Shown here: positions 1 through 64,000 of the stretch, one piece after another
Layout: the number at the start of each line of letters is the position of its first letter
Position numbering within the stretch: the stretch's first letter is position 1
From: Candidatus Yonathbacteria bacterium RIFCSPHIGHO2_02_FULL_44_14
Lineage (GTDB): Bacteria > Patescibacteriota > Minisyncoccia > Phycocordibacterales > UBA1550
Direction of reading: 5' to 3'
Length of the DNA stretch: 64,000 nt
Assembly: GCA_001823535.1 (NCBI GenBank)
Contig: MHUT01000011.1
Location: 9,864 to 73,863 of the forward strand
The notes under the pieces: model-generated
Told to the model about the DNA's origin: nothing
The model's input: only the letters and a program-made list of their open reading frames with translations
Databases searched by the model: none
Made by a program: the position numbers and the translations under genes

Positions 1-485
1 AATTTTTGAAGATCTTCAAGCGTGCGCGTCTTTTCGTCTTCGCTCATTCCGCCGTCCCGCTCGGTCTCGATGATGTCGTTCTTTGTTTGCTCACGAACAC
101 CCTTCAAGGTAACCCGCGCAGACTCTACTTTATCCCGCACGATTTTTGTAAATGCGACGCGACGCTCGGTGGTAAGTGGCGGGAAAAAGACGCGGAGACC
201 CGAATCGTCAGTTGAAACCGAGATACCCAAATTTGCGGTGTTGATCGCTTTTTCAATCTCTTTGCCGTTTGCCTTTTCCCATGGCACGATACGGAGCGTG
301 CGTGCATCCTCGCTGGCAATAGTTGCCACATGTTGCACCGCAAGCTGTGCGCCATAGGATTCGATAAAAATACCATCGAGGATTGAACTACTTGCGCGCC
401 CGGTATGTATAGCAGAAAGTTCCTTGCTCAAATGTTCTGCGATATCCCTCGACTTCTTTTTAAATTCTGAAAAATCATAAGTCAT
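1..485 (-). CDS. frr: ribosome recycling factor, partial (C-terminus runs off window start)
   Basis: Minus-strand translation from ATG at 485 gives MTYDFSEFKKKSRDIAEHLSKELSAIHTGRASSSILDGIFIESYGAQLAVQHVATIA...LTTERRVAFTKIVRDKVESARVTLKGVRE, typical Frr; no stop before position 1, so absent from ORF track. Confidence 0.85.
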   Translation of the reverse strand, partial: MTYDFSEFKKKSRDIAEHLSKELSAIHTGRASSSILDGIFIESYGAQLAVQHVATIASEDARTLRIVPWEKANGKEIEKAINTANLGISVSTDDSGLRVFFPPLTTERRVAFTKIVRDKVESARVTLKGVREQTKNDIIETERDGGMSEDEKTRTLEDLQK

Positions 486-574
486 ATGAAAAGTATTCTA
501 GCAAAATTATGCCCCGAATTCAACAAAGAAACCTGAGTCGCTAAAAGGACTCAGGTTTTGAAATTACCGTTTTT

Positions 575-832
575 TTATCTTGGAAGGTTAGACAGTGAAT
601 AAATTACCAACCAAGATCCGGCAACCCCCGTGAATATCGACAACTCTGTCACTTCTTCTTCGAGAAGCGACTCTATTATGGTCGCAAACCCAGAGATTGC
701 AACAATTGCCCATACTGCTGGACGGTGCGGGAAGGAATTTTTGAATATCGCAAAAAAAGCGGCACAAACCCCAACCCACATTAGAAACTTGCACATAACC
801 ACCACTGCCTTGATTCTCCTGTCTCTATTCAT
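575..832 (-). CDS. small hypothetical membrane protein (2 predicted TM segments)
   Basis: 85-aa ORF between frr and holB on same strand; hydrophobic stretches; no recognisable family. Confidence 0.3.
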   Translation of the reverse strand: MNRDRRIKAVVVMCKFLMWVGVCAAFFAIFKNSFPHRPAVWAIVAISGFATIIESLLEEEVTELSIFTGVAGSWLVIYSLSNLPR

Positions 833-908
833 AACACACTCCCTTAAAAATGGTTGAATATCTAATTCACTTTTGATATTATATCAACTAATACTAGTTT
901 TGTCAATA

Positions 909-1634
909 CTATGGGATAATAATAGCAATGTGCTCCAAAAGCATTTTAGGGGATGCGCCACGATTCGCAAGATATGTTTTAGCCTGAAAGATCCCACGGA
1001 AAATATTGGCGCTGGCATCATCTCTTTTGCCGGCGGTGCGTGTGTAGAGGATACGCTCAATGTGGTCGAGGATGCGACGGAAAAGCTCACGGTCGACGGT
1101 CTCCCCTGCTTTTTTCTCTACCATTTTTTTCGCAATAGCAAAACGGCCCTCGAGATTGCCGTCGACAAATTTTTCCGCGAGCGCCCCTGTTTCCGAATCA
1201 GCAGATTCGCGTCTTGGACGAGAACTTAATAGTACTCCGCCAGAAACTACAAGTACGCGAGAAAGCAGTGTGGGCAAAAGCATTTCCGCGCGTGGAAGAA
1301 TAATAAAAAAATGCGTACCCGATGTTGGTTCTTCAAAAGTTTTCAAGAGCGCATTTTGTGCCTCATGCGTGAACGAGTCTGCTCCAATAACAAATAGTTT
1401 GCACGTGCCTCCGAAGGAGGCACGCGTCTGCGCACCTTTGAGTTCGCGGGCTTCATCAATACCAAGTGACGCAAAGTTTTTAACGGTAAGGTCTGGATTA
1501 CCGATTGTCTCTATGCCCATATGTCGCGCAAAAGACTCAACAAGAAGTGGCGCGACCTCTTCATGCGCACCCTCTATGACATGCGCATGATGGAGGTATC
1601 CGGTTTTTTTGTAGTGTTCGAAAATGTGGTCCAT
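909..1634 (-). CDS. holB: DNA polymerase III delta-prime subunit (short form)
   Basis: N-terminal HHAHVIEG (cf. HHALLI of delta'), LLKTFEEP motif, LLPTLLSRV sensor motif. Confidence 0.75.
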   Translation of the reverse strand: MDHIFEHYKKTGYLHHAHVIEGAHEEVAPLLVESFARHMGIETIGNPDLTVKNFASLGIDEARELKGAQTRASFGGTCKLFVIGADSFTHEAQNALLKTFEEPTSGTHFFIILPRAEMLLPTLLSRVLVVSGGVLLSSRPRRESADSETGALAEKFVDGNLEGRFAIAKKMVEKKAGETVDRELFRRILDHIERILYTRTAGKRDDASANIFRGIFQAKTYLANRGASPKMLLEHIAIIIP

Positions 1635-1669
1635 GGCTGATTTAAACTTCCCGTCACTCGTTCGCTTGC

Positions 1670-2683
1670 CTACTTCTTTGCCAAAATACTCTTCTTGTAG
1701 GTATCAAGATGCTCAAGCGCGATGCCAGTACCCTTTACCACGCAGTAAAGCGCATCTTCGGCAAGCACCGCTTTGACCCCCGTGCGTCTCTCAACTAATT
1801 CCGGAAAATTGCGAAGCTGTGATGATCCGCCCGTCATAATAATTCCTTGATCGATAATATCCGCCGCAAGCTCGGGCGGAGTCTCTTGCAAAACTTCTTT
1901 GATTGCGCGAATAATTTCGCGAAGTTCTCGGTCAATCGCTTTCACAATCTCATTAGTGGTCACCTGCGCGGTGCGTGGCAAACCAGTAATATAATCACGG
2001 CCTTTTATCGTAAGTAAAAGTTCGTCTTCAATAGGCACCGCTGATCCAATTCGAACCTTAATCTCCTCCGCGGTGCGATCACCAATTGCCAGATTAAATG
2101 TTTTTTTAATATGGTCGGCGATTGCGTGGTCTATCTTGTTGCCAGCACATTTTACAGAAGTTGACGCAACGATCCCTCCGAGAGAAATTACCGCAACATC
2201 GGTCGTGCCACCACCGATATCAACCACCATGTGTCCGTGCGCTTCGTAGATAGGGATACCTGCGCCGATTGCTGCAAGAATCGGCTCTTTGACTACGTAC
2301 ACATTTTTTGCACCAGCCTTGATTGTCGCCTCGATAACCGCACGACGTTCTGTCGATGACACGCCAGCAGGCACCGAGACCATCACATCCGGCTTCAAGA
2401 TATTCCACCTGCCAAGAGCCTTGCTCATATAATAGCGTATCATTGCTTCTGTCACCCGATAGTCAGCAATGACACCATCTTTCATTGGGCGGTACGCAAT
2501 GATATTGTCAGGCGTGCGACCGATCATTTGCTTTGCCTCAACACCCACAGCCATAATGCGATTATCTTGCTGGTTCACGGCGACTACAGAAGGCTCATTA
2601 AGCACGATACCTTTGCCAGGAATATACACCAGCGTGTTCGCTGTGCCTAGGTCGATGCCGATTTTTGTTACAAATAGTCCCAT
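1670..2683 (-). CDS. mreB: rod shape-determining actin homolog MreB
   Basis: IGIDLGTANTLVY..., DIGGGTTDVAVIS actin-fold motifs; 337 aa. Confidence 0.9.
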   Translation of the reverse strand: MGLFVTKIGIDLGTANTLVYIPGKGIVLNEPSVVAVNQQDNRIMAVGVEAKQMIGRTPDNIIAYRPMKDGVIADYRVTEAMIRYYMSKALGRWNILKPDVMVSVPAGVSSTERRAVIEATIKAGAKNVYVVKEPILAAIGAGIPIYEAHGHMVVDIGGGTTDVAVISLGGIVASTSVKCAGNKIDHAIADHIKKTFNLAIGDRTAEEIKVRIGSAVPIEDELLLTIKGRDYITGLPRTAQVTTNEIVKAIDRELREIIRAIKEVLQETPPELAADIIDQGIIMTGGSSQLRNFPELVERRTGVKAVLAEDALYCVVKGTGIALEHLDTYKKSILAKK

Positions 2684-2688
2684 AAAAA

Positions 2689-4005
2689 TTACGTAGTTTG
2701 CTCCATAGATGATACTTCCGGCAACACTTTTACTCGCTCTATTCCAACACCAATAGCGCGCAAACGGTTCTCTATGTCCTCATAGCCACGATCAATCGTA
2801 GTGTCCACATTATGTATGACGGACTCCCCTTTTGCAACTATTGCTGCAATAACGAAAGCAAGCCCCGCGCGAAGATCGGGACTCTCGAGTTTGCGACCGC
2901 GAAGCTCCGTCTTCCCGCGCACGAGCGCGCGATGCGGATCCATCATGGTAATGGACGCACCCATGGAGGACAAGGACTCGGCGTAGTTGAGGCGTCCTTC
3001 GAAAATAGTTTCAAACACAGTACTCTCGCCGTCTGCTTGAGTAAGGAGCACCGTCATTGGCGCTTGCAAATCTGTGGGGAAGCCAGGATACTCGTGCGTC
3101 TTAATATCAATCGGCATGATTTTGGATGGCGCACGCACAATAATTTCAGTTTTCTTTACTTCAATGGGAATGCCTGCGCTACGCAATGCCTCGATAGGTG
3201 ATTCTAGATGGGCAGGCTCGCAATTTGTAATATGAAGCTCGCGTGCGGCAAGCGCACCTAAAATAAGGAAGCTACCAGCCTCGATGCGATCGGGCATCGT
3301 TTTATACACGCGCCCCTTGCCTGTTAAAAGTTTCCCTCCTTTGATCGTGATTGTTGGCGTACCCGCACCCGAAATATTTGCGCCACATTCATTTAAAAAA
3401 CCTGCAAGATGGGCTATCTCCGGCTCCATTGCGGCATTTTTAATAGTTGTTATGCCTCTAGCAAGGACGCCTGCCATCATAAATGTTTCAGTAACTGTCA
3501 CACTTTGATTTTTAAGAAAAAACTTTGCGCCATTTAACCCGCCTTTCGCTTCAACAATATACGAGCCATCCTTGATATATACCCTTGCGCCCATCTTCTC
3601 AAAACCATCAACAAAAAGATCAAGTGGGCGCGCTCCAATAACACAACCACCCGGATGAGGAAAAGATACTTTCCCATACCGCGCAAGCACCGGACCAGTG
3701 AGTACAATCGATGCGCGCATTCGCCTCGCTATCCCTGGAGAAAGTTCTGTGGCAAAATCAGGGTGGAGAGAAACAGCGTAGGTGCCATGCTTCGTTTTCG
3801 AAACTTCTGCTCCCATGTCCTTCAATAAATCAAACATGCGAAGCGTGTCATTGATTTCTGGAATGTTAGTAAAAGTGACGGTGTCGCGGAAAAGTACGGC
3901 CGCAGCGATTGCTTTGAGCGCGGCGTTCTTTGCGCCGGTCACTTTCACGACACCGTGAAGTTTCCGCTGTCCTCCGAAACCATTAATAACAAATGTGTTG
4001 CTCAT
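2689..4005 (-). CDS. murA: UDP-N-acetylglucosamine 1-carboxyvinyltransferase
   Basis: 438 aa; KVTGAKNAALKAIAAAVLF N-terminus and overall MurA/EPSP-synthase fold signature. Confidence 0.9.
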   Translation of the reverse strand: MSNTFVINGFGGQRKLHGVVKVTGAKNAALKAIAAAVLFRDTVTFTNIPEINDTLRMFDLLKDMGAEVSKTKHGTYAVSLHPDFATELSPGIARRMRASIVLTGPVLARYGKVSFPHPGGCVIGARPLDLFVDGFEKMGARVYIKDGSYIVEAKGGLNGAKFFLKNQSVTVTETFMMAGVLARGITTIKNAAMEPEIAHLAGFLNECGANISGAGTPTITIKGGKLLTGKGRVYKTMPDRIEAGSFLILGALAARELHITNCEPAHLESPIEALRSAGIPIEVKKTEIIVRAPSKIMPIDIKTHEYPGFPTDLQAPMTVLLTQADGESTVFETIFEGRLNYAESLSSMGASITMMDPHRALVRGKTELRGRKLESPDLRAGLAFVIAAIVAKGESVIHNVDTTIDRGYEDIENRLRAIGVGIERVKVLPEVSSMEQTT

Positions 4006-4045
4006 AGATTGATGTAAAAGATCATCTTACTACGTTAACTGCCTT

Positions 4046-4074
4046 TTGACCAAACAAGTGTCATGTGATATAAC
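4046..4074 (+). promoter_or_regulatory. sigma70-like promoter TTGACC-N17-TATAAC upstream of 4106 gene
   Basis: ttgacc at 4046-4051, tataac at 4069-4074, 17-nt spacer; AGGAGA RBS 8 nt before ATG 4106. Confidence 0.45.
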
Positions 4075-4105
4075 GCTAAGAGTTAATTAACGAGGAGAAA
4101 AAATC

Positions 4106-4504
4106 ATGGGTACGCCTGTTTGCTTCAAAAGTGTTGCACTTGGTGTCCTCTTTTTCATAACGATACTTGTTCTTTCTCAGGAAACATACAGAGGTACAGA
4201 GGATACTTCTCCTAGCCTTGCTTTCTCCATCTCAAAACACTACAGCACTACAGAAAAAAAGAAAATTGAAGAAAAGCGGTGTACAGATTTTGGAAAGGAT
4301 GTAATTGCAAAACTAAAAGCAAGCGAGACAACTCGTGACGCATTCTTTGTTGAAATATCTGAATTTTTATCTGAAGAATTTTCGTTGGAAATCTTCGACA
4401 TAGTAATCAATGACGAGGACCAGGTTTGTATTCATTACATGCGCCACCTAGAACCAAAGCACCCAAAACCAAATGAAAAAACCTCAGTAACCCGTCTCGT
4501 GTAG
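4106..4504 (+). CDS. hypothetical secreted protein (signal peptide/TM at N-terminus)
   Basis: Own promoter and strong RBS; N-terminal hydrophobic segment VALGVLFFITILVLS; no family recognised. Confidence 0.45.
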   Translation: MGTPVCFKSVALGVLFFITILVLSQETYRGTEDTSPSLAFSISKHYSTTEKKKIEEKRCTDFGKDVIAKLKASETTRDAFFVEISEFLSEEFSLEIFDIVINDEDQVCIHYMRHLEPKHPKPNEKTSVTRLV

Positions 4505-4547
4505 GCGGGTTTTTGTTTTATGTTTTTTCCGATACTATATAGATGAT

Positions 4548-6470
4548 ATGCAGATTATTACCGTTGCCCCTATCGTGCGTGGCGCCCTTCAGGGCGCACT
4601 CACTTATTTTTCAAAAGACCCGATTGCTGTTGGCATGGTGGTCGTCGTGCCGGTGCGCACACGTGAAGTGCCTGCTATTGTGCTTCTATCCGAGGATGCG
4701 TCTGGCTCAAAAAGCGCCCTGAAGTCCTCAGACTTTGCAATACGAAAAATCACCCGCACGAAACCCCGGCGTATTTGGTCGCCGGCATTTTTAAAATCGG
4801 CAGAAGAAACCGCAAACTTCTCTGCGCAAAAACTCGGAGAAACACTCCTTGCTCTCACCCCCAAGACAATACTCGACGCGCACCTTGAAGGCATGCTTGA
4901 TGAACCAAAAATCGTCGAAACTGGAGGATATTTTGAAGTTCTCGCTATCCAAGGAAGCACAGAGATACGGCTCGAAGCATATCAGCGCCTTGTCCGTGAA
5001 TCATTTGTGCGGCATGAATCAGTATTTGTATGCGTTCCCACAGAGGATGATGTCGTGCATGTGTCTCATGTACTTGGGCGAGGCATCGAGAATTACACGT
5101 TTGCGCTTCACAGCAGTACTGCAAAAAAACTCGTTCTTGAAACATGGAAAAATGCGTTGGCAGATGAGCATGCGATTCTTGTTGTCGGTACGGCTAAGTA
5201 CATTGGACTTCCGCGCTATTTCAAAACTATTGTTCTCGACGAAGAACACTCGCACGCGTGGAAAACGTTCTCACGACCGCACATCGACTTGCGAATGTTT
5301 GTTGAAAATTACGCGCGCGCATCCGGAAGCACACTTATTATTGGCGCACCGATACTGCGTGCGGAAACGCATGAACGTATCGCGAGGGGCAATATTTCAG
5401 AGTTTGACCGCATCGCCACTCGTGCGCGCGAAGAAACAAAAACTGTTTTGATTGATCCGCGGCGTGAAGAAAAATCCATACGAGAGAACACGGGAAAGAG
5501 AAACATGGTGCTTGTAAGCAAGGATCTTCGCAAGCTTTTAGAAGACGCGAGCGAGCGAGGCGAGCGAGTACTCCTATTGTCTGCGCGGAAAGGACTTGCT
5601 CCGGTGACCACTTGTGGCGACTGCGGGGCACTCGTACGTTGCCCCGAATGTGATACACCGCTCGTTATTCACAAAAAAGAAACAAAAAATAGCGACACCC
5701 AGGTGTTTATCTGTCACGGATGCGGATTCACGCGCGTACCTGAAAACAATGTTCATGAAACATGTCCAAACTGCGGCGGGTGGAAACTGCAGGGCGTTGG
5801 TGTCGGCATCGATCTTATCGACAATGAAATTGCAGCGCTTTCCCCGAAAACGAAGCGTTTTATTTTGGACGGCGACAGAGCTAAAACTCGCGCACAGGCA
5901 AAAAAGATTGTTGCACAATTTGAAAAATCAGAGAGTAGCATCCTTATTGCAACCCCGATGGCAATCCCATTACTAACCGCCGTTGAAAATACAGCAATCA
6001 TTTCCATAGACTCGCTGTTTGCCATTCCTGACATTCGTATGTCTGAGCGCATATTTGCACTCATACTTCTGCTTCGTGAAAAAACCACAGGAACACTTCT
6101 CATTCAAACTCGCGCGGATGATACTATTATTTTTAAACAAGCACTTTCGGGTAAACTTTTCCAGTTTGCAGAAAACGAACTGGCGACTAGAAAAGCATTT
6201 TCGTATCCACCCTATGGCACTATTATAAAAATCACACTTCGTGGCAAACGTGCTGAAGTGCTGTCTGAGATGGAGCGGTTAAAGGTCTTTTTGGTAAATT
6301 ACGCACCAATAGTGCTTGGAACAATGGCTCGCGAACCAAAAAATATTTTCCGCATGCATATGATCCTGAAGCTCGCAAAAAATAACTGGCCCAATAGCGA
6401 CCTCCTTGCAAAACTTCGCGCATTGCCGATGCAATTCACTGTGGAAGTAAACCCTAATAATTTAATTTAA
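4548..6470 (+). CDS. priA: primosomal protein N' (PriA) with degenerate Walker A and motif VI
   Basis: Aligns to PriA across helicase lobe 1 (IVLDEEHSHAWK = DEEH Walker B) and Cys-rich region (CGDCG...CPECD...CHGCG...CPNCG, 4x CxxC); conserved priA-def-fmt gene order; P-loop reads QGS--TEIR instead of GSGKTEVY. Confidence 0.75.
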   Translation: MQIITVAPIVRGALQGALTYFSKDPIAVGMVVVVPVRTREVPAIVLLSEDASGSKSALKSSDFAIRKITRTKPRRIWSPAFLKSAEETANFSAQKLGETLLALTPKTILDAHLEGMLDEPKIVETGGYFEVLAIQGSTEIRLEAYQRLVRESFVRHESVFVCVPTEDDVVHVSHVLGRGIENYTFALHSSTAKKLVLETWKNALADEHAILVVGTAKYIGLPRYFKTIVLDEEHSHAWKTFSRPHIDLRMFVENYARASGSTLIIGAPILRAETHERIARGNISEFDRIATRAREETKTVLIDPRREEKSIRENTGKRNMVLVSKDLRKLLEDASERGERVLLLSARKGLAPVTTCGDCGALVRCPECDTPLVIHKKETKNSDTQVFICHGCGFTRVPENNVHETCPNCGGWKLQGVGVGIDLIDNEIAALSPKTKRFILDGDRAKTRAQAKKIVAQFEKSESSILIATPMAIPLLTAVENTAIISIDSLFAIPDIRMSERIFALILLLREKTTGTLLIQTRADDTIIFKQALSGKLFQFAENELATRKAFSYPPYGTIIKITLRGKRAEVLSEMERLKVFLVNYAPIVLGTMAREPKNIFRMHMILKLAKNNWPNSDLLAKLRALPMQFTVEVNPNNLI

Positions 6471-6473
6471 AAA

Positions 6474-7094
6474 ATGAGGAAAGTAAGGTATACTAACGAA
6501 AATAATATGGTCACGATTGTACAAAAAGAAGATCCAGTACTCAGGGAAAAAGCTGAACCAGTGAACCCAAAAGATTTTGGTTCGCCTGCGCTTAAAAAAA
6601 TTCTTAGCGATATGGCAAACGCTATGGAAAAAGAAGAAGACGGCGTCGCGATTGCAGCACCGCAAATCGGCGTTCCACTCCGTATTTTTGTAGTGTCCCA
6701 TCGCGCTTTTGAATACATCGACGAAAATGATACGCATACTCAGGACGACCTTCACAATGTGCACGTTCCCGAACACAAAAAAACTAAGCGTGCAAATATG
6801 GTTTTCATAAACCCTGTCATCACCAAACTCTCGCGAAAAAAAGTATGGATGCCTGAGGGATGTCTTTCGGTACGTTGGCTTTACGGCGAAGTATCTCGCG
6901 CCGAAAAAGCAACGGTGCGCGCCTACGACGAAAATGGAAAAGTGTTCACATGGGGCGGAAGCGGGCTATTGGCGCAGATTTTTCAACACGAAACCGATCA
7001 CCTGGACGGCGCGCTCTTTATTGACACTGCGCGAAACATCGAAAAAATAACAGCTGAGGAACAGAAGTTGCGACAGGAAAAAGAAACAAATTAA
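6474..7094 (+). CDS. def: peptide deformylase
   Basis: EGCLS motif (PEGCLSV) and QHETDHLDG (HEXXH); alternative start at 6507. Confidence 0.9.
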   Translation: MRKVRYTNENNMVTIVQKEDPVLREKAEPVNPKDFGSPALKKILSDMANAMEKEEDGVAIAAPQIGVPLRIFVVSHRAFEYIDENDTHTQDDLHNVHVPEHKKTKRANMVFINPVITKLSRKKVWMPEGCLSVRWLYGEVSRAEKATVRAYDENGKVFTWGGSGLLAQIFQHETDHLDGALFIDTARNIEKITAEEQKLRQEKETN

Positions 7095-7096
7095 CT

Positions 7097-7966
7097 ATGA
7101 CTGATCTTCGAATCGCATTCTGGGGCACCTCGCGCATTTCTGTCATCGTTCTTGATGAAATGGTGAAAGAAGGGATGCTCCCCTCTCTTGTTGTTACCGC
7201 ACCACCAAGACAAAAGGGTCGCGGACTTGAAGTGACACCGAGTACGGTTAAAGTTTGGGCAGACGCGCACTATATCCCCGCCCTCGAACCGGAAGAAATA
7301 AAATCAGAAGAATTTCTAAAATCATTGGGGGCGGATTGGGATCTTTTCATTATCGCCTCGTATGGAAAAATTATTCCGCGATCAGTCCTCAAACTCCCCA
7401 AGCACGGCACGCTCAATGTGCATCCGTCGCTTTTGCCAAAGCTCCGTGGTGCTTCCCCTATCCAATCAGCAATATTAGAAGATGCTTCTGTCGGCGAACC
7501 ACACGATACAGGAGTAACAATAATGCTCATTGATGAAGAGGTTGATCACGGGGACATTGTTGCGCAAAAAGCAATTTCAATATCCAATTGGCCGCAAAAA
7601 GGGCGTGAGCTTGAGGAAACACTTGGAGAGCTTGGTGGAAAACTTTTGGTAAAAACTATTCCACTCTGGGTGTCAGGATCTATTATTCCAAAAGAGCAAG
7701 ATCACAACAAAGCAACTTTTACAAAAAAAATGACGAGTGGCAGCGGGCAGATATATCTCGATGACGACCCCGTGCGGATGTATCGCAAAATTTGCGCGTT
7801 CGACACTTGGCCCCGCGCATATTTCATGACCACAAGAAACGGGCAAGAAACACGCGTTGTCGTAACCAAAGCGCACTTTGCAGACGGAGTGCTCGTTCTC
7901 GACCGCGTCATTCCTGAAGGCAAAAAAGAGATGGCGTACGAGGATTTTTTAAGGGGGCGGAAATAA
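7097..7966 (+). CDS. fmt: methionyl-tRNA formyltransferase
   Basis: SLLPKLRGASPIQSAIL motif, formyl-transferase N and C domains; follows def. Confidence 0.9.
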   Translation: MTDLRIAFWGTSRISVIVLDEMVKEGMLPSLVVTAPPRQKGRGLEVTPSTVKVWADAHYIPALEPEEIKSEEFLKSLGADWDLFIIASYGKIIPRSVLKLPKHGTLNVHPSLLPKLRGASPIQSAILEDASVGEPHDTGVTIMLIDEEVDHGDIVAQKAISISNWPQKGRELEETLGELGGKLLVKTIPLWVSGSIIPKEQDHNKATFTKKMTSGSGQIYLDDDPVRMYRKICAFDTWPRAYFMTTRNGQETRVVVTKAHFADGVLVLDRVIPEGKKEMAYEDFLRGRK

Positions 7967-8014
7967 ACGCTGACACATGCGGTCTGGACTCTAAATTAGG
8001 TGAAAATGAAAAAA

Positions 8015-8046
8015 CGGCATGAAGTTATCATGCCGCTGAAGTGCGG
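8015..8046 (-). terminator. probable rho-independent terminator for minus-strand small gene
   Basis: hairpin cggcatga-agtt-atcatgccg followed on minus strand by TTTTTT. Confidence 0.4.
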
Positions 8047-8149
8047 GAGGAGAGGTTCTTGTTCTCCGCTTGCTGTGCTTTCACCCAGGAGCCAGAATTA
8101 CCCTTTTAGGAAGTCACGGGACTTCACCTTACCGCGTAGTACTACTTTA

Positions 8150-8407
8150 TTATTTACTGAGATCAAAAAGCACCTTTTCGAAAGCTGGACTCAGAATCTG
8201 TACGGCAAACTGCATTGCCTTTTCTGAAGGGATACCCAATTCTTTCGCAGTGTTGCCAATTTCTCTACGAATCTTTTCGGGGTTCATTGGAACTGAATCA
8301 TTCATCAACCTCCGCTGAACATACTTAAGAGCGATTTCACCCATTTCTGTCTCAGTAAGAACTATTCTGACAGCCATTTTGATTCTCCTTTTGTACATGT
8401 AAGCCAC
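8150..8407 (-). CDS. hypothetical small protein
   Basis: 85-aa ORF with downstream terminator; no family recognised. Confidence 0.35.
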   Translation of the reverse strand: MAYMYKRRIKMAVRIVLTETEMGEIALKYVQRRLMNDSVPMNPEKIRREIGNTAKELGIPSEKAMQFAVQILSPAFEKVLFDLSK

Positions 8408-8456
8408 TATTGACTTACATGGGAATTATACACATTTTAACGAAAGGTCAATAGCA

Positions 8457-8486
8457 AAATCCCGCCTAAACAGCGGGATTTTTTGT
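8457..8486. terminator. bidirectional hairpin terminator downstream of cyclophilin gene
   Basis: aaatcccgc-ctaaaca-gcgggattt hairpin with T-run on plus side and U-rich tract on minus side. Confidence 0.5.
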
Positions 8487-8506
8487 GTGATTTGATAAAG
8501 AAGCGA

Positions 8507-9154
8507 TTATTTCACCTCAATCTTCTCAATGATCATATCCTCAACTGGACGATCGTTCTGTCCAGTCTTTGTATTCTCGATTGCGGTCACGACATCCATT
8601 TCTGCGACAACCTTTCCAAATACCGTGTGCTTGGTATCAAGAAAGTTATTGTTTGCGGTGTTTATGAAAAACTGGCTGCCATTTGTGTTGGGACCAGAGT
8701 TTGCCATCGAGATTGTGCCAATCACATTTTTATTTTCGTTAGAAAGCTCATCCTCAAACTGATACCCTGGGCCACCAGTCCCCCATGCATTCATCTTGCT
8801 AGTATCCTTTGAAAGTGGATCACCTCCTTGAATCATAAATCCTTTGATTACGCGGTGGAAACGTGTGCCATTATAAAATCCCTCCTTTGCAAGCTTGGTA
8901 AAATTTTCTACAGTCTTTGGTTTTAGATCGCCAAAAAGCTCCAAAGTGATTGCGCCTTTATTGGTTGTCATTGTTACGATAGTCATAGTTTTTGTTGAAT
9001 TAGTATCTGGTGTTTCTTCTGTTTTTACTTCTGCGCTGATCTTTGATTCTGTTCCAACGGGGGCATTGGGAACCTTTTTTGTTCCGCCTACCCACACAAT
9101 AAAAAAAACGAACGCAATTGCAAGAACAGCTAAAATAATATTTCGTGTACTCAT
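8507..9154 (-). CDS. cyclophilin-type peptidyl-prolyl cis-trans isomerase, membrane-anchored/secreted
   Basis: FHRVIKGFMIQGGDP cyclophilin signature; N-terminal TM (ILAVLAIAFVFFIVWV). Confidence 0.85.
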   Translation of the reverse strand: MSTRNIILAVLAIAFVFFIVWVGGTKKVPNAPVGTESKISAEVKTEETPDTNSTKTMTIVTMTTNKGAITLELFGDLKPKTVENFTKLAKEGFYNGTRFHRVIKGFMIQGGDPLSKDTSKMNAWGTGGPGYQFEDELSNENKNVIGTISMANSGPNTNGSQFFINTANNNFLDTKHTVFGKVVAEMDVVTAIENTKTGQNDRPVEDMIIEKIEVK

Positions 9155-9174
9155 GATATGTTTTAAAAAACAAA

Positions 9175-9546
9175 TTACTTTTCGCGACCAAAGCGAAGCA
9201 TATTTTTAATCATTCCTGCACCGCGGCGCACAAGGGTCCGTGTTTTATCTTTGTGTGAGGAAAGTTCGCGCACAAGCTCGTTTCGCATATCGTCAACTGC
9301 CGCATAAAGGTCATCCTTTTCTGATGTCGCACGAAAATGTTTCCCTCGCACGCGCAAGTTTACCTCGGCACGGAACACATCTCCCGACTGATGATGATTG
9401 GTTGTTTTACCTATTTCAACTTCTGCGATTGGATCCTCGCTTTCGTGTGGCAAAGCGAATTTTTCTACACTTCGAATTTTCTCCTGAACATAGGACTCAA
9501 TGGCGCTGGTAAGCTCAATATTTGTTGTTGTAATTTTGATCTTCAT
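9175..9546 (-). CDS. hpf: ribosome hibernation promoting factor (RaiA/HPF family)
   Basis: MKIKITTTNIELTSAIESYVQEKI... typical sigma54-modulation/ribosomal subunit interface protein. Confidence 0.85.
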   Translation of the reverse strand: MKIKITTTNIELTSAIESYVQEKIRSVEKFALPHESEDPIAEVEIGKTTNHHQSGDVFRAEVNLRVRGKHFRATSEKDDLYAAVDDMRNELVRELSSHKDKTRTLVRRGAGMIKNMLRFGREK

Positions 9547-9576
9547 AAGAACAGTATATCACCTGAAAATAAACTA

Positions 9577-9610
9577 TGCTAGACATAAAATCATCGTGAT
9601 TATTTTATGT
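9577..9610 (-). terminator. 13-bp-stem hairpin between DUF167 gene and hpf
   Basis: ctagacataaaat / attttatgtctag inverted repeat with 10-nt loop; U-rich tract follows on minus strand. Confidence 0.35.
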
Positions 9611-9832
9611 CTAGTCGGGAATTGACAGTATTTTCCCCGGAGAATGATGCCCCGAAATGATGCGTATCTGCTTTGACGCCATACCGAAATGCCTAGCAAT
9701 GATTTCTAGCACTCTAGTATTCGCTCGATTCCCCTCTGCAGGCTCTTTTACTGATAATAAAAAAGAATCTTCCGAGCCTGCCTCGAACGATTCCTTTCTA
9801 GCTCCTGCTATCACACGCACACGAATATACAT
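9611..9832 (-). CDS. DUF167 (YggU-like) family protein
   Basis: 73 aa; EPAEGNRANTRVLEIIARHFG...IISGHHSPGK matches the UPF0235 pattern. Confidence 0.6.
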   Translation of the reverse strand: MYIRVRVIAGARKESFEAGSEDSFLLSVKEPAEGNRANTRVLEIIARHFGMASKQIRIISGHHSPGKILSIPD

Positions 9833-9843
9833 ACTTATCTGGA

Positions 9844-11283
9844 TTAAATTACTTCCACCATCACCATGTTCGTTCCTCCGGTATGCCCAAATGGCACGCC
9901 AGCCGCCACTACCACCTTGTCTCCCTTCTTTGCAAGCTTATGCTTGAGTACATAGGCACGAACAACCTTCATGACATCAGAAACATTCGTAAAGTTGTCA
10001 ATACGTGCGGGAAAACACCCAAACACAAGTCCGAGCTGTCGTATCACATGCCCCTTCGGGCTCATGGCAATGACCGGCTGTGCTGGGCGGTAGCGCGACA
10101 CCATACGTGCAGTGAGTCCCGACTCAGAAAGCGCGATAATCGCTTTTGCGCCGACGGTCGACGCAGTACTCACCACAGAAAAAGTAACAGCGTCCACGAC
10201 ATCCCTACGATGAGTGCTATTGTCAGTTTCAGATGTGAATATGTCGCCATAAAGCGCCTCGTGGTGTGGATAATTCTTTTCTGCAATCTCTGCAATATCG
10301 GACATCATCTTTACGGTTTCAACCGGGTATTCACCGAGTGCGCTTTCTTCTGAAAGCATTACTGCATCTGCTCCATCAAGAATTGAATTTGCGACATCGG
10401 ATACTTCAGCACGTGTTGGCACGGGCGACTTGATCATCGACTCCATCATTTGTGTTGCAACAATGACCGGCTTGCCAGCAACATTACATTTCTCAATAAT
10501 CATTTTTTGGAGAATCGGCACCTCTTGCGCAGGAACCTCTACTGCAAGATCTCCGCGCGCAATCATCACACCGTCAGTTTCAGCAATAATCGAATCGATG
10601 TTCTCGATTGCTTCACCTGTCTCGATTTTTGCGATAATTTTTGCTGTTGATTTTGCTTTTGTAAGAATAGCGCGCAGCTCACGAATATCGGATGCACGCC
10701 GGACAAACGAGAGTGCGACATAGTCGACCTTATGTTCAATACCAAAAAGAACATCCTTTTTATCTTTTGCGGTTAGACAACTGATCTTGAGGGATACCCC
10801 AGGGAGGTTTACCCCTCGACGACCCTTGATTTCGCCACCCACAATAATACGACATTTGATTTCAGTACCCACCACAGAGATTACATCAAACCGTTTTTTC
10901 CCGTCATCAAGCAAAATTGCATCACCTTTTTTAAGTTCCTTTGGCAAATCAGCATAATTCACATATGCCTTGCCTTCATCACCAAGGCATTTTTTTGTAG
11001 TGAGCGTAAAAATACCTCCCTTTTTAAGCGTCACACGCTCTTGATAAAGATCACCGATGCGAATCTTTGGACCTGAAAGATCTTGCAGGATTGCAGTTGG
11101 GGTGCCAAGCTTTTCTGCTGCAGCGCGAATATTTTTCACTTGCACAAGCGCACCCTCGTGAGTACCGTGAGAAAAATTCAAACGACAAACATTCATTCCC
11201 GCTTTTATAAGATTGGTTAGCATTGCCTCGCTTTCAGATGCGGGGCCAATTGTTGCTACGATTTTCGTCTTTTTCATTGTCAT
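9844..11283 (-). CDS. pyk: pyruvate kinase
   Basis: MKKTKIVATIGPASESEAMLTNLIKAGMNVCRLNFSHGTHE; start trimmed to ATG 11283 (MTMKK), the upstream ORF extension is unlikely. Confidence 0.9.
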   Translation of the reverse strand: MTMKKTKIVATIGPASESEAMLTNLIKAGMNVCRLNFSHGTHEGALVQVKNIRAAAEKLGTPTAILQDLSGPKIRIGDLYQERVTLKKGGIFTLTTKKCLGDEGKAYVNYADLPKELKKGDAILLDDGKKRFDVISVVGTEIKCRIIVGGEIKGRRGVNLPGVSLKISCLTAKDKKDVLFGIEHKVDYVALSFVRRASDIRELRAILTKAKSTAKIIAKIETGEAIENIDSIIAETDGVMIARGDLAVEVPAQEVPILQKMIIEKCNVAGKPVIVATQMMESMIKSPVPTRAEVSDVANSILDGADAVMLSEESALGEYPVETVKMMSDIAEIAEKNYPHHEALYGDIFTSETDNSTHRRDVVDAVTFSVVSTASTVGAKAIIALSESGLTARMVSRYRPAQPVIAMSPKGHVIRQLGLVFGCFPARIDNFTNVSDVMKVVRAYVLKHKLAKKGDKVVVAAGVPFGHTGGTNMVMVEVI

Positions 11284-11512
11284 GGCGGTGATGTTTAAAT
11301 TCAGATAAGTAAGCCTGAATATTACCAAAATTTTGCAATTTCCCCAAATTTTGTTATTATGCAACCTGTATTCCACGTAGCCGAATCAGCTGATTCCGAA
11401 TTAGTAAATTCGTGTCTTGGACATAAACATCAGCAGGTTCACATCTTGGATGAAAGCTTGGCCATAATCGTGGCAAATCCAAATATGCTTTTCGTAGAAT
11501 CAAATCGTAAAT

Positions 11513-11611
11513 ATTCCGCGGTAGCTCAGTGGCAATAGGAATTAGCCAAGCGACTGGTTTTAACAGTCGAGAACGAGCTACGGGAATCCAGGGTTTATAT
11601 AGAAGTTAAAT
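11513..11611 (+). repeat. 99-bp tandem repeat unit 1: degenerate 5' half of tRNA-Asn (pseudo-tRNA) plus ~45 nt unrelated tail
   Basis: Begins attccgcggtagctcagtgg identical to tRNA-Asn 5' end; D-arm cannot close; no T-arm or 3' acceptor. Confidence 0.8.
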
Positions 11612-11710
11612 ATTCCGCGGTAGCTCAGTGGCAATAGGAATTAGCCAAGCGACTGGTTTTAACAGTCGAGAACAAGCTACGGGAATCCAGGGTTTATATA
11701 GAAGTTAAAT
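11612..11710 (+). repeat. 99-bp tandem repeat unit 2 (1 mismatch vs unit 1)
   Basis: Near-identical to 11513-11611 (gaacgagc vs gaacaagc). Confidence 0.8.
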
Positions 11711-11712
11711 AT

Positions 11713-11784
11713 TCCGCGGTAGCTCAGTGGTAGAGCAAGCGACTGTTAATCGCTTGGTCGTAGGTTCGATCCCTACCCGCGGAG
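11713..11784 (+). tRNA. tRNA-Asn (anticodon GTT)
   Basis: Manual fold: acceptor tccgcgg/ccgcgga, D arm gctc-agtggta-gagc, anticodon arm agcga-ctGTTaa-tcgct, T arm gtagg-ttcgatc-cctac, discriminator G; CCA not encoded. Confidence 0.85.
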
Positions 11785-11798
11785 CAAAAAAACAATAG

Positions 11799-11828
11799 CA
11801 CCCCTTCCTCGGGGTGTTTTTTGTTTTG
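11799..11828 (+). terminator. rho-independent terminator after tRNA-Asn
   Basis: caccccttcctcggggtg hairpin followed by ttttttgtttt. Confidence 0.6.
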
Positions 11829-11836
11829 AATAGCTT

Positions 11837-11858
11837 CCGCGCGGGTAGGGATCGAACC
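11837..11858 (-). repeat. inverted copy of tRNA-Asn 3' end (T-arm + acceptor)
   Basis: Minus strand reads ggttcgatccctacccgcgcgg, matching the last ~20 nt of the tRNA; no D or anticodon arm, so not a tRNA. Confidence 0.7.
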
Positions 11859-11993
11859 GAAGTCCCACCATTTTGGGAATGAGAGTATTCTCGAAGACCT
11901 ACAAAATGGACGGCCTCGACAGTAAGGGGAGGTGTCACTAAATCTTTTCCGCGCATGCAATGCTCGTACAAAAGTGCAATGACTACTTATTAT

Positions 11994-12692
11994 CTATTGA
12001 GTAGTGGATGCGACAGTAAAGGTTGCCGTTCCCGAGGCAAATGATGCCCAATCTTCGGTCTGATCAGAGCTATGTGAACGGCCGTATATCCAAACAGAAT
12101 ACTCCTTGTCGAGGATTAAAGCTGGGCCGTCATACACCTTGGAAATAGTAGGACCAGATGAAGTAAAGGGTGTTAGCATTCGCTGCGAACTACTTCCATC
12201 ACTAGGCGCCACAATAACCCAGTAGCCTAGCGATTGAGATGAGCCACCTGCTGGCTGCCACCTAAATGTTGGGTTTAATGAACCGGAAGATTCAACAACA
12301 ATAGGAGTTTGGATTGGGAACGTTCCAATAAGAGTTGATGTTGAGGTTCGAGTAGCCGGTCCTTCTGTGCCTAAAGCACTAACTGCTGTCACATAATATA
12401 AGTACTCACCTACAGCATAACTGGAAACTGGTTGCGAACTAGTGCGAGATAAATACCACATGGAACCTGGGCAACCTGTTGGCCCACCACCTAGCGAGGT
12501 GAGGACCCATGTTCCGTATGTTCTTTTGGTAGAGCAAGAGGTAATCTCTGATGGATCAGTAAATTCTCCAACAAGATTAAAAGTAGAATCCTGTGGTCTT
12601 TTTTGATACAAGCGGAATGCGCTCACATTGGAGAGATTATTTATGTCAAACTTAAAATTTAAACTTTCTGATGCCTTCACCCAATTGCTCAC
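11994..12692 (-). CDS. hypothetical Ser/Thr/Gly-rich domain, in frame with upstream pilin across one TGA; GTG start with GGGAG RBS if independent
   Basis: 232-aa ORF; same reading frame as 12711-13289, separated by TGA + 6 codons. Confidence 0.4.
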   Translation of the reverse strand: MSNWVKASESLNFKFDINNLSNVSAFRLYQKRPQDSTFNLVGEFTDPSEITSCSTKRTYGTWVLTSLGGGPTGCPGSMWYLSRTSSQPVSSYAVGEYLYYVTAVSALGTEGPATRTSTSTLIGTFPIQTPIVVESSGSLNPTFRWQPAGGSSQSLGYWVIVAPSDGSSSQRMLTPFTSSGPTISKVYDGPALILDKEYSVWIYGRSHSSDQTEDWASFASGTATFTVASTTQ

Positions 12693-12710
12693 ACCGCTCC
12701 CTATGCCGAA

Positions 12711-13289
12711 TCATACCCTAAGTTCCGTTGGTGCGGGCAAGGAAGCTATTGGAGGGGGTATGATTTCATCAGTTGTTGTTGCTGTTGCGGGTTGGGATGT
12801 AACAATCTCGGTAGAAGATGCAAAGCGCCACCCGCTTGCGCCAGGATTTGCGAGAGCCAAGAACTTTCCACTTGCCTTTTCGTAATACTGGCAGGAAGAA
12901 CCACCGTCACCACAGGCAGCCTGATTACCATTCTGTTCAAGGAAAGAAATAACTTCATAGTCATTCCCTTGGCGAGAATAATGAAATTTGTGTTCATCAA
13001 CATCAATGGGGTCCGAAGGAATAGCGGATATATATTTTGGTACAAGTCCGGGGATCCATTCTGGATTGCCGTTCAAATATTCAACACCATCTCCACCAGG
13101 AGGTAATCCTCCGTTGTCATTTTGATAGAGTGCAACAGCATTCGTAATCTGGTTTACACTAGCTACTCGCTGAGCATCACGCGCTTTCTCACGAGCAGTG
13201 TTCAATTTTGCGATAACAATAGAGCTCAAGATTCCAACAATTGCAACAACAACAAGGATTTCAATAAGTGTAAATCCCCAATCGTGCAA
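12711..13289 (-). CDS. type IV pilin-like protein (prepilin N-terminal methylation motif)
   Basis: MHDWGFTLIEILVVVAIVGIL: class III signal G|FTLIE followed by hydrophobic helix. Confidence 0.75.
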   Translation of the reverse strand: MHDWGFTLIEILVVVAIVGILSSIVIAKLNTAREKARDAQRVASVNQITNAVALYQNDNGGLPPGGDGVEYLNGNPEWIPGLVPKYISAIPSDPIDVDEHKFHYSRQGNDYEVISFLEQNGNQAACGDGGSSCQYYEKASGKFLALANPGASGWRFASSTEIVTSQPATATTTDEIIPPPIASLPAPTELRV

Positions 13290-13478
13290 CCTATCCTTAA
13301 TTTTTTTGATATGGCTTCTGCGCTACAATCTCTCTTTGATGTTTATTTCTTTTGTCATAGTTATATAATTATAACATAATGGACTCAAGCCCCTAATGTT
13401 CGCAAGTCATTTCCGCAACGGCATTTTCTAGCCTTCTCTCAATCCCCTTCCAATTCAAAGTTCTGAACTTGTGTACTA

Positions 13479-14717
13479 TTGGAAACATCAAAACAAAAGC
13501 ACCTTAGTGCAACGCGTTTGTTTTCGTTGCGTGGCTGTGGTTTAATTGACAACATGACAATCGAAACAATACCGGAGGCACAGGATCTTGAAAAAGATAA
13601 ACTTATTGATCCCCGCGCGTATGAAGTCGCTGACTGTGGAAATTATGCGGAGATCGTAAACACGCTTACCAAAGAAAATTTACTCAACGAGGAGATCGAG
13701 CGAGTACAAGATTGCTACAAAACGACCCTCGAACATGCGGTATGGATGACCGAGAAAGACTGGGAGATGCTTACGGTCATGGACTGCTATGACAACCGGA
13801 CAGCGCACCACTGCGTAGAGACGCTCCGCATCGCAGAAGACAGGATCGAGCGATTCAAGGCGGGTGGAAAAAAGTTTTCTGAATTAATAAAAGACGAGGA
13901 GGTCCCACTCGATGAATTTTTTCGCGCATGCTTGTTCCATGACATCGGGAAATGCCTTATTCCACGCGCTATTTTAAATAATTCCTTTTTCGATGAAGAT
14001 TTCGACACTCAGCTTTGTAACGACATTTTTCGAGGCGGCAAAAAAGAGTTTCTCGCTGCTATTGAAAAAACAACAGGACATATTTTCGAGGGGGAAGGAA
14101 ATGACATGGATCTACGTGAATATTTGCGAACGAACCACGTTCACACGATGCGGTATGTTCCTGCAATAGAAATGTTGAGCGAGGAGGATATTAATGTTGC
14201 GCGCGAGCGCTTTCCGAGTCTCAATTTTTCAAAAGCGACCCTTGCAGATATTCTTGAATTTCACGAAGAAAATTCGGAAAATATATTACTTGCTCAAGGG
14301 TTTGATATGGCGGCCAATATTGCGGGTAAGCACCACAACTACCGCAAACTAGAGATGCGTTTCCCTGTGAGTACAGACATCCTCGGGGTGACCATCGCAC
14401 TCGAGGAGCTCCTCACACTCTCAGACATGAAGCAAGCGTTGTCAGCGAAACGCTCTTACAAAAACTCTCTGAATTCACCATTGATCCTTCATAATCTTAT
14501 ATTTGAGGCAGAGAGGCACGAGATCAGTCCTGTCATAACAAGTTTGTGGGTCGAGCAAGAGCTTGCGCTTATTTCCTCCGAAGAACGTCGAGGGCATGAT
14601 GAGCAAACAATCTTTGCGATTCATGAATGCGAAGAATTCATAAAAAAACACCAATCGCTGGTTGAAGATTTTGTTAATGCTATCCAAAACAAAACTGTTG
14701 AAACGAGTACTTACTAG
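13479..14717 (+). CDS. HD-domain metal-dependent phosphohydrolase family protein
   Basis: H...HHCVETLRIAED then ACLFHDIGKCLIP (HD motif); true start may be MTIETIP at 13554. Confidence 0.5.
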   Translation: METSKQKHLSATRLFSLRGCGLIDNMTIETIPEAQDLEKDKLIDPRAYEVADCGNYAEIVNTLTKENLLNEEIERVQDCYKTTLEHAVWMTEKDWEMLTVMDCYDNRTAHHCVETLRIAEDRIERFKAGGKKFSELIKDEEVPLDEFFRACLFHDIGKCLIPRAILNNSFFDEDFDTQLCNDIFRGGKKEFLAAIEKTTGHIFEGEGNDMDLREYLRTNHVHTMRYVPAIEMLSEEDINVARERFPSLNFSKATLADILEFHEENSENILLAQGFDMAANIAGKHHNYRKLEMRFPVSTDILGVTIALEELLTLSDMKQALSAKRSYKNSLNSPLILHNLIFEAERHEISPVITSLWVEQELALISSEERRGHDEQTIFAIHECEEFIKKHQSLVEDFVNAIQNKTVETSTY

Positions 14718-14793
14718 AAATTACATATTCAAATAATTATCCAATTATCCATAAACTGGGAATTGTTCCTTTTGGAGTGATCTACTATTTCGT

Positions 14794-15521
14794 ATGGAAA
14801 AGATAATGAACACATCCTCCTCTCATGTCGAAGTACATTCAAATACATCTGGGCGACAACTTAATTGGCTTAGGGCGGCAGTGCTCGGCGCCAACGATGG
14901 CATTGTCTCTATCGCAGCTCTTGTAGTCGGTGTCGCAGGAGCGTCTGAATCTTTGAATTTCATTCTCGCTGCGGGTATATAGCGGGGATTCTCGCCGGTG
15001 CACTCTCGATGGCGGTTGGCGAGTATGTTTCCGTGAGCACACAGAGAGACACTGAGCGAGCGCTTATAGCAAAAGAGTTGCACGAACTCGAAAATGAAGC
15101 TGAGCACGAGTTAAACGAGCTGGTAATGCTCTATGAGGCGAAAGGACTGACACACAGAACAGCTACCACTGTCGCACAGGAACTCACCGCACACGACGCC
15201 TTTGTGGCCCATGTTGACGCAGAGCTACACATTGACCCCAACAATCTAACCAATCCATGGCACGCAGCATTTGCATCTGCCTCATCATTCTTTTTTGGTG
15301 CAATGATACCCCTTGTTGCAGTAATTGTTCCCTCACCAACACTGCGTGTCCCCGTCACTTTTATTGCGGTTCTCTTTGCGCTCGTGATTACAGGTTCACT
15401 CAGTGCCCACACAGGCGGCGCAAACAAAACACGCGCAACAATAAGAGTTGTGTTTGGAGGTGCGCTTGCCATGGTAATAACCTTTGCTGTTGGAAAACTT
15501 TTTAGCATTAATGGAGTGTAA
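14794..15521 (+). pseudogene. VIT1/CCC1-family iron/manganese transporter disrupted by a frameshift at a (TA)3 run
   Basis: 14794-14982 encodes WLRAAVLGANDGIVSIAALVVGVAGA...FILAAGI*; 15009-15521 continues in another frame with MAVGEYVSVSTQRDTE...; upstream extension of frame 2 reads YIAGILAGALSM, so one protein is split at gggtatatagcgggg. Confidence 0.7.
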
Positions 15522-15585
15522 TTGCATTCGCCGCGATCCAAGCAGACTGGTTGTATAATTCTCGAAAATTCCCTAAAATGAGATA

Positions 15586-16461
15586 ATGAAGAAATTCGCG
15601 GAAGAGAACCCTTTTTTTGTTGCATTACCAATAGCTATTATTGTTTTTTTCAGCGTCCTCACGTGGGGAATGTCCATGTTGCGACAGCCCCAAACTCCAG
15701 ACTTATGGGGATCCTTGGCCGCTGTTGTGGTATCGCAGGATGAAACAATATCTACCACTACGCCACACATTGTTGATATGCATCCACGTTTCGAATACAT
15801 AGAAGTACTTGATAGCTGCGGACCATACTATACGGGAGCCTGTGTCAATATGCGTTCAGGACCTGGCGAGGAATATCCGATAATTGGGCGCCTGCGCACT
15901 GGCGTAGTGCTCAAGGTTGCGGACACGGTGATACAGGATGAACATGCGTGGCATAGGATTATGTTTGACGAGGGTGTGCGGTATCCTGAACGAGTAACGG
16001 GAGACTGGTATGTTTCTGCTGATTATGTGCAATTGTTCACAGACAAAGGCGACGAGATTTTGGCGACTCACGCAGACGGCAAAAATGCTAAACTCATTAT
16101 CGTAGACCTTTCTGAACAAATGCTATACGCCTACGATGACGACACATTGTTTATGCAAGAACCAATCTCGACGGGTCTTGAGTTTACACCAACACCCCGT
16201 GGCACATTTACGGTGTTCAAGAAAACTCCGAGCCGTTACATGCAGGGTCCGATACCTGATGTTAGCGATCAATACTTTGACCTGCCTGGTGTACCTTGGG
16301 ATCTATATTTCACCAATGAGGGAGCAGTCATCCACGGTGCCTACTGGCACGATAATTTTAGTAAACCGTGGTCTCACGGATGCGTCAATTTATCGCCCCA
16401 AAAAGCAAAGGAACTCTATCAATGGGCCAATATCGGCACGTCTATTATCGTGCGTGATTGA
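15586..16461 (+). CDS. L,D-transpeptidase with SH3b-like domain
   Basis: C-terminal YkuD catalytic motif HGAYWHDNFSKPWSHGCVNL; N-terminal TM; SH3-like CVNMRSGPGEEYPIIGRLRTGVVLKV. Confidence 0.8.
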   Translation: MKKFAEENPFFVALPIAIIVFFSVLTWGMSMLRQPQTPDLWGSLAAVVVSQDETISTTTPHIVDMHPRFEYIEVLDSCGPYYTGACVNMRSGPGEEYPIIGRLRTGVVLKVADTVIQDEHAWHRIMFDEGVRYPERVTGDWYVSADYVQLFTDKGDEILATHADGKNAKLIIVDLSEQMLYAYDDDTLFMQEPISTGLEFTPTPRGTFTVFKKTPSRYMQGPIPDVSDQYFDLPGVPWDLYFTNEGAVIHGAYWHDNFSKPWSHGCVNLSPQKAKELYQWANIGTSIIVRD

Positions 16462-16517
16462 TTAAAAACCAAACTCAAATCCTTGCGTGTATTATATATA
16501 TGTGTTAGCGTCAACCA

Positions 16518-17114
16518 ATGATACCATATATTAGTGCGCCAATAATTTATCCGGCCAGCGCGCCGTTTGAGATTAGTATCGCAAAAGCTCCAACGGTCCC
16601 CTTTTATTCTCAATTTAAGGATATTCAGTCTTTGAGTTGGAAAAAAAATGGTTGCGGAATAGCCAGTATGGCAATGCTGATTGAATTTTACAAACCCGGA
16701 ACCGTGTCAGTGGATAAATTACTAACGCAAGCTATTGCATCAGGTGCTTACAAGCAGGATGCTGGTTGGAAACACAGGGAGCTTGCTCTCCTGTCTAAAA
16801 AATACGGACTTGAAGGAAAAAACTATGACCTTTCAAATTCTGACAAAAACGTTGCCTTTGCACAGTTCAAAGATTTTTTAGAAGACGGCCCCGTAATAGC
16901 ATCCGTGTATAATAAGTTTGACCCAAAAAGTACGGTACCTCATCTGGTGGTCATAAACGGCATCAAGGGAGACACTGTCTACTATAATGACCCGGCCGCC
17001 AAAACTGCGGGAAAAGAAATTTCCACTGCCGATTTTCTCAAAGGTTGGAAAAAAAGATTCATAGTTGTAAGACCGGCAAAAGAGAGCAATAAGATTATAC
17101 TAACCAAAAAATAG
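16518..17114 (+). CDS. C39-like (papain-fold) peptidase domain protein
   Basis: WKKNGCGIASMAMLIEFY catalytic-Cys context and ...HLVVINGIKGDTVYYNDPA typical of the Peptidase_C39_2 family. Confidence 0.5.
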   Translation: MIPYISAPIIYPASAPFEISIAKAPTVPFYSQFKDIQSLSWKKNGCGIASMAMLIEFYKPGTVSVDKLLTQAIASGAYKQDAGWKHRELALLSKKYGLEGKNYDLSNSDKNVAFAQFKDFLEDGPVIASVYNKFDPKSTVPHLVVINGIKGDTVYYNDPAAKTAGKEISTADFLKGWKKRFIVVRPAKESNKIILTKK

Positions 17115-17137
17115 ATTTAATATTTTTCATTAATTAC

Positions 17138-17521
17138 ATGCAAGAAAGTTTCCCAAACCCAATTGAAGAAAGAGAGCGAGTCAGACTAGAGTATGTCGCT
17201 CTGGCTATTGAGCTTAGCGAAAGCAACGAAATCTTTCCTTTTCCTGGAATCGACCCGGAAGGATATTCAAAAGTAAAAGCTGTTGAGGAGGAATATCCGG
17301 GTTACGGCACACCGATAGACGAACTAATTGGGAGATTTAAAAATGAAGGGATAAAGGTTGTCATGAGCGACGACCCCAAAAAAAGTGGCACTGTTTATAT
17401 CTTACCAGCACTGAGTAGTGATATTGAAAATGACAACGTTTTCCCGAGACAACTGCAAATAGTTGAAACGGTGGACGAGAGACTGAAGAAGTTGATTTTA
17501 ATAGGACGAAGTCGTGTGTAA
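17138..17521 (+). CDS. hypothetical protein
   Basis: 127-aa acidic ORF, no family recognised. Confidence 0.35.
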   Translation: MQESFPNPIEERERVRLEYVALAIELSESNEIFPFPGIDPEGYSKVKAVEEEYPGYGTPIDELIGRFKNEGIKVVMSDDPKKSGTVYILPALSSDIENDNVFPRQLQIVETVDERLKKLILIGRSRV

Positions 17522-17569
17522 AAAACGGGGGGATTATTAAAGTAGCAACTTCCCCCTCAACTTAGTAGC

Positions 17570-17598
17570 TTGACTTTTTTAGCTGGATATGCTAAACT
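17570..17598 (+). promoter_or_regulatory. sigma70 promoter TTGACT-N17-TAAACT for cspA with ~125-nt 5'UTR
   Basis: ttgact 17570-17575, taaact 17593-17598, 17-nt spacer; long leader typical of cold-shock genes. Confidence 0.55.
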
Positions 17599-17727
17599 GT
17601 AACTACAAAAGTAGTAGGGAGAGGTTGTAGGGAGATGTCGATTTCGAATCAACTGATTCGTGGCTTGGCCATAAACTAAGTCGCGGCTATATTTTGTATA
17701 TTAGTTAGGTTAAATAAATTAAATTTT

Positions 17728-17925
17728 ATGAAAGGTATTGTAAAAAAAGTTACTGACAAGGGTTTTGGTTTTATCACCGCAGAAGGTTTGGACAAGGATT
17801 TGTTCTTCCACTCAAACTCACTCGTAGGTGTTGCATTTGACGACATTCGTGAGGGTGACGAAGTTACTTTCGAGACCGAAGATGGTCCTAAAGGGAAGAG
17901 CGCAGTAAACGTAGAGCGCGTATAA
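17728..17925 (+). CDS. cspA: cold-shock protein (CspA family)
   Basis: MKGIVKKVTDKGFGFITAEG...VTFETEDGPKGKSAVNV; RNP1-like KGFGFI. Confidence 0.9.
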   Translation: MKGIVKKVTDKGFGFITAEGLDKDLFFHSNSLVGVAFDDIREGDEVTFETEDGPKGKSAVNVERV

Positions 17926-17947
17926 TGACTCAACAAAAGACCCATCG

Positions 17948-17981
17948 GCATATGCCGATGGGTCTTTTGTTTTTATATATC
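17948..17981 (+). terminator. rho-independent terminator after cspA
   Basis: gacccatcggcatatgccgatgggtc hairpin + ttttgttttt. Confidence 0.75.
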
Positions 17982-18040
17982 ACAATGTAGTGCAAGTTGC
18001 GCACATTAGGTGTAAAATTAAAAAGTACAAATCGCACACC

Positions 18041-20425
18041 ATGAAACTACGCACAAAAGCCACATTGTTTTTTGGAGCATTCCTTATCACTATCGCCCTC
18101 GGCATCACACTTTACGCTGAATATGTTGTTGGAAACGTTTTCAAAAAACAGGCGACAAGCAACCTCCGCATCGTTGCCGAACAAAGCGAAAGTGCTTATC
18201 TTGCTTTTTTGGGGAGCATGAAGGTGCGAGTTCTCGATTGGACATCGGACGATATGGTTCGAAAAATAACAAAAGGGGTGCTTGCCACTTCAGAGGGATC
18301 TCCTGACCGAACGCGGCTCGCAAAAGAATTCACCACATATTTGAACGAAAAAAAGATGCCTTTTGACAAGACTATCTTCCTCGCCGACCTTCTTGACAAA
18401 AACGGTATCATTATCGCCTCGACACATCCAGAACGTATCGGGAAGGACGAACGAAACGAGGAGGCTGAACATCGCAAGGTGCATGATTTTGACCGAACGA
18501 TTAATTCAAAGTTTGGAGAGGTGTTTTTCGGCACTATCATATTAAACGGGAAAGATGGCAACACAGATCCAACGCTCAATGTGACCGCGCGACTCTTTGA
18601 CATAGACCAGAGCGGAGAGATAAAACCTCTCGACGCAATTCTCCTTGTTTATTTTTCTAATGTGGTAGAAATTGCCGACATTCTCGGCTCTGGTGCAAGC
18701 ATTTATGCCGGATTACCTTCAACAACGGGGAGATTAACAAACGCCGCGCTCATAGAAAGTTACCGTACATCAGAACTTTATCTCGTCAACAATGAGCAAT
18801 TCATGGTTACCCCATCGCGTACAATAAAAGATGTAAGTGTGAAGCAAAAAGTTGACACGCTCCCCGTACACGAGTGTTTGGAAAACGGAAAAGAGATAAA
18901 TGGAGAGTACGATAACTATCAAGGGGTTCGCGTATTGGGCGCCTCAATGTGTTTTCAAAGAGAGGGTGTTACACTCTTGGTAGAAATTCAAAAGGAAGAA
19001 ATTTTTGCGCCATTAAGAGCGCTTGTGCAATCTACGGTAGTTGTTACGGTAATAGCTTTTGCTCTTGGTTTTCTGATCATCGATATTTTCATTCGGCGGC
19101 ATATTGCGCGCATCAGTGACGTTGTTTCAATTGCGAAGCAGGTGTCAAAAGGTAAGTTTAATCTTTCTATGAAGGTGCATACAGAGGACGAGCTGGGTTA
19201 CCTTGCCTCAGTGTTCAATGTAATGATACATTCTGTTTATGAAAATCAAAAATATCTTCAGGATTCAAAACACAAAGCTGAGGAAGAAAGAGCAAAAGAT
19301 GATGCTCTCTTAGCAAGTCTAGGTGAAGGAATGATTGCTACGGATAAATCCGGGAACATCATCGCAATAAACCACATCGCAGAGACACTTCTTGGACTTA
19401 AAGCCACTGCTGCTATCGGGAAAAAAGCTTCTGACATATGCGAAGCATTAGATGAAAACGGCAAAGAAATCCATGAGGAACAGCGAACATTCGCTGTGAC
19501 GACCACTGTTGGAGTCGCCACAATTTCTAAAATAATGCATTATCGCCGAAAAAACTATGGATACTTCCCTGTGGCAATCACAGTAACTCCCGTTATGCTT
19601 AAAGGCAAGGCTATAGGCTCCATTGAAATATTCCGCGACATCACCAAGGAAAAAGAAATTGAAAAAACGCGTGGAGACCTCCTATCTCTCGCTTCGCATC
19701 AGCTGCGCACACCGCTTTCTGGCACCAAGTGGCTCATTGAAACACTGAAAAGAGGATTGCATGGACCACTCACCGCAGGTCAAACAGAATACCTCGATGA
19801 GATCTACAAAATCAACGAACGAATGACAGGACTCGTGCATGACATGCTTGACGTACTTCGCATGGAAAGTGACGGCGGGCAAGCAAAAAAGGAAAATGTT
19901 TCAATAAAAGATCTGCTTGCCACGGTTTTTGAAACACTCCACGGTGTGGCTGAAAGTAAAAAAATTATCATCCGACTACCTGACGATGGGGACTATGTGG
20001 TGAACACCGACCGTATACTTTTACAAAATATCCTTGAAAGTCTGCTGACGAACGCAATCAATTATTCTAAACCTGGTCGCGAGGTCGCGATCAGTATCGA
20101 ACAAAGATTGCGGGCGAATCGCGTAGCGCAAGACTCAGACTCCAGGAGTGAATCCCCTGATGAAATTATATTCGCAGTAAAGGATTCCGGCATAGGGATT
20201 CCGCGCGACGAGCAACGACAAATTTTTGAACGATTTTATCGCGCTTCAAATGCAAAGACCTTCGATACTCGTGGGAGTGGTCTTGGACTCTATATTGCAG
20301 CGATGCTCGCAAAAAAAATAGGGGCGCATCTTTCGTTTGAATCCAAAGAAGGCGTGGGCTCGACCTTTTATGTTCATCTTCCACTTGGGCCAGACGCCTT
20401 GCCTCAAAACACGACTAGTGTATAA
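18041..20425 (+). CDS. sensor histidine kinase (TM, extracytoplasmic sensor, HAMP/PAS, HisKA, HATPase_c)
   Basis: H-box LASHQLRTPLSGTKWL; ATPase G-boxes DSGIGIP...GSGLGLYIAAMLAKKIG; start trimmed to MKLRTK; paralog of 52774-55200. Confidence 0.85.
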   Translation: MKLRTKATLFFGAFLITIALGITLYAEYVVGNVFKKQATSNLRIVAEQSESAYLAFLGSMKVRVLDWTSDDMVRKITKGVLATSEGSPDRTRLAKEFTTYLNEKKMPFDKTIFLADLLDKNGIIIASTHPERIGKDERNEEAEHRKVHDFDRTINSKFGEVFFGTIILNGKDGNTDPTLNVTARLFDIDQSGEIKPLDAILLVYFSNVVEIADILGSGASIYAGLPSTTGRLTNAALIESYRTSELYLVNNEQFMVTPSRTIKDVSVKQKVDTLPVHECLENGKEINGEYDNYQGVRVLGASMCFQREGVTLLVEIQKEEIFAPLRALVQSTVVVTVIAFALGFLIIDIFIRRHIARISDVVSIAKQVSKGKFNLSMKVHTEDELGYLASVFNVMIHSVYENQKYLQDSKHKAEEERAKDDALLASLGEGMIATDKSGNIIAINHIAETLLGLKATAAIGKKASDICEALDENGKEIHEEQRTFAVTTTVGVATISKIMHYRRKNYGYFPVAITVTPVMLKGKAIGSIEIFRDITKEKEIEKTRGDLLSLASHQLRTPLSGTKWLIETLKRGLHGPLTAGQTEYLDEIYKINERMTGLVHDMLDVLRMESDGGQAKKENVSIKDLLATVFETLHGVAESKKIIIRLPDDGDYVVNTDRILLQNILESLLTNAINYSKPGREVAISIEQRLRANRVAQDSDSRSESPDEIIFAVKDSGIGIPRDEQRQIFERFYRASNAKTFDTRGSGLGLYIAAMLAKKIGAHLSFESKEGVGSTFYVHLPLGPDALPQNTTSV

Positions 20426-20449
20426 TAAAAAGCATAATCTTATATATAT

Positions 20450-20842
20450 ATGAACCATGTATTAATTGTTGAAGACGAAGATTTCTTGGTACGAGCATTG
20501 AAAGACAACTTGGTTTCCGATGGCTACAGCGTTTCTGTTGCCATGGATGGCGAGGCGGCTTTCGATGAATTGAAGAAGAAAACACCGAGCCTTATTTTGC
20601 TTGATCTTTTGCTCCCAAAAAAGAACGGGTTTGATGTATTGAAAGAAATTCGCCAGAGTCCGGAGTGGCAACTTATCCCTGTGGTCATTCTCTCCAACCT
20701 CGGCGAAGACTCTGAAATCAAGCGTGCGCTCGAGCTCGGCGCAAACGATTATTTCGTGAAATCGCAACATCCAATCCAAGAGGTGATGGAAAAGGTGCGC
20801 GAGTATCTGCAAGGGAAAGGTTCAACAAAGGGAGGAATGTAG
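20450..20842 (+). CDS. single-domain response regulator receiver (CheY-like)
   Basis: LIVEDEDF...LLDLLLPKKNGF...; no output domain. Confidence 0.85.
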   Translation: MNHVLIVEDEDFLVRALKDNLVSDGYSVSVAMDGEAAFDELKKKTPSLILLDLLLPKKNGFDVLKEIRQSPEWQLIPVVILSNLGEDSEIKRALELGANDYFVKSQHPIQEVMEKVREYLQGKGSTKGGM

Positions 20843-20863
20843 AATGTTGAATTTGGAACCATA

Positions 20864-20905
20864 AAGAAAGGGGGCATCGCCAAAGCCGATGCCCCCTTTC
20901 TTTAT
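20864..20905 (+). terminator. rho-independent terminator
   Basis: aaagaaagggggcatcg-ccaaag-ccgatgccccctttcttt + ttattt. Confidence 0.7.
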
Positions 20906-20928
20906 TTCTAAATTTCTAACTACCTTCC

Positions 20929-20953
20929 CACTTGGAGGCAAAGCCTCCAAGTG
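20929..20953. repeat. REP-like palindromic element copy 1 (cacttggaggc-aaa-gcctccaagtg)
   Basis: Perfect 11-bp inverted repeat immediately 3' of transposase stop. Confidence 0.8.
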
Positions 20954-20955
20954 AA

Positions 20956-21630
20956 TTATATTTCCTCTGGGTCCTCGCGTCTCTTCAAAATATCATCGAG
21001 AGACAACAAGGCGAACTTTTTATATTCAGCGCTATTTCGAAATTGCCCTAGGATAATTCCCTTCTCACAAATACCATCTGCCATTTTACCTTTCTCCGTA
21101 TACTCTCCCCAGCTTGATCTACTCTCCACCAACTTGGAGGTTGAGCCTCCAAGTTGGTGGACGCGGTCATTTAAATTTACATATGCACTCACGTGGAGTA
21201 GGTATTCATTTGAATCTATGTGGACAGCCTTAAACCTTCCCTGAAAAAGGGAGCCATTTCTTTTTTCTTTTTCATTAAAATACATCGTGTAACCAGTAGA
21301 CAAACGATGCATAAATTTTTCTACCCCACGATCAGCAGTCTGCATAAGAAGAAAGTGGTAATGATTAGCGTTCAAACAATACGCAACAAAATCCACCAGC
21401 AGCACTTCCTCTTCCTCCAACTTGGAGGTTGAGCTTCCAAGTTGCTTGTTAAAAGAATTTTGATAGATACTCCCTATCGGGTCAAGCACGTTGAATTCGA
21501 CCATACTCTGGAAAAACCTGTCAATGTCCGCTTGGTCTGAAAAAATATTTCTCTTATCAACTCCTCTGTTATAAATATGATAATACTCGCCTTCAATAAA
21601 TGCTGTTTTCCTTTGTGACATGCCATTCAT
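20956..21630 (-). CDS. Y1 HUH tyrosine transposase (IS200/IS605 TnpA or REP-associated RAYT-like, COG1943)
   Basis: YHIYNRGVDKRNIF; HuH-like NHYHFLL; catalytic-Tyr region GSLFQGRFKAVHIDSNEYLLHVSAYVNLN; start trimmed to MNGMSQ (first 9 codons of ORF come from the hairpin). Confidence 0.7.
   Translation of the reverse strand: MNGMSQRKTAFIEGEYYHIYNRGVDKRNIFSDQADIDRFFQSMVEFNVLDPIGSIYQNSFNKQLGSSTSKLEEEEVLLVDFVAYCLNANHYHFLLMQTADRGVEKFMHRLSTGYTMYFNEKEKRNGSLFQGRFKAVHIDSNEYLLHVSAYVNLNDRVHQLGGSTSKLVESRSSWGEYTEKGKMADGICEKGIILGQFRNSAEYKKFALLSLDDILKRREDPEEI
21126..21160. repeat. REP-like palindromic element copy 2, inside transposase ORF in frame (encodes HQLGGSTSKLV)
   Basis: ccaccaacttggagg-ttgag-cctccaagttggtgg, 15-bp stem. 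Confidence 0.8.
21418..21446. repeat. REP-like palindromic element copy 3, inside transposase ORF in frame (encodes KQLGSSTSKLEE)
   Basis: caacttggagg-ttgag-cttccaagttg, 1 mismatch in stem. Confidence 0.75.
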
Positions 21631-21635
21631 TGTAG

Positions 21636-21661
21636 CACTTGGAGGTTGAACCTCCAAGTGC
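21636..21661. repeat. REP-like palindromic element copy 4 at 5' end of transposase
   Basis: gcacttggagg-ttgaa-cctccaagtgc perfect palindrome. Confidence 0.8.
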
Positions 21662-21720
21662 TGGGTGTGCTTTTTTGTCTTGTAAACTGCTTGACTTACG
21701 GGGTATAATATTTAGGAAAT

Positions 21721-24552
21721 ATGCGCTCATTCCTCCGCAAACTAACTACAAAAACATTTACTATTATTTCTGCTATTTATTTTGTAGTGGTAGGGTTTTT
21801 ATTTTTTCAAAACGAAGTTAGCGCTGCTGTTTCTATCCGTAGCGCAGGAGCATATGTGAGTGGCATATCCAACCTAACACCAATTATCCCTGCCTCTGCT
21901 GCCACTGGTGATATTATGCTTCTGATATACGGCACAAAACCATACAATGACGCCCCAACTGTAACAGCAGGTTGGACAAGCATCGGCTTCGCAACAGATG
22001 GAACGATAGCTGCAGGAAATGATGTTGGCTCAATGCAAACGAGAATTTATTATAAAGAGCACATAGGATCAGAAACAAATCCGACTGTTACCAATACTAC
22101 TAATAGTGTTTCTGGGGCCGTAATCATCGCATTTCAAAAAGGCGCGAGTGAAGTGTGGGAAACTCCTGTTGGTGCAGGAGGTGGAGACGCAACTGCTGGA
22201 ACCGGATTTTCCGTTACAACTTCTGTTAACCCCGGGATCACAGCTGGGGATATGCTAGTTGGGTACGCGGCAATTCGCTCTGATGCTGGTACTCAATCAG
22301 CAATTGCTATTACCGCTACGGGTTTAACTGTCGGGGCATTTACAGAGTCCCCCTCTGCTGATTTAGCTACCAACTCAGGAGGTGACATGGCAATGTCTGG
22401 TGGCTACAGACTTGTAACAGCTGGTACAGCGTCAGACGCACCTGTTTATGCATCAACGCTCGCCACATCACATACCGGATCTGCATTTATAGTAAGATTG
22501 CGAGCAACAACGCCCCCCGCCGTCCCCACGGTCACCTCGCCCACCGCAACATCCATCGCCACAACAGGCGCAACGCTTGGCGCAAACGTTACGTCTCTCG
22601 GTGTGCCTGCATCCATCTCTGCGCGCGGAACTTGCTGGGGAGAATCATCAGCGCCAACAATAAACTGTACTCCTGCATCAGGTTTAACTACTGGTGTGTT
22701 CACACATGCTCGCACAGGAATGTCCCCTGGAACTTTTTACTACTACCGTGGCTATGCAACCAATTCTACTGGCACGGGATATTCAACTGATGGTACATTC
22801 ACAACGACCGCTTCCGCCTCTGGCTCCGTCTCTGCTTCCCCATCTTCGTGTACCATTTCATCGGGAGCAAGTACCTGTACTGTGCAGTTCACATGGGCCA
22901 TCAGCAATGCGACATCGCCAAATCTTTACAACTTCACTAGGTCAACAGAATATTCAGCGTTGGCCTCTGGCACTGGTGTCTCATACGCAATCACTAATGG
23001 AGTGAACACTGTGCAGGTGCGCGACAGTAGTACTGTGCTTGATTCAACAAGCGTAACAGCAAGTTGCGAGGCCGGCACTTCGTGGAGTGGTGGTGTTTGT
23101 ACGGCGATTGTAACTTACTACACTATCTTTGCATCATCAGGAGTAAATGGAACAGTTGAACCAACAGGCACATCTACCATTGCGCAGGGTGGCTCACAAA
23201 TTTACTCCATTACCCCTAACTCATTATATGAAGTCGCGACATTGTTAATAGACGGTGGTCCTGTTACAGCAACGACAACTTATACATTCACAAACGTAAC
23301 CGCAAACCACACAATCAGCGCAACATTCAGCCTTCTGCCAGTTACGCACACCATTACCTCAAGCGCTGGCTCAAATGGCACAATTGACCCACTCGGGGCG
23401 ATTGTGGTTCTAAATGGCGCTTCGCAAGCATTTAGCATCACCCCAGAGCCTGGCTTTTACACAGCATCGCTCCTTGTAGACGGTGGCAATGTCGCAACAA
23501 CAAGTCCTTATACATTCACAAACGTCACAACAAACCACACCATCACTGCGACATTTGCACAAATTCCAACACCTCCTGGCTCGTTCACTATCATCGCAAG
23601 CCAAAACCCAAATGGTACTGTAGCGCCAAGTGGCTCAACTACTGTGACAGAGAGCGCATCACAAACATACACCATCACCCCAAACTCTGGATATGATGTT
23701 GGGTCATTGATTATTGATAGTTTTACTGTTGCCACATCCACTTCATATACTTTTACAAATGTTACTGCCGACCACACTATAGAAGCGACTTTCACGGCGC
23801 TTCCCGAAACGCCAGTGATGGCAACAGTAAGGAGGCTCGCAAGTATCACATTTTCTGGAAAAGCCTTCCCGAGTGGGAAAATTTCAATTGTCCGAAAAGA
23901 GCTCGGTAATGAAATTGCAACAAAGGAACATGGCACGACAGACGAAAACGGATTCTTTAATATTAGATTCACAGACCTTCAAACTGGAGCGCACAGCTTT
24001 GGTCTCCTAATAAAAGACCCCGAGGGCAGAACTTCACAAACAAAATTCTTTCTCGTTGACGTAAGTAGAGGTGATGAAATATTTAAGGACATAATAGCTC
24101 CGCCAACTGTTGATATTTTAAACGGGCAAGTTTCGCGCGGAGGAAATCTAAAAGTTTTTGGTTATGCTTCTCCTGGCCATACCATTCGCATCTATTTAGA
24201 TGATATACTAGTCAAAGAGGCGCTTGCAGGGCGCGGAGGTGTGTACTCGTTTGATATACCCACAGGAGTATTTGATTTTGGACAACACAAAGTCAGAGCA
24301 AAACAAATAAACCTTGACGGTGGCGTCGCGAGTGATTTCTCAACAGGAAGAACATTCATTGTGTCCAAACTTGCTATAGTAAAGGCAGACCTCTCTGGCG
24401 ACGGAAAGATTGACATCAAAGACTGGAGCATCTTTCTCGCGCGCTGGGGCGCAAAGAATTCTCTGGGCAGGGCTGGCATCGACTTGAACGAGGACGGGAA
24501 AGTAGATATTGGAGATTTTAGTATATTTATCAAAACAATTAGAAAAAAATAA
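21721..24552 (+). CDS. giant secreted surface protein: N-terminal signal/TM, Thr/Ser-rich region, four ~90-aa Ig-like tandem repeats, CarbopepD_reg-like domain, C-terminal dockerin (two Ca-binding repeats)
   Basis: Repeats ...NGTVEPTG..QGGSQ.YSITPN.GY.V..L.IDG......YTFTNVT.NHTI.ATF x4; dockerin DLSGDGKIDIKDWSIF...DLNEDGKVDIGDFSIF. Confidence 0.7.
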   Translation: MRSFLRKLTTKTFTIISAIYFVVVGFLFFQNEVSAAVSIRSAGAYVSGISNLTPIIPASAATGDIMLLIYGTKPYNDAPTVTAGWTSIGFATDGTIAAGNDVGSMQTRIYYKEHIGSETNPTVTNTTNSVSGAVIIAFQKGASEVWETPVGAGGGDATAGTGFSVTTSVNPGITAGDMLVGYAAIRSDAGTQSAIAITATGLTVGAFTESPSADLATNSGGDMAMSGGYRLVTAGTASDAPVYASTLATSHTGSAFIVRLRATTPPAVPTVTSPTATSIATTGATLGANVTSLGVPASISARGTCWGESSAPTINCTPASGLTTGVFTHARTGMSPGTFYYYRGYATNSTGTGYSTDGTFTTTASASGSVSASPSSCTISSGASTCTVQFTWAISNATSPNLYNFTRSTEYSALASGTGVSYAITNGVNTVQVRDSSTVLDSTSVTASCEAGTSWSGGVCTAIVTYYTIFASSGVNGTVEPTGTSTIAQGGSQIYSITPNSLYEVATLLIDGGPVTATTTYTFTNVTANHTISATFSLLPVTHTITSSAGSNGTIDPLGAIVVLNGASQAFSITPEPGFYTASLLVDGGNVATTSPYTFTNVTTNHTITATFAQIPTPPGSFTIIASQNPNGTVAPSGSTTVTESASQTYTITPNSGYDVGSLIIDSFTVATSTSYTFTNVTADHTIEATFTALPETPVMATVRRLASITFSGKAFPSGKISIVRKELGNEIATKEHGTTDENGFFNIRFTDLQTGAHSFGLLIKDPEGRTSQTKFFLVDVSRGDEIFKDIIAPPTVDILNGQVSRGGNLKVFGYASPGHTIRIYLDDILVKEALAGRGGVYSFDIPTGVFDFGQHKVRAKQINLDGGVASDFSTGRTFIVSKLAIVKADLSGDGKIDIKDWSIFLARWGAKNSLGRAGIDLNEDGKVDIGDFSIFIKTIRKK

Positions 24553-24553
24553 T

Positions 24554-26227
24554 ATGGCGCGGAGCATTAAAATTAGTTTCATTTTCGGGCTTGTAGCGTT
24601 TTTTGCAAACACAGCAGATGCCGCTTCCCTTTTCTTTACGCCCGGAACCGGCGAGTATGGCATTGGAAAAGAAATCGCCGTCGATCTTAAAATAGATAGC
24701 AGTGACACGGGTATCAATGCGGGGCAAGCGACTATACGCTACCCCAAGGATATTTTGGAAGTGAAGTCTATCGACAAAACAGACTCAGCTTTCAACTTCT
24801 GGCTTGAGGAACCGGCTTTTTCCAACGCAGACGGCGCAATCACGTTTTTAGGGGGTACCCCGTATGGTATTTCCGGCGCGTCTATTCAGGTTCTTCATAT
24901 TATTTTTATTACTAAGACCGCCGGCACGGGAACGCTTTCTTTTGCAGATGCGGCAGTGACAGCATCGGACGCTAGTGGTACAAACGTTTTGTCCAAAACA
25001 GAGGAAGCGGCATTTACCGTTTCTCTTGCCACACTTCCGCCTATCATTACTCCGCCGACACAGATCAAGAGAGAGCCCGTAGCGCCAAGCGGACTTCCAA
25101 TAAAGCCCATACTCAATGTTCCGCTCTACACGGACAGTGCAGAGTGGTACAACCACTCAAACATCTTTAACGCATCATGGGCTCTCCCGCGCGATATTTC
25201 CGATGTTGTCACAGCGCTCAACAAGCAACCGAGCTACACACCCGCAGAAAGCGAAGGGCTCTTTGACAACAAGATGTTTCAAGCACTCTCCGACGGAGTA
25301 TGGTATCTCCACGTGCGGTTCAACAACGACATCGGATGGGGCACAACGAGCCATTATCGTATTGCCGTCGACACAAAACCACCGCTTCCGTTTGAGGTTA
25401 CCTCAACAGAAAGCGAAGTGAGCGACAACCCAAATCCAATATTTAAATTTAAAGCGAGTGATGCGCTCTCGGGTCTTCGTGAATATCGCGTGCGAGCCGG
25501 TACCGAGAATTGGATTGTAATTCCTGCAAAAGATTTCAAGGGCTTATTCGCGCTCCCCATCGAAAACCCCGGCAAATACCATGTCACCGTCCAAGCAGTG
25601 GACAATGCGGGGAACAGCATCGAGAGCGGTATCGACCATGAGACACTCGCGATTGCATCGCCCACATTCACCTTCGTGACCGAAAAACTCTTTTCAGAAG
25701 AAGCGCAGGGGCTCTCCTTGAAAGGCACGGCACTCCCTTCTACAGAAATACTTCTCGCGCTCAAAAGCGGGAGCACTGTCATTGCGTCGAGCACTCTTCC
25801 GGTAAACGCGCAAGGAAACTGGGAATTCACTTTTAGCGACCCGCTTCGCAACGGAAGCTATATAGCAAGCATCCAAAACAGAGACGCTCGCGGAGCGCGC
25901 AGTCTCGTGGTTAATTCTCCGACAATACAGGTCACTGGCAAATACACAAATATCATCCTTGTCACGCTCATTGCGCTCGTTGGCGCGCTCGCTTTGGGAA
26001 CATGGTATTACAAAAAACGCAACAAACAAATATCCCTCCGTGTCGGTGTCGCACAAAGTGATGCGTCGAAGGTATTCAAGATGATAGAAAATGATATAGA
26101 AAAATTAAACAGTGCGCGAAGCACCCCCACAACAGCCGACGACGAATTTCTCGCAAAGAAACTCTCGGAGAACGTAAAAAAGATGGGTGTCTATATTAAA
26201 GAAGAAATCGACCGCGCGGACGACTAA
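24554..26227 (+). CDS. cohesin-domain protein with C-terminal TM anchor (scaffoldin-like)
   Basis: Signal peptide MARSIKISFIFGLVAFFANTADA; cohesin-like beta-sandwich segment GKEIAVDLKIDSSDTGINAGQATIRYPKDILEVKSID...TGTLSFADAAV; TM IILVTLIALVGALALGTWYY near C-terminus; starts 2 nt after dockerin gene stop. Confidence 0.5.
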   Translation: MARSIKISFIFGLVAFFANTADAASLFFTPGTGEYGIGKEIAVDLKIDSSDTGINAGQATIRYPKDILEVKSIDKTDSAFNFWLEEPAFSNADGAITFLGGTPYGISGASIQVLHIIFITKTAGTGTLSFADAAVTASDASGTNVLSKTEEAAFTVSLATLPPIITPPTQIKREPVAPSGLPIKPILNVPLYTDSAEWYNHSNIFNASWALPRDISDVVTALNKQPSYTPAESEGLFDNKMFQALSDGVWYLHVRFNNDIGWGTTSHYRIAVDTKPPLPFEVTSTESEVSDNPNPIFKFKASDALSGLREYRVRAGTENWIVIPAKDFKGLFALPIENPGKYHVTVQAVDNAGNSIESGIDHETLAIASPTFTFVTEKLFSEEAQGLSLKGTALPSTEILLALKSGSTVIASSTLPVNAQGNWEFTFSDPLRNGSYIASIQNRDARGARSLVVNSPTIQVTGKYTNIILVTLIALVGALALGTWYYKKRNKQISLRVGVAQSDASKVFKMIENDIEKLNSARSTPTTADDEFLAKKLSENVKKMGVYIKEEIDRADD

Positions 26228-26269
26228 GGCGAACATGTCGCACAATTAACATGGAACGAAATACAGAAA

Positions 26270-26302
26270 GCGCCGATTGCCTTCGGCAATCGGCGTTCCT
26301 GT
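26270..26302. terminator. hairpin between convergent cohesin and SET genes
   Basis: gcgccgattgcc-ttcg-gcaatcggcg stem-loop. Confidence 0.35.
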
Positions 26303-26322
26303 CAGTTGTCAATGGTCAAATG

Positions 26323-26736
26323 TTAAATGTTTTTCCCTTTGCAGGACACACATCTACAGCCGTATGGCTTTATATATTCATCTGTATATTCCTCGCCATA
26401 ATCATAGTTGAGCTCCTCCCCTGCTTCAATGCGCTTGACCGCCTTCACAAACACACGACCTCCGATGATGTCAACTTCACAATTTGGTTTGCAAGAATGG
26501 TTTATATACCGCGCAGTGTTGGAGCGAGCGCTTCCATCGATCATCCTCGTTGCACTTGTTTCAAATAGATATTTATTCTCTGGGTAATCCTCGACTTCTT
26601 TTTTGCCGCTTATAATCTTTCCCACATATTCAATAATCCAGGTACCTCGTTTGATTGGTTCTGCGGCAAAAAGCCCGAGTCCCGCACTCGACTTCTTTAC
26701 TTTATATTTTACATCTCCGATTTTTGGAATTGGCAT
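26323..26736 (-). CDS. SET-domain protein (putative protein lysine methyltransferase), 137 aa
   Basis: RYINHSCKPNCEV (NHSC.PNC), ELNYDYG, C-terminal CRCVSCKG post-SET Cys cluster; only the C-terminal part of the 395-aa ORF (from MPIPKIG) is genuine. Confidence 0.75.
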   Translation of the reverse strand: MPIPKIGDVKYKVKKSSAGLGLFAAEPIKRGTWIIEYVGKIISGKKEVEDYPENKYLFETSATRMIDGSARSNTARYINHSCKPNCEVDIIGGRVFVKAVKRIEAGEELNYDYGEEYTDEYIKPYGCRCVSCKGKNI

Positions 26737-26785
26737 AATTAAACTGCAGTGTACCAAAAGTCCAAAGTGAAGTAAACTACAAGAA

Positions 26786-28054
26786 ATGGAAACCAAAAAA
26801 ACAAAAAATGAGATCAGTTGCGATGTTGTTGTTGTTGGTGGCGGACCAGCAGGAATGATGGCGGCGATACATGCGGCAAAAACAGGCGTATCTGTCATTC
26901 TCATTGAAAAAAACAAAATGCTTGGGAAAAAACTGCTTATTACGGGGGGTGGGCGATGCAACATCACCAACGCGACGTTCGACAACCGCGTGCTTGCGCA
27001 AAAATACGGAAAGAAAGGCAAGTTCCTCCTCTCCCCATTTTCAAAATGGGGCGCGAAAGAAACGATTGATTTTTTTGAATCCCATGGAATACCTACCAAG
27101 GTCGAAGCCGAAAATCGCGTATTTCCCCAAAGTAACTCCGCACAAAGCGTGCTGGATGTTCTGGTAAGCGAGCTCAAAAACTCTGGGGTGAAAGTTCTTG
27201 CCGGCTCCCCTGTCGTCAAAATAAAATTATCAAAAAATATGCTATTGGATGTAGAGACCGAGGACACAGTTATTGCCGCAAAAGCATTTGTTCTCACCAC
27301 AGGTGGCACCGCACGACCTGAAACAGGTTCGTCGGGGGACGGATTCAAGTGGCTCAAAAAATTTGGACATACTATTGGCACACCAAGTGTCGCTCTCGTA
27401 CCAATCAAAACAAAAGAGGGGTGGTCGCACAAACTCCAAGGCTTGTCGCTCCAAAATGTGAAAGTTACGCTCATTGACGCAAAGGTGCGCTCAAATGCCA
27501 TGGTTGGCAAAATCCTTTTTACTCACTTTGGGCTTTCTGGCCCACTCATTCTCAACATGAGCCAATCTATCGGCGAGGCACTCCGCGAGGGTACGGCGAC
27601 CCTTGAGCTCGACCTCTTCCCCAGCCTAGACCAAACGATGCTCGACGAAAAACTTCGCGAACATCTCACAAAAGCCCAAAATAAAAAATGGGCAAACGCC
27701 CTCGCTGGGTTTGTGTCGCCCCTTCTTGCTCCGGTGCTTGTAGAACTTTCGGGCATTAACCCAACGCTACCAGTCAACAAAGTGGAACGTACTGCCCGCC
27801 TCGCTTTTGTAAGAAAACTCAAGGCGCTTATTCTTACACCAATAGGGTTGCTCTCAAAAGAAAAGGCTATCGCCTCATCTGGTGGCGTCGCACTCGAAGA
27901 AGTTGATTTCAAAACAATGCGCTCACAAAAAATAGGAAATCTTTATCTGGCAGGCGATATTCTCGACTTCAACCGCCCGTCAGGTGGTTTTAGTCTCCAA
28001 ATATGCTGGTCGACAGGATTTGTTGCAGGCAAAAATGCGAGAGGCACAGAATAA
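26786..28054 (+). CDS. HI0933-family FAD-dependent flavoprotein (YhiN/aminoacetone-oxidase-like)
   Basis: DVVVVGGGPAGMMAAI...KLLITGGGRCNITN signature. Confidence 0.8.
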   Translation: METKKTKNEISCDVVVVGGGPAGMMAAIHAAKTGVSVILIEKNKMLGKKLLITGGGRCNITNATFDNRVLAQKYGKKGKFLLSPFSKWGAKETIDFFESHGIPTKVEAENRVFPQSNSAQSVLDVLVSELKNSGVKVLAGSPVVKIKLSKNMLLDVETEDTVIAAKAFVLTTGGTARPETGSSGDGFKWLKKFGHTIGTPSVALVPIKTKEGWSHKLQGLSLQNVKVTLIDAKVRSNAMVGKILFTHFGLSGPLILNMSQSIGEALREGTATLELDLFPSLDQTMLDEKLREHLTKAQNKKWANALAGFVSPLLAPVLVELSGINPTLPVNKVERTARLAFVRKLKALILTPIGLLSKEKAIASSGGVALEEVDFKTMRSQKIGNLYLAGDILDFNRPSGGFSLQICWSTGFVAGKNARGTE

Positions 28055-28126
28055 TAGGCAATCTGCACTGGCTATTTTCCCAGCTTGAATGTAAAATACA
28101 GGATAATACGTTCACAATCAAAAATC

Positions 28127-29368
28127 ATGGCAGAGACAACAAACAATGCGAATAATGAGTTTTCCCATCCGAACGGCAAACACAGAGCGAGAAACACTCT
28201 TATTATTGTTGGTGTTATTCTCGTCGCATTTGGTATTGGCGGGTCACTCATCGCCTCACAAGGAATCAAAAAATTCTTCTGGGAAGCCCGCACAAAGTCG
28301 GAGATTAAAACAGTTATTGAATTGTATAGGGATTTAAATGAAACTGATATTGTTCACTGGCAAGAACGCGATGCACAGAGCCGCATAGAAACTTTTGGGC
28401 TGAAGATCAAGCAGTATCTTCCAAGCGTCGCTGCATTGAAAATTTTCACGCCTGACGGAACAATCGCATGGACTGATTTGCGAAACATTGAACCGGGGTA
28501 CCACGAGCCAGGCATCGAAGCCGAGATCAATGAAGTCGCAGCCGCCGAACAAATGATAAAGGGTGCAAGTGAGGCAACAAAGAGAGAGCTCGACAAAGCA
28601 GATCTGCTTGAAGTTTGGACAGTAATAAAAAACGCACAAGGAGAACCAATCGGCTTTATTGAACTCTATTTTGATAGTACTGATATCACAACGTTTATCA
28701 AAAAAATCCAGTACTATATCTGGGGCACAATCACTTTTGTGCTCGTTATTATCATCGTTTTACTTCGTCTCACGTTCCGAAAACAAGACGATCTTATTGT
28801 TCATCAAGCTCATGAACTTTCCAATGTGATCGAAAAAACACCTATTGGAATTTACATAATCAACCAAAAAGGAACTATCACGACAATCAACAAAAAAATG
28901 CTTGAACTCCTTGATGAAAAAGACGCTCGAAAAATTATCGGGCAAGATATCTTCACGCTCTCTTCTGTTCAAAAACTGAACATCGAAGGGTTAATCCATG
29001 AAGCGCTGCTAGGCACTCCGTTCAAAAAGGAAACAACCTGCACCACCGATAACGGAAACAAGCTCTGTCAATATTACCAGGCTACCCCGCTTTTTGATAG
29101 TGAGGAAAAATCTGTTGAGCAAGTCCTTCTTACGGTCGAAGATATCACCAACCAAAAGAAACTTGAAATAGATCTTGTCTCAGAAGCCAAAGGGCTCGAA
29201 TCGCTCGTTACCGAACGCACCAAGAATCTTGAAGAAAAAATTGCAGAACTTGAACAGTTCCAGCGCGTGACAGTGGATCGGGAAATACGCATGGCAGAAC
29301 TAAAGCAACAAATCGAAAAAATGCGCATCAAGCTCGAGAAGTTAGGAGCTACCGCCGAGACAGCCTAG
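28127..29368 (+). CDS. membrane-anchored PAS-domain protein with C-terminal coiled coil, no recognisable output domain
   Basis: TM LIIVGVILVAFGIGGSLIA; second TM; PAS-like IEKTPIGIYIINQKGTITTINKKMLELL; heptad-rich C-terminus. Confidence 0.5.
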   Translation: MAETTNNANNEFSHPNGKHRARNTLIIVGVILVAFGIGGSLIASQGIKKFFWEARTKSEIKTVIELYRDLNETDIVHWQERDAQSRIETFGLKIKQYLPSVAALKIFTPDGTIAWTDLRNIEPGYHEPGIEAEINEVAAAEQMIKGASEATKRELDKADLLEVWTVIKNAQGEPIGFIELYFDSTDITTFIKKIQYYIWGTITFVLVIIIVLLRLTFRKQDDLIVHQAHELSNVIEKTPIGIYIINQKGTITTINKKMLELLDEKDARKIIGQDIFTLSSVQKLNIEGLIHEALLGTPFKKETTCTTDNGNKLCQYYQATPLFDSEEKSVEQVLLTVEDITNQKKLEIDLVSEAKGLESLVTERTKNLEEKIAELEQFQRVTVDREIRMAELKQQIEKMRIKLEKLGATAETA

Positions 29369-29432
29369 GACCGCTAAGCCTCATTTTCTTCAGATTAATG
29401 GCACAAAATCACGAACTCTGTAAACTCATTTT

Positions 29433-31313
29433 ATGAATAACGGACACATTGATTTTGAAAAAGCGCTCAGGTTTGAAATTTCCCTTGTTGTTCTTTTTAT
29501 TGCAACATTTGCACTCTACGTAGGAGGATTATTACCAGAAAAGTTTGAAGGACAAATCATTGGAATTGTTGGGTTTGTAGGAATATTTCCTGTAGCACAG
29601 AGTGCGTTTCGTTCTTTGCGTGAACAAAAAATAAATGTTGACCTTCTCGCGACAATCGCGCTTTTTTTCTCATTCATAAGCGCCGAGTGGGGCTCGATGC
29701 TTTTCATAAACCTCATGCTCGCTGGGGCACGAGTTCTTGACTTGTATACAAAAAGACGTGTTCGAATCTCGCTCGAGAGTCTCACAAAGTTAAAGCCCTC
29801 GAAGGCACGTATTCTTCGAGGAGCAGAGTCCTTAGAGGTTCCTCTTGCAGATGTACGAATCGGCGACCTCGTGGTTGTAAATCTCGGCGAGCAAATACCT
29901 GTTGATGGGTCAGTCTTCGAGGGTTCTGCGACAGTAAGCCAAGCATCCTTGACTGGTGAATCTGTGCCTGTGCTTCGGGAGCCAGGTTCGTCTGTGCTTT
30001 CTGCAACCGTTGTTGTTTCCGGAAATATTATCATTCGCACGGAACGCATCGGTGCTGAAACCACCTTCGAGCGAATGATAAACCTCATTGAGGCCTCTCA
30101 TGACGCAAAAACAAGAATGAGAACGTTCGCTGAGCGTTTTTCAAGCTGGTACATCGGCATTATGCTTGTAGTTGCAGTAATTCTTTATTTAATAACAAAA
30201 AATACGCAACTCGTGCTGGCAGTTGTGCTTGTAGTGTGTGCGGATGACATTGCTATTGCTGTTCCCCTCGCATATATAATCGCGATAGGCACAGCAGCAC
30301 GCCGTGGAATTATTGTAAAAAGCACCGATTTTCTGGAACTTGTGACAAAAATCACTACCCTTGTTGTAGACAAAACGGGAACACTAACGCTCGGCAAACT
30401 AGCAGTTGAAGATGTTCGGGCGTTTGGTGACACAACCACGGAGCAATTACTTGAGCTCTCTGGGATTATTTGTGCGCGTTCAAACCACCCAGTCTCAAAA
30501 GCAATAATGGAATATGCTAAGGAAAAGGGTTGCTCCTGCACACCGCTAGATCATTTTAAAGAAATCGAAGGTCGTGGCATCGTCGGGACTGATTTCAATG
30601 GCAAGGAAATAATAATTGGCAGACTTGAGTTTTTAAATGAACGAGAAATTAAACTTGAGCACGAAGCAAAAGTAGCAACAGATGGCTGGGTATCCAAGGG
30701 CTACAACATAACACTTATTGCTTTGAGTGGTAATGTGATTGGAATGTTCGCTCTCGCTGACAAGATGCGCGAAGGAGTAATTGACGCAATGAGTGTCCTC
30801 AAAAAAACCGGCGTTAAAGAAATTATAATGCTCACAGGTGACAATGAAGGAGTGGCAAAAAAAATTGCAGACCACCTTGGTATCGACAAATACTATTCAA
30901 AACTTCTTCCAGAACACAAAGTTTTCATTCTTAAAGATTATCTTGGAAAACAAGGAGGGGTGGTGGCAATGATAGGAGATGGGGTAAACGACGCCGCTGT
31001 GATAACCCGTGCCGATATTGGCATAGCAATGGGTGGCATCGGATCCGATGTCGCAATAGAATCAGCCGACATTGTTCTTATGCAAGATAATTTTGGAAAA
31101 ATCCTCGAACTGCGCAGTATCGCCAGAAAAGTTTCTGCTGTAGTACGTGAAAACTTTATTATATGGGGTGTGGTAAACGGAGTAGGACTTTATTTGGTAT
31201 TCGCCCATATCATAGGTCCGTCAGGCGCCGCCGCATACAATTTCCTCACCGACTTCCTCCCTATCGCAAACTCTCTTCGTCTTTTCCGTTATCGCCAAAA
31301 CAATATATACTAA
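29433..31313 (+). CDS. P1B-like heavy-metal P-type ATPase lacking N-terminal metal-binding domain, atypical TM6 motif C-A-D-D in place of CPC
   Basis: TGES (LTGESVPV), DKTGTLT, MLTGDN, GDGVNDAAV; P1B-like 2+6 TM topology; VVCADDIAIAVPLAYI where CPC/SPC/CPH is expected. Confidence 0.7.
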   Translation: MNNGHIDFEKALRFEISLVVLFIATFALYVGGLLPEKFEGQIIGIVGFVGIFPVAQSAFRSLREQKINVDLLATIALFFSFISAEWGSMLFINLMLAGARVLDLYTKRRVRISLESLTKLKPSKARILRGAESLEVPLADVRIGDLVVVNLGEQIPVDGSVFEGSATVSQASLTGESVPVLREPGSSVLSATVVVSGNIIIRTERIGAETTFERMINLIEASHDAKTRMRTFAERFSSWYIGIMLVVAVILYLITKNTQLVLAVVLVVCADDIAIAVPLAYIIAIGTAARRGIIVKSTDFLELVTKITTLVVDKTGTLTLGKLAVEDVRAFGDTTTEQLLELSGIICARSNHPVSKAIMEYAKEKGCSCTPLDHFKEIEGRGIVGTDFNGKEIIIGRLEFLNEREIKLEHEAKVATDGWVSKGYNITLIALSGNVIGMFALADKMREGVIDAMSVLKKTGVKEIIMLTGDNEGVAKKIADHLGIDKYYSKLLPEHKVFILKDYLGKQGGVVAMIGDGVNDAAVITRADIGIAMGGIGSDVAIESADIVLMQDNFGKILELRSIARKVSAVVRENFIIWGVVNGVGLYLVFAHIIGPSGAAAYNFLTDFLPIANSLRLFRYRQNNIY

Positions 31314-31318
31314 ATGAT

Positions 31319-33832
31319 ATGAATTTTTCCCCGTATGCTCAAAGTAATACCGAAAAAATAACAAAACTTTTTTCTGTCAATCCAGCACAGGGACTTTTGT
31401 CTGCGGAAATTGAAGGTCGGCGGAAAGAATCAGGAATGAACATACTTGAGGAAAGTAAAATTAGCCCGCTAAAAATTTTCCTTCGTCAATTTAAGTCATC
31501 CTTTATTTATTTGCTTCTTTTTGCGACAGTACTCTCATTTTCTCTTGGACAAACCACTGAAGGTGTGATGATTCTTATATTTCTCTTTATTAATGCATCC
31601 CTTGGATTTTACCAAGAGTATCGTTCTGAACAAACAGTTCTGCTTCTCAAGCGCTATGTTACCACTCGCGTCAAAGTAAGACGAGACGGGAGAGTTTCGA
31701 CTATAAACGCGAGAGAGCTCGTTTTGGGGGATATCGTAATTCTTGAGGCTGGCGACGGAGTACCGGCCGACATTCGCATTATTGAAGAAACAAACCTTGT
31801 GGTAAATGAGGAACCATTGACTGGTGAGTCCGTCTCAGTAGACAAAGAGAGCGCACCTCAAGCACACTCTGAAACGGAGCTCTATGAAGCTAAAAATATT
31901 TGCTTCTCTGGTACTACCGTTGTTTCTGGGCGCGCAGTGGGTATCGTATTCGCAACAGGCAATCGTACTATGATTGGTGGTATTGCAGAGCTCGCAGGTG
32001 GAGCGACACGCGTGAGTAGCTTTGAACAAGAACTCGGTAAATTCAGTCGCTTCATTTTATACCTTGTTATCGGCACACTCACATTTATCTTTGCGGTGAA
32101 TATTCTCCTTAAAGGTTTCTCTGCAAATATCGTCGAGCTCGCTATTTTTTCTATTGCGCTTGCGGTATCAGTCGTTCCCGAGGCGCTTCCGCTTGTTATG
32201 ACATTCTCACTCTCGCGAGGAGCACGACGTCTTGCAAAAGAGCATGTTGTTGTGAAGCGCCTATCCTCCATTGAGGACCTCGGCAGCATACAGATGCTCT
32301 GCACAGACAAAACGGGCACACTCACAGAAAACAAATTAACAGTCCACCAAACGTGCGGAAATGATGATAGGAGAACCATCATTGCGGGAGTTCTTGGAGG
32401 AAGCTATCTCGGCACAAAAGAGCGTGGTGGCACCCCCGACCCGTTTGATACAGCACTTTGGGAGGCACTTTCGCCTGAAGAACAATCTGTAGTCGATTCT
32501 CATATTCATCTGAATGATACGCCGTTTGACCCCATCCATAAAAAAAGCAGTGCTACTGTTAAGCACGGAGATGAAACAACGCTAATTGTTCGCGGAGCGC
32601 CCGAATCAATAATTAGCAGCTCAAAATTATCCGGCGAAGAGAGTTCAACTATTCTCAAGTGGGTTGCAGAAGAAGGTTTTGCGGGACGCCGCACTCTTGC
32701 AATCGCATCAAAAAAAATTATTAATACTGCTGACAATGACGATACAAATCTTACTTTTATTGGCTGTGTTTCCTTTATAGATCCAATCAAGGAAAGTGCG
32801 AAACAAGCGATTAAAGACGCACAGGCACTCGGGGTGAAAATCAAAATTTTGACCGGAGATAGTCGCGAGGTTGCAGGCGTGGTTGCACACGAAGTCGGAC
32901 TCGCTAAAACTCCAGATGATGTCCTCACTGCCCGTGAATTTTTTGCTCTTCCGGATGGTGTGCGTGAATCTGCACTCGAACAAACAAACGTATTTGCTCG
33001 CGTATCGCCAGAAGAAAAATATCGCCTGATTGAACTTCTTCAAAAAAATTACCAAGTTGGTTTCCTTGGTGAGGGCATAAATGACGCTCCTGCGCTTAAA
33101 ATTGCCAATGTTGCCATTGTTGTTGCGAGCGCATCTGACATCGCGCGCGAAGTCTCAGATATTATTCTTCTTGATAAAAGCCTCGCAGTGGTCATCGGGG
33201 GTATACGCGAAGGACGCGCAATTTTTGCAAATACAATCAAGTACATTAGGAGTTCTCTTTCGTCCAACTTCGGCAATTTTTATGCAGTTGCAATCTCTTC
33301 CCTATTTATCCCATTTCTGCCGATGCTTGCACTACAAATACTCCTTGTAAACCTCCTTTCCGACTTCCCCGCTATTGCTATCGCAACCGACACCGTGGAT
33401 GATGCCGAACTTCGCGAGCCACGACAGTATAATGTTCGAAAATTAGTTGCAATGGGTACCGTTCTCGGTATCGTTTCAACTGTTTTTGATTTTATAATTT
33501 TTGCTTCGTTCTATAAGATAGGCCCCGAAGCGCTCCAGACCCACTGGTTCATTGAAAGTATTTTGACTGAACTCCTCTTCCTCTTCTCAATCCGCTCACG
33601 TTCATTCTTCTGGAAAACGAAAGCGCCTTCTGTTATTTTGGTTCTACTTTCAGCACTCGCGGCATCTGCAACATTAATCATTCCATTCACGAGCATTGGG
33701 CAGTCACTATTCCACTTTATCGCACCCACAGCGGCTTCACTGGGCTTTGTACTCGGTATTGTTGCTCTCTATTTTATCACTACTGAATTCGCTAAAATAG
33801 CCTACTATAAACTTTCCGCTCCTGCGAAATAA
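31319..33832 (+). CDS. P-type ATPase, type II/III (Mg2+/Ca2+-type, MgtA-like)
   Basis: Cation-ATPase N-terminal domain, CTDKTGTLTENK, PEALPLV, TGDSREVA, GEGINDAPAL; start trimmed to MNFSPYAQS. Confidence 0.8.
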   Translation: MNFSPYAQSNTEKITKLFSVNPAQGLLSAEIEGRRKESGMNILEESKISPLKIFLRQFKSSFIYLLLFATVLSFSLGQTTEGVMILIFLFINASLGFYQEYRSEQTVLLLKRYVTTRVKVRRDGRVSTINARELVLGDIVILEAGDGVPADIRIIEETNLVVNEEPLTGESVSVDKESAPQAHSETELYEAKNICFSGTTVVSGRAVGIVFATGNRTMIGGIAELAGGATRVSSFEQELGKFSRFILYLVIGTLTFIFAVNILLKGFSANIVELAIFSIALAVSVVPEALPLVMTFSLSRGARRLAKEHVVVKRLSSIEDLGSIQMLCTDKTGTLTENKLTVHQTCGNDDRRTIIAGVLGGSYLGTKERGGTPDPFDTALWEALSPEEQSVVDSHIHLNDTPFDPIHKKSSATVKHGDETTLIVRGAPESIISSSKLSGEESSTILKWVAEEGFAGRRTLAIASKKIINTADNDDTNLTFIGCVSFIDPIKESAKQAIKDAQALGVKIKILTGDSREVAGVVAHEVGLAKTPDDVLTAREFFALPDGVRESALEQTNVFARVSPEEKYRLIELLQKNYQVGFLGEGINDAPALKIANVAIVVASASDIAREVSDIILLDKSLAVVIGGIREGRAIFANTIKYIRSSLSSNFGNFYAVAISSLFIPFLPMLALQILLVNLLSDFPAIAIATDTVDDAELREPRQYNVRKLVAMGTVLGIVSTVFDFIIFASFYKIGPEALQTHWFIESILTELLFLFSIRSRSFFWKTKAPSVILVLLSALAASATLIIPFTSIGQSLFHFIAPTAASLGFVLGIVALYFITTEFAKIAYYKLSAPAK

Positions 33833-33847
33833 TGGTATACTTAACAC

Positions 33848-35356
33848 ATGCAACTCTCTAAAAAACAAATCATCTGGGGTAGTATTATTATTGCAATTAT
33901 TATTGCTGGCTATTTTATTGTCAGCAACAAAGAAGGTGCTGTTGTACCAAATACTACAACCATCAAACGCGGCGATGTCATCCAGGAGGTGAGTGTCACG
34001 GGTCGCGTTAAACCCACATCCACCGTTGACCTTGGTTTTGAAAAAAGCGGGCGTGTCGCCGGTGTCTATGTGCGCGTCGGAGAGCATATCAATGCAGGCA
34101 AAACTCTTGCCGAAGTTGAATCCTCGAGCGCCGAGGGAAGTCTTATGGAGGCCGAAGCGCGTCTCTCGGAGCTCAAACGCGGGTCGCGACCAGAAGAGCT
34201 TACTGTCAAAAAAGCCGAGCTCGCAAAATACACTCAAGACCTCGACAACGCATATAGCGGCATCACAGATATTTTTAACGATGCTTTTGCTAAAGCTGAT
34301 GATGCGCTTCACACAAAGACAACTGGGATCTTTTCAGGTTTTAAAACTTCATCGTACAAATACACTTTTTCTATCTGCGACAGCAAGCAAGCCTTAAACA
34401 GCGAGTGGCTCCGCTATACGACCGAGATTGATTTCGATACATGGCGTACGGAAAACACAACACTCTCTATTACTTCTCCTAAAACAGAGCTCAGTGCCGC
34501 CCTTGGTCGCACAGGCAAACACCTTGAGGGAGTGCTCGCATTCCTTGAATCGGTCGGTCGCACACTTTCTCTCGACTGCACCATCACAAACAGCAGTCTT
34601 GATACATATCGCACAAACATCAACACCGCTCGCACAAACATCACTGCTGCCCTATCGAGCGTAAACACCAAACAACAATCAATCGCAGCTCTTGCGCTCA
34701 CTGTCGCAAAAGTTGAGGACGAACTCTCCCTCCTTGAAGCAGGTACTGCGAATGAGGTTGTCACTGCACAGGAAGCGCGAGTTCTTTCTGCACGCGGTGA
34801 ACTTGCAAAATACCGCATTTTTGCGCCAATCTCCGGAGTAATTACCAAAGCTGATATAGAAAACGGTGAAGGTGCTACTGTTGGAAGGACGGTATTTTCA
34901 ATCATTTCTGATACCTCATTCGAAATCGAAGCGTACATTCCAGAGGCGGATATAGCAAAAATAAAAATCAATGACTCTGCGCGAGTTACACTTGATGCTT
35001 ACGGATCGGATGTACTATTTGAAGCGCGCGTAACAATGATTGACCCCGCAGAGACAATTATAGACAATGTTCCCACATATAAAACGACGCTTCATTTCGC
35101 CAAAAATGATCCTCGCATTAAATCCGGGATGACTGCGAATATCGACATCAGCACTTCTTCGCGCACAAATGCTCTTTTTATCCCTGAGCGCTCGATTATC
35201 ACACGAAATGGTGAGAAATTTATCCGCACCGTGACTCCCGACAGCACAACAACCGATGTCCGCGTAACAGTAGGCCTCAAAGGCTCCGATGGGTCAATCG
35301 AAATCCTCTCTGGCGCAACAGAAGGATCCACCATCATCATGGCGCCAAAGGACTAG
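33848..35356 (+). CDS. periplasmic adaptor / membrane fusion protein (HlyD/MacA family)
   Basis: N-terminal TM, biotin-lipoyl-like and coiled-coil regions; precedes MacB-type ABC pair. Confidence 0.7.
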   Translation: MQLSKKQIIWGSIIIAIIIAGYFIVSNKEGAVVPNTTTIKRGDVIQEVSVTGRVKPTSTVDLGFEKSGRVAGVYVRVGEHINAGKTLAEVESSSAEGSLMEAEARLSELKRGSRPEELTVKKAELAKYTQDLDNAYSGITDIFNDAFAKADDALHTKTTGIFSGFKTSSYKYTFSICDSKQALNSEWLRYTTEIDFDTWRTENTTLSITSPKTELSAALGRTGKHLEGVLAFLESVGRTLSLDCTITNSSLDTYRTNINTARTNITAALSSVNTKQQSIAALALTVAKVEDELSLLEAGTANEVVTAQEARVLSARGELAKYRIFAPISGVITKADIENGEGATVGRTVFSIISDTSFEIEAYIPEADIAKIKINDSARVTLDAYGSDVLFEARVTMIDPAETIIDNVPTYKTTLHFAKNDPRIKSGMTANIDISTSSRTNALFIPERSIITRNGEKFIRTVTPDSTTTDVRVTVGLKGSDGSIEILSGATEGSTIIMAPKD

Positions 35357-35410
35357 GGAATGTTGGTCTCGCGCCCGTTATAAATTCAATATTCCAAATT
35401 CTACCCATTT

Positions 35411-36133
35411 ATGCCACTCATTGAAGTCAGGAACCTTACAAAGGTATACGTGAATGACGAAATAGAAACGCCTGTTCTTCATGGTGTTTCATTTGGGATT
35501 GAGCGAGGCGAGTTCGTTGCTATTATGGGTCCATCTGGCTCTGGCAAGTCCACCTTACTCCACGTTCTTGGCTTTCTTGACGGATACACTAACGGCTCGT
35601 ATCGCTTTGAAGACAAAGAAGCAAGTACATACGAGGGTGATGCAATGTCGCATATTCGTAACAAAAAACTTGGTTTTATCTTTCAGTCATTCAACCTTCT
35701 CGCACACGCAAGCGTTTTTGAAAACGTTAAACTCCCACTTTTTTATTCAGACATTCCAGAATCAGAATGGACCAAACTAGTAACCGATGCGATAGAAACT
35801 GTTGGGCTCACGCATCGTACAGATTTTGACGTCACCCGCCTTTCTGGTGGTGAAAAACAGCGTGTTGCTATAGCTCGAGCACTAGTGTGTAGCCCTGAAG
35901 TTATTTTTGCAGATGAACCAACAGGCAATCTGGACTCAAAGTCTGGTGGTGGAGTGATGCAGACTCTCCAGGACCTCAACGAGAAACACGGGCACACAAT
36001 AATACTTATCACTCACGAAACCTACACTGCCGAACACGCGCGACGTATCATCCGCATCAAAGATGGTCTGATCGAAAGCGATACAGAGGTTGTAGCCCGC
36101 CGACACACAACTGCTGGAATGCTCATGAAATAA
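35411..36133 (+). CDS. ABC transporter ATP-binding protein (MacB/LolD family)
   Basis: [12 protein letters not shown] Walker [16 protein letters not shown] signature, Walker B. Confidence 0.9.
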
Positions 36134-36137
36134 CACA

Positions 36138-37373
36138 ATGAAACTTAAACACAGTCTAAAAACTGCATATACAGGACTTGAGCAAAATCGCGCGCGGTCT
36201 TTCCTCACCATACTCGGTATTGTCATTGGTGTTGCCGCAATCATTCTAGTAATGTCACTTGGTCAAGGCGCTCAAGCGCTTATTCTAGACCAGGTAAAAG
36301 GTATGGGCACTCGTACGATTATTGTTGGTGGTGGTCGAGAACCAAAAGGTCCATCCGATGCGGGGCAGATTTTTAATGATTCACTCAAAAAGCGTGACTT
36401 AGATTTTCTTGAACGTCGAGAAAATACCCCAAGCGTAAAATTTGTTATGCCTCTTATTTTTGGAGCAGCAGGTGCCTCCTATCAAAGCGATACTTACAAT
36501 CTCACTATTTTTGGTGCATCCCCTCTTATGGAAAAAATCTTTGACATGCCTTTCAAAACTGGTGGGATGTTTACAGAAGAGGACATCCGCGCGCGAGCTA
36601 AATATGTAATAATTGGCAACAAAGTAAAAACTCAACTTTTTGGCGCTGATGACGCGATTGGACAAGTAATAAAAATGAAGGGTTACAACTTCCGTGTTAT
36701 TGGAGTTCTTACGGAACAAGGACAGAGCGCATTTAACTTTGATGAAGCTGCCATCATTCCCTACACCACTGCCCAGGACTACGTTCTTGGTATTAAATAT
36801 TTTAACAGGTTTGTCATTGAAGCACAGAGTGATGAGCTGGTTAATAGCGCGTCAGATGAGGTTGCGCTTACTCTACGCGAGTCGCACAATATCACTGATC
36901 CGGCTAAAGATGATTTCTTTGTAATAACACAGGTCAGCCTCGCAAATAGCCTTTCTTCTATCACATCGGTCCTTACGATATTTCTTGCCGCCGTTGCCGC
37001 GATATCGCTCATTGTTGGCGGTATCGGTATCATGAATATAATGCTCGTTTCGGTCACCGAGCGCACCAAGGAGATTGGTCTCCGTAAAGCGCTCGGAGCC
37101 ACCTACAAGGACATTCTCACCCAATTCCTCCTTGAAGCCGTCATGCTCACCGGCATGGGCGGTCTCGTCGGAATTCTCTTGGGCGCTTTTCTCTCGTGGG
37201 CGATATCTGCAGGAATCACACAATTTACAAGTATCGCGTGGACATTTAGCTTTCCTGTTTCCGCGGCACTTCTCGGTCTCGGCGTCTCAGGCGCAATAGG
37301 ACTTATTTTTGGGCTCTATCCAGCTCGCACCGCCGCTCGCAAGAGCCCCATCGACGCCCTCCGTTATGAGTAA
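36138..37373 (+). CDS. ABC transporter permease (FtsX/MacB family)
   Basis: N-terminal TM, large periplasmic domain, C-terminal 3-TM FtsX-like region. Confidence 0.8.
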   Translation: MKLKHSLKTAYTGLEQNRARSFLTILGIVIGVAAIILVMSLGQGAQALILDQVKGMGTRTIIVGGGREPKGPSDAGQIFNDSLKKRDLDFLERRENTPSVKFVMPLIFGAAGASYQSDTYNLTIFGASPLMEKIFDMPFKTGGMFTEEDIRARAKYVIIGNKVKTQLFGADDAIGQVIKMKGYNFRVIGVLTEQGQSAFNFDEAAIIPYTTAQDYVLGIKYFNRFVIEAQSDELVNSASDEVALTLRESHNITDPAKDDFFVITQVSLANSLSSITSVLTIFLAAVAAISLIVGGIGIMNIMLVSVTERTKEIGLRKALGATYKDILTQFLLEAVMLTGMGGLVGILLGAFLSWAISAGITQFTSIAWTFSFPVSAALLGLGVSGAIGLIFGLYPARTAARKSPIDALRYE

Positions 37374-37726
37374 TTTTGGAATATAGGACCCATACCGCAG
37401 AAACCGGAAGGTAATACTTTGAATTCGCTCTGCTCATGCAGAAGCGTTGCTGAATCTGGTGATTCAGCATTTGGTGATTTGTCTATATCGCTAATAAATT
37501 TTTTGCGATGAATATAGACCCCTGCGGCAGAGACCGCAGGGTAATACTTGGAACTCGCTTCGCTCATGCAGAAGCGTGGCAGAGACCACGCGGTATTGAC
37601 CTATATTAGCTCCTCGGCTCAGGAACGAAAAAGATTACTTTTCTTTTTGTCTTCGTCCAAGACGCGAACTTGCTAGTTCGTCTACGTCGCTAATAATCCT
37701 TCGTTTATGAGCGATATTTAACTGTA

Positions 37727-38188
37727 TTAGTTGGTGACTTCACTCCACGTTGTGCTTGTTATGTCTCCATCGGTACCTAGAGCAACGACTACCTGTAAAG
37801 TACGTGTACTTGATTTCATTATCCCCTTTGCGGTGACTGTTTTTGCGGTGTCATTACCCGTCACGCTCATTTTTGCACAATCGTTACCGAGACTGCACCC
37901 GTTAGTACTAAAATCTACGGTATAGCAGTCAGTCGTTGCGCAAGTGTAACCCTTGTTACGCGCAATTCGTATTAGTGCATCGCGAGTACCAGACTCCGCA
38001 TAAAAAAGCGCTTTGTTAGATTGTATATTTCCTTGTGATACAAATGATTCTGTCAGAGAAACTGCGGTAATACCCACTGCAACCACGAGCGACATGACAC
38101 CAAGCATAATCACAGTAGGAAGCGTTGCGATACCGCTGGAAGAACATTTGATATACGACTTTTGGCATGCGCCCTTTTTGTTTGGCAT
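37727..38188 (-). CDS. minor pilin-like protein (PilX-like hydrophobic N-terminus)
   Basis: GIATLPTVIMLGVMSLVVAVGITAV N-terminal helix; last gene of pilus operon. Confidence 0.45.
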   Translation of the reverse strand: MPNKKGACQKSYIKCSSSGIATLPTVIMLGVMSLVVAVGITAVSLTESFVSQGNIQSNKALFYAESGTRDALIRIARNKGYTCATTDCYTVDFSTNGCSLGNDCAKMSVTGNDTAKTVTAKGIMKSSTRTLQVVVALGTDGDITSTTWSEVTN

Positions 38189-38214
38189 TTTATTAAATGT
38201 TAATTGTTTATCGT

Positions 38215-38736
38215 CTACCTAAAAGTAATTGTCGTACGCAGACTATCCGAGTATGACCAATCAGTGCTTAAGGAATTATAGCGCATCGTCATCGCGACTT
38301 GCATAGAAGTCGTTGTGGCATCCAATAAGGAATTATAATTTTCGAGTCGCGTAAAGGTGGGGACTTCAACAAGAACTGAATTACCTGTTGTCGTAGCAAC
38401 TACGCCATTCTCAATACGTCGTAGCGCACCCCCCAACACATCATAAACGACGGGGACTCCAGATACGGTAACACTTAGTGAACTTGAAGGAGTCCCAAGA
38501 GTTGGAGCGGAAACAGCAGAAGCATTTTTTACGTCCTGCTTGATTCGCTCAATTGCAAAGCGAATCGCACTATTCACTTCGCTCCGCGCTTCTGCTTGCC
38601 CTCGCCCCTTTGATAGGGAGATAAATGCATCGGAGATGATTACCATGAGTCCCGAAAGTATGGCAATATAGAGCAGAAGCTCAAGCAAGCTCATTCCGCG
38701 CTGGCATACTTTGTTTTTTGGAGAAAAAATTTTCAT
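38215..38736 (-). CDS. pseudopilin with prepilin-type N-terminal cleavage/methylation motif
   Basis: QRGMSLLELLLYIAILSGL; 4-nt overlap with upstream gene. Confidence 0.7.
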   Translation of the reverse strand: MKIFSPKNKVCQRGMSLLELLLYIAILSGLMVIISDAFISLSKGRGQAEARSEVNSAIRFAIERIKQDVKNASAVSAPTLGTPSSSLSVTVSGVPVVYDVLGGALRRIENGVVATTTGNSVLVEVPTFTRLENYNSLLDATTTSMQVAMTMRYNSLSTDWSYSDSLRTTITFR

Positions 38737-41693
38737 CTAATGGAAATGACGCTTGTTATTATTTGTCCGCTATCAAGCACCGCCTTGAGCTGCCAAGAAC
38801 CTGGCGACATCGTACTCGTGGAGAGATTAAAAAGGTAGTGCTGTCCGCTTGTATCATAGCGGAATTGATTTCCCGTATCTGCCACTGAGGTCGAAAGGGG
38901 TATTTCATCATTCCCAACCACGCTATCACTTATTTTTGCAACATAGAGGTATGCAAAAACCGAAGGTACCGCGTTATTATTCACATCACGCACTCCAAAT
39001 TTCACCGGCAATGTTCTTCCTTGGTTGTACACACCGCTTCCATCAGATTTAATAGGTGAAAGAAAGCCATTTGTTGCGTAGAGAACATTGAATGTACTGG
39101 TAGTAGTAGCGGTGTTGCCTTCATTATCCATCGCGACCAGTTCCAGCATATTTACTCCTGGCTTGACCATGGTTACCTGTTGTCCATTTATAACTGGATT
39201 CTCATTCAAGGTAGCGTTTAGAATTGCAATACCCGAGACATCGGTTGCATAGAATTGCGCCGTAGTGGTTGCGTTGAGGAGGTATTCACCTGAGGGGTAA
39301 ACGACTGAGATTGCGGGTGGGTCGATTTCAGTAAGACTGCTGTCGCTCTGAATAACGCGGTCAACAACACCATCTCCGTTGGTATCAATGCCTACGGTCA
39401 CCCCACGCTCTCCACGGTCAAGCGCATCCCAATCAATAAAATATTCGTGGATTTCACCCGGGGTGGCGGGGATGTTTGTGGCATAAAAAGTCCGTAAAAT
39501 ATCATTCTGTGTGAATTCAACTCGGAAACCGTATGTTCCTATTCCCGTTCCGATTACACGATATGTATACGGATTATGAGGGAAGAATATTACCCCTCCG
39601 TCTGCATCACGGTCATACCGTGAGAAAGGAATTTCTTCTCTGATTACGGAAGTTCCGTCAAAACCTGTAGCTCGCCCAAGTGAATCAATCACCTCAATTT
39701 CAACAGGACTAAACTTCTTGAACTCAATTCGGTTTGCATTTGCAAGCTTCAATTTTTCAATAAGTTGATCATTGTTTGCATAGTCAATCCCTGGGAAATA
39801 TATCGACAAATCGCGCAAAGAATTCGAGATTTGTTTCAGGTAGTTACCCGTCAATACTTTTCCATTGTATCCCCATGTGGCAAGAACGCGTTCAATATCT
39901 TGGCAGCTATATACCAATGTCCCAATCGTTAGCTGTGCATCAGGACATTTCCTGCGATACTTCTCTTGCAGTGTACGAAAACCGTCTTTGATGTTTGCAT
40001 AAATCCCCTGCAAAGCATTTGAGTAGTACTTACTTGTGGGAAAATTCGTCCGGCAATCCCCTGTTTTGGGATAATTTTTAAGAGCACTTCCCAAGCCCTT
40101 GAATCCCTCACTGGTGATTTGCATAATACCAATTCCGCCGTCTTGCGCACTGGAACAAATTTCGTTATCAAGTGTGCCTGCCGACTCGTGTCCTGCAATA
40201 GCAAGCACAAGTTCTTTAGGGTATGAAGCTCCTTGAATAAATCTTTGGAAATTATTTAAACTATCATGTCCGCCACCTCCGCCATAGAGAGAGCTTGAAG
40301 TTGCTGTCGCAGTGTAGTAAGTATCTACTGCCTGTAGGATTACGGGGGTACGGGCTTCCTTTGTTTGATATGGCATGGTGGTTGCTTTTGCATCAAGAGT
40401 TGATTGAGCATTTGCGTCATACGGAAGATATATTGTTCCCGTGCTTATCTCTCTAGCCACCATCCAGCCAATGGCACCATCAGTCACATCAACCACTCCG
40501 TACCATTGGTACCCGTCGAGTTCGATAGTTTGCCCCGTAACAGTATCAGTCGTCGTTGCGACTTTGAGCACCCAGTCGGCGGGGACAGTTTTTATAACAT
40601 CACTTGCCGGTTTGTCAGTTTGTGTTCCCGTTATTTTTGTTCCCGCTGTTTGACGGAGTTTAAAAACTCCGCCGGAATGATTAACTTGAGAAAAAAATTG
40701 AGGTAGTTGGGGACCCCCGATTGCTATTTTACTCACGGTGTTGGAATATTGGTTTGCCACCCAGACAGAGTTCGTAACATTGTCGAAGGCGATGCCATTA
40801 GGATAATTCCCGACTGAATAATCAACCTTTGTACCGGTAAATATGTCTATCTTGCTTACGGATCTGGAAAAATAGTTTGTCACCCAGATAGAGTTCGTAA
40901 CATTATCGAAGGCGATGCCAATAGGATATGCTCCGACTGAATAATCAACCTTTGTACCGGTAAATATGTCTATCTTGCTTACGGTACCAGAGCCAACATT
41001 TGCAACCCAGACAGAATTAGTAACGCTATCGAAAGCAAGGCGATATGGCGACAGCCCAACAGGATAATCAACTCTTGAGCCACTAAATATGTCTACCTTG
41101 CTTACGGTACCAGAGCCAACATTTGCAACCCAGACAGAGTTCGTAACATTATCGAAGGCGACACCAGCAGAATCAACCCCGACTGAATAATCAACCTTTG
41201 TACCGGTAAATATGTCTATCTTGCTTACGGTATAATTGTTTGCCACCCAGACAGAGTTCGTAACATTATCGAAGGCGACACCAGCAGGATACATTCCTAT
41301 AGGATAATCAACTCTCGCACCGGTAACAATATTTATTTTACTTACGGATCTGGAAAAATAGTTTGTCACCCAGATAGAGTTCGTAACACTGTCGAAGGCG
41401 ATGCCATTATTCGACACCCCAACTGAATAATCAACCTTTGTACCGGTAAATATGTCTATCTTGCTTACGGTATAGGACTGACTCCCAACCCAAATAGAGT
41501 TGGTAATATTGTCAAAGGCAACCACTGTTGGATACGATCCGACAGCATAATCAGTTCTGGTGCCTGCTGGCGAATTCACAACTTGCGCGAAGGCAATATC
41601 GACAAAAGAAAAAAACGAAAAAAGGAGAATTATAGAACCTATGGTCCTTATTAAAGAAACTTTAGAAAATCGTGATATCAAATTTTGGGACAT
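38733..41693 (-). CDS. secreted fusion protein: 7-8 YVTN-type beta-propeller repeats + SLT lytic transglycosylase domain + C-terminal Ig-like domains
   Basis: Signal peptide; ~40-aa repeats VDYSVG.YP.GIAFDNVTNSVWVAN...VSKIDIFTG x8; SLT motif IAGHESAG...SAQDGGIGIMQIT. Confidence 0.7.
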   Translation of the reverse strand: MSQNLISRFSKVSLIRTIGSIILLFSFFSFVDIAFAQVVNSPAGTRTDYAVGSYPTVVAFDNITNSIWVGSQSYTVSKIDIFTGTKVDYSVGVSNNGIAFDSVTNSIWVTNYFSRSVSKINIVTGARVDYPIGMYPAGVAFDNVTNSVWVANNYTVSKIDIFTGTKVDYSVGVDSAGVAFDNVTNSVWVANVGSGTVSKVDIFSGSRVDYPVGLSPYRLAFDSVTNSVWVANVGSGTVSKIDIFTGTKVDYSVGAYPIGIAFDNVTNSIWVTNYFSRSVSKIDIFTGTKVDYSVGNYPNGIAFDNVTNSVWVANQYSNTVSKIAIGGPQLPQFFSQVNHSGGVFKLRQTAGTKITGTQTDKPASDVIKTVPADWVLKVATTTDTVTGQTIELDGYQWYGVVDVTDGAIGWMVAREISTGTIYLPYDANAQSTLDAKATTMPYQTKEARTPVILQAVDTYYTATATSSSLYGGGGGHDSLNNFQRFIQGASYPKELVLAIAGHESAGTLDNEICSSAQDGGIGIMQITSEGFKGLGSALKNYPKTGDCRTNFPTSKYYSNALQGIYANIKDGFRTLQEKYRRKCPDAQLTIGTLVYSCQDIERVLATWGYNGKVLTGNYLKQISNSLRDLSIYFPGIDYANNDQLIEKLKLANANRIEFKKFSPVEIEVIDSLGRATGFDGTSVIREEIPFSRYDRDADGGVIFFPHNPYTYRVIGTGIGTYGFRVEFTQNDILRTFYATNIPATPGEIHEYFIDWDALDRGERGVTVGIDTNGDGVVDRVIQSDSSLTEIDPPAISVVYPSGEYLLNATTTAQFYATDVSGIAILNATLNENPVINGQQVTMVKPGVNMLELVAMDNEGNTATTTSTFNVLYATNGFLSPIKSDGSGVYNQGRTLPVKFGVRDVNNNAVPSVFAYLYVAKISDSVVGNDEIPLSTSVADTGNQFRYDTSGQHYLFNLSTSTMSPGSWQLKAVLDSGQIITSVISIR

Positions 41694-41741
41694 ATTTTAT
41701 TAAATTAGACACATTACGACATACCATTTCACATAAAACCC

Positions 41742-43388
41742 CTATGATGCATAGTTTACCACAATGCGAGTAATGGTGGGGGTAACTGTTCCTGGTGTTG
41801 TGCAGTCTCCCGAGCAAAGTTTTACCTTATACCGATAGTATCTTTGATTATTATGATACGTTGATGAGCATTTCAGCTCAACTGGTTGATCTTGATTTAC
41901 GGTATCATACCAAAAAACACTACCGCAACTCACTCCGTCTGAACCGATATAACTCCATGATCCTAAATCATTACAAGCTGGGGCATTTGTTTTTCCATTC
42001 GCGCAATCTGATGTAGCAAACTGAAATTTAACCTTTGTTCCAACGGGAAACGTTCCTTTCCACATTATTGAATTATATCCTCCACCGTCACCCGCTGTTG
42101 CCCAAAACGAATTCGAATCAAAAACGGAAGATGTAACAATTCCTGATGTATTTTTGTTTGCGACACCGCCCACAGCTGTGCCGCAGATCTTATTAGAATA
42201 CGCTGTTGAACCGCCTACGTGGGCATTCGTTAATAAAGAAGAAATGGAGGCAATGATTGCATCATACCCGGTGCAATTGTTTGCTTGATACGCTACCGAA
42301 ACAGTGCCCCCTGACGGTACGGACATACAGGCATTATTGGCGCTTGAGTAATTCGATTGATCATTTCTTTCTGCATGTGCGTTCGTCAGTCCAGACAATT
42401 TCAATACAACCGCAGAAGGTGCGGTGCATGAGTTACCAAGACCAGTAACTCCTGAACAGCAGATGACATTCCCTGTATAGTTTCCGTTTGATTGGCTGGG
42501 CAATTCCGCATGAGCATTTGTTGCGCCCGACATTCTGAGTATCGTCGTTCCACCACTGCTTGTACAAGCAGCCGCAGTGCTAACTGAGCAGGAAAGTGTT
42601 CCTGATGGTGGCGCTGCAACAGTAGCCTTGTAGGTGGCAATTAGGTCAATTGAGTCATTCGCCCCACTCAATGTGCCGGTAGCGTTATAGGTGCCGATAC
42701 TAGAAACAATCTGATACTCAGTAAAGATTGTCATATTGGAAGAAGCCGCAGAACCACTAGTACCCGCGCTAGGTAATGCAGTAAAGATTCCACCTGCGGT
42801 AAATGTAGTTGTGGGAGGGGCTTCACTGGTAAAAGACCCAAAGAGCAATTCATCTGCCTGCGCAGTCGAGGCAGTGGCAGTGGAATCAAGGGCAGTAGTA
42901 AGACTATATGTTTTTGCTGTCTGATCGAGGGCACTAGCAGTCAATAACCCAGAAAATTCAGTTGCACTCATGGCACTCGCATTAAGACTTGTGTGTGTAA
43001 CGGTAATTGTATCCCCGCTCACTAGCGCGGTAGTAATAGGTGCTGAACAAATAGAGCCTTGTTTCGAGTTATTGTAATTATACTCAACATCAGTGGTATA
43101 AGTGTTCCCTTTTGAATCAGAACATACAGGAATAAGCGGTGGAGGATTAGCCGAACTGTAGTCCGAAGCAATGCCAATGATTACCGTATTGCCGGAAGCG
43201 ACCCCTCCGGCTGGTACAGTAATCTGTAATTGCGTATGTGCGCCTTTTTGAGCTACGGCACCGATATTTTGAACTAAAGCGATCGCTGCATGGGCTTGGT
43301 TAACATCAATACAAAAAACAAATAAAATTGTTAGAATTGATCCTCGAAGGATTCTTTTACTTAAAAATTTAGTTGCAAAAAGACTCAT
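41742..43388 (-). CDS. secreted Cys/Thr/Ser-rich protein with three SG.TNAHAE repeats (possible pilus-associated adhesin)
   Basis: Signal peptide; low-complexity T/S/A/G-rich; no family recognised. Confidence 0.45.
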   Translation of the reverse strand: MSLFATKFLSKRILRGSILTILFVFCIDVNQAHAAIALVQNIGAVAQKGAHTQLQITVPAGGVASGNTVIIGIASDYSSANPPPLIPVCSDSKGNTYTTDVEYNYNNSKQGSICSAPITTALVSGDTITVTHTSLNASAMSATEFSGLLTASALDQTAKTYSLTTALDSTATASTAQADELLFGSFTSEAPPTTTFTAGGIFTALPSAGTSGSAASSNMTIFTEYQIVSSIGTYNATGTLSGANDSIDLIATYKATVAAPPSGTLSCSVSTAAACTSSGGTTILRMSGATNAHAELPSQSNGNYTGNVICCSGVTGLGNSCTAPSAVVLKLSGLTNAHAERNDQSNYSSANNACMSVPSGGTVSVAYQANNCTGYDAIIASISSLLTNAHVGGSTAYSNKICGTAVGGVANKNTSGIVTSSVFDSNSFWATAGDGGGYNSIMWKGTFPVGTKVKFQFATSDCANGKTNAPACNDLGSWSYIGSDGVSCGSVFWYDTVNQDQPVELKCSSTYHNNQRYYRYKVKLCSGDCTTPGTVTPTITRIVVNYAS

Positions 43389-43459
43389 TTTTAATTACTT
43401 CATTGCTCAAGGGGAATCAAGCAAATTTTATGATACCACCGCCCAAAATCACTATCTTT

Positions 43460-44374
43460 TTAATAAGCACTATATTTACACCAACTTCCTTCTTTTATAA
43501 CGATACCATTTGATGTCGCTGTCTCTGGCTTAAATCTCATCTGGAGTGTCCCAGCGTTTGCGCCATTACTCCAAAAACCAGAAAATCGAGCACTGTTGTT
43601 TGTCGTAGCAACTGATGCTGTGGTAACAGCACCGGTATCATCACCTACAATGGTTGTTCCTCCAACCGTCGCAGTGGTAATACCAGAAACCATTTGCGCG
43701 CTGGTGATGAGCGGTGACGATGGTCCAGTCCATCCAACACCGAGTCCTCTGGTGGTAGCACTAGCATCATATAGGATATAACATTCAATATCGTACCGTG
43801 TATTTGCACTAATCGCCCAAGAAAGACCTGTTATGTTCTGATAGGCAGTCGAGGCTGTGCTCCCGACATCGGCAGTAGTAACCACATAGGTCGCGCCACC
43901 TCCTGCGGAAGTCTGATCAGTCCCACAAGAAAAAAGGTTTGTGGTACTGTCGTAAAGAAGCTTTGCATTTGTGCCAGAACAGCTCGACGGTAATGAGCGA
44001 GCCGTGTATGCCGAAGTAGAGTCCCCAACCAACACCGCATCAGAGACAGAAGCAGTGAGACCGGTTCCTCCTTGCGCAACCGTAACGGCACTATTGCTTG
44101 TCAAAACTGACGCAGCTGCGTCAGGAAAGGTAAATGTTCTTTCTGTTGTAGGTCCAGTCACAGAAAAGAACGCTGAACCAGTACCACCATTTGCAACAGG
44201 AAGAATACCTGTCACTTGTGCTGTCAAATCAACAAGGACATCTCCAACCTCTGACCATGTGTGTCCGGGGTTTGGCGCAACCGCATTAACAACCGTGATT
44301 ACAGAAAATGCAACACCAAGGAGAAGCAGGGCTGTTAATGTTTTGTTTGGTGTAAATTTGGGGAATTTTTTCAT
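43460..44374 (-). CDS. secreted hypothetical protein
   Basis: Signal peptide MKKFPKF...LLLLGVAFSVITVVNA; T/S/A-rich. Confidence 0.45.
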   Translation of the reverse strand: MKKFPKFTPNKTLTALLLLGVAFSVITVVNAVAPNPGHTWSEVGDVLVDLTAQVTGILPVANGGTGSAFFSVTGPTTERTFTFPDAAASVLTSNSAVTVAQGGTGLTASVSDAVLVGDSTSAYTARSLPSSCSGTNAKLLYDSTTNLFSCGTDQTSAGGGATYVVTTADVGSTASTAYQNITGLSWAISANTRYDIECYILYDASATTRGLGVGWTGPSSPLITSAQMVSGITTATVGGTTIVGDDTGAVTTASVATTNNSARFSGFWSNGANAGTLQMRFKPETATSNGIVIKEGSWCKYSAY

Positions 44375-44444
44375 ATTAAAATTATGTGGCGACTGCTTAA
44401 TTGTTTCTTATATTTTACCTTGTATCAATAATGAGGGCAAGCAT

Positions 44445-45107
44445 TTATATCAACTTGAGCGTGCCTGTTGAAGTAGATACTGTGGCATCAATGGTATCGT
44501 AGGTTGTCGTACCGCACGATTGAACCGAATCCCCCGACAAACCATTCCCCACCCATCCCGACTGACTGCACACCATATTTCTCCATCGGAAAAAATATTC
44601 GGAAATTGCAACGGGGTCGGCGTTCGGCCATGAGACGGTTACGGTCGCTTTTTGAGTTGAAGGATCATCGATGTAATCTGTGGCGAGCGGTGTGCAGGTG
44701 GTACTACTTGCAATGGAACGGGTTGAATCACTACATCGATTCACATTTTCTATAATTACATAGAGTGTGTATGTTACACCGTTAAGAACAACCGTTTGGC
44801 TCCCCGTTCCCAATGTCCATTTCCCCACAGGCACAGTCGAAGTGGCGTAGTACTGCGACCCCTTTGTAAGACCGTAAATATTCTGCCACTTTTCTTCAGT
44901 AGTTCCGCGCACCGCTTCAAGCCCTTCGTTTGCAAGACCAAGCGCCACATCGCGCTCGCTCGACACTTTGTTGCTTTGCAAACTCACAAACACTGCCTCA
45001 CTTCCCGTAGATAGGATAACGGCAAGCAGAGCGATCACAATAAGAAGCTCAAGAAGGAGGGACCCGCGGTTGTACTTTAGGATATTAAATTTTAGATTGT
45101 GTCTCAT
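44445..45107 (-). CDS. pseudopilin (prepilin N-terminal motif)
   Basis: NRGSLLLELLIVIALLAVIL. Confidence 0.7.
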   Translation of the reverse strand: MRHNLKFNILKYNRGSLLLELLIVIALLAVILSTGSEAVFVSLQSNKVSSERDVALGLANEGLEAVRGTTEEKWQNIYGLTKGSQYYATSTVPVGKWTLGTGSQTVVLNGVTYTLYVIIENVNRCSDSTRSIASSTTCTPLATDYIDDPSTQKATVTVSWPNADPVAISEYFFRWRNMVCSQSGWVGNGLSGDSVQSCGTTTYDTIDATVSTSTGTLKLI

Positions 45108-45109
45108 GT

Positions 45110-45556
45110 TTAATATATTGTTCCGATGCTTGAGATTGTTGTTGTTGCGGTTGCTCCCTCTTGAGTGATACTTGTCGTAGTTGCCGCAGGTATGGTGCCA
45201 GAAATTTTATTGAAGATGACGTCTTTGTATCCTGATGCAGGGTCAGAAAATCTGATGCCGGACGATAAGGTGGTGGTGGCCGTAGTGGTAGAGTTTGTGC
45301 CGTCTGTTGAAAATGTTATGTAATAATCTCCGCTGGTATTTTTTACAAAACGCACGCCCCATTTATATCCGCTCTCGCCTATCATTGATTTCGCACGCAT
45401 TTGTTGCAAATCGCTCACAATCATTTTTGAAGCAGATTGAATTTCCATATTTTTGACAACACCACGATAGAACCCAGATCCGGTAACTGCGAGCACTGCC
45501 ATGATTGCTATCACGATGAGGAGCTCTAAAAGCGAAAATCCGCGCGAAGTATGCAT
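45110..45556 (-). CDS. pseudopilin (GspH/FimT-like)
   Basis: SRGFSLLELLIVIAIMAVLAV. Confidence 0.7.
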   Translation of the reverse strand: MHTSRGFSLLELLIVIAIMAVLAVTGSGFYRGVVKNMEIQSASKMIVSDLQQMRAKSMIGESGYKWGVRFVKNTSGDYYITFSTDGTNSTTTATTTLSSGIRFSDPASGYKDVIFNKISGTIPAATTTSITQEGATATTTISSIGTIY

Positions 45557-45559
45557 ATT

Positions 45560-46774
45560 TTAAGTAAAATGACCTACTAATTGATAAATCGGCAGAATAA
45601 TAGAGAATGCGATAGATCCGACAAGGAGTCCCATAATAAGAAGCAGTGCCGGTTCGAGGATAGCGGTTAAGTCTTTGAGCTTGTTATCAACATCTTCCTC
45701 GTAAAAATCAGAGAAAGTGACTAGAATTTCTGACAACGAACCCGTGCGCTCCCCCACTGTTACCAAACTTAAAAGTAAGCGCGGGAAGAGTTTCGGAAAT
45801 TTTGCAAGAGCGTCAGAAATAGAGAGGCCGTTTTTAATGTCTTCAATCACAGCAGTAATTGCCATTTCATACTTTTGATTACCAATAGATTGAGCGGCAG
45901 ATTCAAGCGATGAGACCGCGGAAAGCCCGCCTGCCATCAAATTTCCTAAAGTACGAGAAAATCGAACAAGGGCAACTTTTCTTACGAGATCGTCCGCTAC
46001 GGGGATCCGTGAAATGATCAAGAAAAAAAACTTCTTCCCCATGCGAGTCGTACGAAAATAAAGAAAAAACCAGATAACAAAAACAAGTGCGGCAGCATCA
46101 AGCATGAAGCTGTAGGTAAGCATACTGGAAAGTCCAAGAAAAAACTTGGTAACCCACGGGAGGTCCACACCGCTCGATGCAAATGCCTTGGTGAGACGCG
46201 GGAGCACAAAAATAAGTAAAAGTGACACGACCCCAACAGAAGCGATGAGAAGAATGACGGGGTAAGTCAATGCAGATTTGACCTTTGCACGAAGCGCATA
46301 TTCCTTTGAAAGATACTGCGAGAGCTCGGCAAGAGTGCGGTCCAGCTGCCCAGATGCCTCTCCGGCACGGAGCATTCCAAGAAAAACAGGGGGGAATGAA
46401 TTTGCATAATTTCCAAAACCTAATGAAAGGGGTTGGCCATTTTTTACCAATGCTTGAACCTCCTGAAGGGTGTTCTTCATAATCTTTTTTTCAGTATCGG
46501 CAATTAAAATATCAAGCGCTTCTACGATAGAGAGGCCCGCCTTTATGGTCGCTGAGAGGTTGCGCGTCAAAAACAAAATATCAACCGGAGTAATTTTTTC
46601 AAAAAGCGAAAATGAAAGATCAAGCACGCCCTTGCTGGCGCGGAGAGCCTCCACAGAGATGGGGTTTAAATCGCGACGAAGCAAGTAGTCGACAACTTCT
46701 TCGCGAGTACTTGCTTCGTACTCCCCTCGCACAATTGCCCCGTCGCGATTATACCCTTCATAAATAAAAATCAT
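45560..46774 (-). CDS. pilC: type IV pilus / T2SS platform protein PilC/GspF
   Basis: Two T2SF domains, 3 TM segments, ~400 aa; start trimmed to ATG 46774 (MIFIYEGY). Confidence 0.85.
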   Translation of the reverse strand: MIFIYEGYNRDGAIVRGEYEASTREEVVDYLLRRDLNPISVEALRASKGVLDLSFSLFEKITPVDILFLTRNLSATIKAGLSIVEALDILIADTEKKIMKNTLQEVQALVKNGQPLSLGFGNYANSFPPVFLGMLRAGEASGQLDRTLAELSQYLSKEYALRAKVKSALTYPVILLIASVGVVSLLLIFVLPRLTKAFASSGVDLPWVTKFFLGLSSMLTYSFMLDAAALVFVIWFFLYFRTTRMGKKFFFLIISRIPVADDLVRKVALVRFSRTLGNLMAGGLSAVSSLESAAQSIGNQKYEMAITAVIEDIKNGLSISDALAKFPKLFPRLLLSLVTVGERTGSLSEILVTFSDFYEEDVDNKLKDLTAILEPALLLIMGLLVGSIAFSIILPIYQLVGHFT

Positions 46775-46783
46775 AATGAAAAG

Positions 46784-47248
46784 ACAATTAACATTTGACA
46801 ATTAACATTTGACGGGGATTTTATAATCATTTTATTGGTGATTTTAACAAACTCTTACGAAAGGCTGTGAGTTGATTTGCGAGAACCTCCGCTCCACTCA
46901 AACAATCCTTATGTTCCGTAATTGTAAAGTACTCACTATCTAACGCAATGTCGCAACATGCAACAACCTCATTAAGAGAAGTATGCGACATATTTAGAAA
47001 ATGTGCAAAGTCCTTATCTGTCATACGGTCCGACCCCTCGGCGATATTAAGAATGATGGAATCAAGCGCTCGAGATATTTGAGCGAGCAACGAAAACTGC
47101 TCCGTGTATGGAAACTTTTTCTTTGTTAATATTTTTACATTATGCACAAAAATACGAGCATCGCCATACACGGGAAATTGCCTAAATCTAAATTTTTTGT
47201 TCTGTGTTTGCATCTTAGTCAAATGTCACTGGTCAATTGTCAAATGTT
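46784..47248. mobile_element. ~465-bp cassette bounded by imperfect ~30-bp inverted repeats, carrying a four-helix-bundle gene, inserted between pilB and pilC
   Basis: Left end acaattaacatttg x2 + ac (46784-46813); right end 47218-47248 gtcaaatgtcactggtcaattgtcaaatgtt, whose reverse complement shares aacatttgacaatt and acatttgac. Confidence 0.5.
46827..47213 (-). CDS. four-helix-bundle protein (23S rRNA intervening-sequence protein family, PF05635/TIGR02436)
   Basis: FSLLAQISRALDSIILNIAEGSDRMTDKDFAHFLNMSHTSLNEVVACCDIALDSEY matches the family pattern (...RA..SI..NIAEG..R....DF..FL..A.GSL.E). Confidence 0.7.
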   Translation of the reverse strand: MQTQNKKFRFRQFPVYGDARIFVHNVKILTKKKFPYTEQFSLLAQISRALDSIILNIAEGSDRMTDKDFAHFLNMSHTSLNEVVACCDIALDSEYFTITEHKDCLSGAEVLANQLTAFRKSLLKSPIK

Positions 47249-47256
47249 CCCCAATT

Positions 47257-48972
47257 CTACTCGTTCACTACACGGAGGATTTCTTCGATTGTGGTAACGC
47301 CACGCTCGACCTTATCCAAGCCATCCTGGAACATCGTGGTCATGCCGTCTTCGATGGCTTTTTTGCGAACTTCGCCTACTGTTGCCTCGCGCAGAATGAG
47401 CTCGCGAATAGCGTCTGTAATACGGAAAAATTCATAAATGCCAATTTGTCCTTGAAACCCAGAGTTACCACAGACTCTGCACCCACGACCGCGATAGAGA
47501 GTGCTGGAGATAGCGCCCGTTGTGTGCCCCGAGAGCTCCATTTGTGCCTTAATGAGGCGTATAATTTCGGGGCTGGCGGGATATGATTCGGTGCATGAGG
47601 CACATATACGGCGCACAAGGCGTTGTGCAATAACAAGATTCACTGTCGAAGAAAGAAGGAACGCCGGCGCACCCATGTCTAGGAGGCGCGGGAGTGCCGA
47701 GGGAGCATCGTTTGTATGAAGTGACGACAACACGAGATGACCCGTGAGTGCCGCGTGGATGGCAATCTCGACGGTTTCGTTATCGCGGATTTCACCAATC
47801 ATGATAATGTCAGGATTTTGGCGGAGAAGTGCGCGGAGGCCGTTTGCAAAAGTGACCCCTGATTTTATATTCACCTGCGTTTGATTTACGCGCGGAAATT
47901 CATACTCAACGGGATCTTCGATCGTAGTAATGTTGACTGATGGCGTGTTGAGAATTTGAAGTATCGCGTAGAGTGTCGTTGTTTTACCGTGTCCAGTAGG
48001 TCCAGTCACCAGTATCATGCCGTGTGGCTTTTTTATCTCATTAAAAAGAATTGAAACGCCTTCATCAGAAACCCCTAGATCCTTAAGCGTAAGCGGACGC
48101 GCAGCGCCTTTTAGGATACGCATTTCAACCTTCTCTCCACTGAACACCGGCATAATATTCACGCGCACATCAATAGCCCCGCCATCCTCCATGTCAAAAT
48201 GGAAACGGCCGTCTTGGGGCACACGATGCTCGTCAATCTGCATGCCAGCGAGAATTTTTACACGCGCGACGAGGATGGGGTCGATTGCTTTGGGTAGGCT
48301 TACAATCTCTTGCATAATACCGTCAATGCGAAAGCGCACAAGAAGCTCTTTTTCAAGAGGTTCAAAGTGTATATCAGAAGCATTCAGGCTCGCTGCGTGA
48401 TCGATAACGTTATCAAGGATGGTGACAATAGGAACCGCTGTGGCGCTTTTTGCAACGTCTGCTTCACCAGTAATTGCGAGTGATTGTTCAACATTTTCTG
48501 AAATTATCTGATCGAAATTAATGCCAACCTTTTTTTTGTATTGTTTAAGTCCATAACGAAGACTTGGGAGTGTAGTCAGATAAACATCTACCCACATATC
48601 AAGTTTCGCGCGTACATACTCAATGGTGTCGTAGTCAAATGGGTCAAGCATTGCGAGCTTTGCGCGGCCTTGCTCTTTGTCGTATGCAAACAAAACTATG
48701 TTCTTTGATTTTGCGTAAACTTCAGGAATGAGCTCGAGCACATCGGGGCTGATAGCCTCTGCTTCTTTTTTGAGATTTACTATTGGAGCGCCGTAATAAG
48801 GACTGAGAAGCTCAGTAAAATAATCTTCAGGGATCTTCCCCCTGCCAATGAGGACATTTGAGATAGATTGCCCCGAGCGACGGGCCTCTTCTGCGGCAAT
48901 AACAAAATCTTCATCGCTCACCAGTCCCGAGTCGAGTACAATCTCTTTCAATTTCTCTTTTGTGATGTGCAT
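47257..48972 (-). CDS. pilB: type IV pilus assembly ATPase PilB/GspE
   Basis: Walker A GPTGHGKTTTLYA, GspE N-terminal domain, Asp/His boxes, C-terminal tetracysteine (CASC...CRVC). Confidence 0.9.
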   Translation of the reverse strand: MHITKEKLKEIVLDSGLVSDEDFVIAAEEARRSGQSISNVLIGRGKIPEDYFTELLSPYYGAPIVNLKKEAEAISPDVLELIPEVYAKSKNIVLFAYDKEQGRAKLAMLDPFDYDTIEYVRAKLDMWVDVYLTTLPSLRYGLKQYKKKVGINFDQIISENVEQSLAITGEADVAKSATAVPIVTILDNVIDHAASLNASDIHFEPLEKELLVRFRIDGIMQEIVSLPKAIDPILVARVKILAGMQIDEHRVPQDGRFHFDMEDGGAIDVRVNIMPVFSGEKVEMRILKGAARPLTLKDLGVSDEGVSILFNEIKKPHGMILVTGPTGHGKTTTLYAILQILNTPSVNITTIEDPVEYEFPRVNQTQVNIKSGVTFANGLRALLRQNPDIIMIGEIRDNETVEIAIHAALTGHLVLSSLHTNDAPSALPRLLDMGAPAFLLSSTVNLVIAQRLVRRICASCTESYPASPEIIRLIKAQMELSGHTTGAISSTLYRGRGCRVCGNSGFQGQIGIYEFFRITDAIRELILREATVGEVRKKAIEDGMTTMFQDGLDKVERGVTTIEEILRVVNE

Positions 48973-49056
48973 TATTTTATTAGTATACCACGCAGTTAGA
49001 AAAAAATAACACCAACTGTGTACTAACTCAGTTGAAGCCAGGCTTCAACAATGGTA

Positions 49057-49719
49057 CTAAAGCTTAAGAAGTAGATATAGATTGAGGGAAGTAAGGATTG
49101 GAATCGCAAAAAATAATGCAAACGGTGCCGCGATGAGAAATGACGCGGGCAGACTGACGTTGTTGAAGCCTGGCTTCAACAACGTCAGCAGGGCGAAGAA
49201 AACTGCAAGAGCAAAACTTAGTGGAACGAGAACCATTGCCCCTGGCCAGCCCGCAATTAAAAAAGCCAGGGCGATTATAGCAATGCCCCCCTCCTGAAAA
49301 AGTGCGGGACGATACTGTGCGTACAGCTTAAAAAACAAAACAAATAATCCCGTAATGAAAAATAGCGCGACGGTGCTCATAAAAAAATGCTGAAACGAAT
49401 AGAAAGCGAAGTATCCATGAGTACCACTGAATGCAGGTCGCATCCACTCGAGTAATGACGGAAATGGAACCTCAAGGGGAAGGGTAGACGAAAGAAATAT
49501 TTTTGTAAATTCACTTTTTCCCCAGACAACATACTGCCCCCATGTGGCAAAAATACCATACAAAAGGTGCAGTGAGACTGCGCCTAGCACGAGCCATTTA
49601 TAAGGAATACTTTTTAGCAAAAGTGGGCGAATAAAACGCACAACAACAAACATAAAAAAGATACCCCAAACAGTGAGGGCAATCGCATTAAAATTAGCTA
49701 ATAGAAAATTGAGGGACAT
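49057..49719 (-). CDS. polytopic membrane protein of unknown function in pilus operon (not PilD by motifs); carries an embedded 35-nt palindrome
   Basis: ~6 hydrophobic segments; lacks A24 prepilin-peptidase motifs. Confidence 0.45.
   Translation of the reverse strand: MSLNFLLANFNAIALTVWGIFFMFVVVRFIRPLLLKSIPYKWLVLGAVSLHLLYGIFATWGQYVVWGKSEFTKIFLSSTLPLEVPFPSLLEWMRPAFSGTHGYFAFYSFQHFFMSTVALFFITGLFVLFFKLYAQYRPALFQEGGIAIIALAFLIAGWPGAMVLVPLSFALAVFFALLTLLKPGFNNVSLPASFLIAAPFALFFAIPILTSLNLYLLLKL
49154..49188. repeat. perfect 17-bp-arm palindrome embedded in frame in the membrane-protein ORF
   Basis: ctgacgttgttgaagcc-t-ggcttcaacaacgtcag; a 9-bp-arm version gttgaagcc-a-ggcttcaac sits at 49031-49049 just 3' of the gene. 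Confidence 0.8.
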
Positions 49720-49734
49720 AAGAGCTATCCTAAC

Positions 49735-49777
49735 AAAAAAACACCCAGCCTGTCTAGACAGGCTGGGTGTTTTTAAG
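49735..49777 (-). terminator. strong rho-independent terminator/attenuator after major pilin gene
   Basis: acacccagcctg-tcta-gacaggctgggtgt flanked by A-run and T-run. Confidence 0.7.
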
Positions 49778-49790
49778 AAACTAACCTAAA

Positions 49791-50543
49791 CTAGAATAAT
49801 GCACCCGTAAGTGGTAAAAGATTCAAACTGTTACCAGATTCATACTTATCAGTATTGTCGCCGCCATCATTTGCCATTTTAGCGTCATCAACAGTGTAAG
49901 CATTACTTTCAAGCACTGCGTTCATTTCAAAGACGTATGCTGGCTTTCCCGCTCCAACACCCGCAGTAGTACCATTTTGACATCCGTAACGATACACGAG
50001 ATCAGAAGCAGTTGCAGTAGTTCCTATAGTGTTTATTGGGTCTACAGGGAAACTCGAAATTGGAGTTCCTCCCGTCAATGCTTTAAGATTTACGGGGATC
50101 CAGCCAGTGCCATCAACCTTTCCTGCTGCTGCACCCGCAGGAGAACCTGACGTGCTAACCCATGGTGTAAACGCAGAATCCGAACCTGCGGTGAGTGTCC
50201 CACCGAGTGTTGGGGTCACGTTGGCACTGTATTTGATTTTAGGAGCCGCGTTTGACGAGGTAACCCCTGCTGCAGTTGTCGATGTTGTACAAATTGCTCC
50301 AAAATTGTCGAGACTTGGTGTAGAAGATGCGGTAAGCATAATACCAAGCGCAGTCTTAACAGACTTCAAGTCCGAGATACGTTGCGCATCGCGCGCTTTC
50401 TTGAGAGTCTCTGCTGGGTTCAACATGAACACGAGAGCAATAGAAAGGATGGCAATGATTGCGATTACAATCAGGAGCTCAAGGAGAGTGAAGCCGCCCT
50501 CGCGCTTCACATCCATTTTTTTCAAATTAGTAAGTGAGATCAT
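49791..50543 (-). CDS. type IV major pilin (paralog 1)
   Basis: REGGFTLLELLIVIAIIAILS prepilin cleavage/methylation site. Confidence 0.85.
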   Translation of the reverse strand: MISLTNLKKMDVKREGGFTLLELLIVIAIIAILSIALVFMLNPAETLKKARDAQRISDLKSVKTALGIMLTASSTPSLDNFGAICTTSTTAAGVTSSNAAPKIKYSANVTPTLGGTLTAGSDSAFTPWVSTSGSPAGAAAGKVDGTGWIPVNLKALTGGTPISSFPVDPINTIGTTATASDLVYRYGCQNGTTAGVGAGKPAYVFEMNAVLESNAYTVDDAKMANDGGDNTDKYESGNSLNLLPLTGALF

Positions 50544-50570
50544 AGTGATAAAGTTATTTAATAATTACTA

Positions 50571-51287
50571 TTAGAAGTCTGTTCCTGCATCAAGAATCTT
50601 GAGGTTTGTACCTACTTCATAGAAGCTTGCATTGTTACCGCCATCAGAAGCACGTTTGTCGTCTGCTCCTGTTGTGTAAGCGGAACTCTCAAGTATAGCA
50701 TTCATCTCAAACGTAAGAGGGGTCGCTGAACATGCGTAACGGTAGAAGTAGCTTGCTGGTGAAATACCAGTAGCATAACCGTCAGTAGTACCTCCATTTC
50801 CGTTCAATGTATTTATAGGATCAACAGGAATATTCGAGATTGGTGAACCGCCAATCAAAGAATCAAAGTTTACAGGGATCCAGCCTGTTCCATCTGTAAG
50901 AGATAGGTTTGCTGCCCCTACACTCACCGCTGCAGCAGCGTATGCAGATGCACCCATGAGACCGGTATGAGTAATTGAAGTTGGTGAAGAATAATAAATC
51001 TTAGTTGGTGTAACTGGGGCAGTTAAACCAGGTGTGAGGAAACAAGGCAAGTTGTTTGTAAGACCCAAATAAGGTGTCGATGTACTCGTCAAATAAAGCC
51101 CGAGTGCTGTCTTCATTGTGCTCAGATCTGAAATACGCTGAGCATCGCGCGATTTACGAAGTGCTTCTGCAGGGTTCAAAACAAGAACAAGTGCGACTGA
51201 TAAAATTGCGATAATCGATATAACAATCAGGAGCTCTAGGAGAGTAAAACCTCCATCGCGTTCCTTTTTAAAATTCATTGAAGTCAT
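50571..51287 (-). CDS. type IV major pilin (paralog 2)
   Basis: RDGGFTLLELLIVISIIAILS; similar to the 49791 gene through the first ~70 aa. Confidence 0.85.
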   Translation of the reverse strand: MTSMNFKKERDGGFTLLELLIVISIIAILSVALVLVLNPAEALRKSRDAQRISDLSTMKTALGLYLTSTSTPYLGLTNNLPCFLTPGLTAPVTPTKIYYSSPTSITHTGLMGASAYAAAAVSVGAANLSLTDGTGWIPVNFDSLIGGSPISNIPVDPINTLNGNGGTTDGYATGISPASYFYRYACSATPLTFEMNAILESSAYTTGADDKRASDGGNNASFYEVGTNLKILDAGTDF

Positions 51288-51406
51288 GTTTATAAAATTA
51301 ATTGTAATTAACTTTTTTATTATACCAGATACTATTTAAATAACACAATGGGCTGTGGATAACTCCTCGGGAAGGAAGGCTCTCATGAACCTCGACATTT
51401 AATTCA

Positions 51407-51450
51407 CAAAAAGCTACCCTTGTAGGATTACCTGCAAGGGTAGCTTTTTG
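51407..51450. terminator. bidirectional terminator separating sensor operon from pilin operon
   Basis: aaaaagctacccttg-...-caagggtagcttttt. Confidence 0.65.
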
Positions 51451-51459
51451 ACACGCGGA

Positions 51460-51840
51460 TTATATCTCCAAATACCCTTTCACCTTATCTATTACCTCCT
51501 GAATTGGATAGTCCACCTTTACCAAATATTCATTCGCTCCAAGTGCAAGTGTACGGTCTTGGTCGCTCTTTTGGCCAAGGTTCGAGAGAATAATAACGGG
51601 AATATTTACAAGCTCGGGATTTTTTTTAATTTCCTCAAGGACCATGAAACCATCCTTTTTGGGAATCATCAGGTCAAGGATAATCAGGTCAGGCTTTTCA
51701 GCGGTAATTTTCACAACTGCCTCTTCGCCGTCGCGTGCAAGCGAAGTCGCAAGACCCTCCTTTGCAAGTTTGATTTCATATACCTTTGAGATATGCTCAT
51801 CGTCTTCGACAATCATCACTTTTTTCTTGTTTTCATTCAT
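51460..51840 (-). CDS. single-domain response regulator (CheY/PilH-like)
   Basis: MIVEDDEH...LIILDLMIPKKDGF...; paralog of the 20450 gene. Confidence 0.85.
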   Translation of the reverse strand: MNENKKKVMIVEDDEHISKVYEIKLAKEGLATSLARDGEEAVVKITAEKPDLIILDLMIPKKDGFMVLEEIKKNPELVNIPVIILSNLGQKSDQDRTLALGANEYLVKVDYPIQEVIDKVKGYLEI

Positions 51841-51846
51841 AGGAGA

Positions 51847-52233
51847 TTATGCGTAGCTTGATACTTTTTTTACAAGTGCATTAATATCGTAGTCACTTTT
51901 TACCAAATAGTCAACTATTCCCAGCTCGCGCGCGATATCTTTTGACTCTTCGCGTCCTGACACAGAACAAATAACGACTTTCATGTCTTTATATTCAGGA
52001 TTCTTACGAATCTCTGCAAGAAAATCGATTCCATTCATTCCCGGGAGCAACAAGTCGAGCCAGATAATGTCTATAGCAGAGTGTTCTGACTTAAGCACTT
52101 CAAAAGCATCCTCAGCGCGCATTACTGATATGACATGATGACCATTTTGCTCGAGCTTAAGGACAATTGCTCTATTGAGTGCCACATCATCTTCTATAAG
52201 AAGAATTGTTTTTGATATTGTATTTTCTTCCAT
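51847..52233 (-). CDS. single-domain response regulator (CheY/PilG-like)
   Basis: LLIEDDVAL...IIWLDLLLPGMNGIDF... Confidence 0.85.
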   Translation of the reverse strand: MEENTISKTILLIEDDVALNRAIVLKLEQNGHHVISVMRAEDAFEVLKSEHSAIDIIWLDLLLPGMNGIDFLAEIRKNPEYKDMKVVICSVSGREESKDIARELGIVDYLVKSDYDINALVKKVSSYA

Positions 52234-52238
52234 ATATA

Positions 52239-52640
52239 TTAGATAGATTTTTCGTACGCAGGAAAGATTGTTACTTCTTCGATAGTGATTCTGTCTTTTA
52301 TCTTGTCACGAATATTCTCGTAATCCACCACAATATCCGATGGTACGTCTCTGCTCTCTATAGATAATATCTTACCCGCAACGAGAGCGAAATTTTCTGC
52401 GTATGCTTCCATGGTGAGATGAAATATATTTGCCATGCGACGTACTTCCTCGTCTGATGATTTTATAAGTGCCGGATAAAGCTCTGTATCTTCTTTCCTT
52501 AAATGTGGCTCTAGTACCGCTTGTAATTTCTGAATAAGATTTTTTTTATTTTCTAGGTCGTTTGTCGCATCCATCGAATCGAAAATATCGCGGATTACCT
52601 GATGTTCTCCCTCGAGGGTTTTAATGAAGTCTGTGCTCAT
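52239..52640 (-). CDS. hemerythrin-like HHE cation-binding domain protein
   Basis: LEGEHQVIRDIF...LEPHLRKEDTELYPAL...TIEEVTIFPAY pattern of His/Glu ligands. Confidence 0.45.
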   Translation of the reverse strand: MSTDFIKTLEGEHQVIRDIFDSMDATNDLENKKNLIQKLQAVLEPHLRKEDTELYPALIKSSDEEVRRMANIFHLTMEAYAENFALVAGKILSIESRDVPSDIVVDYENIRDKIKDRITIEEVTIFPAYEKSI

Positions 52641-52773
52641 AATGATTTAATTATTTTTTAAATTATACTTACAACTGCAATTTTTATCTCAAGAGCATTA
52701 TATGATTATGCAAGCGTCTTTGCAACTTTCTTTTACCGTTGGTAGCAATTACGTACATGCTCCAAAAACGAAA

Positions 52774-55200
52774 TTAAAGCGGTACGGTAAAGAAAAATGT
52801 CGTCCCCTGCCCTTCAGTGCCCTCAAACCAAACCTTACCGCCCCATGACTCAACCAAATCCTTTACCAGTGCGAGACCGAGACCAGAACCGTCCGGCGCC
52901 CACGCGCGAGCATTTTCCGCACGAAAGAATTTCGAGAAGATACGCGGGCGCTGATTTTCGGGAATACCAATACCGTTGTCACGCACCATATAAACAACTT
53001 CTTTCTTTTCATTGTCCACACTCCATTTTATTTCAATAGTGCCATTCTCGTTTGAATAGCGAATCGCATTGGAAATAAGATTTAGTACCACCTGACGCAG
53101 TGTGAGCGAGTCCTGCGATACAACAACAGGGCCCATGTCTCCTGAAATTATGTTGAGCACGAGTTTCTTCTCGTCAATCTGCGGTGCAAGCTCTTTTGCA
53201 ATCTCCCCAGTAAATACATCGAGGTCTATTGGAGTCTTGATTGTTTTAATCTTCCCACTTTCAACGCGAGAGATGCCAAGCAAAAGATCTACTGTTTGAT
53301 AAAGGCGCTCGGCTCCACCGTGGACCTCGGTCAAAAAATCGCGTTGCGAAGCAGAAAGTTCGCCAGCATCTCCCGAGAGGAGCATCTCCGCATACCACCT
53401 TATAGTCGTGAGAGGAGTACGAAGCTGGTGTGATGCAACCGATATAAAACCCGACTTTGCGTCATCGAGTTCGCGATCCTTTGTCGCATCGCGGATCACA
53501 ACCACAGCCCCAGCCACCACACCATCCAAAGGTGCGACAGAAAAGACGATCGGAATCTTTTCTGTATGATTTTCTGTTGAAATAGAGAAGTCGTCATCCA
53601 GCGTCACCTCAATGGTTTTTTTGGTCAAAAATACTTCCTCGAAAGGCCACAGGGCAGGAGGTATTACTTCTTTTCTTTTTTTCCAGAAAGTAATAATGGT
53701 ACGCAGGTCTTTCCCATTGATCTCCTCCCGAGCCATACCAAACATTGTTGCCGCTACAGGGTTTATCAGCACAACGCGATAGGCACCATCGATAATGAGA
53801 AGTCCATCGCCAATTGATGAGAGAATCGTTTGCAATCGGTTTTTTTCTACCTCAAGCCTCTCTTTCGCTTGCCAAGCATCCTCGAGGAGGTTCACTTGAG
53901 CGCGACGCGACTGGTCTAGGAATTTTTCTTGTTGCTCATGCACTTTGACATCGCGCTCAAGCAGAGATGCTTCCTTTTTAATTTTCTCGTTCGCTACATT
54001 AAGTTTCTCCTGAGATGCTTGCACTGTTTCGATCATGATATTAAACGCCCGCGCGAGGTCCGCGGTTTCATCTTTTCCTGAAACTGGCGTGCGTATAGTG
54101 AGATCTCCTTTTATTGCGCAATTAAGTGCGGTAACAACCTCACTGATACGTGCCAATGGTCGACGCACAAAAAAGAAGATAATAAAGATACCCAAAACAA
54201 ATACTGCCACCGACGCCACCGCCGTACCCCGCGCAAGTGCCGTCATGGTAGAGAAGATCTCATCCTTTTGAACTTCTACGATAATAACGTCTCTTTCTTT
54301 CTGAAAACACATAGACGAGCCGATAACACGAACTCCTTGATAGTTGTCATACTCCCCATGAATTTCTCTCCCGTTATTCAAACACTCGCGCACGGGGAAC
54401 GTATCGACTTTTTGTCTCTGCGTTATATCCTGCACATAACGGGAGGGGGTAACCATGGTGCGTTCACTGTTTACCAGATAAACATCGGAAGTCTCGTAGC
54501 TTTTTAAAAACAGACCTGTCGTTAGTCTTACTGTTTCATTGTTGCTCGAAGCACCAAGGGCTTCGGCAGCCTGCGACAAGTTGGCAAAATGGATCAGGAG
54601 TATCGCGTCAAGGGGCACAAATTCTCCAGTTTTGTCTTCAGAAAATAACAACACACTCGAATGAATAAAAGGGACAGGACTCTCTCTATCCTCTATCACG
54701 ACACCGGACACGAACGCTTCGCCAAATTTCGAATTGGTCACTTCATCAAAATTGTGTGTTTTATTCCCGATTGATGTTTTTTCTATATTCTCATCCCTTC
54801 CTATGCGTTCAGGTTTTGTGGATGCAAAGATGATGCCATTACGATTAATGAGATCAACCAAGAAAATTGTTTTATCATACGGCATCTTTTTTTCGTTCAA
54901 ATAAACGCTGAATTCTTTTGCGAGCCGCGTTCGGTCAGGAGATCCCTCTGAAGCGGCAAGTATTGCTTTTGCGATACTCTGAATTTTTATATCAGACGAC
55001 CAGTCAAGAGTACGTGTCTTGATAACCTCCCTAAAGACAAGGTAGGTGCTTTCAGTTTGTTCAGCAATGATGCGGAAGTTATCGGTTGTTTGTTTTTTGA
55101 AAACTCCTCCGATGACGTATTGCGTGTAGAGAAAAATACCGAGCGTGATTACAAAGAGAAATAATCCAAAAAAGATTGCGGCTTGGGTACGTAACTTCAT
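52774..55200 (-). CDS. sensor histidine kinase, paralog of the 18041-20425 gene
   Basis: N-terminal 150 aa ~65% identical to the other kinase (MKLRT..FKKQ..EGSPDRTRLAKEF..YLNEKKMP..DKTIFL); H-box VASHQLRTPLTTIRWY; HATPase_c GSGLGLALVKDLVESWGG. Confidence 0.85.
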   Translation of the reverse strand: MKLRTQAAIFFGLFLFVITLGIFLYTQYVIGGVFKKQTTDNFRIIAEQTESTYLVFREVIKTRTLDWSSDIKIQSIAKAILAASEGSPDRTRLAKEFSVYLNEKKMPYDKTIFLVDLINRNGIIFASTKPERIGRDENIEKTSIGNKTHNFDEVTNSKFGEAFVSGVVIEDRESPVPFIHSSVLLFSEDKTGEFVPLDAILLIHFANLSQAAEALGASSNNETVRLTTGLFLKSYETSDVYLVNSERTMVTPSRYVQDITQRQKVDTFPVRECLNNGREIHGEYDNYQGVRVIGSSMCFQKERDVIIVEVQKDEIFSTMTALARGTAVASVAVFVLGIFIIFFFVRRPLARISEVVTALNCAIKGDLTIRTPVSGKDETADLARAFNIMIETVQASQEKLNVANEKIKKEASLLERDVKVHEQQEKFLDQSRRAQVNLLEDAWQAKERLEVEKNRLQTILSSIGDGLLIIDGAYRVVLINPVAATMFGMAREEINGKDLRTIITFWKKRKEVIPPALWPFEEVFLTKKTIEVTLDDDFSISTENHTEKIPIVFSVAPLDGVVAGAVVVIRDATKDRELDDAKSGFISVASHQLRTPLTTIRWYAEMLLSGDAGELSASQRDFLTEVHGGAERLYQTVDLLLGISRVESGKIKTIKTPIDLDVFTGEIAKELAPQIDEKKLVLNIISGDMGPVVVSQDSLTLRQVVLNLISNAIRYSNENGTIEIKWSVDNEKKEVVYMVRDNGIGIPENQRPRIFSKFFRAENARAWAPDGSGLGLALVKDLVESWGGKVWFEGTEGQGTTFFFTVPL

Positions 55201-55502
55201 AGTGTGTACTTTGTTTGCAAATAGTATAGCATGCAAATAAATATAAGACACCTGTGGGAAAACCACAGGTGTCTTATATTAGCTCCTCGGCTCGGAAATG
55301 AAAAAATATTTTTTCATTTCCCTCGCTCTACGTCGCTAATAACTTGGCGGGCCCATCCGCCTACTTTTGCATTATTGCGCGGTGTTTTTTAATATTTTTG
55401 CTTAAAATATTATGCATCAGCAAAAGAGATTGCCTTTTGTGTGGATATGCAACAAAAAACACTATGCAAAAAGTAGGTGTGGGGGTATACTACTTGGATA
55501 GA

Positions 55503-56966
55503 ATGAACATTTTAAATCTTCTTAAAAATGAAAATCGTGTCGCGGGAATCGAAATTAGTGATTCCGTAGTTCGTGTTGCATTTTTTCGTCTGCAAAAAAA
55601 GAAACGACTCACATCGAAAACAAGCACTGAGGAAGGTAAGCTTGTTCTCATTGAAGAGCCCATTGCCGCGAATATTATTCAGGATGGCATCATTGTTGAT
55701 GTCGACCTCCTTGGAAAAACACTCGGGAGCATTTGGAAGAAAGCAGCGCTTGATACCAATTATGCCATCATCGCTATCCCCGACGATAAAATTTACTCAA
55801 GAATTTTTTCGTTTCCAAAATCTGTCGCTGAAACGCGCCTTACCGAAGCAATGCGTCTCGCAATCGGTTATCAACTTCCCATGAAAACCGACGATGTGTA
55901 TCTCGACTGGGAGAGAACCACTGGCACTGCAGGCACCAATGAAATTCTTCTTTCCACCATCCCTCGCGCTGTTGCCGAGGGGTATGTTCAAGCGCTCGAA
56001 CAAGCGGGGATAAAAACACTTGCGCTCGAAAGCCATCTTGCAGCTATTGCACGGGCGATAAAACTTACACATGGGGAGATGACACTCTTTTCAAAAAAAA
56101 CACCCGACGGAACTACTATTTTTGCGCTCAAAGATAGAATTCTGCGATTTTCGCGCACTTTTCCTCTCCGTTTTGTTCCCGAAGAACAAATCCCAAATGA
56201 AATTAAAAAAATCAAATCGGCGCTCGCGACAGACACAAACGAGCATATTATGGAACAAGATCTCCTTGACGCGACAGTCTGCGATGAATATGCGGCCCGC
56301 GCTGAGATTACCGATCCAAAATCAAAGTGGCTCGTTGCTCTAGGTGCTGCTATCCGCAGCAAAATCCCCGAAGGCAGCGACAATCTCATAAGCCTCCTTC
56401 CTGTGGGGACAGAGGAGGCTTATTCGTACCAGCGCGCAACGACATTCATAGTCGTTATGAGAAATCTAATCATTAGTGTTTCTCTATTTTTTATTGTGGC
56501 ATATCTTGCGACATATCTTTTTATGTTCTCATTGTCGAAAAACACAACAGAGCGAATCACAACACTATCAGCATCCGCGGTTCCTCCCGAGCTTGCTGAA
56601 AAAGAAGGTCAGATTAGCGACATCAACTCCCTTACCGAAACAAGCGCGACATTTCTTGCACAAATGCCCGTGTGGAGCAATGTCCTTACCGAACTAGTCG
56701 CTCGCACTCCGGAAGGAATCACCATTTCTATGTTTTCCGGCCCTTTTTTCAATGAAAAATTTTCTCTTACGGGCGTAGCGACAAACCGCATGACTTTAAA
56801 TAATTACAAAAAAATCCTTCAAGACTCGCCGATGCTTTCCGAAGTTGAACTCCCTTTGACTAATCTCGAGCAGAAAGGGGAGGTTCCTTTCGCGATATCA
56901 TTTCGCCTGAAGGACCCCGGTGCGCTATACTATACTCAAGTGAACAAACAGGAGGAAAAGATATAA
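55503..56966 (+). CDS. PilM-like actin-fold pilus assembly protein fused to a PilN-like TM/periplasmic region
   Basis: VAGIEISDSVVRVAFF (PilM N-terminus), AIIAIPDDKIY...LTEAMRLAIGYQLP, then TM IISVSLFFIVAYLATYLFMF; start uncertain (alternatives 55344, 55464). Confidence 0.55.
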   Translation: MNILNLLKNENRVAGIEISDSVVRVAFFRLQKKKRLTSKTSTEEGKLVLIEEPIAANIIQDGIIVDVDLLGKTLGSIWKKAALDTNYAIIAIPDDKIYSRIFSFPKSVAETRLTEAMRLAIGYQLPMKTDDVYLDWERTTGTAGTNEILLSTIPRAVAEGYVQALEQAGIKTLALESHLAAIARAIKLTHGEMTLFSKKTPDGTTIFALKDRILRFSRTFPLRFVPEEQIPNEIKKIKSALATDTNEHIMEQDLLDATVCDEYAARAEITDPKSKWLVALGAAIRSKIPEGSDNLISLLPVGTEEAYSYQRATTFIVVMRNLIISVSLFFIVAYLATYLFMFSLSKNTTERITTLSASAVPPELAEKEGQISDINSLTETSATFLAQMPVWSNVLTELVARTPEGITISMFSGPFFNEKFSLTGVATNRMTLNNYKKILQDSPMLSEVELPLTNLEQKGEVPFAISFRLKDPGALYYTQVNKQEEKI

Positions 56967-56994
56967 TACTCTAGCAATCAAACACACTGACACC

Positions 56995-57552
56995 ATGTTC
57001 ACTACAAAAAATCTTTTTACACTCGTCACCAAATATATTCTTATCGCTTTTGCGGTTGTTCTTTTTACGTCGGGAGTTGTATTCTTTCTTTCTGGGCAAA
57101 TCACCAAAGTATCGAACAGAACTGCAAAGGACCGCCAACTTGTCACAATGCTAAGCGAGCGAACAGCTGTTCTTTCTAATTTGAAACACGACACCGATAT
57201 CATCGGAGCAAACGAATCAACCATTAAACAAGCATTTATCCCATCCAATAACATTCTCGAGTTTGTCGCTGCCTTCGAAAACCTAGCTTCAAAAAACGGT
57301 CTCACGCAAGCATTTCATTTCTCATCACCAACGACAATGGATACAGGGTCCCCAATCACCCTCACAACGATTGGCTATCAAAACAATATCTCGTCAAATG
57401 TCTCTGTATTCATTAACTATCTCAAAGATTTTGAGCGGCTTCCCTATTTTACCAAAATTGACTCTATAAATATTTCTTCTGGCAAGGAAGGCTGGTACGG
57501 CACGGCAGCGATATCCTTCAGCGCGACTATCATCGCACGCTCGACACAATAA
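56995..57552 (+). CDS. PilO-like pilus assembly protein (N-terminal TM + periplasmic domain)
   Basis: TM LIAFAVVLFTSGVVFFL; follows the pilM/N-like gene. Confidence 0.4.
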   Translation: MFTTKNLFTLVTKYILIAFAVVLFTSGVVFFLSGQITKVSNRTAKDRQLVTMLSERTAVLSNLKHDTDIIGANESTIKQAFIPSNNILEFVAAFENLASKNGLTQAFHFSSPTTMDTGSPITLTTIGYQNNISSNVSVFINYLKDFERLPYFTKIDSINISSGKEGWYGTAAISFSATIIARSTQ

Positions 57553-57558
57553 ACAACC

Positions 57559-58164
57559 ATGTCCCAACTCACAAAAAAAATACGTGCGTCTATCTCGGGA
57601 GTCAGCCCTCGAGATTTAATATATCCGGGAATCGTTCTTTTCTTTTTTATCATAGTTGGAATTCTTTTTTTTCTCGCTACGCAGTTCATCGCCAAGAACA
57701 TTAACAATGCCTTTTTAGGCGACACAGAAACTGAGCCAAATACTCTCAATGTGGCAAATTATACTCTCGTGGCAAATAAACTTGGTATCAGTGCTATCCC
57801 ACAAAAAAACACCATCAGTACTCCTTCTGCTGTTTCATCTACCACCACAAAAAAAACCAGTGTCACTCAAGTGTCTAATGTTTCCGATATAAACTCTCTC
57901 ACCATTAACATTTTGAACAGTACAACAAAAAAAGGTGTTGCGAGCGCTCTCGCGCAGTCGCTTGAGTCTCTGGGGTACGCCAGAGCAACAACGGGAAACG
58001 AGAAAAAGTTGTATGCTACCACTACAATCATTATCAAAGAGAACAGGTCTTCTTTTGGACCCGCCCTTCTTGAAGAAGTAAAGAAATTTTATTCTGAGGT
58101 CACAATGGCAACAACTACAGAAGTAGCCAACTTTGACGTGACCGTAATCATCGGCACGCACTAA
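57559..58164 (+). CDS. membrane protein with LytR_C (LytR cell-envelope-related attenuator C-terminal) domain
   Basis: TM; C-terminal INILNSTTKKGVASALAQSLESLGY...TTIIIKEN pattern. Confidence 0.5.
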   Translation: MSQLTKKIRASISGVSPRDLIYPGIVLFFFIIVGILFFLATQFIAKNINNAFLGDTETEPNTLNVANYTLVANKLGISAIPQKNTISTPSAVSSTTTKKTSVTQVSNVSDINSLTINILNSTTKKGVASALAQSLESLGYARATTGNEKKLYATTTIIIKENRSSFGPALLEEVKKFYSEVTMATTTEVANFDVTVIIGTH

Positions 58165-58257
58165 AACTCATCAATTTAAGCAGGTTATAGGAACTCAAAA
58201 GACTCACGCGCTAATAATTTTTCTTTGCACGAGTGCATGTGATATAATATAAAGACT

Positions 58258-59910
58258 ATGGAAAAAAAGATGCAAACGGTGGACGCTATTCGTGAGGCTG
58301 GTTTTGAAGGGGAAATTTTAAGCGATGCCGCAAACCTTATCCGCTACGAAAACGACACAAGTTTGTTTGAACTCCGCCCGGCACTTGCGGTAAAGCCAAA
58401 AGATGCAACCGATATCAAAAAGCTTGTTTCTTTTATTGCAAGTATAAAAGATGAGAATCCAACACTGTCTGTCACTGCGCGCGCTGCGGGCACTGGCATG
58501 GCGGGTGGTGCGCTCAATGAGTCAATTATCATCGATGTGGCGAACATGAACCATATCAAAAGCGTTACTGCGGAACGTGTTGTTGTAGAGCCTGGCGTTT
58601 TTTATCGTGACATGGACGCGGCAACAAAAGAAAAAGGGGTCATTATGCCGTCCTTCCCCGCATCACGCAACATTTGCGCAGTAGGTGGCATGACCGGCAC
58701 CAACGCATCTGGCGAAATGACCCTCACTTATGGAAGTACCGAAAATTGGGTAAAGCGTCTGAGGGCTGTCCTCTCGGACGGCAATGAATACGAATTCAGC
58801 CCGCTTACGGTGTCACAGCTCGAGGAAAAGAAAAAACTCCAGGGTTTTGAAGGTGACATATACCGTCGCACATATGATCTCATCGAAAATAATTATGACC
58901 TCATAAAAAAAGCGAAGCCAAATGTTGCAAAGAATTCGACGGGCTATGCGCTCTGGAACGTCTGGGACAGACAGACTTTTGACCTTACTAGACTTTTCAC
59001 GGGCTCTGAGGGTACACTCGGCATTTTTACTGAAATTGAATTTGCTCTTATTAAACCGAGAGAGCACCGCAAGCTCGTAGTTATCTTTTTGAAGGACTTC
59101 GCCATGCTTTCGGAAGTTGTTGCGAAGGTGCTCACCCACAAACCAGAGACATTTGAGTCGTATGATGATCATACGTTCCAATTTGCCATTCGCTTCTTCC
59201 CTGATATTGTAAAGTCTCTGAAGACAGGTATTATCAAGCTCGGTTTGTCATTTATTCCGGAAGTATTGATGGTCCTTAAGGGCGGATTCCCAAAACTTGT
59301 GCTCCTTGCTGAATTCACCGGCGATACAGAAGAAGAGGCGACCCAAAAAGCGAATATTGCATTTGAGGACATCAAGCAACTGCCTGTACAAATAGAAATA
59401 ATGCGCACTCAAAAAGATGCAGAAAAATTTTGGACGATTCGGCATGAGAGTTTCAATCTTTTACGCAAACACGGCGGGAGCGACAAGACCGCTCCCTTTA
59501 TCGACGACATTATCGTAGCGCCAGAAAAACTTCCTGAATTTTTGCCAAAACTCGCTGAAGTAATGAAAGAGTACAAACTTACCTATACCATTGCTGGCCA
59601 TATCGGCGATGGCAACCTGCATATCATCCCCCTTATGAACCTACGCAATGCTCACGACCGCGATATCGTGATGGAGCTTTCCCAAAAAGTGTTTGACTTG
59701 GTGTTTTCGTTTGGCGGTTCTATGTCTGCGGAGCACAATGACGGACTTATCCGCACCGCATACCTCCGCCAAATGTACGGAGACAAAATCTACAGTTTGT
59801 TTGAAGAAACAAAGGATATCTTTGATCCCAAGAATATCTTTAACCCGGGCAAAAAAGTGTACGGACATGATCTCGCATATATAAAAGACCATATTGATAA
59901 AGTGTATTGA
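58258..59910 (+). CDS. FAD-linked oxidase (GlcD/D-lactate dehydrogenase family)
   Basis: FAD-binding PCMH-type domain RAAGTGMAGGALNESIIIDV and C-terminal FAD-oxidase_C region. Confidence 0.8.
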   Translation: MEKKMQTVDAIREAGFEGEILSDAANLIRYENDTSLFELRPALAVKPKDATDIKKLVSFIASIKDENPTLSVTARAAGTGMAGGALNESIIIDVANMNHIKSVTAERVVVEPGVFYRDMDAATKEKGVIMPSFPASRNICAVGGMTGTNASGEMTLTYGSTENWVKRLRAVLSDGNEYEFSPLTVSQLEEKKKLQGFEGDIYRRTYDLIENNYDLIKKAKPNVAKNSTGYALWNVWDRQTFDLTRLFTGSEGTLGIFTEIEFALIKPREHRKLVVIFLKDFAMLSEVVAKVLTHKPETFESYDDHTFQFAIRFFPDIVKSLKTGIIKLGLSFIPEVLMVLKGGFPKLVLLAEFTGDTEEEATQKANIAFEDIKQLPVQIEIMRTQKDAEKFWTIRHESFNLLRKHGGSDKTAPFIDDIIVAPEKLPEFLPKLAEVMKEYKLTYTIAGHIGDGNLHIIPLMNLRNAHDRDIVMELSQKVFDLVFSFGGSMSAEHNDGLIRTAYLRQMYGDKIYSLFEETKDIFDPKNIFNPGKKVYGHDLAYIKDHIDKVY

Positions 59911-60003
59911 GGAGCAGAATATTGAATTTGGAAGATTGGATTGATTCACCTCAAAATACAACAGTATTTGCGATTGCAAATACTGTTGTATTTTTGAGTA
60001 CGA

Positions 60004-60834
60004 TTATTTTTTTGCAACAATAAGACTAAGAATAAAAAAAATGAGCGCTACCAAAACAATCGCACCTCCTGACGCAAGGTCAAAGTAATATGACGCAAAT
60101 AAACCTGTAATAACAGATACGAGTGAGAATACAACAGACAAAATGAGTGTTATGCGGAAACCACGCCCGTATTGCATTGCTGAAATAACTGGAATAACCA
60201 TGAGCGCGCCTATGAGAAGCACCCCGACAATACGAATAGATATAGCCACCGCCACCGCCGCAAGCATGACCATCATAAGATTGATTACCTTCACTGGAAG
60301 ACCACTCGCCTCAGCAAGTTCTGGATCAAATGAAGTAAAAAATAGTTCTTTGTAGAGGAATACGACATCAAGGAACACAATTATAGCTAGCGCGATAATC
60401 ACCAATAAGTCGCCTGTTGAAACCGTTGAGATACTGCCGAACAAATAACTAAACAAATTTGCGTTGAATCCCTTCGCAAGAGAGAGAATGATGACCGCAA
60501 CAGCAAGCGACCCCGACAAAAAAAGAGCGAGTACAGATTCTCCAAAGATGCGGCGTGAGTTACGCAAAGACTCGATACCGAACGCGGCAACAACAGAAAG
60601 ACCAATCGCGGAAAAAATAGGATTTATTTTAAGAAGGAGCCCTATGGCGACCCCCGCAAAAGATACGTGCGCAAGCGTATCTGCCATCAATGAATACCTC
60701 CTCACCACAAGAAACATACCGATAAGCGGAGCAACAATACCTATTGCGATTCCAGCCTCAAAGGCGCGCACCATAAAATCATATTGAAATATTTCAAGCA
60801 TATTATTCTTTTTTATTGGTATTGTGCGACACAA
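60004..60834 (-). CDS. metal ABC transporter permease (ABC-3, ZnuB/MntB family)
   Basis: 8 TM segments, 276 aa; adjacent to cognate ATPase and SBP. Confidence 0.85.
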   Translation of the reverse strand: MCRTIPIKKNNMLEIFQYDFMVRAFEAGIAIGIVAPLIGMFLVVRRYSLMADTLAHVSFAGVAIGLLLKINPIFSAIGLSVVAAFGIESLRNSRRIFGESVLALFLSGSLAVAVIILSLAKGFNANLFSYLFGSISTVSTGDLLVIIALAIIVFLDVVFLYKELFFTSFDPELAEASGLPVKVINLMMVMLAAVAVAISIRIVGVLLIGALMVIPVISAMQYGRGFRITLILSVVFSLVSVITGLFASYYFDLASGGAIVLVALIFFILSLIVAKK

Positions 60835-61570
60835 TCCTTGAGTGTCTGCCGTACAGACGATTTAAAATATGCTCATTCAAGAGGTCATGGGGAAGGCCGT
60901 GACAAACAAGATTATGGTTGAGGCAGAGCACGGTCTTTGTCTCCTGAGAGACTGCGTCAATATCGTGTGATATAAAAATGATAGTAAGATGATGATCTCG
61001 ATTAAGCGATGCCAAAAAATCGTAAAAGGTTTTTTGCGCGCCAATATCAACACCGACAGTTGGCTCATCAAGAATGAGTACATCAGGCTCGCTCGCTAGT
61101 GCTCTCGCTATGAATACACGCTGACGCTCCCCACCCGAAAGATTGCCTATAAGCGTATCTCTATAGCGTGCTATACCAGAAATCTCCATTGCATGTTCGA
61201 CCACCTCTATGTCTTTCTTTGTGAATTTTTCAAAAAATCCAAGGCGTGCGATACGCCCCGTTCGCACCACCTCAAACACCGTTGCGGGGAAATTTTTGTC
61301 AGCTTGAGTTATTCGTTGCGGCACATATCCAATACGGTGCTTTTCCTTGAAATCATGACGGTCCTTTCCAAAAAGTGTGATTACGCCGTTCGTTGGATGA
61401 AGAAGCCCCAAGATTATTTTTATAAGCGTCGTTTTTCCACCTCCATTCGGTCCAATGATACCCAAATACTCTCCCTTACGCACAGTAAAAGTAAGGTCCT
61501 CAATTACGGGGACACTATCGTAAGAAAAACTCACATTTTCGAGCTTGATATATGGTTCTTCTAATTGCAT
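60803..61570 (-). CDS. metal ABC transporter ATP-binding protein (ZnuC/MntA family)
   Basis: GPNGGGKTTL Walker A, LSGGERQRVFIARAL. Confidence 0.9.
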   Translation of the reverse strand: MQLEEPYIKLENVSFSYDSVPVIEDLTFTVRKGEYLGIIGPNGGGKTTLIKIILGLLHPTNGVITLFGKDRHDFKEKHRIGYVPQRITQADKNFPATVFEVVRTGRIARLGFFEKFTKKDIEVVEHAMEISGIARYRDTLIGNLSGGERQRVFIARALASEPDVLILDEPTVGVDIGAQKTFYDFLASLNRDHHLTIIFISHDIDAVSQETKTVLCLNHNLVCHGLPHDLLNEHILNRLYGRHSRIVSHNTNKKE

Positions 61571-62499
61571 GACATTGCTGTTTTTAAGTTATTCAAGTTC
61601 ATTTCCATTTTTGAAATGTAATCTTCTTTTGATTGTACCTCATCTGGGGTAAGATTTTCAATAGGGTTAAGCACGAGCGTGGTGCCACCAACTTCGCGAG
61701 CAATCAACTCTGAGAACTTCGGACTCGCGACCGTCTCGGAAAAAATATACTTCACTCCCTTTTCGCGCACCAATGAAATAATGCGCGCAAGCTCTCTTGG
61801 TGAAGGTTCCTCGTCTGGGGAAATACCAGCAATAGAGGTTACAGAAAATCCATACTGGCGTGCGATGTAATTAAAGGCTTCGTGCAAAACTATGACGTCG
61901 CGTAACACACACGATGACAGCCCCTCGCGAAAGTGCTGATCAAGTGCGTCTAACGCCGCTAAAAAATGACCTGCGTTGTCATAGAACATATCTTTGTGCG
62001 CAGGGTCAATCTGAATAAGCAGGTCGCGAACGATCTCTGTTTCGCTCTTCATTATTATTGGGTCAAGCCAAAAATGCGGGTCTATTGCACCATTTTTTTC
62101 AATAAGATTCACATTCTGACCCTTGAGTGCAGCTGCCATATTAATAGCATGCTTTGGTCGTGGCGAATTGCCTTGTTCCCATTTTTTGACCCACGGTTCA
62201 AGCGAAGCGCCATTGTAAATCAAAATATCCGCATTCCCTATTTCAATGAGGTCGCGCGCGGATGGCTCGTAGTCGTGTGGCTCCACGCCAGCTGGAACTA
62301 GGCTACGCACCGAGACAAGGTTCCCGCCTACTTCATTCGCAACGTACGAAAGCGGGTAAAAACTTGCGACAATACGAATTCGTTCATTCTGCATATTGCT
62401 GCGGGGAATCCGTAAAGAAAGAAAAAATATCGCACCCCCAACAAGAGTAACGATGGTAATAACGAGGAGGACTTTGCGATTCAAAATTATTTTTAACAT
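61561..62499 (-). CDS. metal ABC transporter substrate-binding protein (ZnuA/TroA cluster 9)
   Basis: N-terminal TM/lipobox-like region, DPHFWLDP metal-SBP motif. Confidence 0.85.
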   Translation of the reverse strand: MLKIILNRKVLLVITIVTLVGGAIFFLSLRIPRSNMQNERIRIVASFYPLSYVANEVGGNLVSVRSLVPAGVEPHDYEPSARDLIEIGNADILIYNGASLEPWVKKWEQGNSPRPKHAINMAAALKGQNVNLIEKNGAIDPHFWLDPIIMKSETEIVRDLLIQIDPAHKDMFYDNAGHFLAALDALDQHFREGLSSCVLRDVIVLHEAFNYIARQYGFSVTSIAGISPDEEPSPRELARIISLVREKGVKYIFSETVASPKFSELIAREVGGTTLVLNPIENLTPDEVQSKEDYISKMEMNLNNLKTAMSCN

Positions 62500-62505
62500 A
62501 CCATA

Positions 62506-63081
62506 CTATTTAATTGCTTTGCTGATTGTTTCTAATAACTCTTCTCTCCCATAATGAGTGCGTGCGGAGTATGGCAGAACCAATGCACCCAAAGAAGCTT
62601 CAATCGCCTTTATATTGTGCGAGCGCTCAGTTTGGTTCAGCCGATCAATTTTGTTTGCGACAACGACAAATGGAATATTCTCCGCGCGGAGAATATCTGA
62701 CATCTCTTTGTCATATGCCATTGGTTTTACAGCCGAGTCAACAATAAGCACAACGAGCTGTGCTCGCGCCTCACCGCTTCCCAAATACCATAAAATAAGT
62801 TTTCGAATTTTTTCTGCTCCTTTTGCACCCATTCGCGCAAAACCATAGCCGGGAAGATCTACGAAATAACACTTTTTATTAATAAAAAAGAAGTTAATTT
62901 CCCTTGTTTTGCCGGGCATCGAGCTAGATTTCACCAAATCCTTGCGCATCACGAGAGAGTTGATAACACTGGACTTTCCCACATTGGACCGCCCTACAAA
63001 AGCGACATGGGGGTGTTTTTCTTTTAGAATAGAGTCGGTTCCAATGATGCCTTTCACGAATTCTGCACTAGCGATATTCAT
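62506..63081 (-). CDS. engB: ribosome biogenesis GTP-binding protein YsxC/EngB
   Basis: GRSNVGKSSVINSL G1 motif, DLPGYG G3 region. Confidence 0.85.
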   Translation of the reverse strand: MNIASAEFVKGIIGTDSILKEKHPHVAFVGRSNVGKSSVINSLVMRKDLVKSSSMPGKTREINFFFINKKCYFVDLPGYGFARMGAKGAEKIRKLILWYLGSGEARAQLVVLIVDSAVKPMAYDKEMSDILRAENIPFVVVANKIDRLNQTERSHNIKAIEASLGALVLPYSARTHYGREELLETISKAIK

Positions 63082-63241
63082 CCCGTTAGTTTAGCATATA
63101 ACCCTTACAACAAACAAAAGTCATTTGTGACCCATCTGTAGTATAATTACGGATTGGTCACAAATGACTTAGAGAAAAAATTCTTGTAAATTTAGAAATA
63201 ATGGTATACTTTTATTCATTAACAATGATAATTCACAAAAA

Positions 63242-63958
63242 ATGAACGGAGAAAATACAGCAACGACACCTCAAGTACCAGCGCCACAAAATTACGCAAT
63301 TCCCTTTGCGATAGTTATCGCAGGACTCGCTATTGCAGGCGCAATCTATTTTAGCGACACAAAAAAAGATTCCTCACAAGTTGTGACAGCGCAGACAAAC
63401 AGCGAGGTTGAGCCAGTCACCTCTGCTGACCATATTGTTGGTAATCCAAATGCAAAAGTGGTAATTGTGGAGTATTCTGACCTTGAATGTCCGTACTGCA
63501 AATTCTTCCACCCAACCATGCAACGCATTATGGATGAATACGGAAAAGACGGTAAAGTCGCGTGGGTCTACCGACATTTAGTGGTAATTCCTCAACACAC
63601 AAAGGCTCCTCATGAGGCAGAAGCGACTGAATGCGCAAACAAACTCGGTGGAAACGTAAAATTCTGGGAATACATCAACAAAGTGTTTGAGATAACAACC
63701 GGGAATAACCAACTCGACCCCGCAGAACTCCCGAAGATTGCTAAAACTATCGGTCTCGATACTGCTGCATTCAATAAGTGTCTTGATGGTGGCGAAATGA
63801 AAGCATTCGTTGATAACAGTCTCAAAAAGAATAGTGTATTTTCTCAAAATGGCACGCCATTTTCTGTTATTCTTGTGGACAAGAAACCAGTAGACAGTAT
63901 TCAAGGTGCACAACCATATGAAGTGGTGAAAGCTCAAATCGAAGCGGCGCTTAAGTAA
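63242..63958 (+). CDS. DsbA-like thiol:disulfide oxidoreductase, membrane-anchored
   Basis: N-terminal TM; thioredoxin CxxC active site ECPYCKFF. Confidence 0.8.
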   Translation: MNGENTATTPQVPAPQNYAIPFAIVIAGLAIAGAIYFSDTKKDSSQVVTAQTNSEVEPVTSADHIVGNPNAKVVIVEYSDLECPYCKFFHPTMQRIMDEYGKDGKVAWVYRHLVVIPQHTKAPHEAEATECANKLGGNVKFWEYINKVFEITTGNNQLDPAELPKIAKTIGLDTAAFNKCLDGGEMKAFVDNSLKKNSVFSQNGTPFSVILVDKKPVDSIQGAQPYEVVKAQIEAALK

Positions 63959-63961
63959 TCG

Positions 63962-64000
63962 AAAAAATACAGCCCTTCGCATTTGCGAAGGGCTGTATTT
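63962..64000 (+). terminator. rho-independent terminator at window end
   Basis: atacagcccttcgc-attt-gcgaagggctgtat + tt. Confidence 0.6.

Follow-up and report, generated by a model that had tools for sequence, protein, structure and literature searches.

A secretin-less type IV pilus locus in Candidatus Yonathbacteria, flanked by a sensor kinase unit and encoding a putative propeller-transglycosylase protein

Type IV pili are widespread in the Patescibacteria (CPR), where they occur without PilQ, in cells that have a wall and no outer membrane (PMC6744442). In the cultivated CPR bacterium Nanosynbacter lyticus TM7x, PilX2, which is encoded at a pilin-gene locus and combines a 7-blade RCC1 propeller with a non-canonical signal peptide, is the candidate host adhesin and has been compared with PilY1 (PMC11623550), which together with minor pilins primes and tips the pilus (PMC7541494).

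The window analyzed here is a stretch of 64,000 nucleotides from Candidatus Yonathbacteria (Patescibacteria/CPR), an uncultured ultra-small groundwater bacterium; a 100% match to an NCBI protein of that name supports this source. With 10 kb past each end, the region surveyed is 84 kb. Pfam scans covered the candidate ORFs with 110 aa or more, skipping long ORFs nested opposite called genes. Judged from gene content, the locus (Table 1) is the main, or core, type IV pilus gene cluster of the cell, ordinary in kind. It is of the secretin-less form typical for Patescibacteria/CPR, which is already well described. What appears new beyond known CPR pili is the kinase-receiver-receiver linkage across species, and BP986, a predicted propeller-hydrolase with module exchange. 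All ORFs named in an earlier note on this DNA are present where it placed them, and its PilB, PilC, PilM-PilN, pilin, kinase, hemerythrin, receiver and LytR_C calls were upheld by profile searches. The component identities from Pfam and NCBIfam support its view that this reduced-genome organism has a dedicated machine for type IV filaments. Its gene list was incomplete, two genes of the operon, M220 and an IVP gene, having been overlooked.

Three transcription units are predicted: a divergent pilMN-pilO-LytR_C unit, a kinase/hemerythrin/receiver unit, and the pilin operon with its own promoter. The last of these, 13.5 kb on the minus strand, encodes two major pilins, M220, PilB, a four-helix-bundle insert, PilC and four minor pilins, the minor pilins bracketing three secreted non-pilin proteins (S304, S548 and BP986).

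Table 1. Features of the pilus locus and related elements, with positions counted from the first letter of the window.
Feature	Coordinates	Strand	Evidence and remarks
Paralogous kinase + single-domain receiver ("duplicate" module)	17990..20842	+	Pfam; no pilus genes adjoining
Hairpin repeat element, downstream copy	37604..37696	-	direct orientation relative to 55277-55342
Minor pilin, GspK/PilX-like class	37727..38188	-	weak Pfam PilX_N 0.0085, below cut-off
Minor pilin	38215..38736	-	leader ...CQRG/MSLLE; Pfam N_methyl 0.0017, below cut-off
BP986 (986 aa)	38733..41693	-	Sec signal; 123-nt tandem repeats; PxKF
S548, secreted Cys-rich	41742..43388	-	3x TNAHxE repeat domain, residues 262-410
S304, secreted Thr/Gly-rich	43460..44374	-	mature N-terminus APNPGH conserved; variable cargo
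Minor pilin	44445..45107	-	canonical leader ...YNRG/SLLLE; weak NCBIfam ComGE match; in all relatives
Minor pilin, GspH/FimT/ComGD-like class	45110..45556	-	Pfam N_methyl 8e-8; leader MHTSRG/FSLLE
PilC platform protein	45560..46774	-	Pfam T2SSF 1.6e-59, two repeats
23S_rRNA_IVP / TIGR02436 four-helix-bundle (Avd-like) gene	46827..47213	-	Pfam 3.4e-23, NCBIfam 6.4e-22
PilB assembly ATPase	47257..48972	-	Pfam T2SSE 3e-127; MshEN-type N-terminal domain, MshEN 1.4e-5
M220, polytopic membrane protein, 220 aa	49057..49719	-	clade-restricted
Major pilin paralog PilA2	49791..50543	-	Pfam N_methyl 1.2e-7
Major pilin paralog PilA1	50571..51287	-	Pfam N_methyl 3.7e-7; leader ...RDGG/FTLLE
Extended -10 TGgTATAAT upstream of pilA1	51319..51327	-	read from sequence; consensus match only
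Intrinsic terminator, end of kinase/receiver unit	51407..51450	-	16-bp stem + U-run
Single-domain response regulator RR2	51460..51840	-	Pfam Response_reg 1.9e-21; 76-86% identical in relatives
Single-domain response regulator RR1	51847..52233	-	Pfam Response_reg 5.2e-19
Hemerythrin/HHE-domain protein	52239..52640	-	Pfam Hemerythrin 1.9e-11, 45 bits vs cut-off 25.3
Sensor histidine kinase	52774..55200	-	Pfam HAMP-PAS-HisKA-HATPase_c
Hairpin repeat element, upstream copy	55277..55342	-	TTATTAGCGACGTAGA...GAGCCGAGGAGCTAATA; z = -5.3
PilM-PilN fusion	55464..56966	+	Pfam PilM_2 6.3e-12, PilN 9.1e-6
PilO-like protein	56995..57552	+	185 aa, N-terminal TM segment; assigned by position
LytR_C-domain protein, membrane-anchored	57559..58164	+	Pfam LytR_C 1.9e-10

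The locus has PilB, PilC, PilM/N/O, several class III-leader pilins and no secretin in common with the pili of TM7x (T4P-1/T4P-2; PMC11623550, PMC6744442), as well as a 7-blade propeller protein encoded among the minor pilins; RCC1 propellers are found both in PilX2 and in the BP986 relatives P0010 and P0014. However, locus one of TM7x carries PilD and PilT, which were not found within 84 kb here, and in the present locus the propeller protein ends in PxKF and also bears a predicted peptidoglycan hydrolase, the pilins have a kinase/receiver unit fixed beside them, PilM and PilN form a single protein, and there is an additional clade-specific membrane protein (M220).

The PilM-PilN fusion (500 aa in the gene call) is GspL-like in architecture and divergent from the kinase gene. 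Of the PilM/N- and PilO-like genes claimed earlier, PilM_2 and PilN were borne out, whereas PilO, which has no Pfam, NCBIfam or PDB match, is assigned from its position and from conserved synteny, its homologs coming after pilMN in L008, L018 and L020. The LytR_C gene is the last of this divergent unit, with a homolog adjoining pilO in L020, and the three products are membrane alignment parts. From the gene call, ATG 46774 is the likely start of PilC, rather than TTG 46801. Two paralogous major and four minor pilins were confirmed, with N_methyl above cut-off in 50571-51287, 49791-50543 and 45110-45556. PilA1 and PilA2 (238 and 250 aa) are 46% identical and are kept as separate orthologs in relatives, where the PilA1 orthologs are 61-71% identical and PilA2 orthologs are also present. 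Among the minor pilins, 45110-45556 matches NCBIfam XpsH (3.5e-8) and GspH (2.5e-6) in its N-terminal part only, 44445-45107 has no Pfam profile match, 38215-38736 scores 16.8 bits with NCBIfam IV_pilin_GFxxxE (cut-off 16.3), and 37727-38188, the final operon gene in relatives too, is without Glu5 (leader ...SSSG/IATLP).

Neither Peptidase_A24 (PilD; ORFs of at least 110 aa) nor a secretin was found with Pfam in the window or 10 kb beyond either end, and no PilT or second T2SSE was found with Pfam within the 84 kb surveyed. The earlier statement that the window is devoid of PilD, PilT and a secretin thus holds, and extends to 10 kb on each side. The missing secretin is expected because CPR cells are without an outer membrane (PMC6744442). 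As PilD and PilT were not found in 84 kb, prepilin processing and retraction are unaccounted for.

The histidine kinase (808 aa, starting at ATG 55200) is composed of a TM segment, an extracytoplasmic domain of ~290 aa, a second TM segment, HAMP, PAS, HisKA and HATPase_c. The RR1 sequence shows the acidic pocket, phospho-acceptor Asp, Ser/Thr and Lys. The link of the kinase to the pilus, previously drawn from adjacency, is strengthened by comparison with relatives: the HK-RR-RR-pilin order is found in all eight related species with readable upstream sequence (L013, L014, L016-L020 and L022; PilC 81-84% identical in seven, 78% in L020), although HK is no more than 52-56% identical across them. 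In L008, which is more distant (PilC 61%), the pilMN-pilA junction is intact, and an RR/HAMP/hemerythrin/HK/RR set still adjoins the operon, at its other end. Thus, the coupling exceeds adjacency in one genome. The terminator noted between the two units is real; the 176-nt intergenic region that holds it folds with -49 kcal/mol (z = -5.3), and the extended -10 follows. Because the terminator lies between them, the receivers and the pilins are on separate transcripts. The two-component module is indeed duplicated: the second HK (17990-20425) shares 39% full-length identity with the copy beside the pilus genes, and its RR (20450-20842) shares 49% with RR2.

Control of the PilG/PilH type, suggested earlier, can be kept as an analogy only. 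Two CheY-like single-domain receivers adjoin the pilus genes as in Pil-Chp, and a PilS-like membrane sensor kinase appears dedicated to pilus genes as in PilS-PilR. However, the kinase, a transmembrane sensor of the HisKA type, is not a CheA-type ChpA, no MCP, CheW, CheR or CheB was found beside the kinase-receiver genes with Pfam, and there is no NtrC-type DNA-binding regulator resembling PilR. A PilG/PilH-Chp system was therefore rejected, given the kinase type and the missing MCP and CheW. The hemerythrin gene is an accessory gene, unconserved among relatives: beside the kinase it was detected in two other loci only, through sequence in L016 and through Pfam in the distant L008, and L013, L014, L018 and L020 have no room for it. 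With this patchy distribution, the proposed O2/NO/iron control via hemerythrin is not a conserved feature.

The fusion of a YVTN propeller with an SLT domain, recognized earlier in BP986, is real. The order of domains is Sec signal, 7-blade YVTN-type propeller, an unassigned domain, divergent SLT with the putative catalytic residue Glu503, beta-sandwich, OmpL47/Ig-like and PxKF (NCBIfam 47.6 bits, cut-off 35). SLT is below the Pfam cut-off in BP986 alone (E 0.0098 for the whole protein, 0.00069 for the excised domain). The predicted assignment is supported at the family level, with Pfam SLT matches in 11 of 18 diverse relatives (best 4.7e-6), and with the ES, G-x-MQ and YNG motifs shared with Family 1 lytic transglycosylases (Slt70, EmtA/MltE) invariant or nearly so. 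Slt70 and EmtA lead the PDB profile matches, their alignments coinciding at the catalytic Glu, and neither is significant by itself (E about 0.5); the best alignments put the invariant Glu of BP986 on the catalytic Glu region of Slt70. Unlike the Family 1 enzymes, the SLT of BP986 is very divergent and embedded in a 986-aa multidomain surface protein, and it belongs to a distinct family. That family comprises about 227 representative clusters, of Patescibacteria proteins in every case with source or genomic context examined.

BP986-type genes sit between minor-pilin genes wherever both flanks are readable (the window, L004, L006, L008, L009/L020 and L094), and the truncated context in L093 is compatible with this. 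The C-terminal ~650 aa are conserved in the family, and the N-terminal propeller is YVTN, NHL, RCC1 or SBBP; two otherwise identical assemblies differ by one blade. In L009, Peptidase_M23 (8.8e-20) replaces SLT, in the same slot and with the same C-terminus. L017 and L018 have complete pilus operons with no BP986-like gene, and thus the hydrolase is unnecessary for pilus building.

These features recall the PilY1 + FimU/PilVWX complex of Pseudomonas and Myxococcus (PMC7541494, PMC11525922), which likewise has four minor pilins, one of them without Glu5, and, encoded in their midst, a large beta-propeller protein exported through Sec, half conserved and half variable between paralogs or species. 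However, the polarity is reversed, the variable part of BP986 being the N-terminal propeller and the conserved part C-terminal, and no PilY1/PilC domain was detected in BP986 with Pfam or NCBIfam; its Sec signal is ordinary. We know of no PilY1 with a hydrolase domain, which BP986 appears to have. BP986 is most likely a PilY1/PilX2-like pilus-associated adhesin-hydrolase; we infer its association with the pilus from gene position.

The other two secreted proteins were described earlier as a Cys/Thr-rich pair of the pilus operon; both belong to CPR-wide secreted families found also outside pilus loci. S304 has no Pfam, NCBIfam, PHROG or PDB match; it has homologs in L006, and Kaiserbacteria and Magasanikbacteria carry others in non-pilus clusters. 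S548 has 251 homologs. Its TNAHxE repeat domain occurs CPR-wide, and its last ~130 aa, at the C-terminus, are conserved beside the last minor pilins. The AF2 model of S548 is confident for residues 260-410 only, and the predicted structure has no significant PDB fold match. With relatives of both in pilus-free clusters, co-location need not imply physical association. The cargo-like genes of the operon are highly variable from species to species.

On balance we lean towards reading the whole as a CPR pilus locus linked to the kinase, with BP986 as tip adhesin-hydrolase. The kinase would phosphorylate both receivers, and these, because they have no DNA-binding domain, would act by protein contact on the pilus motor or platform, or indirectly on expression. 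The four minor pilins may prime assembly and finish at the tip, like those of other type IV pili, with BP986 traveling in the tip complex like PilY1 or TM7x PilX2. Its conserved C-terminal two-thirds would be a docking scaffold and the exchangeable N-terminal propeller a receptor-binding head, and the putative lytic transglycosylase may cleave peptidoglycan at the contact site, most likely in the wall of the host cell that such a bacterium lives on.

In gene clusters for type IVb pili and for type III and type IV secretion, small SLT proteins (BfpH, R64 PilT and VirB1) are thought to open peptidoglycan. By this precedent, BP986 could act on the cell's own wall as a machine-dedicated "space-maker" letting the pilus through peptidoglycan, as the pilus operon itself encodes an SLT-type domain whose catalytic Glu is intact and CPR cells have a wall and no secretin (PMC6744442). 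This is unlikely, however, given that the sister operons L017 and L018 are complete without such a protein, that an M23 endopeptidase substitutes the enzyme class in L009, and that a large, rapidly exchanged propeller and the one-blade difference are traits of receptor binding and not of a housekeeping wall-remodelling enzyme. The filament might instead be a type II-like secretion pseudopilus, the three co-encoded secreted proteins being cargo through the wall or S-layer and not filament parts. The best, weak profile matches of the minor pilins are indeed with GspH/XpsH, GspJ and ComG-type pseudopilins, PilM-PilN is fused in the fashion of GspL, PilT was not found within 84 kb, and the cargo-like genes vary strongly between species. 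Nevertheless, two large major pilins with separate orthologs suit long filaments, CPR pili have been seen by microscopy and genetic evidence connects those of TM7x with host binding and twitching (PMC11623550), and the cell has no outer membrane that would need crossing (PMC6744442), making a pseudopilus improbable.

It is also quite unlikely that the pilus serves mainly in DNA uptake (competence), feeding a nucleotide-auxotrophic cell. Competence and pilus genes are enriched in CPR genomes (PMC6744442) and several minor pilins have weak ComGD/ComGE matches, but no gene for ComEA, ComEC or DprA was found across the 84 kb surveyed, and adhesin-like and wall-hydrolase modules would be superfluous to uptake; uptake and attachment roles can, moreover, coexist. 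As for the kinase/receiver unit, its place near the pilus genes may be gene order inherited in a narrow clade, the unit controlling something else. The strong terminator and separate promoter dividing the units would agree with this, as would the lack of an output domain or known partner of the receivers, the close relationship of seven of the eight loci, and the paralogous HK-RR pair that the window holds at a distance from any pilus gene. Against it, the order is kept in 8/8 loci while HK identity falls to 52-56%, and the L008 set is adjacent at the other operon end, which points to selection for proximity; mere inheritance is rather doubtful.

M220, like the GxGD A24 proteases (PilD, FlaK), is a membrane protein of ~6 helices encoded directly after pilin genes, and its family consensus, F-x-E-G-D-I-x-x-I-x-L-A-x-L-I-x-G-W, has a faint likeness to G-x-G-D-x-K-L-L-x-A-x-G-x-W-x-G-W. 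However, the family is without a second conserved Asp, and Gly replaces the GD Asp in this genome. With the catalytic Asp pair missing and Foldseek, hhalign and HMM comparisons non-significant, M220 does not qualify for a prepilin peptidase call. The IVP/Avd-like gene is inserted between pilB and pilC, with no reverse transcriptase (RT) found by Pfam in the window or its 10 kb flanks; seven relatives have it at the same or next intergenic site, and it is missing from seven others.

The source genome belongs to the Patescibacteria/CPR (Paceibacteria). The 548-aa secreted protein of the operon (S548) matches an NCBI protein of 'Candidatus Yonathbacteria bacterium RIFCSPHIGHO2_01_FULL' at 100% identity, and Rifle aquifer metagenomes contain contigs identical to the window sequence. 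Taken as a whole, the locus is an already known kind of system, a type IV pilus cluster; in CPR bacteria, type IV pilus genes (PilB, PilT, PilC, PilM/N/O, PilD and pilins) are common and co-localised (PMC6744442). What is new beyond the known system is a conserved linkage of kinase and receiver genes to the pilus genes, and a modular propeller-hydrolase encoded in a slot among the minor pilins. The earlier note, a first reading from sequence, had described a pilus locus with a duplicated two-component module and a propeller/SLT fusion. That observation is confirmed with two omissions, and its interpretation is borne out in part. The ORF map agrees with that description, and the PilB, PilC, pilin, kinase, hemerythrin, receiver, PilM/N and LytR_C calls are backed by Pfam searches. 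All the operon genes listed in the note are present, but the list lacked two further genes, encoding a 220-aa membrane protein (M220) and a 23S_rRNA_IVP family protein. The PilO-like gene keeps its name by position, but profile and PDB searches with it were empty.

Features of the pilus locus and the adjoining kinase/receiver unit, with positions in the window
Feature	Coordinates	Strand	Basis or remark
LytR_C protein	57559-58164		Pfam
PilO	56995-57552		name from position/synteny
PilM_2 + PilN fused protein	55464-56966	opposite to kinase	Pfam
TM-HAMP-PAS-HisKA-HATPase_c kinase (HK)	52774-55200		Pfam
Hemerythrin/HHE protein	52239-52640		Pfam, 1.9e-11
Single-domain receiver	51847-52233		Pfam
Single-domain receiver	51460-51840		Pfam
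Terminator	51407-51450		16-bp stem + U-run; z = -5.3
TGgTATAAT	51327-51319		downstream of terminator; read from sequence
Pilin	50571-51287		Pfam N_methyl; 46% identical to next pilin
Pilin	49791-50543		Pfam N_methyl
M220, polytopic membrane protein	49057-49719	-	220 aa, inside operon
PilB	47257-48972	-	Pfam T2SSE, 3e-127; MshEN N-domain
23S_rRNA_IVP/TIGR02436 (Avd-like) four-helix-bundle gene	46827-47213	-	between pilB and pilC
PilC	45560-46774	-	Pfam T2SSF, 1.6e-59; two repeats
Minor pilin	45110-45556		class III leader RG/FSLLE; N_methyl 8e-8
Minor pilin	44445-45107		class III leader RG/SLLLE, read from sequence
S304, secreted Thr/Gly-rich protein	43460-44374	-	
S548, secreted Cys-rich protein	41742-43388	-	
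BP986, secreted propeller/SLT/PxKF protein	38733-41693	-	986 aa
Minor pilin	38215-38736		class III leader RG/MSLLE, read from sequence
Minor pilin	37727-38188		leader SG/IATLP; no Glu5, like GspK/PilX

Direct reading of PilB shows a Walker A motif (GPTGHGKTT) and a Zn-binding tetracysteine motif (CxxC...CxxC). The class III signal peptide motif (G at -1, hydrophobic at +1, E at +5) is found in six of the seven pilin-like proteins of the window, the exception being the minor pilin at 37727-38188, and three proteins score above the Pfam N_methyl cut-off. An orphan pilin with a T2SSG match and the leader G/FTLIE lies 25 kb from the main pilus locus (12711-13289, minus strand), adjoining a 232-aa protein without a family match (11994-12692, minus strand). 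The reported absence of PilD, PilT and secretin from the window agrees with the Pfam scans: neither Peptidase_A24 nor Secretin was matched among candidate window ORFs of 110 aa or more (other than those nested on the opposite strand), Peptidase_A24 was also absent from the 10 kb past each window end, where the source contigs carry housekeeping genes only, and PilB is the sole T2SSE protein in the 84 kb surveyed, with no second one (PilT). A missing secretin is expected, since CPR bacteria have no outer membrane and hence no PilQ, and PilD is frequent among them (PMC6744442).

The terminator that had been noted between the receiver and pilus genes is real, with TGgTATAAT downstream of it, so that the pilus operon forms a transcription unit separate from that of the kinase/receiver genes. 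Their coupling had been proposed from adjacency only, and is strengthened by a comparison of loci from close PilC relatives (one genome per species), onto which all window proteins were mapped. In 8/8 loci with upstream sequence (L013, L014, L016, L017, L018, L019, L020 and L022), pilMN and pilO run divergently from a series in the order HK, RR1 and RR2 (the two single-domain receivers), pilA1 and pilA2 (the two major pilins), (M220), pilB, pilC and two minor pilins, with identities to the window of 78-84% for PilC and 52-56% for the kinase. In the more distant locus L008 (PilC 61%), pilMN directly adjoins pilA, and a receiver, a dCache-HAMP protein, a hemerythrin, a solute-binding protein, a kinase and a receiver are found at the opposite end of the operon. 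The adjacency thus survives divergence and rearrangement, which argues for a functional link between the kinase/receiver unit and the pilus genes.

The form of control that had been suggested fares less well. As in the Pil-Chp system, there are two CheY-like receivers; however, the locus lacks a CheA-type kinase (ChpA), an MCP (PilJ) and CheW (PilI). Its kinase is of the HAMP-PAS-HisKA-HATPase_c type, and Pfam found no CheW or MCP domain anywhere in the window. This rules out a link of the PilG/PilH-Chp type. RR1 and RR2 carry no output domain. Control by O2, NO or iron through the hemerythrin is likewise not upheld, as the gene is not kept: among close relatives it is found, by sequence, in L016 only, and L013, L014, L018 and L020 have too little space for it. 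Given this distribution, redox or iron sensing via hemerythrin would at most be a lineage-specific add-on. As read from its sequence, the hemerythrin protein has only three His in its ligand set, a reduced number. The two-component module is indeed duplicated, the pair at 17990-20842 being a true paralog (kinase 39% identical to the pilus-linked kinase over full length, receiver 49% identical to RR2). Just past this pair lies an IS200-like ORF (Y1_Tnp, weak; 20923-21661, minus strand); a 32-nt palindrome (CAACTTGGAGGTTGAGCCTCCAAGTTG) occurs four times within and close to this ORF.

A hairpin element whose two ends are conserved (TTATTAGCGACGTAGA ... GAGCCGAGGAGCTAATA) is present at 37604-37696 and 55277-55342 (-), with a partial third copy at 37482-37497 and no further full copy in the 64 kb; the two full copies bracket the whole block from the kinase to the last pilin in direct orientation, and were considered as ends of a mobile cassette. 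However, an exact-match search found no such element in the loci of related species, yet the gene order around the block is kept there. This makes it unlikely that the block was inserted recently. The intergenic stretch past the operon (37375-37600) contains a 67-nt direct repeat (37387-37453 and 37517-37583; 82% identical) and strong GC-rich hairpins (z -3.8 to -4.3), among them, at 37520-37541, the one good candidate for a terminator after the operon.

BP986 begins with a Sec-type signal ending ...AFA/Q (read from sequence), followed by an N-terminal propeller, a further domain, an SLT-like region, an OmpL47/Ig-like stretch and a C-terminal PxKF domain, the last above its cut-off. The propeller consists of seven YVTN-type blades of ~41 aa, encoded by 123-nt tandem repeats, with weak YVTN/YncE matches in NCBIfam. 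P0001, the homolog from a second assembly of the same population, lacks exactly one blade (947 aa) and is otherwise identical, a difference that may reflect strain-level variation or collapse of the repeat in assembly. An SH3b domain suspected by eye at residues ~336-440 has no Pfam match in BP986 or eight relatives, and was rejected.

The SLT region of BP986 itself falls below the cut-off of Pfam SLT (PF01464; E 0.0098; 15.9 bits with the whole protein and 19.6 with the excised domain, cut-off 21.3). An alignment of 11 close homologs was used first, and found nothing in a PDB profile search, which needed a more diverse alignment. With 18 diverse family members, the top PDB matches are Slt70 and EmtA, aligned on QES...GLMQ (E about 0.5); 11 of these members individually match Pfam SLT (best 4.7e-6), and two match Lysozyme_like. 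Glu503, in an E-S/T motif, is invariant in the 11 homologs and in all 18 diverse members, as are the G and Q of G-x-G-I-M-Q and the Y of Y-N-G, with N-G conserved in at least 90%. At the level of motifs, the E-S/T, G-I-M-Q and Y-N-G set is the family 1 lytic-transglycosylase pattern. The propeller/SLT fusion of the earlier note is accordingly retained, and BP986 is accepted as carrying a divergent SLT domain whose predicted catalytic Glu is intact. In an exhaustive search, the representative clusters carrying this SLT-type domain numbered about 227.

Among BP986 homologs, the C-terminal ~650 aa are kept and the N-terminal propeller is of YVTN, NHL, RCC1 (1e-62) or SBBP type. In L009/L020, a protein in the same slot and with the same C-terminus has Peptidase_M23 (8.8e-20) in place of SLT. 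In all contexts with both flanks readable (the window, L004, L006, L008, L009/L020 and L094), the BP986-type gene is placed after the second minor-pilin gene and before the third, and adjoins a gene for a protein sharing the C-terminal ~130 aa of S548; L093 has the same neighbours, and its contig ends before the minor pilins. The slot is otherwise highly variable, with secreted proteins of 1,000-2,100 aa ending ...TYSYTP, beta-lactamase-like proteins and others, and L017 and L018 are complete sister operons without a BP986-like gene. One protein with a Beta-lactamase2 domain, of ~316 aa, is seen repeatedly in the variable slot of related pilus operons and also beside S548-like genes elsewhere (Pfam match in L006, L012, L093 and L094; in L017 and L018 inferred from size and end-sequence similarity); it is absent from the window.

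Like PilY1/PilC, BP986 is encoded among core minor pilins and has a Sec-type signal. However, its propeller is N-terminal and of YVTN/YncE type, whereas the PilY1-type domain is C-terminal, and neither Pfam nor NCBIfam matched a PilY1-type C-terminal beta-propeller domain in BP986. The arrangement parallels that of PilY1 and minor pilins, which form a priming and tip complex (PMC7541494), and that of TM7x PilX2, which is encoded in a pilin-gene locus, combines an atypical signal peptide with a 7-blade RCC1 propeller, and is needed for efficient host binding (PMC11623550). On the basis of these parallels, BP986 is read as a putative pilus-associated adhesin with a peptidoglycan hydrolase, its head being exchanged between species. 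The hydrolase could serve the cell's own wall or act on a foreign (host) wall. As it is dispensable in sister species, swapped between glycosidase and endopeptidase, and tied to a fast-changing binding head, we infer that a host wall would be the favoured target. A further reading, which we think rather improbable, is that BP986 and its relatives represent an unrecognised class of pilus-delivered wall hydrolases, in which a swappable propeller head at the tip and a swappable SLT/M23 module would breach the host wall locally for attachment or feeding, under a dedicated kinase and two receivers, in an episymbiotic CPR bacterium.

These readings bear on a general question, the recognition, attachment and breaching of host cells by ultra-small CPR bacteria. 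Among appendages, experiments have so far linked type IV pili alone to this process, and in oral Saccharibacteria only; the present locus comes from the Paceibacteria, a much larger and uncultured group. It offers three candidates: a modular adhesin-hydrolase family with head and enzyme swapped between species, a pattern suggestive of determinants of host specificity; a conserved sensor kinase together with its two receivers, the likely control input; and a clade-specific membrane protein, M220, where a prepilin peptidase often sits. Action of the hydrolase on a host wall would connect pilus adhesion with damage to that wall; failing that, the locus is an ordinary, though well-annotated, CPR pilus cluster.

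The M220 gene follows the pilin genes in 11 of the 12 loci with coverage, and its family is found in Paceibacteria only, without a Pfam domain (structure model pLDDT 91.7). The family motif F-x-E-G-D-I...L-I-x-G-W resembles the GxGD region of A24 peptidases, hhalign places its GD onto the GD of E. coli GspO with negligible probability, and a single member out of 24 touches Peptidase_A24 (E 0.021). M220 nevertheless does not qualify as a demonstrable PilD: Foldseek and HMM searches came back empty, the catalytic Asp pair is missing, with one Asp conserved (at least 90%) and no second conserved Asp, and the Asp of the GD is Gly in the window genome. The same Gly in M220 of L001, a JGI metagenome contig, is weak independent support, since L001 and the window have the same nucleotide sequence over 22,961 nt. 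As a side possibility, the family may descend from GxGD prepilin peptidases, and may have lost catalysis and now have a role in pilin handling. Two copies of a perfect 21-nt palindrome (GTTGAAGCCAGGCTTCAACAA) are present, at 49160-49180 within the 3' end of the M220 gene and at 49031-49051 in the gap before pilB; the palindrome may be an attenuator between pilin and motor genes.

In about half of the related loci, the IVP gene is found in the pilB-pilC gap or the next gap. Its Avd-like character suggested a DGR acting on the Thr/Cys-rich proteins. However, Pfam found no reverse transcriptase in any scanned window ORF, and no long direct repeat pair of the template/variable type was matched in the window; thus, the IVP gene is not part of a DGR. 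In the flank considered (46775-46826), a 14-nt tandem repeat (GACAATTAACATTT x2.2, 46783-46813) follows the gene, and a 42-nt stretch with this repeat also matches 26298-26339. A 395-aa protein encoded at 26323-27510 (minus strand) has a clear SET (lysine methyltransferase) domain (3.7e-24), and L006 likewise has a SET-domain gene near its pilus locus.

The AF2 model of S548 is confident only in a Cys-rich domain with three TNAHxE repeats (residues 262-410, pLDDT > 90), which is present across many CPR classes. Foldseek with the model gave no PDB match at E <= 0.001. S304 has a conserved mature N-terminus (APNPGH); its GGTG motifs raised the possibility of a phage tail-fibre-like protein, which has no PHROG, Pfam or PDB support. 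Homologs of both proteins co-occur in clusters of Kaiserbacteria and Magasanikbacteria with dockerin/cohesin-like proteins, with no pilus genes nearby. Judged from such homology, S304 and S548 are CPR surface-protein families recruited into the operon and not pilus-specific parts. These conserved clusters (L011 3807-12806 in Kaiserbacteria, L012 716-10354 in Magasanikbacteria) contain S304-like (APNPGH) and S548-like (TNAHxE) proteins together with proteins ending ...TYVATA(T/N)F and the dockerin/cohesin-like proteins, and may together make up a gene set, so far undescribed, for a CPR surface structure. Two large surface proteins encoded in the window at 21721-26227 (plus strand) have InlB B-repeat, Big_6, Big_13 and weak dockerin matches; similar dockerin/cohesin-like proteins adjoin the S304/S548 homologs in L011 and L012. 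A DsbA-like thioredoxin-fold protein is encoded at 63242-63958 (plus strand); a thiol-disulfide oxidoreductase family is reported to be enriched in CPR bacteria and perhaps required in pilin folding (PMC6744442), which would bear on the Cys-rich proteins encoded in the operon.

Rfam recovered one tRNA only in the whole window. A tRNA-Asn(GTT) gene is located at 11713-11785, with two near-identical 99-nt tandem units in front of it (within 11508-11785), both starting with its 5' half (GCGGTAGCTCAGTGG); these units may have been left behind by an integration or duplication event at the tRNA.

Follow-up and report, generated by a model that had tools for sequence, protein, structure and literature searches.

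An ultrasmall bacterium of the Paceibacterota (Patescibacteria/CPR) very probably encodes, as judged from the sequence, a Sec-exported modular cell-wall enzyme whose gene lies in a type IV pilus operon and is co-transcribed and translationally coupled with the minor pilins. With the same high confidence we assign the domain order as signal peptide, seven-bladed YVTN propeller, SH3b-like domain, SLT/GH23-type domain, beta-sandwich, OmpL47/Ig-like domain and PxKF domain. Our best reading of the product, to which we give a probability of roughly 0.45, is that of a pilus-associated, outward-directed wall-degrading adhesin-enzyme. The gene lies in a stretch of 64,000 nucleotides from Candidatus Yonathbacteria bacterium RIFCSPHIGHO2_02_FULL_44_14, here called the window, and all coordinates refer to this stretch.

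The Hydrolase Gene Lies in a Type IV Pilus Operon

The open reading frame occupies positions 38733–41693 on the minus strand of the window and encodes 986 aa from an ATG start. The ORF list and the translation agree with what an earlier, sequence-only reading had stated, and we add the strand; all features described below are likewise on the minus strand. PilB, PilC, the N_methyl pilins and the hydrolase gene are encoded on one strand with short gaps between them. The region at 45560–48972 comprises pilC (T2SSF), a 23S-rRNA-IVP family gene and pilB (T2SSE ATPase), with Pfam E-values of 1.6e-59, 3.4e-23 and 3e-127, respectively. Next to it are two pilin-like genes of 220 and 148 aa (44445–45556; N_methyl E=8e-8, GspH/ComGD-like matches). 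Two further genes upstream of the hydrolase gene encode proteins of 304 aa (43460–44374) and 548 aa (41742–43388) that are probably secreted, as their N-termini resemble signal peptides; family scans of both gave no matches. The C-terminal ~130 aa of the 548-aa protein form a partner module that is kept beside the hydrolase gene in seven related loci.

The hydrolase gene overlaps the downstream gene by 4 nt in an ATGA stop/start arrangement (38733–38736), just as the sequence-only reading had described. This downstream gene encodes a minor pilin or pseudopilin of 173 aa (38215–38736) with N_methyl/TIGR02532 and ComGE-like matches. The last gene of the operon is PilX_N-like (37727–38188; 153 aa); its match to PilX_N is weak, and it is conserved in related loci. 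Behind it lies a strong terminator-like hairpin (37520–37541; 9-bp stem with 7 GC pairs), the only one on that strand.

Domain Architecture of the 986-aa Protein

Patescibacteria hold full-length homologues of the 986-aa protein with 54–92% identity. The product appears to be a secreted multidomain protein consisting of a propeller, an SH3b-like domain, an SLT-like domain and three beta domains. A signal peptide had been proposed before, and indeed the N-terminus, MSQNLISRFSKVSLIRTIGSIILLFSFFSFVDIAFA followed by QV, combines a basic n-region and a hydrophobic core with an AxA cleavage motif. We read residues 1–36 (41586–41693) as a Sec-type signal peptide with predicted cleavage between AFA and Q. 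The prepilin motif G-F-T-L-x-E is absent from this N-terminus.

Residues 39–327 (40713–41579) make up a YVTN-type beta-propeller. TNS[IV]WV anchors are found at residues 64, 104, 145, 184, 225, 266 and 307 and thus repeat every 39–41 aa, and the stretch fits seven blades only. Consequently, the propeller is seven-bladed; its type had been recognized correctly before, but not its count of eight repeats of ~40 aa. TIGR02276 remained below threshold on the 986-aa protein (23.2 bits, cutoff 27.85). A profile combining the protein with its homologues matched the YVTN S-layer propeller 1l0q of Methanosarcina mazei with E=2e-19 and YncE with E=1e-8. The window propeller shares the ~41-aa repeat signature and the seven blades with these proteins. 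It differs from them in its fusion to hydrolase domains and in blades that are unusually alike: pairwise identity is about 58% and up to 78%, far beyond chance, and the DNA is still a 123-bp tandem array (40752–41470, 5.9 copies, 76% matches). Blade number varies among close relatives.

The propeller is followed by an SH3b-like beta domain (residues ~340–420; 40434–40676), a putative wall-binding module recognized from the beta strands of model 1 and from family conservation. A Pfam scan gave no match in this stretch of the window protein itself; of 66 family members, 15 have SH3_3 at the equivalent site, immediately ahead of the catalytic domain, and 7 carry PG_binding_1 as a further accessory module. 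Behind the catalytic domain, model 1 contains a beta-sandwich (residues ~655–790, with 39324–39716 encoding residues ~660–790; pLDDT ~90) that ends in a DTNGDGxxD motif and is conserved throughout the family. A fold search with residues ~660–790 returned no match. A small beta domain of OmpL47 or Ig-like type (residues 809–867; 39093–39269) matched NF047446 below its cutoff with 21.2 bits; this domain scores above the cutoff in propeller-lipase relatives and reaches 27.7 bits in P0011. The C-terminus is formed by a PxKF domain (residues 875–984; 38742–39071; NF038114, E=1.7e-12, 47.6 bits, cutoff 35), which is common to the M23-peptidase proteins that occupy the same operon slot. The C-terminal Ig-like domains of the sequence-only reading are thus borne out by the PxKF match, the weak OmpL47-type match and the modelled beta-sandwich.

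The Middle Domain Is a Predicted Divergent SLT/GH23-Type Domain

Hhalign, motif conservation, an AF2 model and weak fold matches support the view that residues 425–657 (39723–40421) form a lysozyme-like domain of SLT/GH23 type that is strongly divergent and has Glu503 as its predicted acid catalyst. The motifs of the domain are E503-S504, G522-I-M-Q525, N567-I-K-D570-G and Y609-N610-G611. The stretches IAGHESAG and GGIGIMQIT, taken for transglycosylase motifs before, are present at residues 498–505 and 519–527. The codon of Glu503 is located at 40185–40187, within the HES codons at 40182–40190 that were confirmed by translation. In an analysis of motif conservation over 158 proteins, Glu503 was present in all of the 157 family domains. 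G522, Q525 and D570 were likewise invariant among the domains that have a residue in the respective column, and Y609 and N610 were found in about 95% of the domains. By sequence criteria, Glu503 with its surrounding invariant G, Q and D is a pattern typical of an active enzyme.

The relationship to SLT was seen most clearly at the level of the family. With PF01464 (SLT), whose cutoff is 21.3 bits, the whole protein scored 15.9 bits and the isolated domain 18.9 bits. SLT was the only Pfam family with recurrent matches, which came from 13 of 15 close homologues and from 6 of 66 distant family members (E=1.4e-7 for the best divergent member). Aligning the catalytic family with 115 bona fide PF01464 proteins by hhalign yielded a probability of 91.6% (E=8.2e-7), compared to at most 1% in thirty shuffled runs. 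The alignment pairs the ES, GIMQ and NI..G..L motifs and ends before the YNG motif. The earlier assignment to an SLT type is hence upheld by the hhalign result and the close homologues. The proposed Pfam/TIGRFAM scan of the protein did not by itself confirm the two domains: PF01464 and TIGR02276 stayed below their cutoffs. Profiles at the family level support both domains.

The AF2 model of the catalytic domain (model 2) has a pLDDT of 93.4 and places Glu503 at the C-terminal end of helix 69–79, followed by short strands. In the fold search it came closest to the GH124 cellulase CtCel124 (E=0.19, TM 0.41–0.45), with a GH46 chitosanase in second place. The other best fold matches are lytic transglycosylases and phage SLT/lysozymes; all belong to the lysozyme-like superfamily and all are weak. 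Structure prediction, which had been suggested as a check, therefore gave a confident model with the glutamate at a helix end, but only a weak match to the lysozyme-like fold. The nearest PDB sequence for the catalytic profile is the T3SS-dedicated transglycosylase EtgA, although this match is not significant.

The middle-domain family has 297 cluster representatives and, with its about 300 clusters, has so far been seen only in Patescibacteria. With the family-1 lytic transglycosylases of PF01464 (GH23; Slt70 C-domain, EtgA) it shares the order of motifs, namely a helix-terminal Glu-Ser, G-[LI]-M-Q, N-I-x-x-G-x-x-L and Y-N-G. In contrast to PF01464, the window domain has a longer spacing of about 20 residues from ES to GIMQ, an insert of ~45–85 residues before the NIKDG and YNG motifs (more than 100 residues in some members) and extra N-terminal helices.

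Binding Domains and Enzymes Are Exchanged Among Related Loci

The pilus-locus synteny of the hydrolase gene is kept in L001/2, L003/4, L007, L012, L013, L016, L021 and L022. The pseudopilin gene adjoins the hydrolase gene in L001, L003, L005, L007, L012 and L013, and in L007 the identical 4-nt overlap with the same pseudopilin is found. Syntenic orthologues exchange their N-terminal binding domain (YVTN, RCC1 or SBBP), and wider relatives carry LamG, beta-helix or PD40 domains at the N-terminus. In L005, the same operon position encodes a fusion of propeller, M23 peptidase and PxKF. In L009 and L010 the same YVTN propeller is fused to LCAT-type lipases beside pilB, pilC and pilins. Gene content between the pilins and the pseudopilin varies among genomes. 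Of the more distant family members, about half (L008, L014, L015, L018, L019, L023 and L024) are located away from recognisable pilus genes, in L015 within a surface-polysaccharide cluster. The enzyme core by itself is therefore not specific to pilus loci. The earlier view of a pilus-operon enzyme accordingly holds for the gene, which is part of a pilB-pilC-pilin operon, but not for the enzyme family.

Comparison With Known Systems

Cells are well known to use dedicated wall hydrolases to bring their own pili and secretion systems through the wall. Like the specialised transglycosylases EtgA (T3SS) and VirB1 (T4SS), the window protein would be a wall-cutting enzyme encoded in the operon of an envelope-spanning filament. 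Further specialised lytic transglycosylases are BfpH, which belongs to the bundle-forming pilus, and PilT, which belongs to the R64 thin pilus. Such enzymes of pilus and secretion clusters have reportedly been reviewed by Koraimann in 2003 and by Zahrl in 2005 (both cited in PMC11452946). Enzymes of the EtgA/VirB1 type are single-domain, periplasmic proteins of ~150–250 aa from diderms, whereas here a six-domain CPR protein of 986 aa adds propeller, SH3b-like and PxKF modules, and its slot may hold an M23 peptidase instead.

PilY1 of Pseudomonas and PilX2 of the Saccharibacteria strain TM7x are, like the window protein, large and non-canonical, encoded among minor pilin genes and equipped with a seven-bladed beta-propeller. 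An RCC1 propeller is present in PilX2 and in some orthologues of the window protein. PilX2 is without a PilD signal (PMC11623550). In contrast to PilY1 and PilX2, the window protein has an N-terminal propeller of YVTN type, a plain Sec signal and a predicted wall-hydrolase core, and its pilus association is putative. The streptococcal fratricin CbpD, which carries SH3b domains, and LytF are, as the window protein is predicted to be, secreted peptidoglycan hydrolases of modular build that include modules for wall binding. However, they are CHAP amidases/endopeptidases rather than SLT-like glycanases, are encoded outside the pilus operon and have no propeller. Both are expressed with the type IV competence pilus, and for these competence hydrolases killing of neighbours for DNA as well as passage of the pilus through the wall has been proposed (PMC13192262).

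A Possible Outward-Directed Role

In the reading that we prefer, the 986-aa protein would be made with the pilus tip/minor-pilin set and act next to the pilus, on the outside of the cell. Its exchangeable propeller would bind a surface ligand, the SH3b-like domain would hold peptidoglycan and the SLT-like domain would cut the MurNAc-GlcNAc glycan strand. The enzyme might in this way weaken the wall of a partner or host cell contacted by the pilus, leading to attachment, nutrient release or DNA release. We favor an outward direction because of the M23 peptidase in the same slot, the propeller-lipase fusions and the swapped binding domains. In particular, a lipase cannot open the producer's own wall, and its fusion to propellers in pilus loci thus counts for an outward role. 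We also count in this direction that the propeller-bearing pilus protein PilX2 of Saccharibacteria is required for host binding (PMC11623550). Against the outward, pilus-associated reading stands the apparent Sec signal in place of a pilin N-terminus; furthermore, the window protein misses the curated Pfam and TIGRFAM thresholds, the hhalign alignment does not reach the YNG motif, and about half of the more distant relatives in the family are encoded away from pilus genes. The identities of the domains, the layout of the operon, the synteny and the swaps of domains are observed, while catalysis, physical contact with the pilus and the choice between host and self as target are inferred.

Action on a host wall and opening of the own wall, the two functions offered by the sequence-only reading, are still the two leading hypotheses. 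The latter is the less probable but a serious rival, given the well-known hydrolases for own pili and secretion systems and the precedent of LytF, which promotes extrusion of the ComGC competence pilus in a monoderm (PMC13192262). The enzyme would then be a space-making autolysin that makes a local opening in the monoderm-type peptidoglycan of the producer itself, through which the type IV pilus can pass. The coupling to the pseudopilin inside the pilus operon, the synteny in close relatives, the M23 peptidase, also a wall hydrolase, that can fill the same slot, and the non-significant best PDB match to EtgA all fit this possibility. Yet known dedicated transglycosylases are small and single-domain, whereas here 986 aa include a large ligand-binding domain that is swapped among orthologues; the lipases with the same propeller would have no wall-opening role, and many family members lie outside pilus loci. 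This last point, with the many different N-terminal domains across about 300 clusters, contexts such as the surface-polysaccharide cluster and the variable stretch from pilins to pseudopilin, would also suit a general secreted glycanase of Patescibacteria for wall remodelling or scavenging (growth, division, environmental murein recycling) with an incidental pilus-locus position. We consider this unlikely, as the 4-nt overlap is conserved in L007, the position is constant across genomes despite changes of propeller and even of enzyme type, and more distant Paceibacterota repeatedly have propeller-hydrolase fusions in their pilus loci.

Two other readings concern the domain itself. Its likeness to SLT might reflect fold ancestry only, with a target other than peptidoglycan (a host surface glycan, a pseudomurein-like polymer or a beta-glucan). 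The GH124 and GH46 structural matches and a divergence too large for the SLT threshold would agree with this, as would the attachment of some Paceibacteria to methanogenic archaea, which are without murein (PMC10936435, PMC9763046). The profile relationship is specifically to PF01464, however, family members carry PG_binding_1 and SH3b modules, and the syntenic substitute is a peptidoglycan endopeptidase, making such a target improbable. Least probable is a catalytically dead, purely pilus-associated adhesin whose SLT-like domain has degenerated to a glycan-binding module: the sub-threshold SLT similarity and the large set of binding-type domains would be in line with it, but the predicted catalytic glutamate and the nearby G, Q and D are invariant.

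Under the outward-directed reading, Paceibacterota would equip the propellers of their pilus loci with several interchangeable "warheads", of which the SLT-like enzyme would be one and the M23 peptidase and the LCAT-type lipase would be others. The M23 swap and the propeller-lipase fusions suggest an exchangeable tool for envelope degradation in the pilus region.

Results

The 986-codon open reading frame at 38733-41693 is real and lies on the minus strand, within an array of genes of the same orientation that are separated by short gaps. The array starts with two tandem, major-pilin-like pilin genes (50571-51287 and 49791-50543, minus strand) upstream of pilB. These are followed by a gene for a membrane protein, pilB (T2SSE, E=3e-127), a gene of the 23S-rRNA-IVP family (46827-47222, minus strand; PF05635, E=3.4e-23), pilC (T2SSF, E=1.6e-59), a pilin gene (N_methyl, E=8e-8), a gene for a pilin-like protein of 220 aa and genes for two secreted proteins of 304 and 548 aa without family match. 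Then come the target gene, a pseudopilin gene and a gene for a PilX_N-like protein. A single strong terminator-like hairpin was found on the minus strand (37520-37541), after the last gene of the operon. The sequence-only reading had placed the gene in a pilus operon and had described a 4-nt overlap with the downstream gene. Both statements hold, as the array contains pilB, pilC and pilins and the target stop codon overlaps the pseudopilin start as ATGA. From this gene order, the target is predicted to be co-transcribed with the pilus genes. Homologues carry the names Candidatus Paceibacterota, Minisyncoccia, Azambacteria and Nomurabacteria, and the source organism is therefore a Patescibacteria (CPR) bacterium.

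Several neighbors of the target recur in other genomes (L-numbers denote loci from other genomes that hold homologues, P-numbers the homologous proteins). The 23S-rRNA-IVP gene, located between pilB and pilC in the window, has a homologue right after pilC in L005 (4838-5224) and is apparently an odd, conserved passenger of the pilus operon. The pilin pair is preceded, at 51460-55266 on the minus strand, by genes for two receiver-domain proteins (Response_reg, E=1.9e-21 for the one scanned), a hemerythrin-domain protein and a HAMP-PAS histidine kinase. Response regulators precede the pilus locus in L005 too, and these genes may constitute a regulatory module of the pilus locus. On its other side, the operon converges on HlyD-ABC-MacB/FtsX export genes and a P-type cation ATPase gene (33848-37373, plus strand), as it does in L001, L003 and L005, and this order of export genes is stable across these genomes, whose hydrolase slot differs. 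The C-terminal ~130 aa of the 548-aa neighbor (41742-43388, minus strand) are kept with 36-49% identity in a secreted protein of ~420-430 aa (L001 13833-15125; L003 8668-9942; L005 12565-13863; L007 7419-8687). In these four loci, the gene for this partner either directly precedes that of the hydrolase or lies one gene beyond it; in L012, L013 and L016 the two genes are no more than a few kb apart. Family and PDB searches with the 548-aa partner gave no match; its possible functions are those of a chaperone, an inhibitor or a tip component.

The N-terminus of the target, MSQNLISRFSKVSLIRTIGSIILLFSFFSFVDIAFA up to the break before QV, reads as the n-, h- and c-regions of a Sec signal peptide, in agreement with the signal peptide proposed earlier. 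A pilin-like (class III) signal peptide is ruled out, since the prepilin motif G-F-T/S-L-x-E that is present in neighboring genes is absent from the target. Scans of the whole protein against Pfam, NCBIfam and PHROGs gave SLT and YVTN matches only below threshold and no PHROG. BLAST dissection resolved three exchangeable blocks, namely the propeller, a core made of an SH3b-like region, the SLT-like domain and a beta-sandwich, and an OmpL47/PxKF tail. Judged from sequence, the target would be a Sec-exported protein that combines a ligand-binding propeller, a domain of wall-binding type and a catalytic domain resembling SLT.

Residues 39-327 consist of repeats of 39-41 aa each with the anchor TNS[IV]WV. 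Eight repeats had been claimed; we counted seven anchors and there is space for seven only, which excludes eight blades. The repeats thus suggest a seven-bladed propeller. A single-sequence scan of the target left TIGR02276 below its cutoff (23.2 versus 27.85 bits), and Pfam repeat families did not match the propeller in the same type of scan. However, a profile of the target and its homologues matched 1l0q, the YVTN propeller of a Methanosarcina S-layer protein (E=2e-19), and YncE (E=1e-8). The assignment as YVTN propeller therefore stands, although not by the family scan. Pairwise identity between blades averages ~58% (maximum 78%), and at the DNA level the blades form a 123-bp tandem array (40752-41470, minus strand; 5.9 copies, 76% matches). 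The number of anchors differs among relatives: P0001, an orthologue with 92% identity, has six compared to seven in the target, P0028, which carries an M23 peptidase domain, has only about three, and at least nine occur in the lipase fusion P0020. This variation could reflect true copy-number instability or a collapse of metagenome assemblies. The propeller is a "young" case that is still a tandem repeat in its DNA and varies in blade number.

The motifs put forward for a lytic transglycosylase were located at aa 498-505 (IAGHESAG, with the HES codons confirmed in the DNA) and aa 519-527 (GGIGIMQIT). The SLT assignment itself fared differently depending on the method. Against PF01464, the full-length protein scored 15.9 bits and the domain by itself (aa 425-657) 18.9 bits, both below the gathering threshold of 21.3 bits, and most relatives are likewise sub-threshold. 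Still, SLT was the sole Pfam family matched recurrently by the domain, in 13 of 15 close members and, with a best E of 1.4e-7, in 6 of 66 divergent ones. Sequence searches of the PDB with the middle region alone and with a 15-sequence profile of it gave no significant match; the best sub-significant one was the T3SS transglycosylase EtgA (E=0.61), and matches to MANF were spurious. A homologue search with the middle domain alone returned nothing despite the existence of close homologues, which is a limitation of the word index, and an exhaustive search of representatives was used in its place. With 15 aligned sequences of aa 425-657 as the query, this exhaustive HMM search recovered 297 cluster representatives at E<=1e-3, 260 of them at E<=1e-10. 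We then compared the profile of a 158-protein family set by hhalign with an alignment of 115 bona fide PF01464 proteins, which are relatives of EtgA. This gave a probability of 91.6% (E=8.2e-7) over 73 columns that take in the ES, G[IL]MQI and NI..G..L motifs, while 30 column-shuffled and one reversed SLT alignment stayed at or below 1.0% (E>=0.055). Consequently, the claim of an SLT domain is upheld by profile comparison and not by the Pfam scan, and the domain is homologous to SLT/GH23 enzymes.

Within the family, Glu503, the predicted catalytic residue, is kept in 157 of 157 aligned domains, and G522, Q525 and D570 are invariant wherever the domain has a residue at that column. E503-S504 aligns with the ES of EtgA relatives and G522-I-M-Q525 with the GLMQI of SLT templates. 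In the motif W-G-Y609-N610-G611, the last three residues are ~90-95% conserved across the 158 proteins; the hhalign alignment ends before YNG, and their equivalence to A-Y-N-x-G is a motif reading alone. The domain is a separate, strongly diverged SLT subfamily with long insertions, and it is almost certainly active as an enzyme. The nearly invariant D518 and the invariant D570 would allow a goose-lysozyme-like hydrolytic mechanism, and the putative activity may be either that of a transglycosylase or that of a hydrolytic muramidase.

A first AlphaFold model of aa 328-800, built from 18 sequences, had a pLDDT of 70, with values below 50 in the ES/GIMQ core, and Foldseek found no match for it. 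Its shallow alignment had included P0026 and P0027, which are non-homologous in the middle region and were dropped afterwards. In these two proteins a Cys-containing, faint Peptidase_C39_2 module replaces the SLT domain. A second model of aa 425-660, based on an alignment of 83 sequences, reached a pLDDT of 93.4 and a pTM of 0.92. Here Glu503 is the final residue of the helix at model positions 69-79 and short strands follow; in the predicted fold this is the lysozyme/SLT arrangement. Foldseek searches with this model against the PDB and against viral models gave nothing below E=0.1. The top places of both lists are taken by lysozyme-superfamily enzymes, all at E>=0.1: the GH124 enzyme CtCel124 (E=0.19, TM 0.41-0.45), a GH46 chitosanase, the lytic transglycosylases 5o1j and 9udh, a phage SLT-domain protein (probability 0.75, TM 0.49) and phi29-type wall hydrolase, lysozyme and endolysin entries.

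The catalytic domain is flanked by beta domains. The first model contains a small one at aa ~340-420, which we call the SH3b-like region, with the motif KT.P.DW...DGY.WY.V.D.TD...GWM kept family-wide. SH3b (PF08239) gave no match ahead of the catalytic domain of the target. In the family, SH3_3 was matched in 15 of 66 members (best E=1.1e-7) and PG_binding_1 in 7 of 66. In both members checked, SH3_3 directly precedes the catalytic domain, with matches weaker than the best (P0224, aa 396-446, E=0.0042; P0210, aa 187-242, E=0.0017). On the C-terminal side, the earlier description of Ig-like domains was roughly right: a beta-sandwich well predicted in the first model (aa ~655-790) is followed by a weak match to an OmpL47-type domain (aa 809-867) and by a PxKF domain containing LPVKF (NF038114, aa 875-984; 47.6 bits, cutoff 35, E=1.7e-12). 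The end of the sandwich (39324-39400, minus strand; aa ~765-790) carries a conserved DTNGDGxxD that resembles calcium-binding loops. PDB sequence searches with the C-terminal 191 aa and with the 548-aa neighbor returned nothing significant (SraP adhesin module, E=0.057).

Close homologues hold the same place between the pilins and the pseudopilin, beside the convergent MacB/ABC/HlyD cluster. This applies to P0007 with a YVTN propeller (L001/L002) and to P0011 with an SBBP propeller (L003/L004). P0014 with an RCC1 propeller (L007) has the same pseudopilin downstream of it and the same 4-nt overlap. At the matching operon position in L005, P0028 combines a YVTN propeller with Peptidase_M23 and the same PxKF tail. 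In the Paceibacterota contigs L009 and L010, YVTN propellers with 50-56% identity are joined to LCAT-type lipases beside pilB, pilC and pilins (P0025, P0020 and P0030; L009 8001-10865, L010 848-5197 and 11833-15197). In these fusions the OmpL47-type domain is present and the PxKF tail is absent. Gene order and domain content show that the slot stays in place while its modules are swapped. A third type of fusion, of a YVTN propeller with a Cys-containing, faint Peptidase_C39_2-like module, was seen in P0027, P0026 and P0024; P0027 (L006 10001-12877) adjoins cytochrome oxidase genes and is not in a pilus locus.

Of the family loci, 14 came from species-representative genomes; five of these were linked to pilus genes (L012, L013, L016, L021, L022) and six with adequate flanks were not (L014, L015, L018, L019, L023, L024), nor was the distant family member P0182 (L008). 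With no pilus genes within 10 kb in 7 of 16 informative loci, the enzyme family is not exclusive to pilus loci. In L015 (8972-11749), a member composed of LamG, the SLT-like domain and the PxKF tail lies in a surface-polysaccharide cluster with glycosyltransferases, a flippase and an O-antigen polymerase-like gene; the enzyme core is therefore also used outside pilus loci. L018 holds a beta-helix variant of the family.

Discussion

The target can be compared with several known systems. In function it is like the family-1 lytic transglycosylases, although its domain is sub-threshold for PF01464. Its genomic logic recalls that of the transglycosylases dedicated to pili or secretion systems, since it is encoded inside the machinery cluster with an ATGA overlap with a pseudopilin gene. 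These enzymes are, however, small single-domain proteins, whereas the target has 986 aa and six domains. Position and propeller are alike in PilY1 and PilX2, large propeller proteins among minor pilins (for PilX2, PMC11623550); the scans gave neither PilY1 nor pilin family matches on the target, and its N-terminus is Sec-type. The competence-linked murein hydrolases CbpD and LytF share the modular design. By the defining criteria of the lytic transglycosylase family, the dedicated transglycosylases, PilY1/PilX2 and CbpD/LytF, the target belongs to none of these groups.

Outside the cell, the target would act on peptidoglycan in concert with the pilus. We consider an outward-directed role somewhat more probable than the classical one, in which the enzyme would make way for the filament through the wall of its own producer. 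In the latter case, we know of no earlier example, in a monoderm-like lineage, of a wall hydrolase that is dedicated to a pilus and encoded in its operon, and the target would be the first. The classical role has precedents, since LytF promotes extrusion of the competence pilus in a monoderm (PMC13192262) and operon-encoded specialized transglycosylases are known in diderms. An outward role is nevertheless preferred, because a 290-aa propeller that is swapped among orthologues fits target recognition, not a house-keeping space-maker, and because the same propeller carries lipases in pilus loci, where a lipase would be useless for opening the own wall. It is preferred also because in Saccharibacteria host binding needs PilX2, a propeller-bearing pilus protein that is not processed by PilD (PMC11623550), and because lytic transglycosylases and phospholipases of Patescibacteria are already suspected, in general terms only, of breaching host envelopes (PMC11665869). 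A mere bystander role of the protein and a substrate other than murein are minor alternatives.

The single gene encodes a divergent but recognizable wall enzyme. It belongs to an unannotated family of divergent SLT-like enzymes that counts ~300 clusters and in which the predicted catalytic Glu is 100% conserved, a clean Pfam-dark group for annotation. The more interesting and testable lead is the pattern around the gene, with propeller-tagged envelope hydrolases that replace one another in pilus loci. One branch of the family appears hard-wired into the pilus operon by a translational coupling with a pseudopilin gene. In related genomes the slot holds M23 peptidases in place of the SLT domain, and propeller-lipase fusions occur in other pilus loci. 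In the literature searched, we found no description of this architecture or of a swappable slot. We tentatively propose, with a probability of roughly 0.3, that the type IV pilus loci of Paceibacterota include a cassette-like slot for large Sec-exported proteins in which a propeller is joined to a warhead, that is, an envelope-degrading enzyme module. The SLT glycanase of the window, the M23 endopeptidase of L005, the LCAT-type lipases of L009 and L010 and the YVTN, RCC1 and SBBP propellers would be swapped in this slot, and the pilus would be a device for contact-dependent attack and feeding, not only for attachment or motility. In this way, several envelope-degrading enzymes would be delivered to the surface of the host, much as the polymorphic effectors of T6SS/T7SS or phage tail lysins are functional counterparts.

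Type IV pili are essential in the few cultivated species of Patescibacteria. How these ultrasmall bacteria acquire host material is a central question, and the locus offers a specific, testable link. If the proposed slot for propeller-warhead proteins is true, it would provide a concrete molecular answer to how CPR epibionts other than Saccharibacteria breach the envelope of their hosts.

Follow-up and report, generated by a model that had tools for sequence, protein, structure and literature searches.

The closest described relatives of the module reported here are the intervening sequences (IVSs) in the 23S rRNA of Coxiella burnetii and Leptospira, where an open reading frame (ORF) of the PF05635 family, S23p, lies within an inverted-repeat stem of ~28-30 bp. 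In Coxiella, RNase III cuts have been mapped in the 28-bp terminal stem, and two to three GACAGAT heptamers plus one GACAGAA stand right before the ATG of the four-helix-bundle (4HB) gene, named S23p; repeat number differs among strains, the S23p protein is undetected, and the gene seems to be decaying (PMC4990558). No other paper that we found notes local heptamers beside an S23p gene, and pentamers are also described for the PF05635/S23p family (PMC4990558). A Xanthomonas genome holds ~186 GGGAATC heptamer arrays, 70 convergent pairs included, which Rehm et al. (2015) treated as G-quadruplex-forming simple repeats in a paper without any mention of S23p or four-helix bundles (PMC4692102). The arrays of Xanthomonas and Nostoc are intergenic, lie near the stop codon of the upstream gene, frequently form convergent pairs capable of stem-loops, and keep their positions across species (PMC4692102). 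We found no paper that ties PF05635/S23p genes generally to flanking heptamer arrays; subscription journals were thinly covered, and an earlier description is possible. Cyanobacterial STRR heptamers were reportedly described by Mazel et al. in 1990. To our knowledge, the sole characterised role within PF05635/TIGR02436 is that of the Avd branch, in diversity-generating retroelements. Avd itself forms a positively charged barrel of five subunits, and an RNA element to which it binds has been defined. The present locus and its relatives join three puzzles: the role of PF05635, the origin of ORF-carrying rRNA IVSs, and the over-representation of heptamers in several phyla.

The locus lies in a stretch of 64,000 nucleotides from Candidatus Yonathbacteria bacterium RIFCSPHIGHO2_02_FULL_44_14 (the window, to which all coordinates refer), with the following features.

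47257..48972, minus strand: pilB, type IV pilus assembly ATPase (PF00437 T2SSE, E 3e-127)
47217..47248, minus strand: upstream (5') heptamer array (Tandem Repeats Finder, period 7; chain of five AC motifs at period 7)
46827..47213, minus strand: 4HB gene, 128 aa plus stop (PF05635 / TIGR02436)
46783..46814, plus strand: downstream (3') inverted heptamer array (Tandem Repeats Finder; pairs with the upstream array in folds)
45560..46774, minus strand: pilC, type IV pilus platform protein (PF00482 T2SSF, E 2e-59)
26241..26331, no strand: probable gene-less relative of the cassette (arrays and hairpin; membership less certain than that of the other parts)

The three genes share one direction of transcription, with the 4HB gene in the middle, and the module proper (46783-47248, 466 bp) consists of this gene and its two flanking inverted arrays. 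It is a module of the same kind as the ORF-carrying 23S rRNA IVS of Coxiella, but placed in a protein-coding operon: terminal inverted repeats enclose the ORF, as in IVSs, tandem GACAnnT heptamers stand immediately 5' of its ATG, as in the Coxiella type, and in both cases there is no own promoter, the element being embedded in a host transcript (by inference at the present locus). The differences are that the host is the pilB-pilC operon rather than an rRNA helix, that the stem is less perfect, that strong purifying selection acts on the gene, whereas it seems to decay in Coxiella, and that cutting by RNase III, mapped in Coxiella, is only inferred here. Searches with Rfam placed neither the window nor any of 80 related loci in an rRNA context, contrary to the expectation in the first-pass annotation that the family typically sits inside rRNA intervening sequences. 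The same annotation had seen ambiguous start codons exactly at the repeats, an ambiguity that resolves to ATG for both genes. The 4HB gene starts at ATG 47213, which is kept by homologues (MQTQNKKFRFR...), and not at TTG 47222 within the repeat, and its stop codon occupies 46827-46829; pilC starts at ATG 46774, 8 nt beyond the array, and not at the in-array TTG 46801, giving 404 aa in agreement with the public gene call. Absent Shine-Dalgarno motifs were dropped as evidence because only 4 of the 46 window genes carry one. Identity to relatives is 54-91% for PilB and 62-84% for PilC.

The assignment of the 128-aa product to the four-helix-bundle family is secure, with 82.3 bits against PF05635 (cut-off 33.8) and 77.9 bits against TIGR02436 (cut-off 24). 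The AlphaFold2 model (pLDDT 94.7) consists of four long helices, and its best match among solved structures is 2gsc (TM 0.85/0.92, rmsd 1.3; Foldseek), followed by 2rld, 4dwl, and 8ub7; the predicted fold is that of XCC0516 (2gsc) and BT_0352 (2rld). Both 2gsc and 2rld contain five chains, and judging from these and from the literature on the family, the 4HB protein is probably a homopentamer. Avd belongs to the same fold family, and its pentameric barrel would be shared if this inference holds; yet Avd is only 5-8% identical in sequence, and heptamer-array flanks have not been reported for it, while a sister subfamily of the 4HB protein gives weak bAvd-like matches. The gene table holds no reverse transcriptase or template/variable repeats within 10 kb on either side, as a diversity-generating retroelement would have. 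An integron gene cassette is equally unsupported, with repeats on both sides of the ORF instead of a single 3' attC hairpin and no integrase among the called genes within the same distance, and so is a transposon or MITE, there being no transposase and no ORF in the cassette other than the helical bundle. The family is very large (one search at E <= 1e-20 gave over 4,400 clusters). No second homologue occurs among the ORFs of the 64-kb window. Among orthologues, dN/dS is 0.04-0.10 with saturated dS (1-3), which indicates strong purifying selection on the gene.

The inverted repeats that had been said to bound the gene proved to be regular arrays. On the sense strand the upstream array reads AACATTT GACAATT GACCAGT GACATTT GAC and ends 4 nt 5' of the 4HB ATG; the downstream array, which on the plus strand reads GACAATT AACATTT GACAATT AACATTT GAC (on the sense strand GTC AAATGTT AATTGTC AAATGTT AATTGTC), begins 13 nt past the 4HB stop and ends 8 nt short of the pilC ATG. 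Each arm therefore comprises four tandem heptamers and a final RAC, so that the RAC motif recurs five times, once every 7 nt. The tandem 14-mer noted at first is genuine (46783-46813, period 14, 2.2 copies, 100% match in Tandem Repeats Finder), with the refinement that both arms are heptamer arrays, a period-7 array being returned at 47218-47247. The 14-mer AACATTTGACAATT has exactly two copies, in inverted orientation around the 4HB gene, and with up to two mismatches 5 occurrences against 1.4 expected. The arms are complementary at 24 of 30 positions and form a duplex of -31.2 kcal/mol; when the downstream spacer was shuffled 2000 times, neither value was ever reached. The two arrays pair in the minimum-free-energy as well as in the centroid RNA fold (z = -2.8). 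Cassette and arrays are identical across the 10 contigs read, which come from different samples and independent assemblies. The arrays share with the tandem heptamers of Xanthomonas and Nostoc the intergenic location and the position near the upstream gene's stop; the window units, however, are A/T-rich and cannot form a quadruplex, and a gene sits between the arms.

This gene-plus-arrays architecture is widespread in the PF05635 family. We surveyed 77 related 4HB genes from Patescibacteria, Omnitrophota, and Margulisiibacteriota, scoring AC motifs at a 7-nt period within 80 nt upstream or, on the other strand, within 120 nt downstream. At least four motifs were present upstream in 51 and downstream in 47 of the 77 loci (roughly 60-65% on either side), against only 0.9% of control windows, and the modal number was five on both sides (27 loci upstream, 32 downstream). 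The arrays abut the 4HB ATG (median ~2 nt) and stop (median ~9-10 nt). About a third of the loci carry fewer than four regular units, and in some arrays the unit is an 8- or 10-mer. Gene and arrays occur in unrelated contexts, including tRNA clusters, fmt, accB-accC, cas10-cmr3, and pilin genes, and certain arrays reach into the gene that follows, taking in its start codon and N-terminus (e.g. the pilins of L023 and L026). The two arms co-vary between lineages, GACAATT going with AATTGTC, GAGAAACT with AGTTTCT, and GCTAACG with CGTTAGC, and within a unit family cognate arms form more stable duplexes than non-cognate ones (-31.0 vs -26.5 kcal/mol, p = 3e-4). Complementarity averages ~74% (20.8/28); since non-cognate arms already reach 17.8/28, much of it stems from the unit consensus that the arms share. 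Selection for pairing specifically in the sense RNA is not demonstrated, because arm mismatches show no sense-strand G.U bias (57 vs 72, G.U vs A.C) and duplex energy shows no difference between the sense and the antisense strand (p = 0.3); these measures cannot separate selection at the RNA level from selection at the DNA level. Close orthologues, moreover, have altered upstream units without matching downstream changes. Protein type and repeat core are associated, FRFRxF-type proteins with a periodic [AGT]AC core at any unit length (7, 8, or 10) and DLIVWQ-type proteins with GAAT or GGAG cores, although proteins 57-63% identical may have quite different units. Co-inheritance of linked sequence alone could be sufficient for this association.

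The pilB-pilC junction itself supports the description of the gene as interrupting an otherwise contiguous pair, the pilB stop and the pilC ATG being 2-21 nt apart in 36 of ~70 informative relatives. The same gene occurs at the same site with the same repeats in other species (L011, L013, L017-L021), and no relative was seen that has the gene there without repeats; the repeats are not unique to the locus either. Among genomes with PilB 86-88% and PilC 78-84% identical, the junction holds the same cassette (L019, L020, L098), a 61%-identical cassette (L029), a different 4HB subfamily with GAATATT arrays (L097, L169), a possible remnant (L100), or nothing except a 2-13 nt spacer (L101, L026), the last with its cassette after pilC instead. 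In the course of evolution the cassette has thus been acquired, lost, and exchanged whole at operon junctions, and the arrays retain their motif pattern despite saturated synonymous sites. Of the initial view of a selfish insertion or cassette, the cassette stands; "selfish" and "recently mobile" remain unproven because the insertion is old and the gene strongly selected. The tight operon junctions of reduced Patescibacteria genomes can evidently hold such modules stably for long periods, which bears on the expression of their type IV pilus and other operons.

The best reading of these data is that the cassette is an old, selected, IVS-like module lodged in the operon, with RNase III cutting, protein-repeat binding, and movement all inferred. 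The module would be transcribed within the pilB-to-pilC message, and its arms would pair into an imperfect ~30-bp duplex closing a ~400-nt loop, which RNase III may cut as it does in the Coxiella IVS. Such cutting would separate the messages on either side from each other and could make the insertion tolerable in operons, tRNA clusters, and rRNA. The 4HB protein, if a homopentameric ring like XCC0516 and Avd, might read the arrays of about five units as single-stranded nucleic acid wrapped round it, both those that flank the gene encoding it and others of their type that stand without a gene elsewhere in the genome. TRAP and HutP are homo-oligomeric rings that read fixed-spacing trinucleotides on single-stranded RNA, HutP reading UAG-N4 at a 7-nt period. 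They are unrelated in fold to the 4HB protein, and the analogy is one of mechanism only, as a proposed mode of reading a RAC-N4 array repeated five times. Recognition of the arrays by the protein is plausible, with no binding data, and at this locus RNase III cutting, protein-repeat binding, and transposition are all without experimental support. Taken whole, as an IVS-type 4HB module in pilB-pilC with an RNase III-cut stem and a pentamer that reads the arrays, we consider the account probable, though well short of assured.

The arrays might instead work in DNA. In an arrangement like that of RAYTs and REPINs, the 4HB protein would recognise them as terminal repeats and, with host enzymes, mobilise or maintain the cassette and gene-less pairs. 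The resemblance is one of organisation only: the gene, apparently in single copy, sits between inverted copies of a repeat type that belongs to its genome, and inheritance is vertical over the long term rather than by frequent transfer. Gene-less arrays of the same type, as intergenic hairpin-forming doublets, seem to accompany it in some genomes (at 26.3 kb in the window, in L171, and in Xanthomonas) but not in all, L141 being a counter-example among the loci available. Presence, absence, and replacement at one site would follow readily, as would complementarity that is strand-symmetric and lacks a sense-RNA signature. The 4HB repeats are, however, tandem 7-10-mer arrays and not single palindromes, and profile and structure comparisons recognise no catalytic domain in the 128-aa bundle, HUH/Y1 or other. 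Target-site duplications are likewise missing, both from the window flanks (AATTGGGG ... TTTTCATT, without direct repeat) and from the empty sites (TAATTTATCCAACAACATG in L101, TAATTATTATG in L026). The 64 kb hold no second copy of the cassette, the 10 contigs no population polymorphism, and a scan of viral contigs with the family alignment returned no relative, which also removes carriage by phage. A 7-bp period is, by inference, ill-suited to a ring protein on double-stranded DNA. Movement is not demonstrated, and we regard a DNA-level mobile element as unlikely.

A host-selected hairpin is another alternative. Here a hairpin at the pilB-pilC junction would act in processing or stability of the mRNA and thereby set the ratio of pilB to pilC; the 4HB gene would only be a passenger in the loop, and the module would have neither mobility of its own nor any relation between protein and repeats. 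In some 26 relatives the junction does hold an insert without a gene (35-240 nt), and several of these inserts are built as inverted tandem 7-/8-mer hairpins (L130, L150, L156/L171, L165, L172), and the pairing of the arms in the predicted fold, together with the persistence of the cassette through saturated synonymous divergence, would suit such an element. Half of the relatives nevertheless manage without any insert whatsoever, the gene is always accompanied by its arrays in the unrelated contexts named above, and purifying selection on the 4HB gene itself is strong; we find this explanation quite improbable. That the arrays are ordinary regulatory DNA, either a stacked -35-like TTGACA promoter or operator or a slippage-prone repeat that phase-varies pilC or 4HB expression, is scarcely credible, for although tandem GACAWTT yields TTGACA at every unit junction, Coxiella strains vary in repeat number (PMC4990558), and some downstream genes start within an array, no usable -10 box stands at the required distance, the promoter scan stays at background, TTGACA is missing from the other unit families (GAGAAACT, GCTAACG, GAATATT, GGGAATC), repeat number does not differ across the 10 population contigs read, and unit count stays near five in both arms.

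The IVS-like reading can be extended beyond Patescibacteria, more tentatively. PF05635 pentamers may be the protein partners of the unexplained tandem-heptamer arrays of bacteria (GGGAATC in Xanthomonas, the heptamer/STRR arrays of cyanobacteria, GACAWTT in Patescibacteria), each ring reading about five cores on single-stranded nucleic acid; the gene between inverted arrays would be the autonomous member of a hairpin-repeat family, gene-less copies would settle at operon junctions, and insertion into rRNA would give rise to ORF-carrying IVSs. We hold this to be possible, on balance rather doubtful. In cultured organisms, the Xanthomonas orthologue XCC0516 lies inside accB-accC between inverted GGGAATC-type arrays, whose unit matches the heptamer counted ~186 times in that genome (PMC4692102), and 4HB genes of Nostoc punctiforme (pNPUN01) and Picosynechococcus PCC 7003 are flanked by inverted arrays too, heptamers in Nostoc, with 7-8 units per array. 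The regular anatomy of the module makes these questions approachable in Xanthomonas, where XCC0516 has a crystal structure, and in the two cyanobacteria, where genetics is available. As to gene-less copies, L171 carries a gene-less array of the same unit type as its cassette, whereas L141 is a counter-example (loci only, no whole genomes). The probable gene-less relative in the window lies between convergent genes and consists of a weak 4-unit array (26241-26265, plus strand), a GC-rich hairpin (26271-26297), and a 5-unit inverted array (26300-26331, minus strand) of the same unit type as the cassette arrays, the whole folding into a single long hairpin (z = -3.4).

A 466-bp stretch between pilB (type IV pilus assembly ATPase) and pilC (type IV pilus platform protein) is a module of the type known from intervening sequences (IVSs) of 23S rRNA, situated here within an mRNA operon. 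A four-helix-bundle (4HB) gene is framed by two inverted heptamer arrays (arms), and every gene of the region, neighbours included, lies on the minus strand:

47257-48972, minus strand, pilB (PF00437, E 3e-127)
47218-47247, upstream arm, a period-7 array
ATG 47213, stop 46827-46829, minus strand, 4HB gene, 128 aa (PF05635 and TIGR02436 matches)
46783-46813, downstream arm, a perfect 14-nt tandem repeat
45560-46774, minus strand, pilC (PF00482, E 2e-59)
26300-26331, third five-unit array, located between convergent genes beside a GC-rich hairpin and a weak array in opposing orientation

The first-pass annotation had placed the small product in PF05635, and the profile search bears this out (82.3 bits to 23S_rRNA_IVP, cut-off 33.8), as does the match to TIGR02436 "four helix bundle protein". 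The confident AlphaFold2 model (pLDDT 94.7) has four long helices; its closest solved structure is the pentameric XCC0516 (2gsc, TM 0.85/0.92), with BT_0352 (2rld) and the retroelement protein Avd (4dwl, 8ub7) as other top matches. The tandem 14-mer and its inverted partner described in the same annotation are also real, the arms being complementary at 24/30 positions, with the correction that each is an array of some five spaced motifs. In sense orientation, the upstream arm reads AACATTT GACAATT GACCAGT GACATTT GAC and ends 4 nt 5' of the 4HB ATG, and the downstream arm, GTC AAATGTT AATTGTC AAATGTT AATTGTC, runs from 13 nt past the 4HB stop to 8 nt 5' of the pilC ATG; each arm thus holds five RAC motifs spaced 7 nt apart, the conserved core of each unit (GTY when read on the opposite strand). 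When the downstream spacer was shuffled 2000 times, neither the 24/30 match nor the duplex energy of -31.2 kcal/mol was ever reached, and the two arrays are paired in the minimum-free-energy and centroid folds of the sense transcript 47262-46770 (z = -2.8). Only three five-unit arrays of this type occur in the 64-kb window; the third, with its hairpin and weak opposing array, looks from sequence alone like a gene-less version of the module.

Of greater interest are the family-wide regularity of this architecture and its connection with heptamer repeats in Xanthomonas and cyanobacteria, for neither of which did we find a prior description in the searchable literature. Scanning one genome per species with a homologue alignment yielded 80 family loci, spanning many Patescibacteria lineages, Omnitrophota, and Margulisiibacteriota (L-numbers below denote loci of related or compared genomes, with positions within the locus). 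Among the 77 with enough flank, at least four AC motifs at a 7-nt period were present in the 80 nt upstream in 51 and, on the opposite strand, in the 120 nt downstream in 47, against just 0.9% of control windows. Five is the commonest count on either side (27 loci upstream and 32 downstream), and the median gaps are ~2 nt from array to ATG and ~9-10 nt from stop to array. Repeat units differ between lineages, upstream and downstream arms changing together: GAGAAACT or AAAAACNG octamers are partnered by AGTTTCT-type arms, GCTAACG by CGTTAGC, GACTTCG by CGAAGTC, and GGGGGAACGA 10-mers by CGTTCCC-type arms. The cassette is codirectional with both neighbours in 56/70. The expectation that the family typically sits inside rRNA IVSs did not hold, since rRNA gene context was found at none of the 80 loci; four cassettes lie between or beside co-oriented tRNA genes (L059 2842-3486, L063 2998-3495, L081 1545-2230, and L086 2881-3507), so that their host transcripts are precursors of stable RNAs other than rRNA. 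The order pilB-4HB-pilC recurs in Paceibacter (L085) and two Omnitrophota (L057, L062; T2SSF downstream confirmed), and other cassettes adjoin pilin genes or the pilC end. At some loci the inverted array takes in the downstream gene's start codon and N-terminus, the pilin signal-peptide start being MSKVKCANGFSLVELL in L023 (~3420-3450) and ...RGFSLLELL in L026 (~3540-3575); thus, array changes would alter or shift the pilin N-terminus. Small GC-rich hairpins (e.g. CCGCTTCGCGG, CCCGCCTTGGCGGG) often occur inside or beside the arrays (L017, L029, L030, L038, L042, L068, L071, and L081), recalling the small dispersed repeats reported within cyanobacterial heptamer arrays.

The IVS of Coxiella burnetii is a 428-nt insert in helix 45 of 23S rRNA with a 28-bp terminal stem, inside which RNase III cut sites were mapped; two or three GACAGAT heptamers plus GACAGAA abut the ATG of its PF05635 ORF, and were remarked on only as a local variable feature (PMC4990558). 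Patescibacteria rRNA insertions also carry PF05635 ORFs (PMC11270868). The window module shares the anatomy of the Coxiella IVS, but lies in an mRNA operon and so fails the location test that defines an IVS. Plasmid matches to the 4HB protein in translated searches were exclusively cyanobacterial. In Nostoc punctiforme pNPUN01 and Nostoc sp. C052, five to eight CAGGAGT/CAGAATT-type heptamers run up to the 4HB ATG and an inverted CTCCTGA-type array follows the gene. Two 4HB genes are inside CRISPR-Cas operons: one on a Picosynechococcus PCC 7003 plasmid (L180 386-742), between cas10 and cmr3 with GGAGATA and TATCTCC arrays, and one on Anabaena sp. 90 pANA02 (L179 320-688), directly upstream of cas4 with a simple inverted repeat. 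In Xanthomonas, orthologues of XCC0516 split the accB-accC operon (L181/L185/L186 1425-1872), between an upstream GGGAATC GGGAGTG GAGAATC GGGAATC array and, just 5' of the accC ATG, CCCATTC CCCATTC TCGACTC CCTATTC. The annotated GTG start of this gene (128 aa) falls within the upstream array and gene callers start 19 codons later; its true N-terminus is uncertain. The GGGAATC heptamer occurs ~186 times in the Xanthomonas genome, 70 times as convergent pairs, in a report that mentions neither S23p nor four-helix-bundle proteins (Rehm et al., PMC4692102).

The identical 4HB protein was found on contigs in 34 blocks of public assemblies; in 10/10 places examined the order is pilB-4HB-pilC, with an invariant cassette. 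The host belongs to the Patescibacteria, its nearest named relatives being Yonathbacteria and Minisyncoccia. The identical sequence across 10 contigs from independent assemblies excludes an assembly artefact and leads us to reject phase variation; a promoter reading of the arrays was also rejected. Homologues 84-89% identical, with both arrays, occupy the pilB-pilC junction of other species (L011, L013/L014, L017-L021). Among these orthologues dN/dS is 0.04-0.10 and dS is saturated (1-3), indicating an old insertion and a protein under strong purifying selection; the earlier proposal of a small insertion or cassette is supported as to the cassette, the insertion itself being ancient. The R-A-C-N-N-T/G-T pattern and unit number persist despite turnover of neutral positions. 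L017 (3388-3520) carries, after the intact 4HB gene and before the inverted array, a second direct array and the words ATGCAAATACAAAATAAGAAA, which resemble the beginning of a further, truncated 4HB gene; in L013/L021, an additional direct array plus ~45 nt lies between the 4HB stop and the inverted arrays. Judged on sequence, these extra arrays may be remnants of tandem cassettes. In L011 (Minisyncoccia GCA_049294435.1) a Y1_Tnp gene (IS200/IS605- or RAYT-like; 3385-4074) is inserted directly upstream of pilB, and the pilus operon also contains GIY-YIG and NYN domain genes.

Scanning metagenomes with PilB gave 80 junction loci (54-88% identity), ~70 informative. The pilC ATG lies 2-21 nt past the pilB stop in 36, so that empty sites exist and the 4HB gene does interrupt an otherwise contiguous pair, as the first reading had it; a 4HB gene is present in 7, and gene-less inserts of 35-240 nt in ~26, several being hairpins of inverted tandem 7- or 8-mers (L130, L150, L156/L171, L165, and L172). 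Genomes at roughly the same distance from the window (PilB 86-88%, PilC 78-84% identical) differ at this site: L019, L020, and L098 have the same cassette (4HB 84-87% identical), L029 one with GACAACT units and a protein only 61% identical, L100 a 35-nt possible remnant, and L101 nothing. L097 and L169 carry a gene of another PF05635 subfamily (N-terminus FTDLIVWQE, 33% identical), flanked on either side by GAATATT arrays of its own, as do L105 and L107 (PilB 81-82%). L026 (PilB 86%) has 5 nt between pilB and pilC; its cassette (60% identical, 10-mer units) sits instead after pilC, ahead of the next pilin. Thus, whole modules are gained, lost, and replaced at this site. A DNA-level mobile system resembling the RAYT/REPIN partnership of transposase and hairpin repeats is compatible with this turnover, with strand symmetry and with gene-less arrays of matching type, but it would lack a catalytic domain, any observed movement and a target duplication, none being visible in the cassette and empty-site junctions compared. 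A hairpin selected purely by the host, the 4HB gene being a passenger, would account for the gene-less hairpins at the junction, yet is at odds with recurrence of the module in unrelated contexts.

For the IVS-type module, arm pairing is favoured between cognate partners: within a unit family, cognate arms reach -31.0 kcal/mol against -26.5 for non-cognate arms (p = 3e-4) and -14 for shuffled ones. By analogy with the Coxiella IVS, we infer that RNase III would cut this duplex, so that the insert would do no harm in operons, tRNA clusters, or rRNA, and the flanking messages would also be split apart. Arm complementarity is only ~74%, sense-strand mismatches show no G.U preference (57 vs 72), sense and antisense duplex energies do not differ, and among orthologues upstream units are altered without matching downstream alteration. 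Conservation lies in a motif that recurs about five times, not in an exact stem, which points to recognition unit by unit. Family members of known structure form pentameric rings, and Avd binds a defined RNA element. Moreover, FRFRxF-type proteins go with a periodic [AGT]AC core in every case, whatever the unit length, and DLIVWQ-type proteins (Patescibacteria, Nostoc, Picosynechococcus, and Xanthomonas) with GAAT or GGAG cores. On these grounds we propose, without proof, that a protein ring would read spaced cores on single-stranded nucleic acid, much as TRAP and HutP read spaced triplets. Co-inheritance could account for the correlation of protein type with core, and some arrays depart from five units.

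Elsewhere in the window, a Shine-Dalgarno-like motif precedes only 4/46 long ORFs, so the genome appears to start translation largely without one. Before tRNA-Asn(GTT) (11713-11785) stand two 99-nt tandem copies (99% identical; region 11508-11785), each beginning with the first 18 nt of the tRNA 5' end (TCCGCGGTAGCTCAGTGG) and divergent thereafter; neither ARAGORN nor Rfam calls them tRNA. A 986-aa ORF (38735-41693) downstream of the pilus genes contains 5.9 copies of a 123-nt unit (76% match; 40752-41470) and probably encodes a repeat-domain surface protein.
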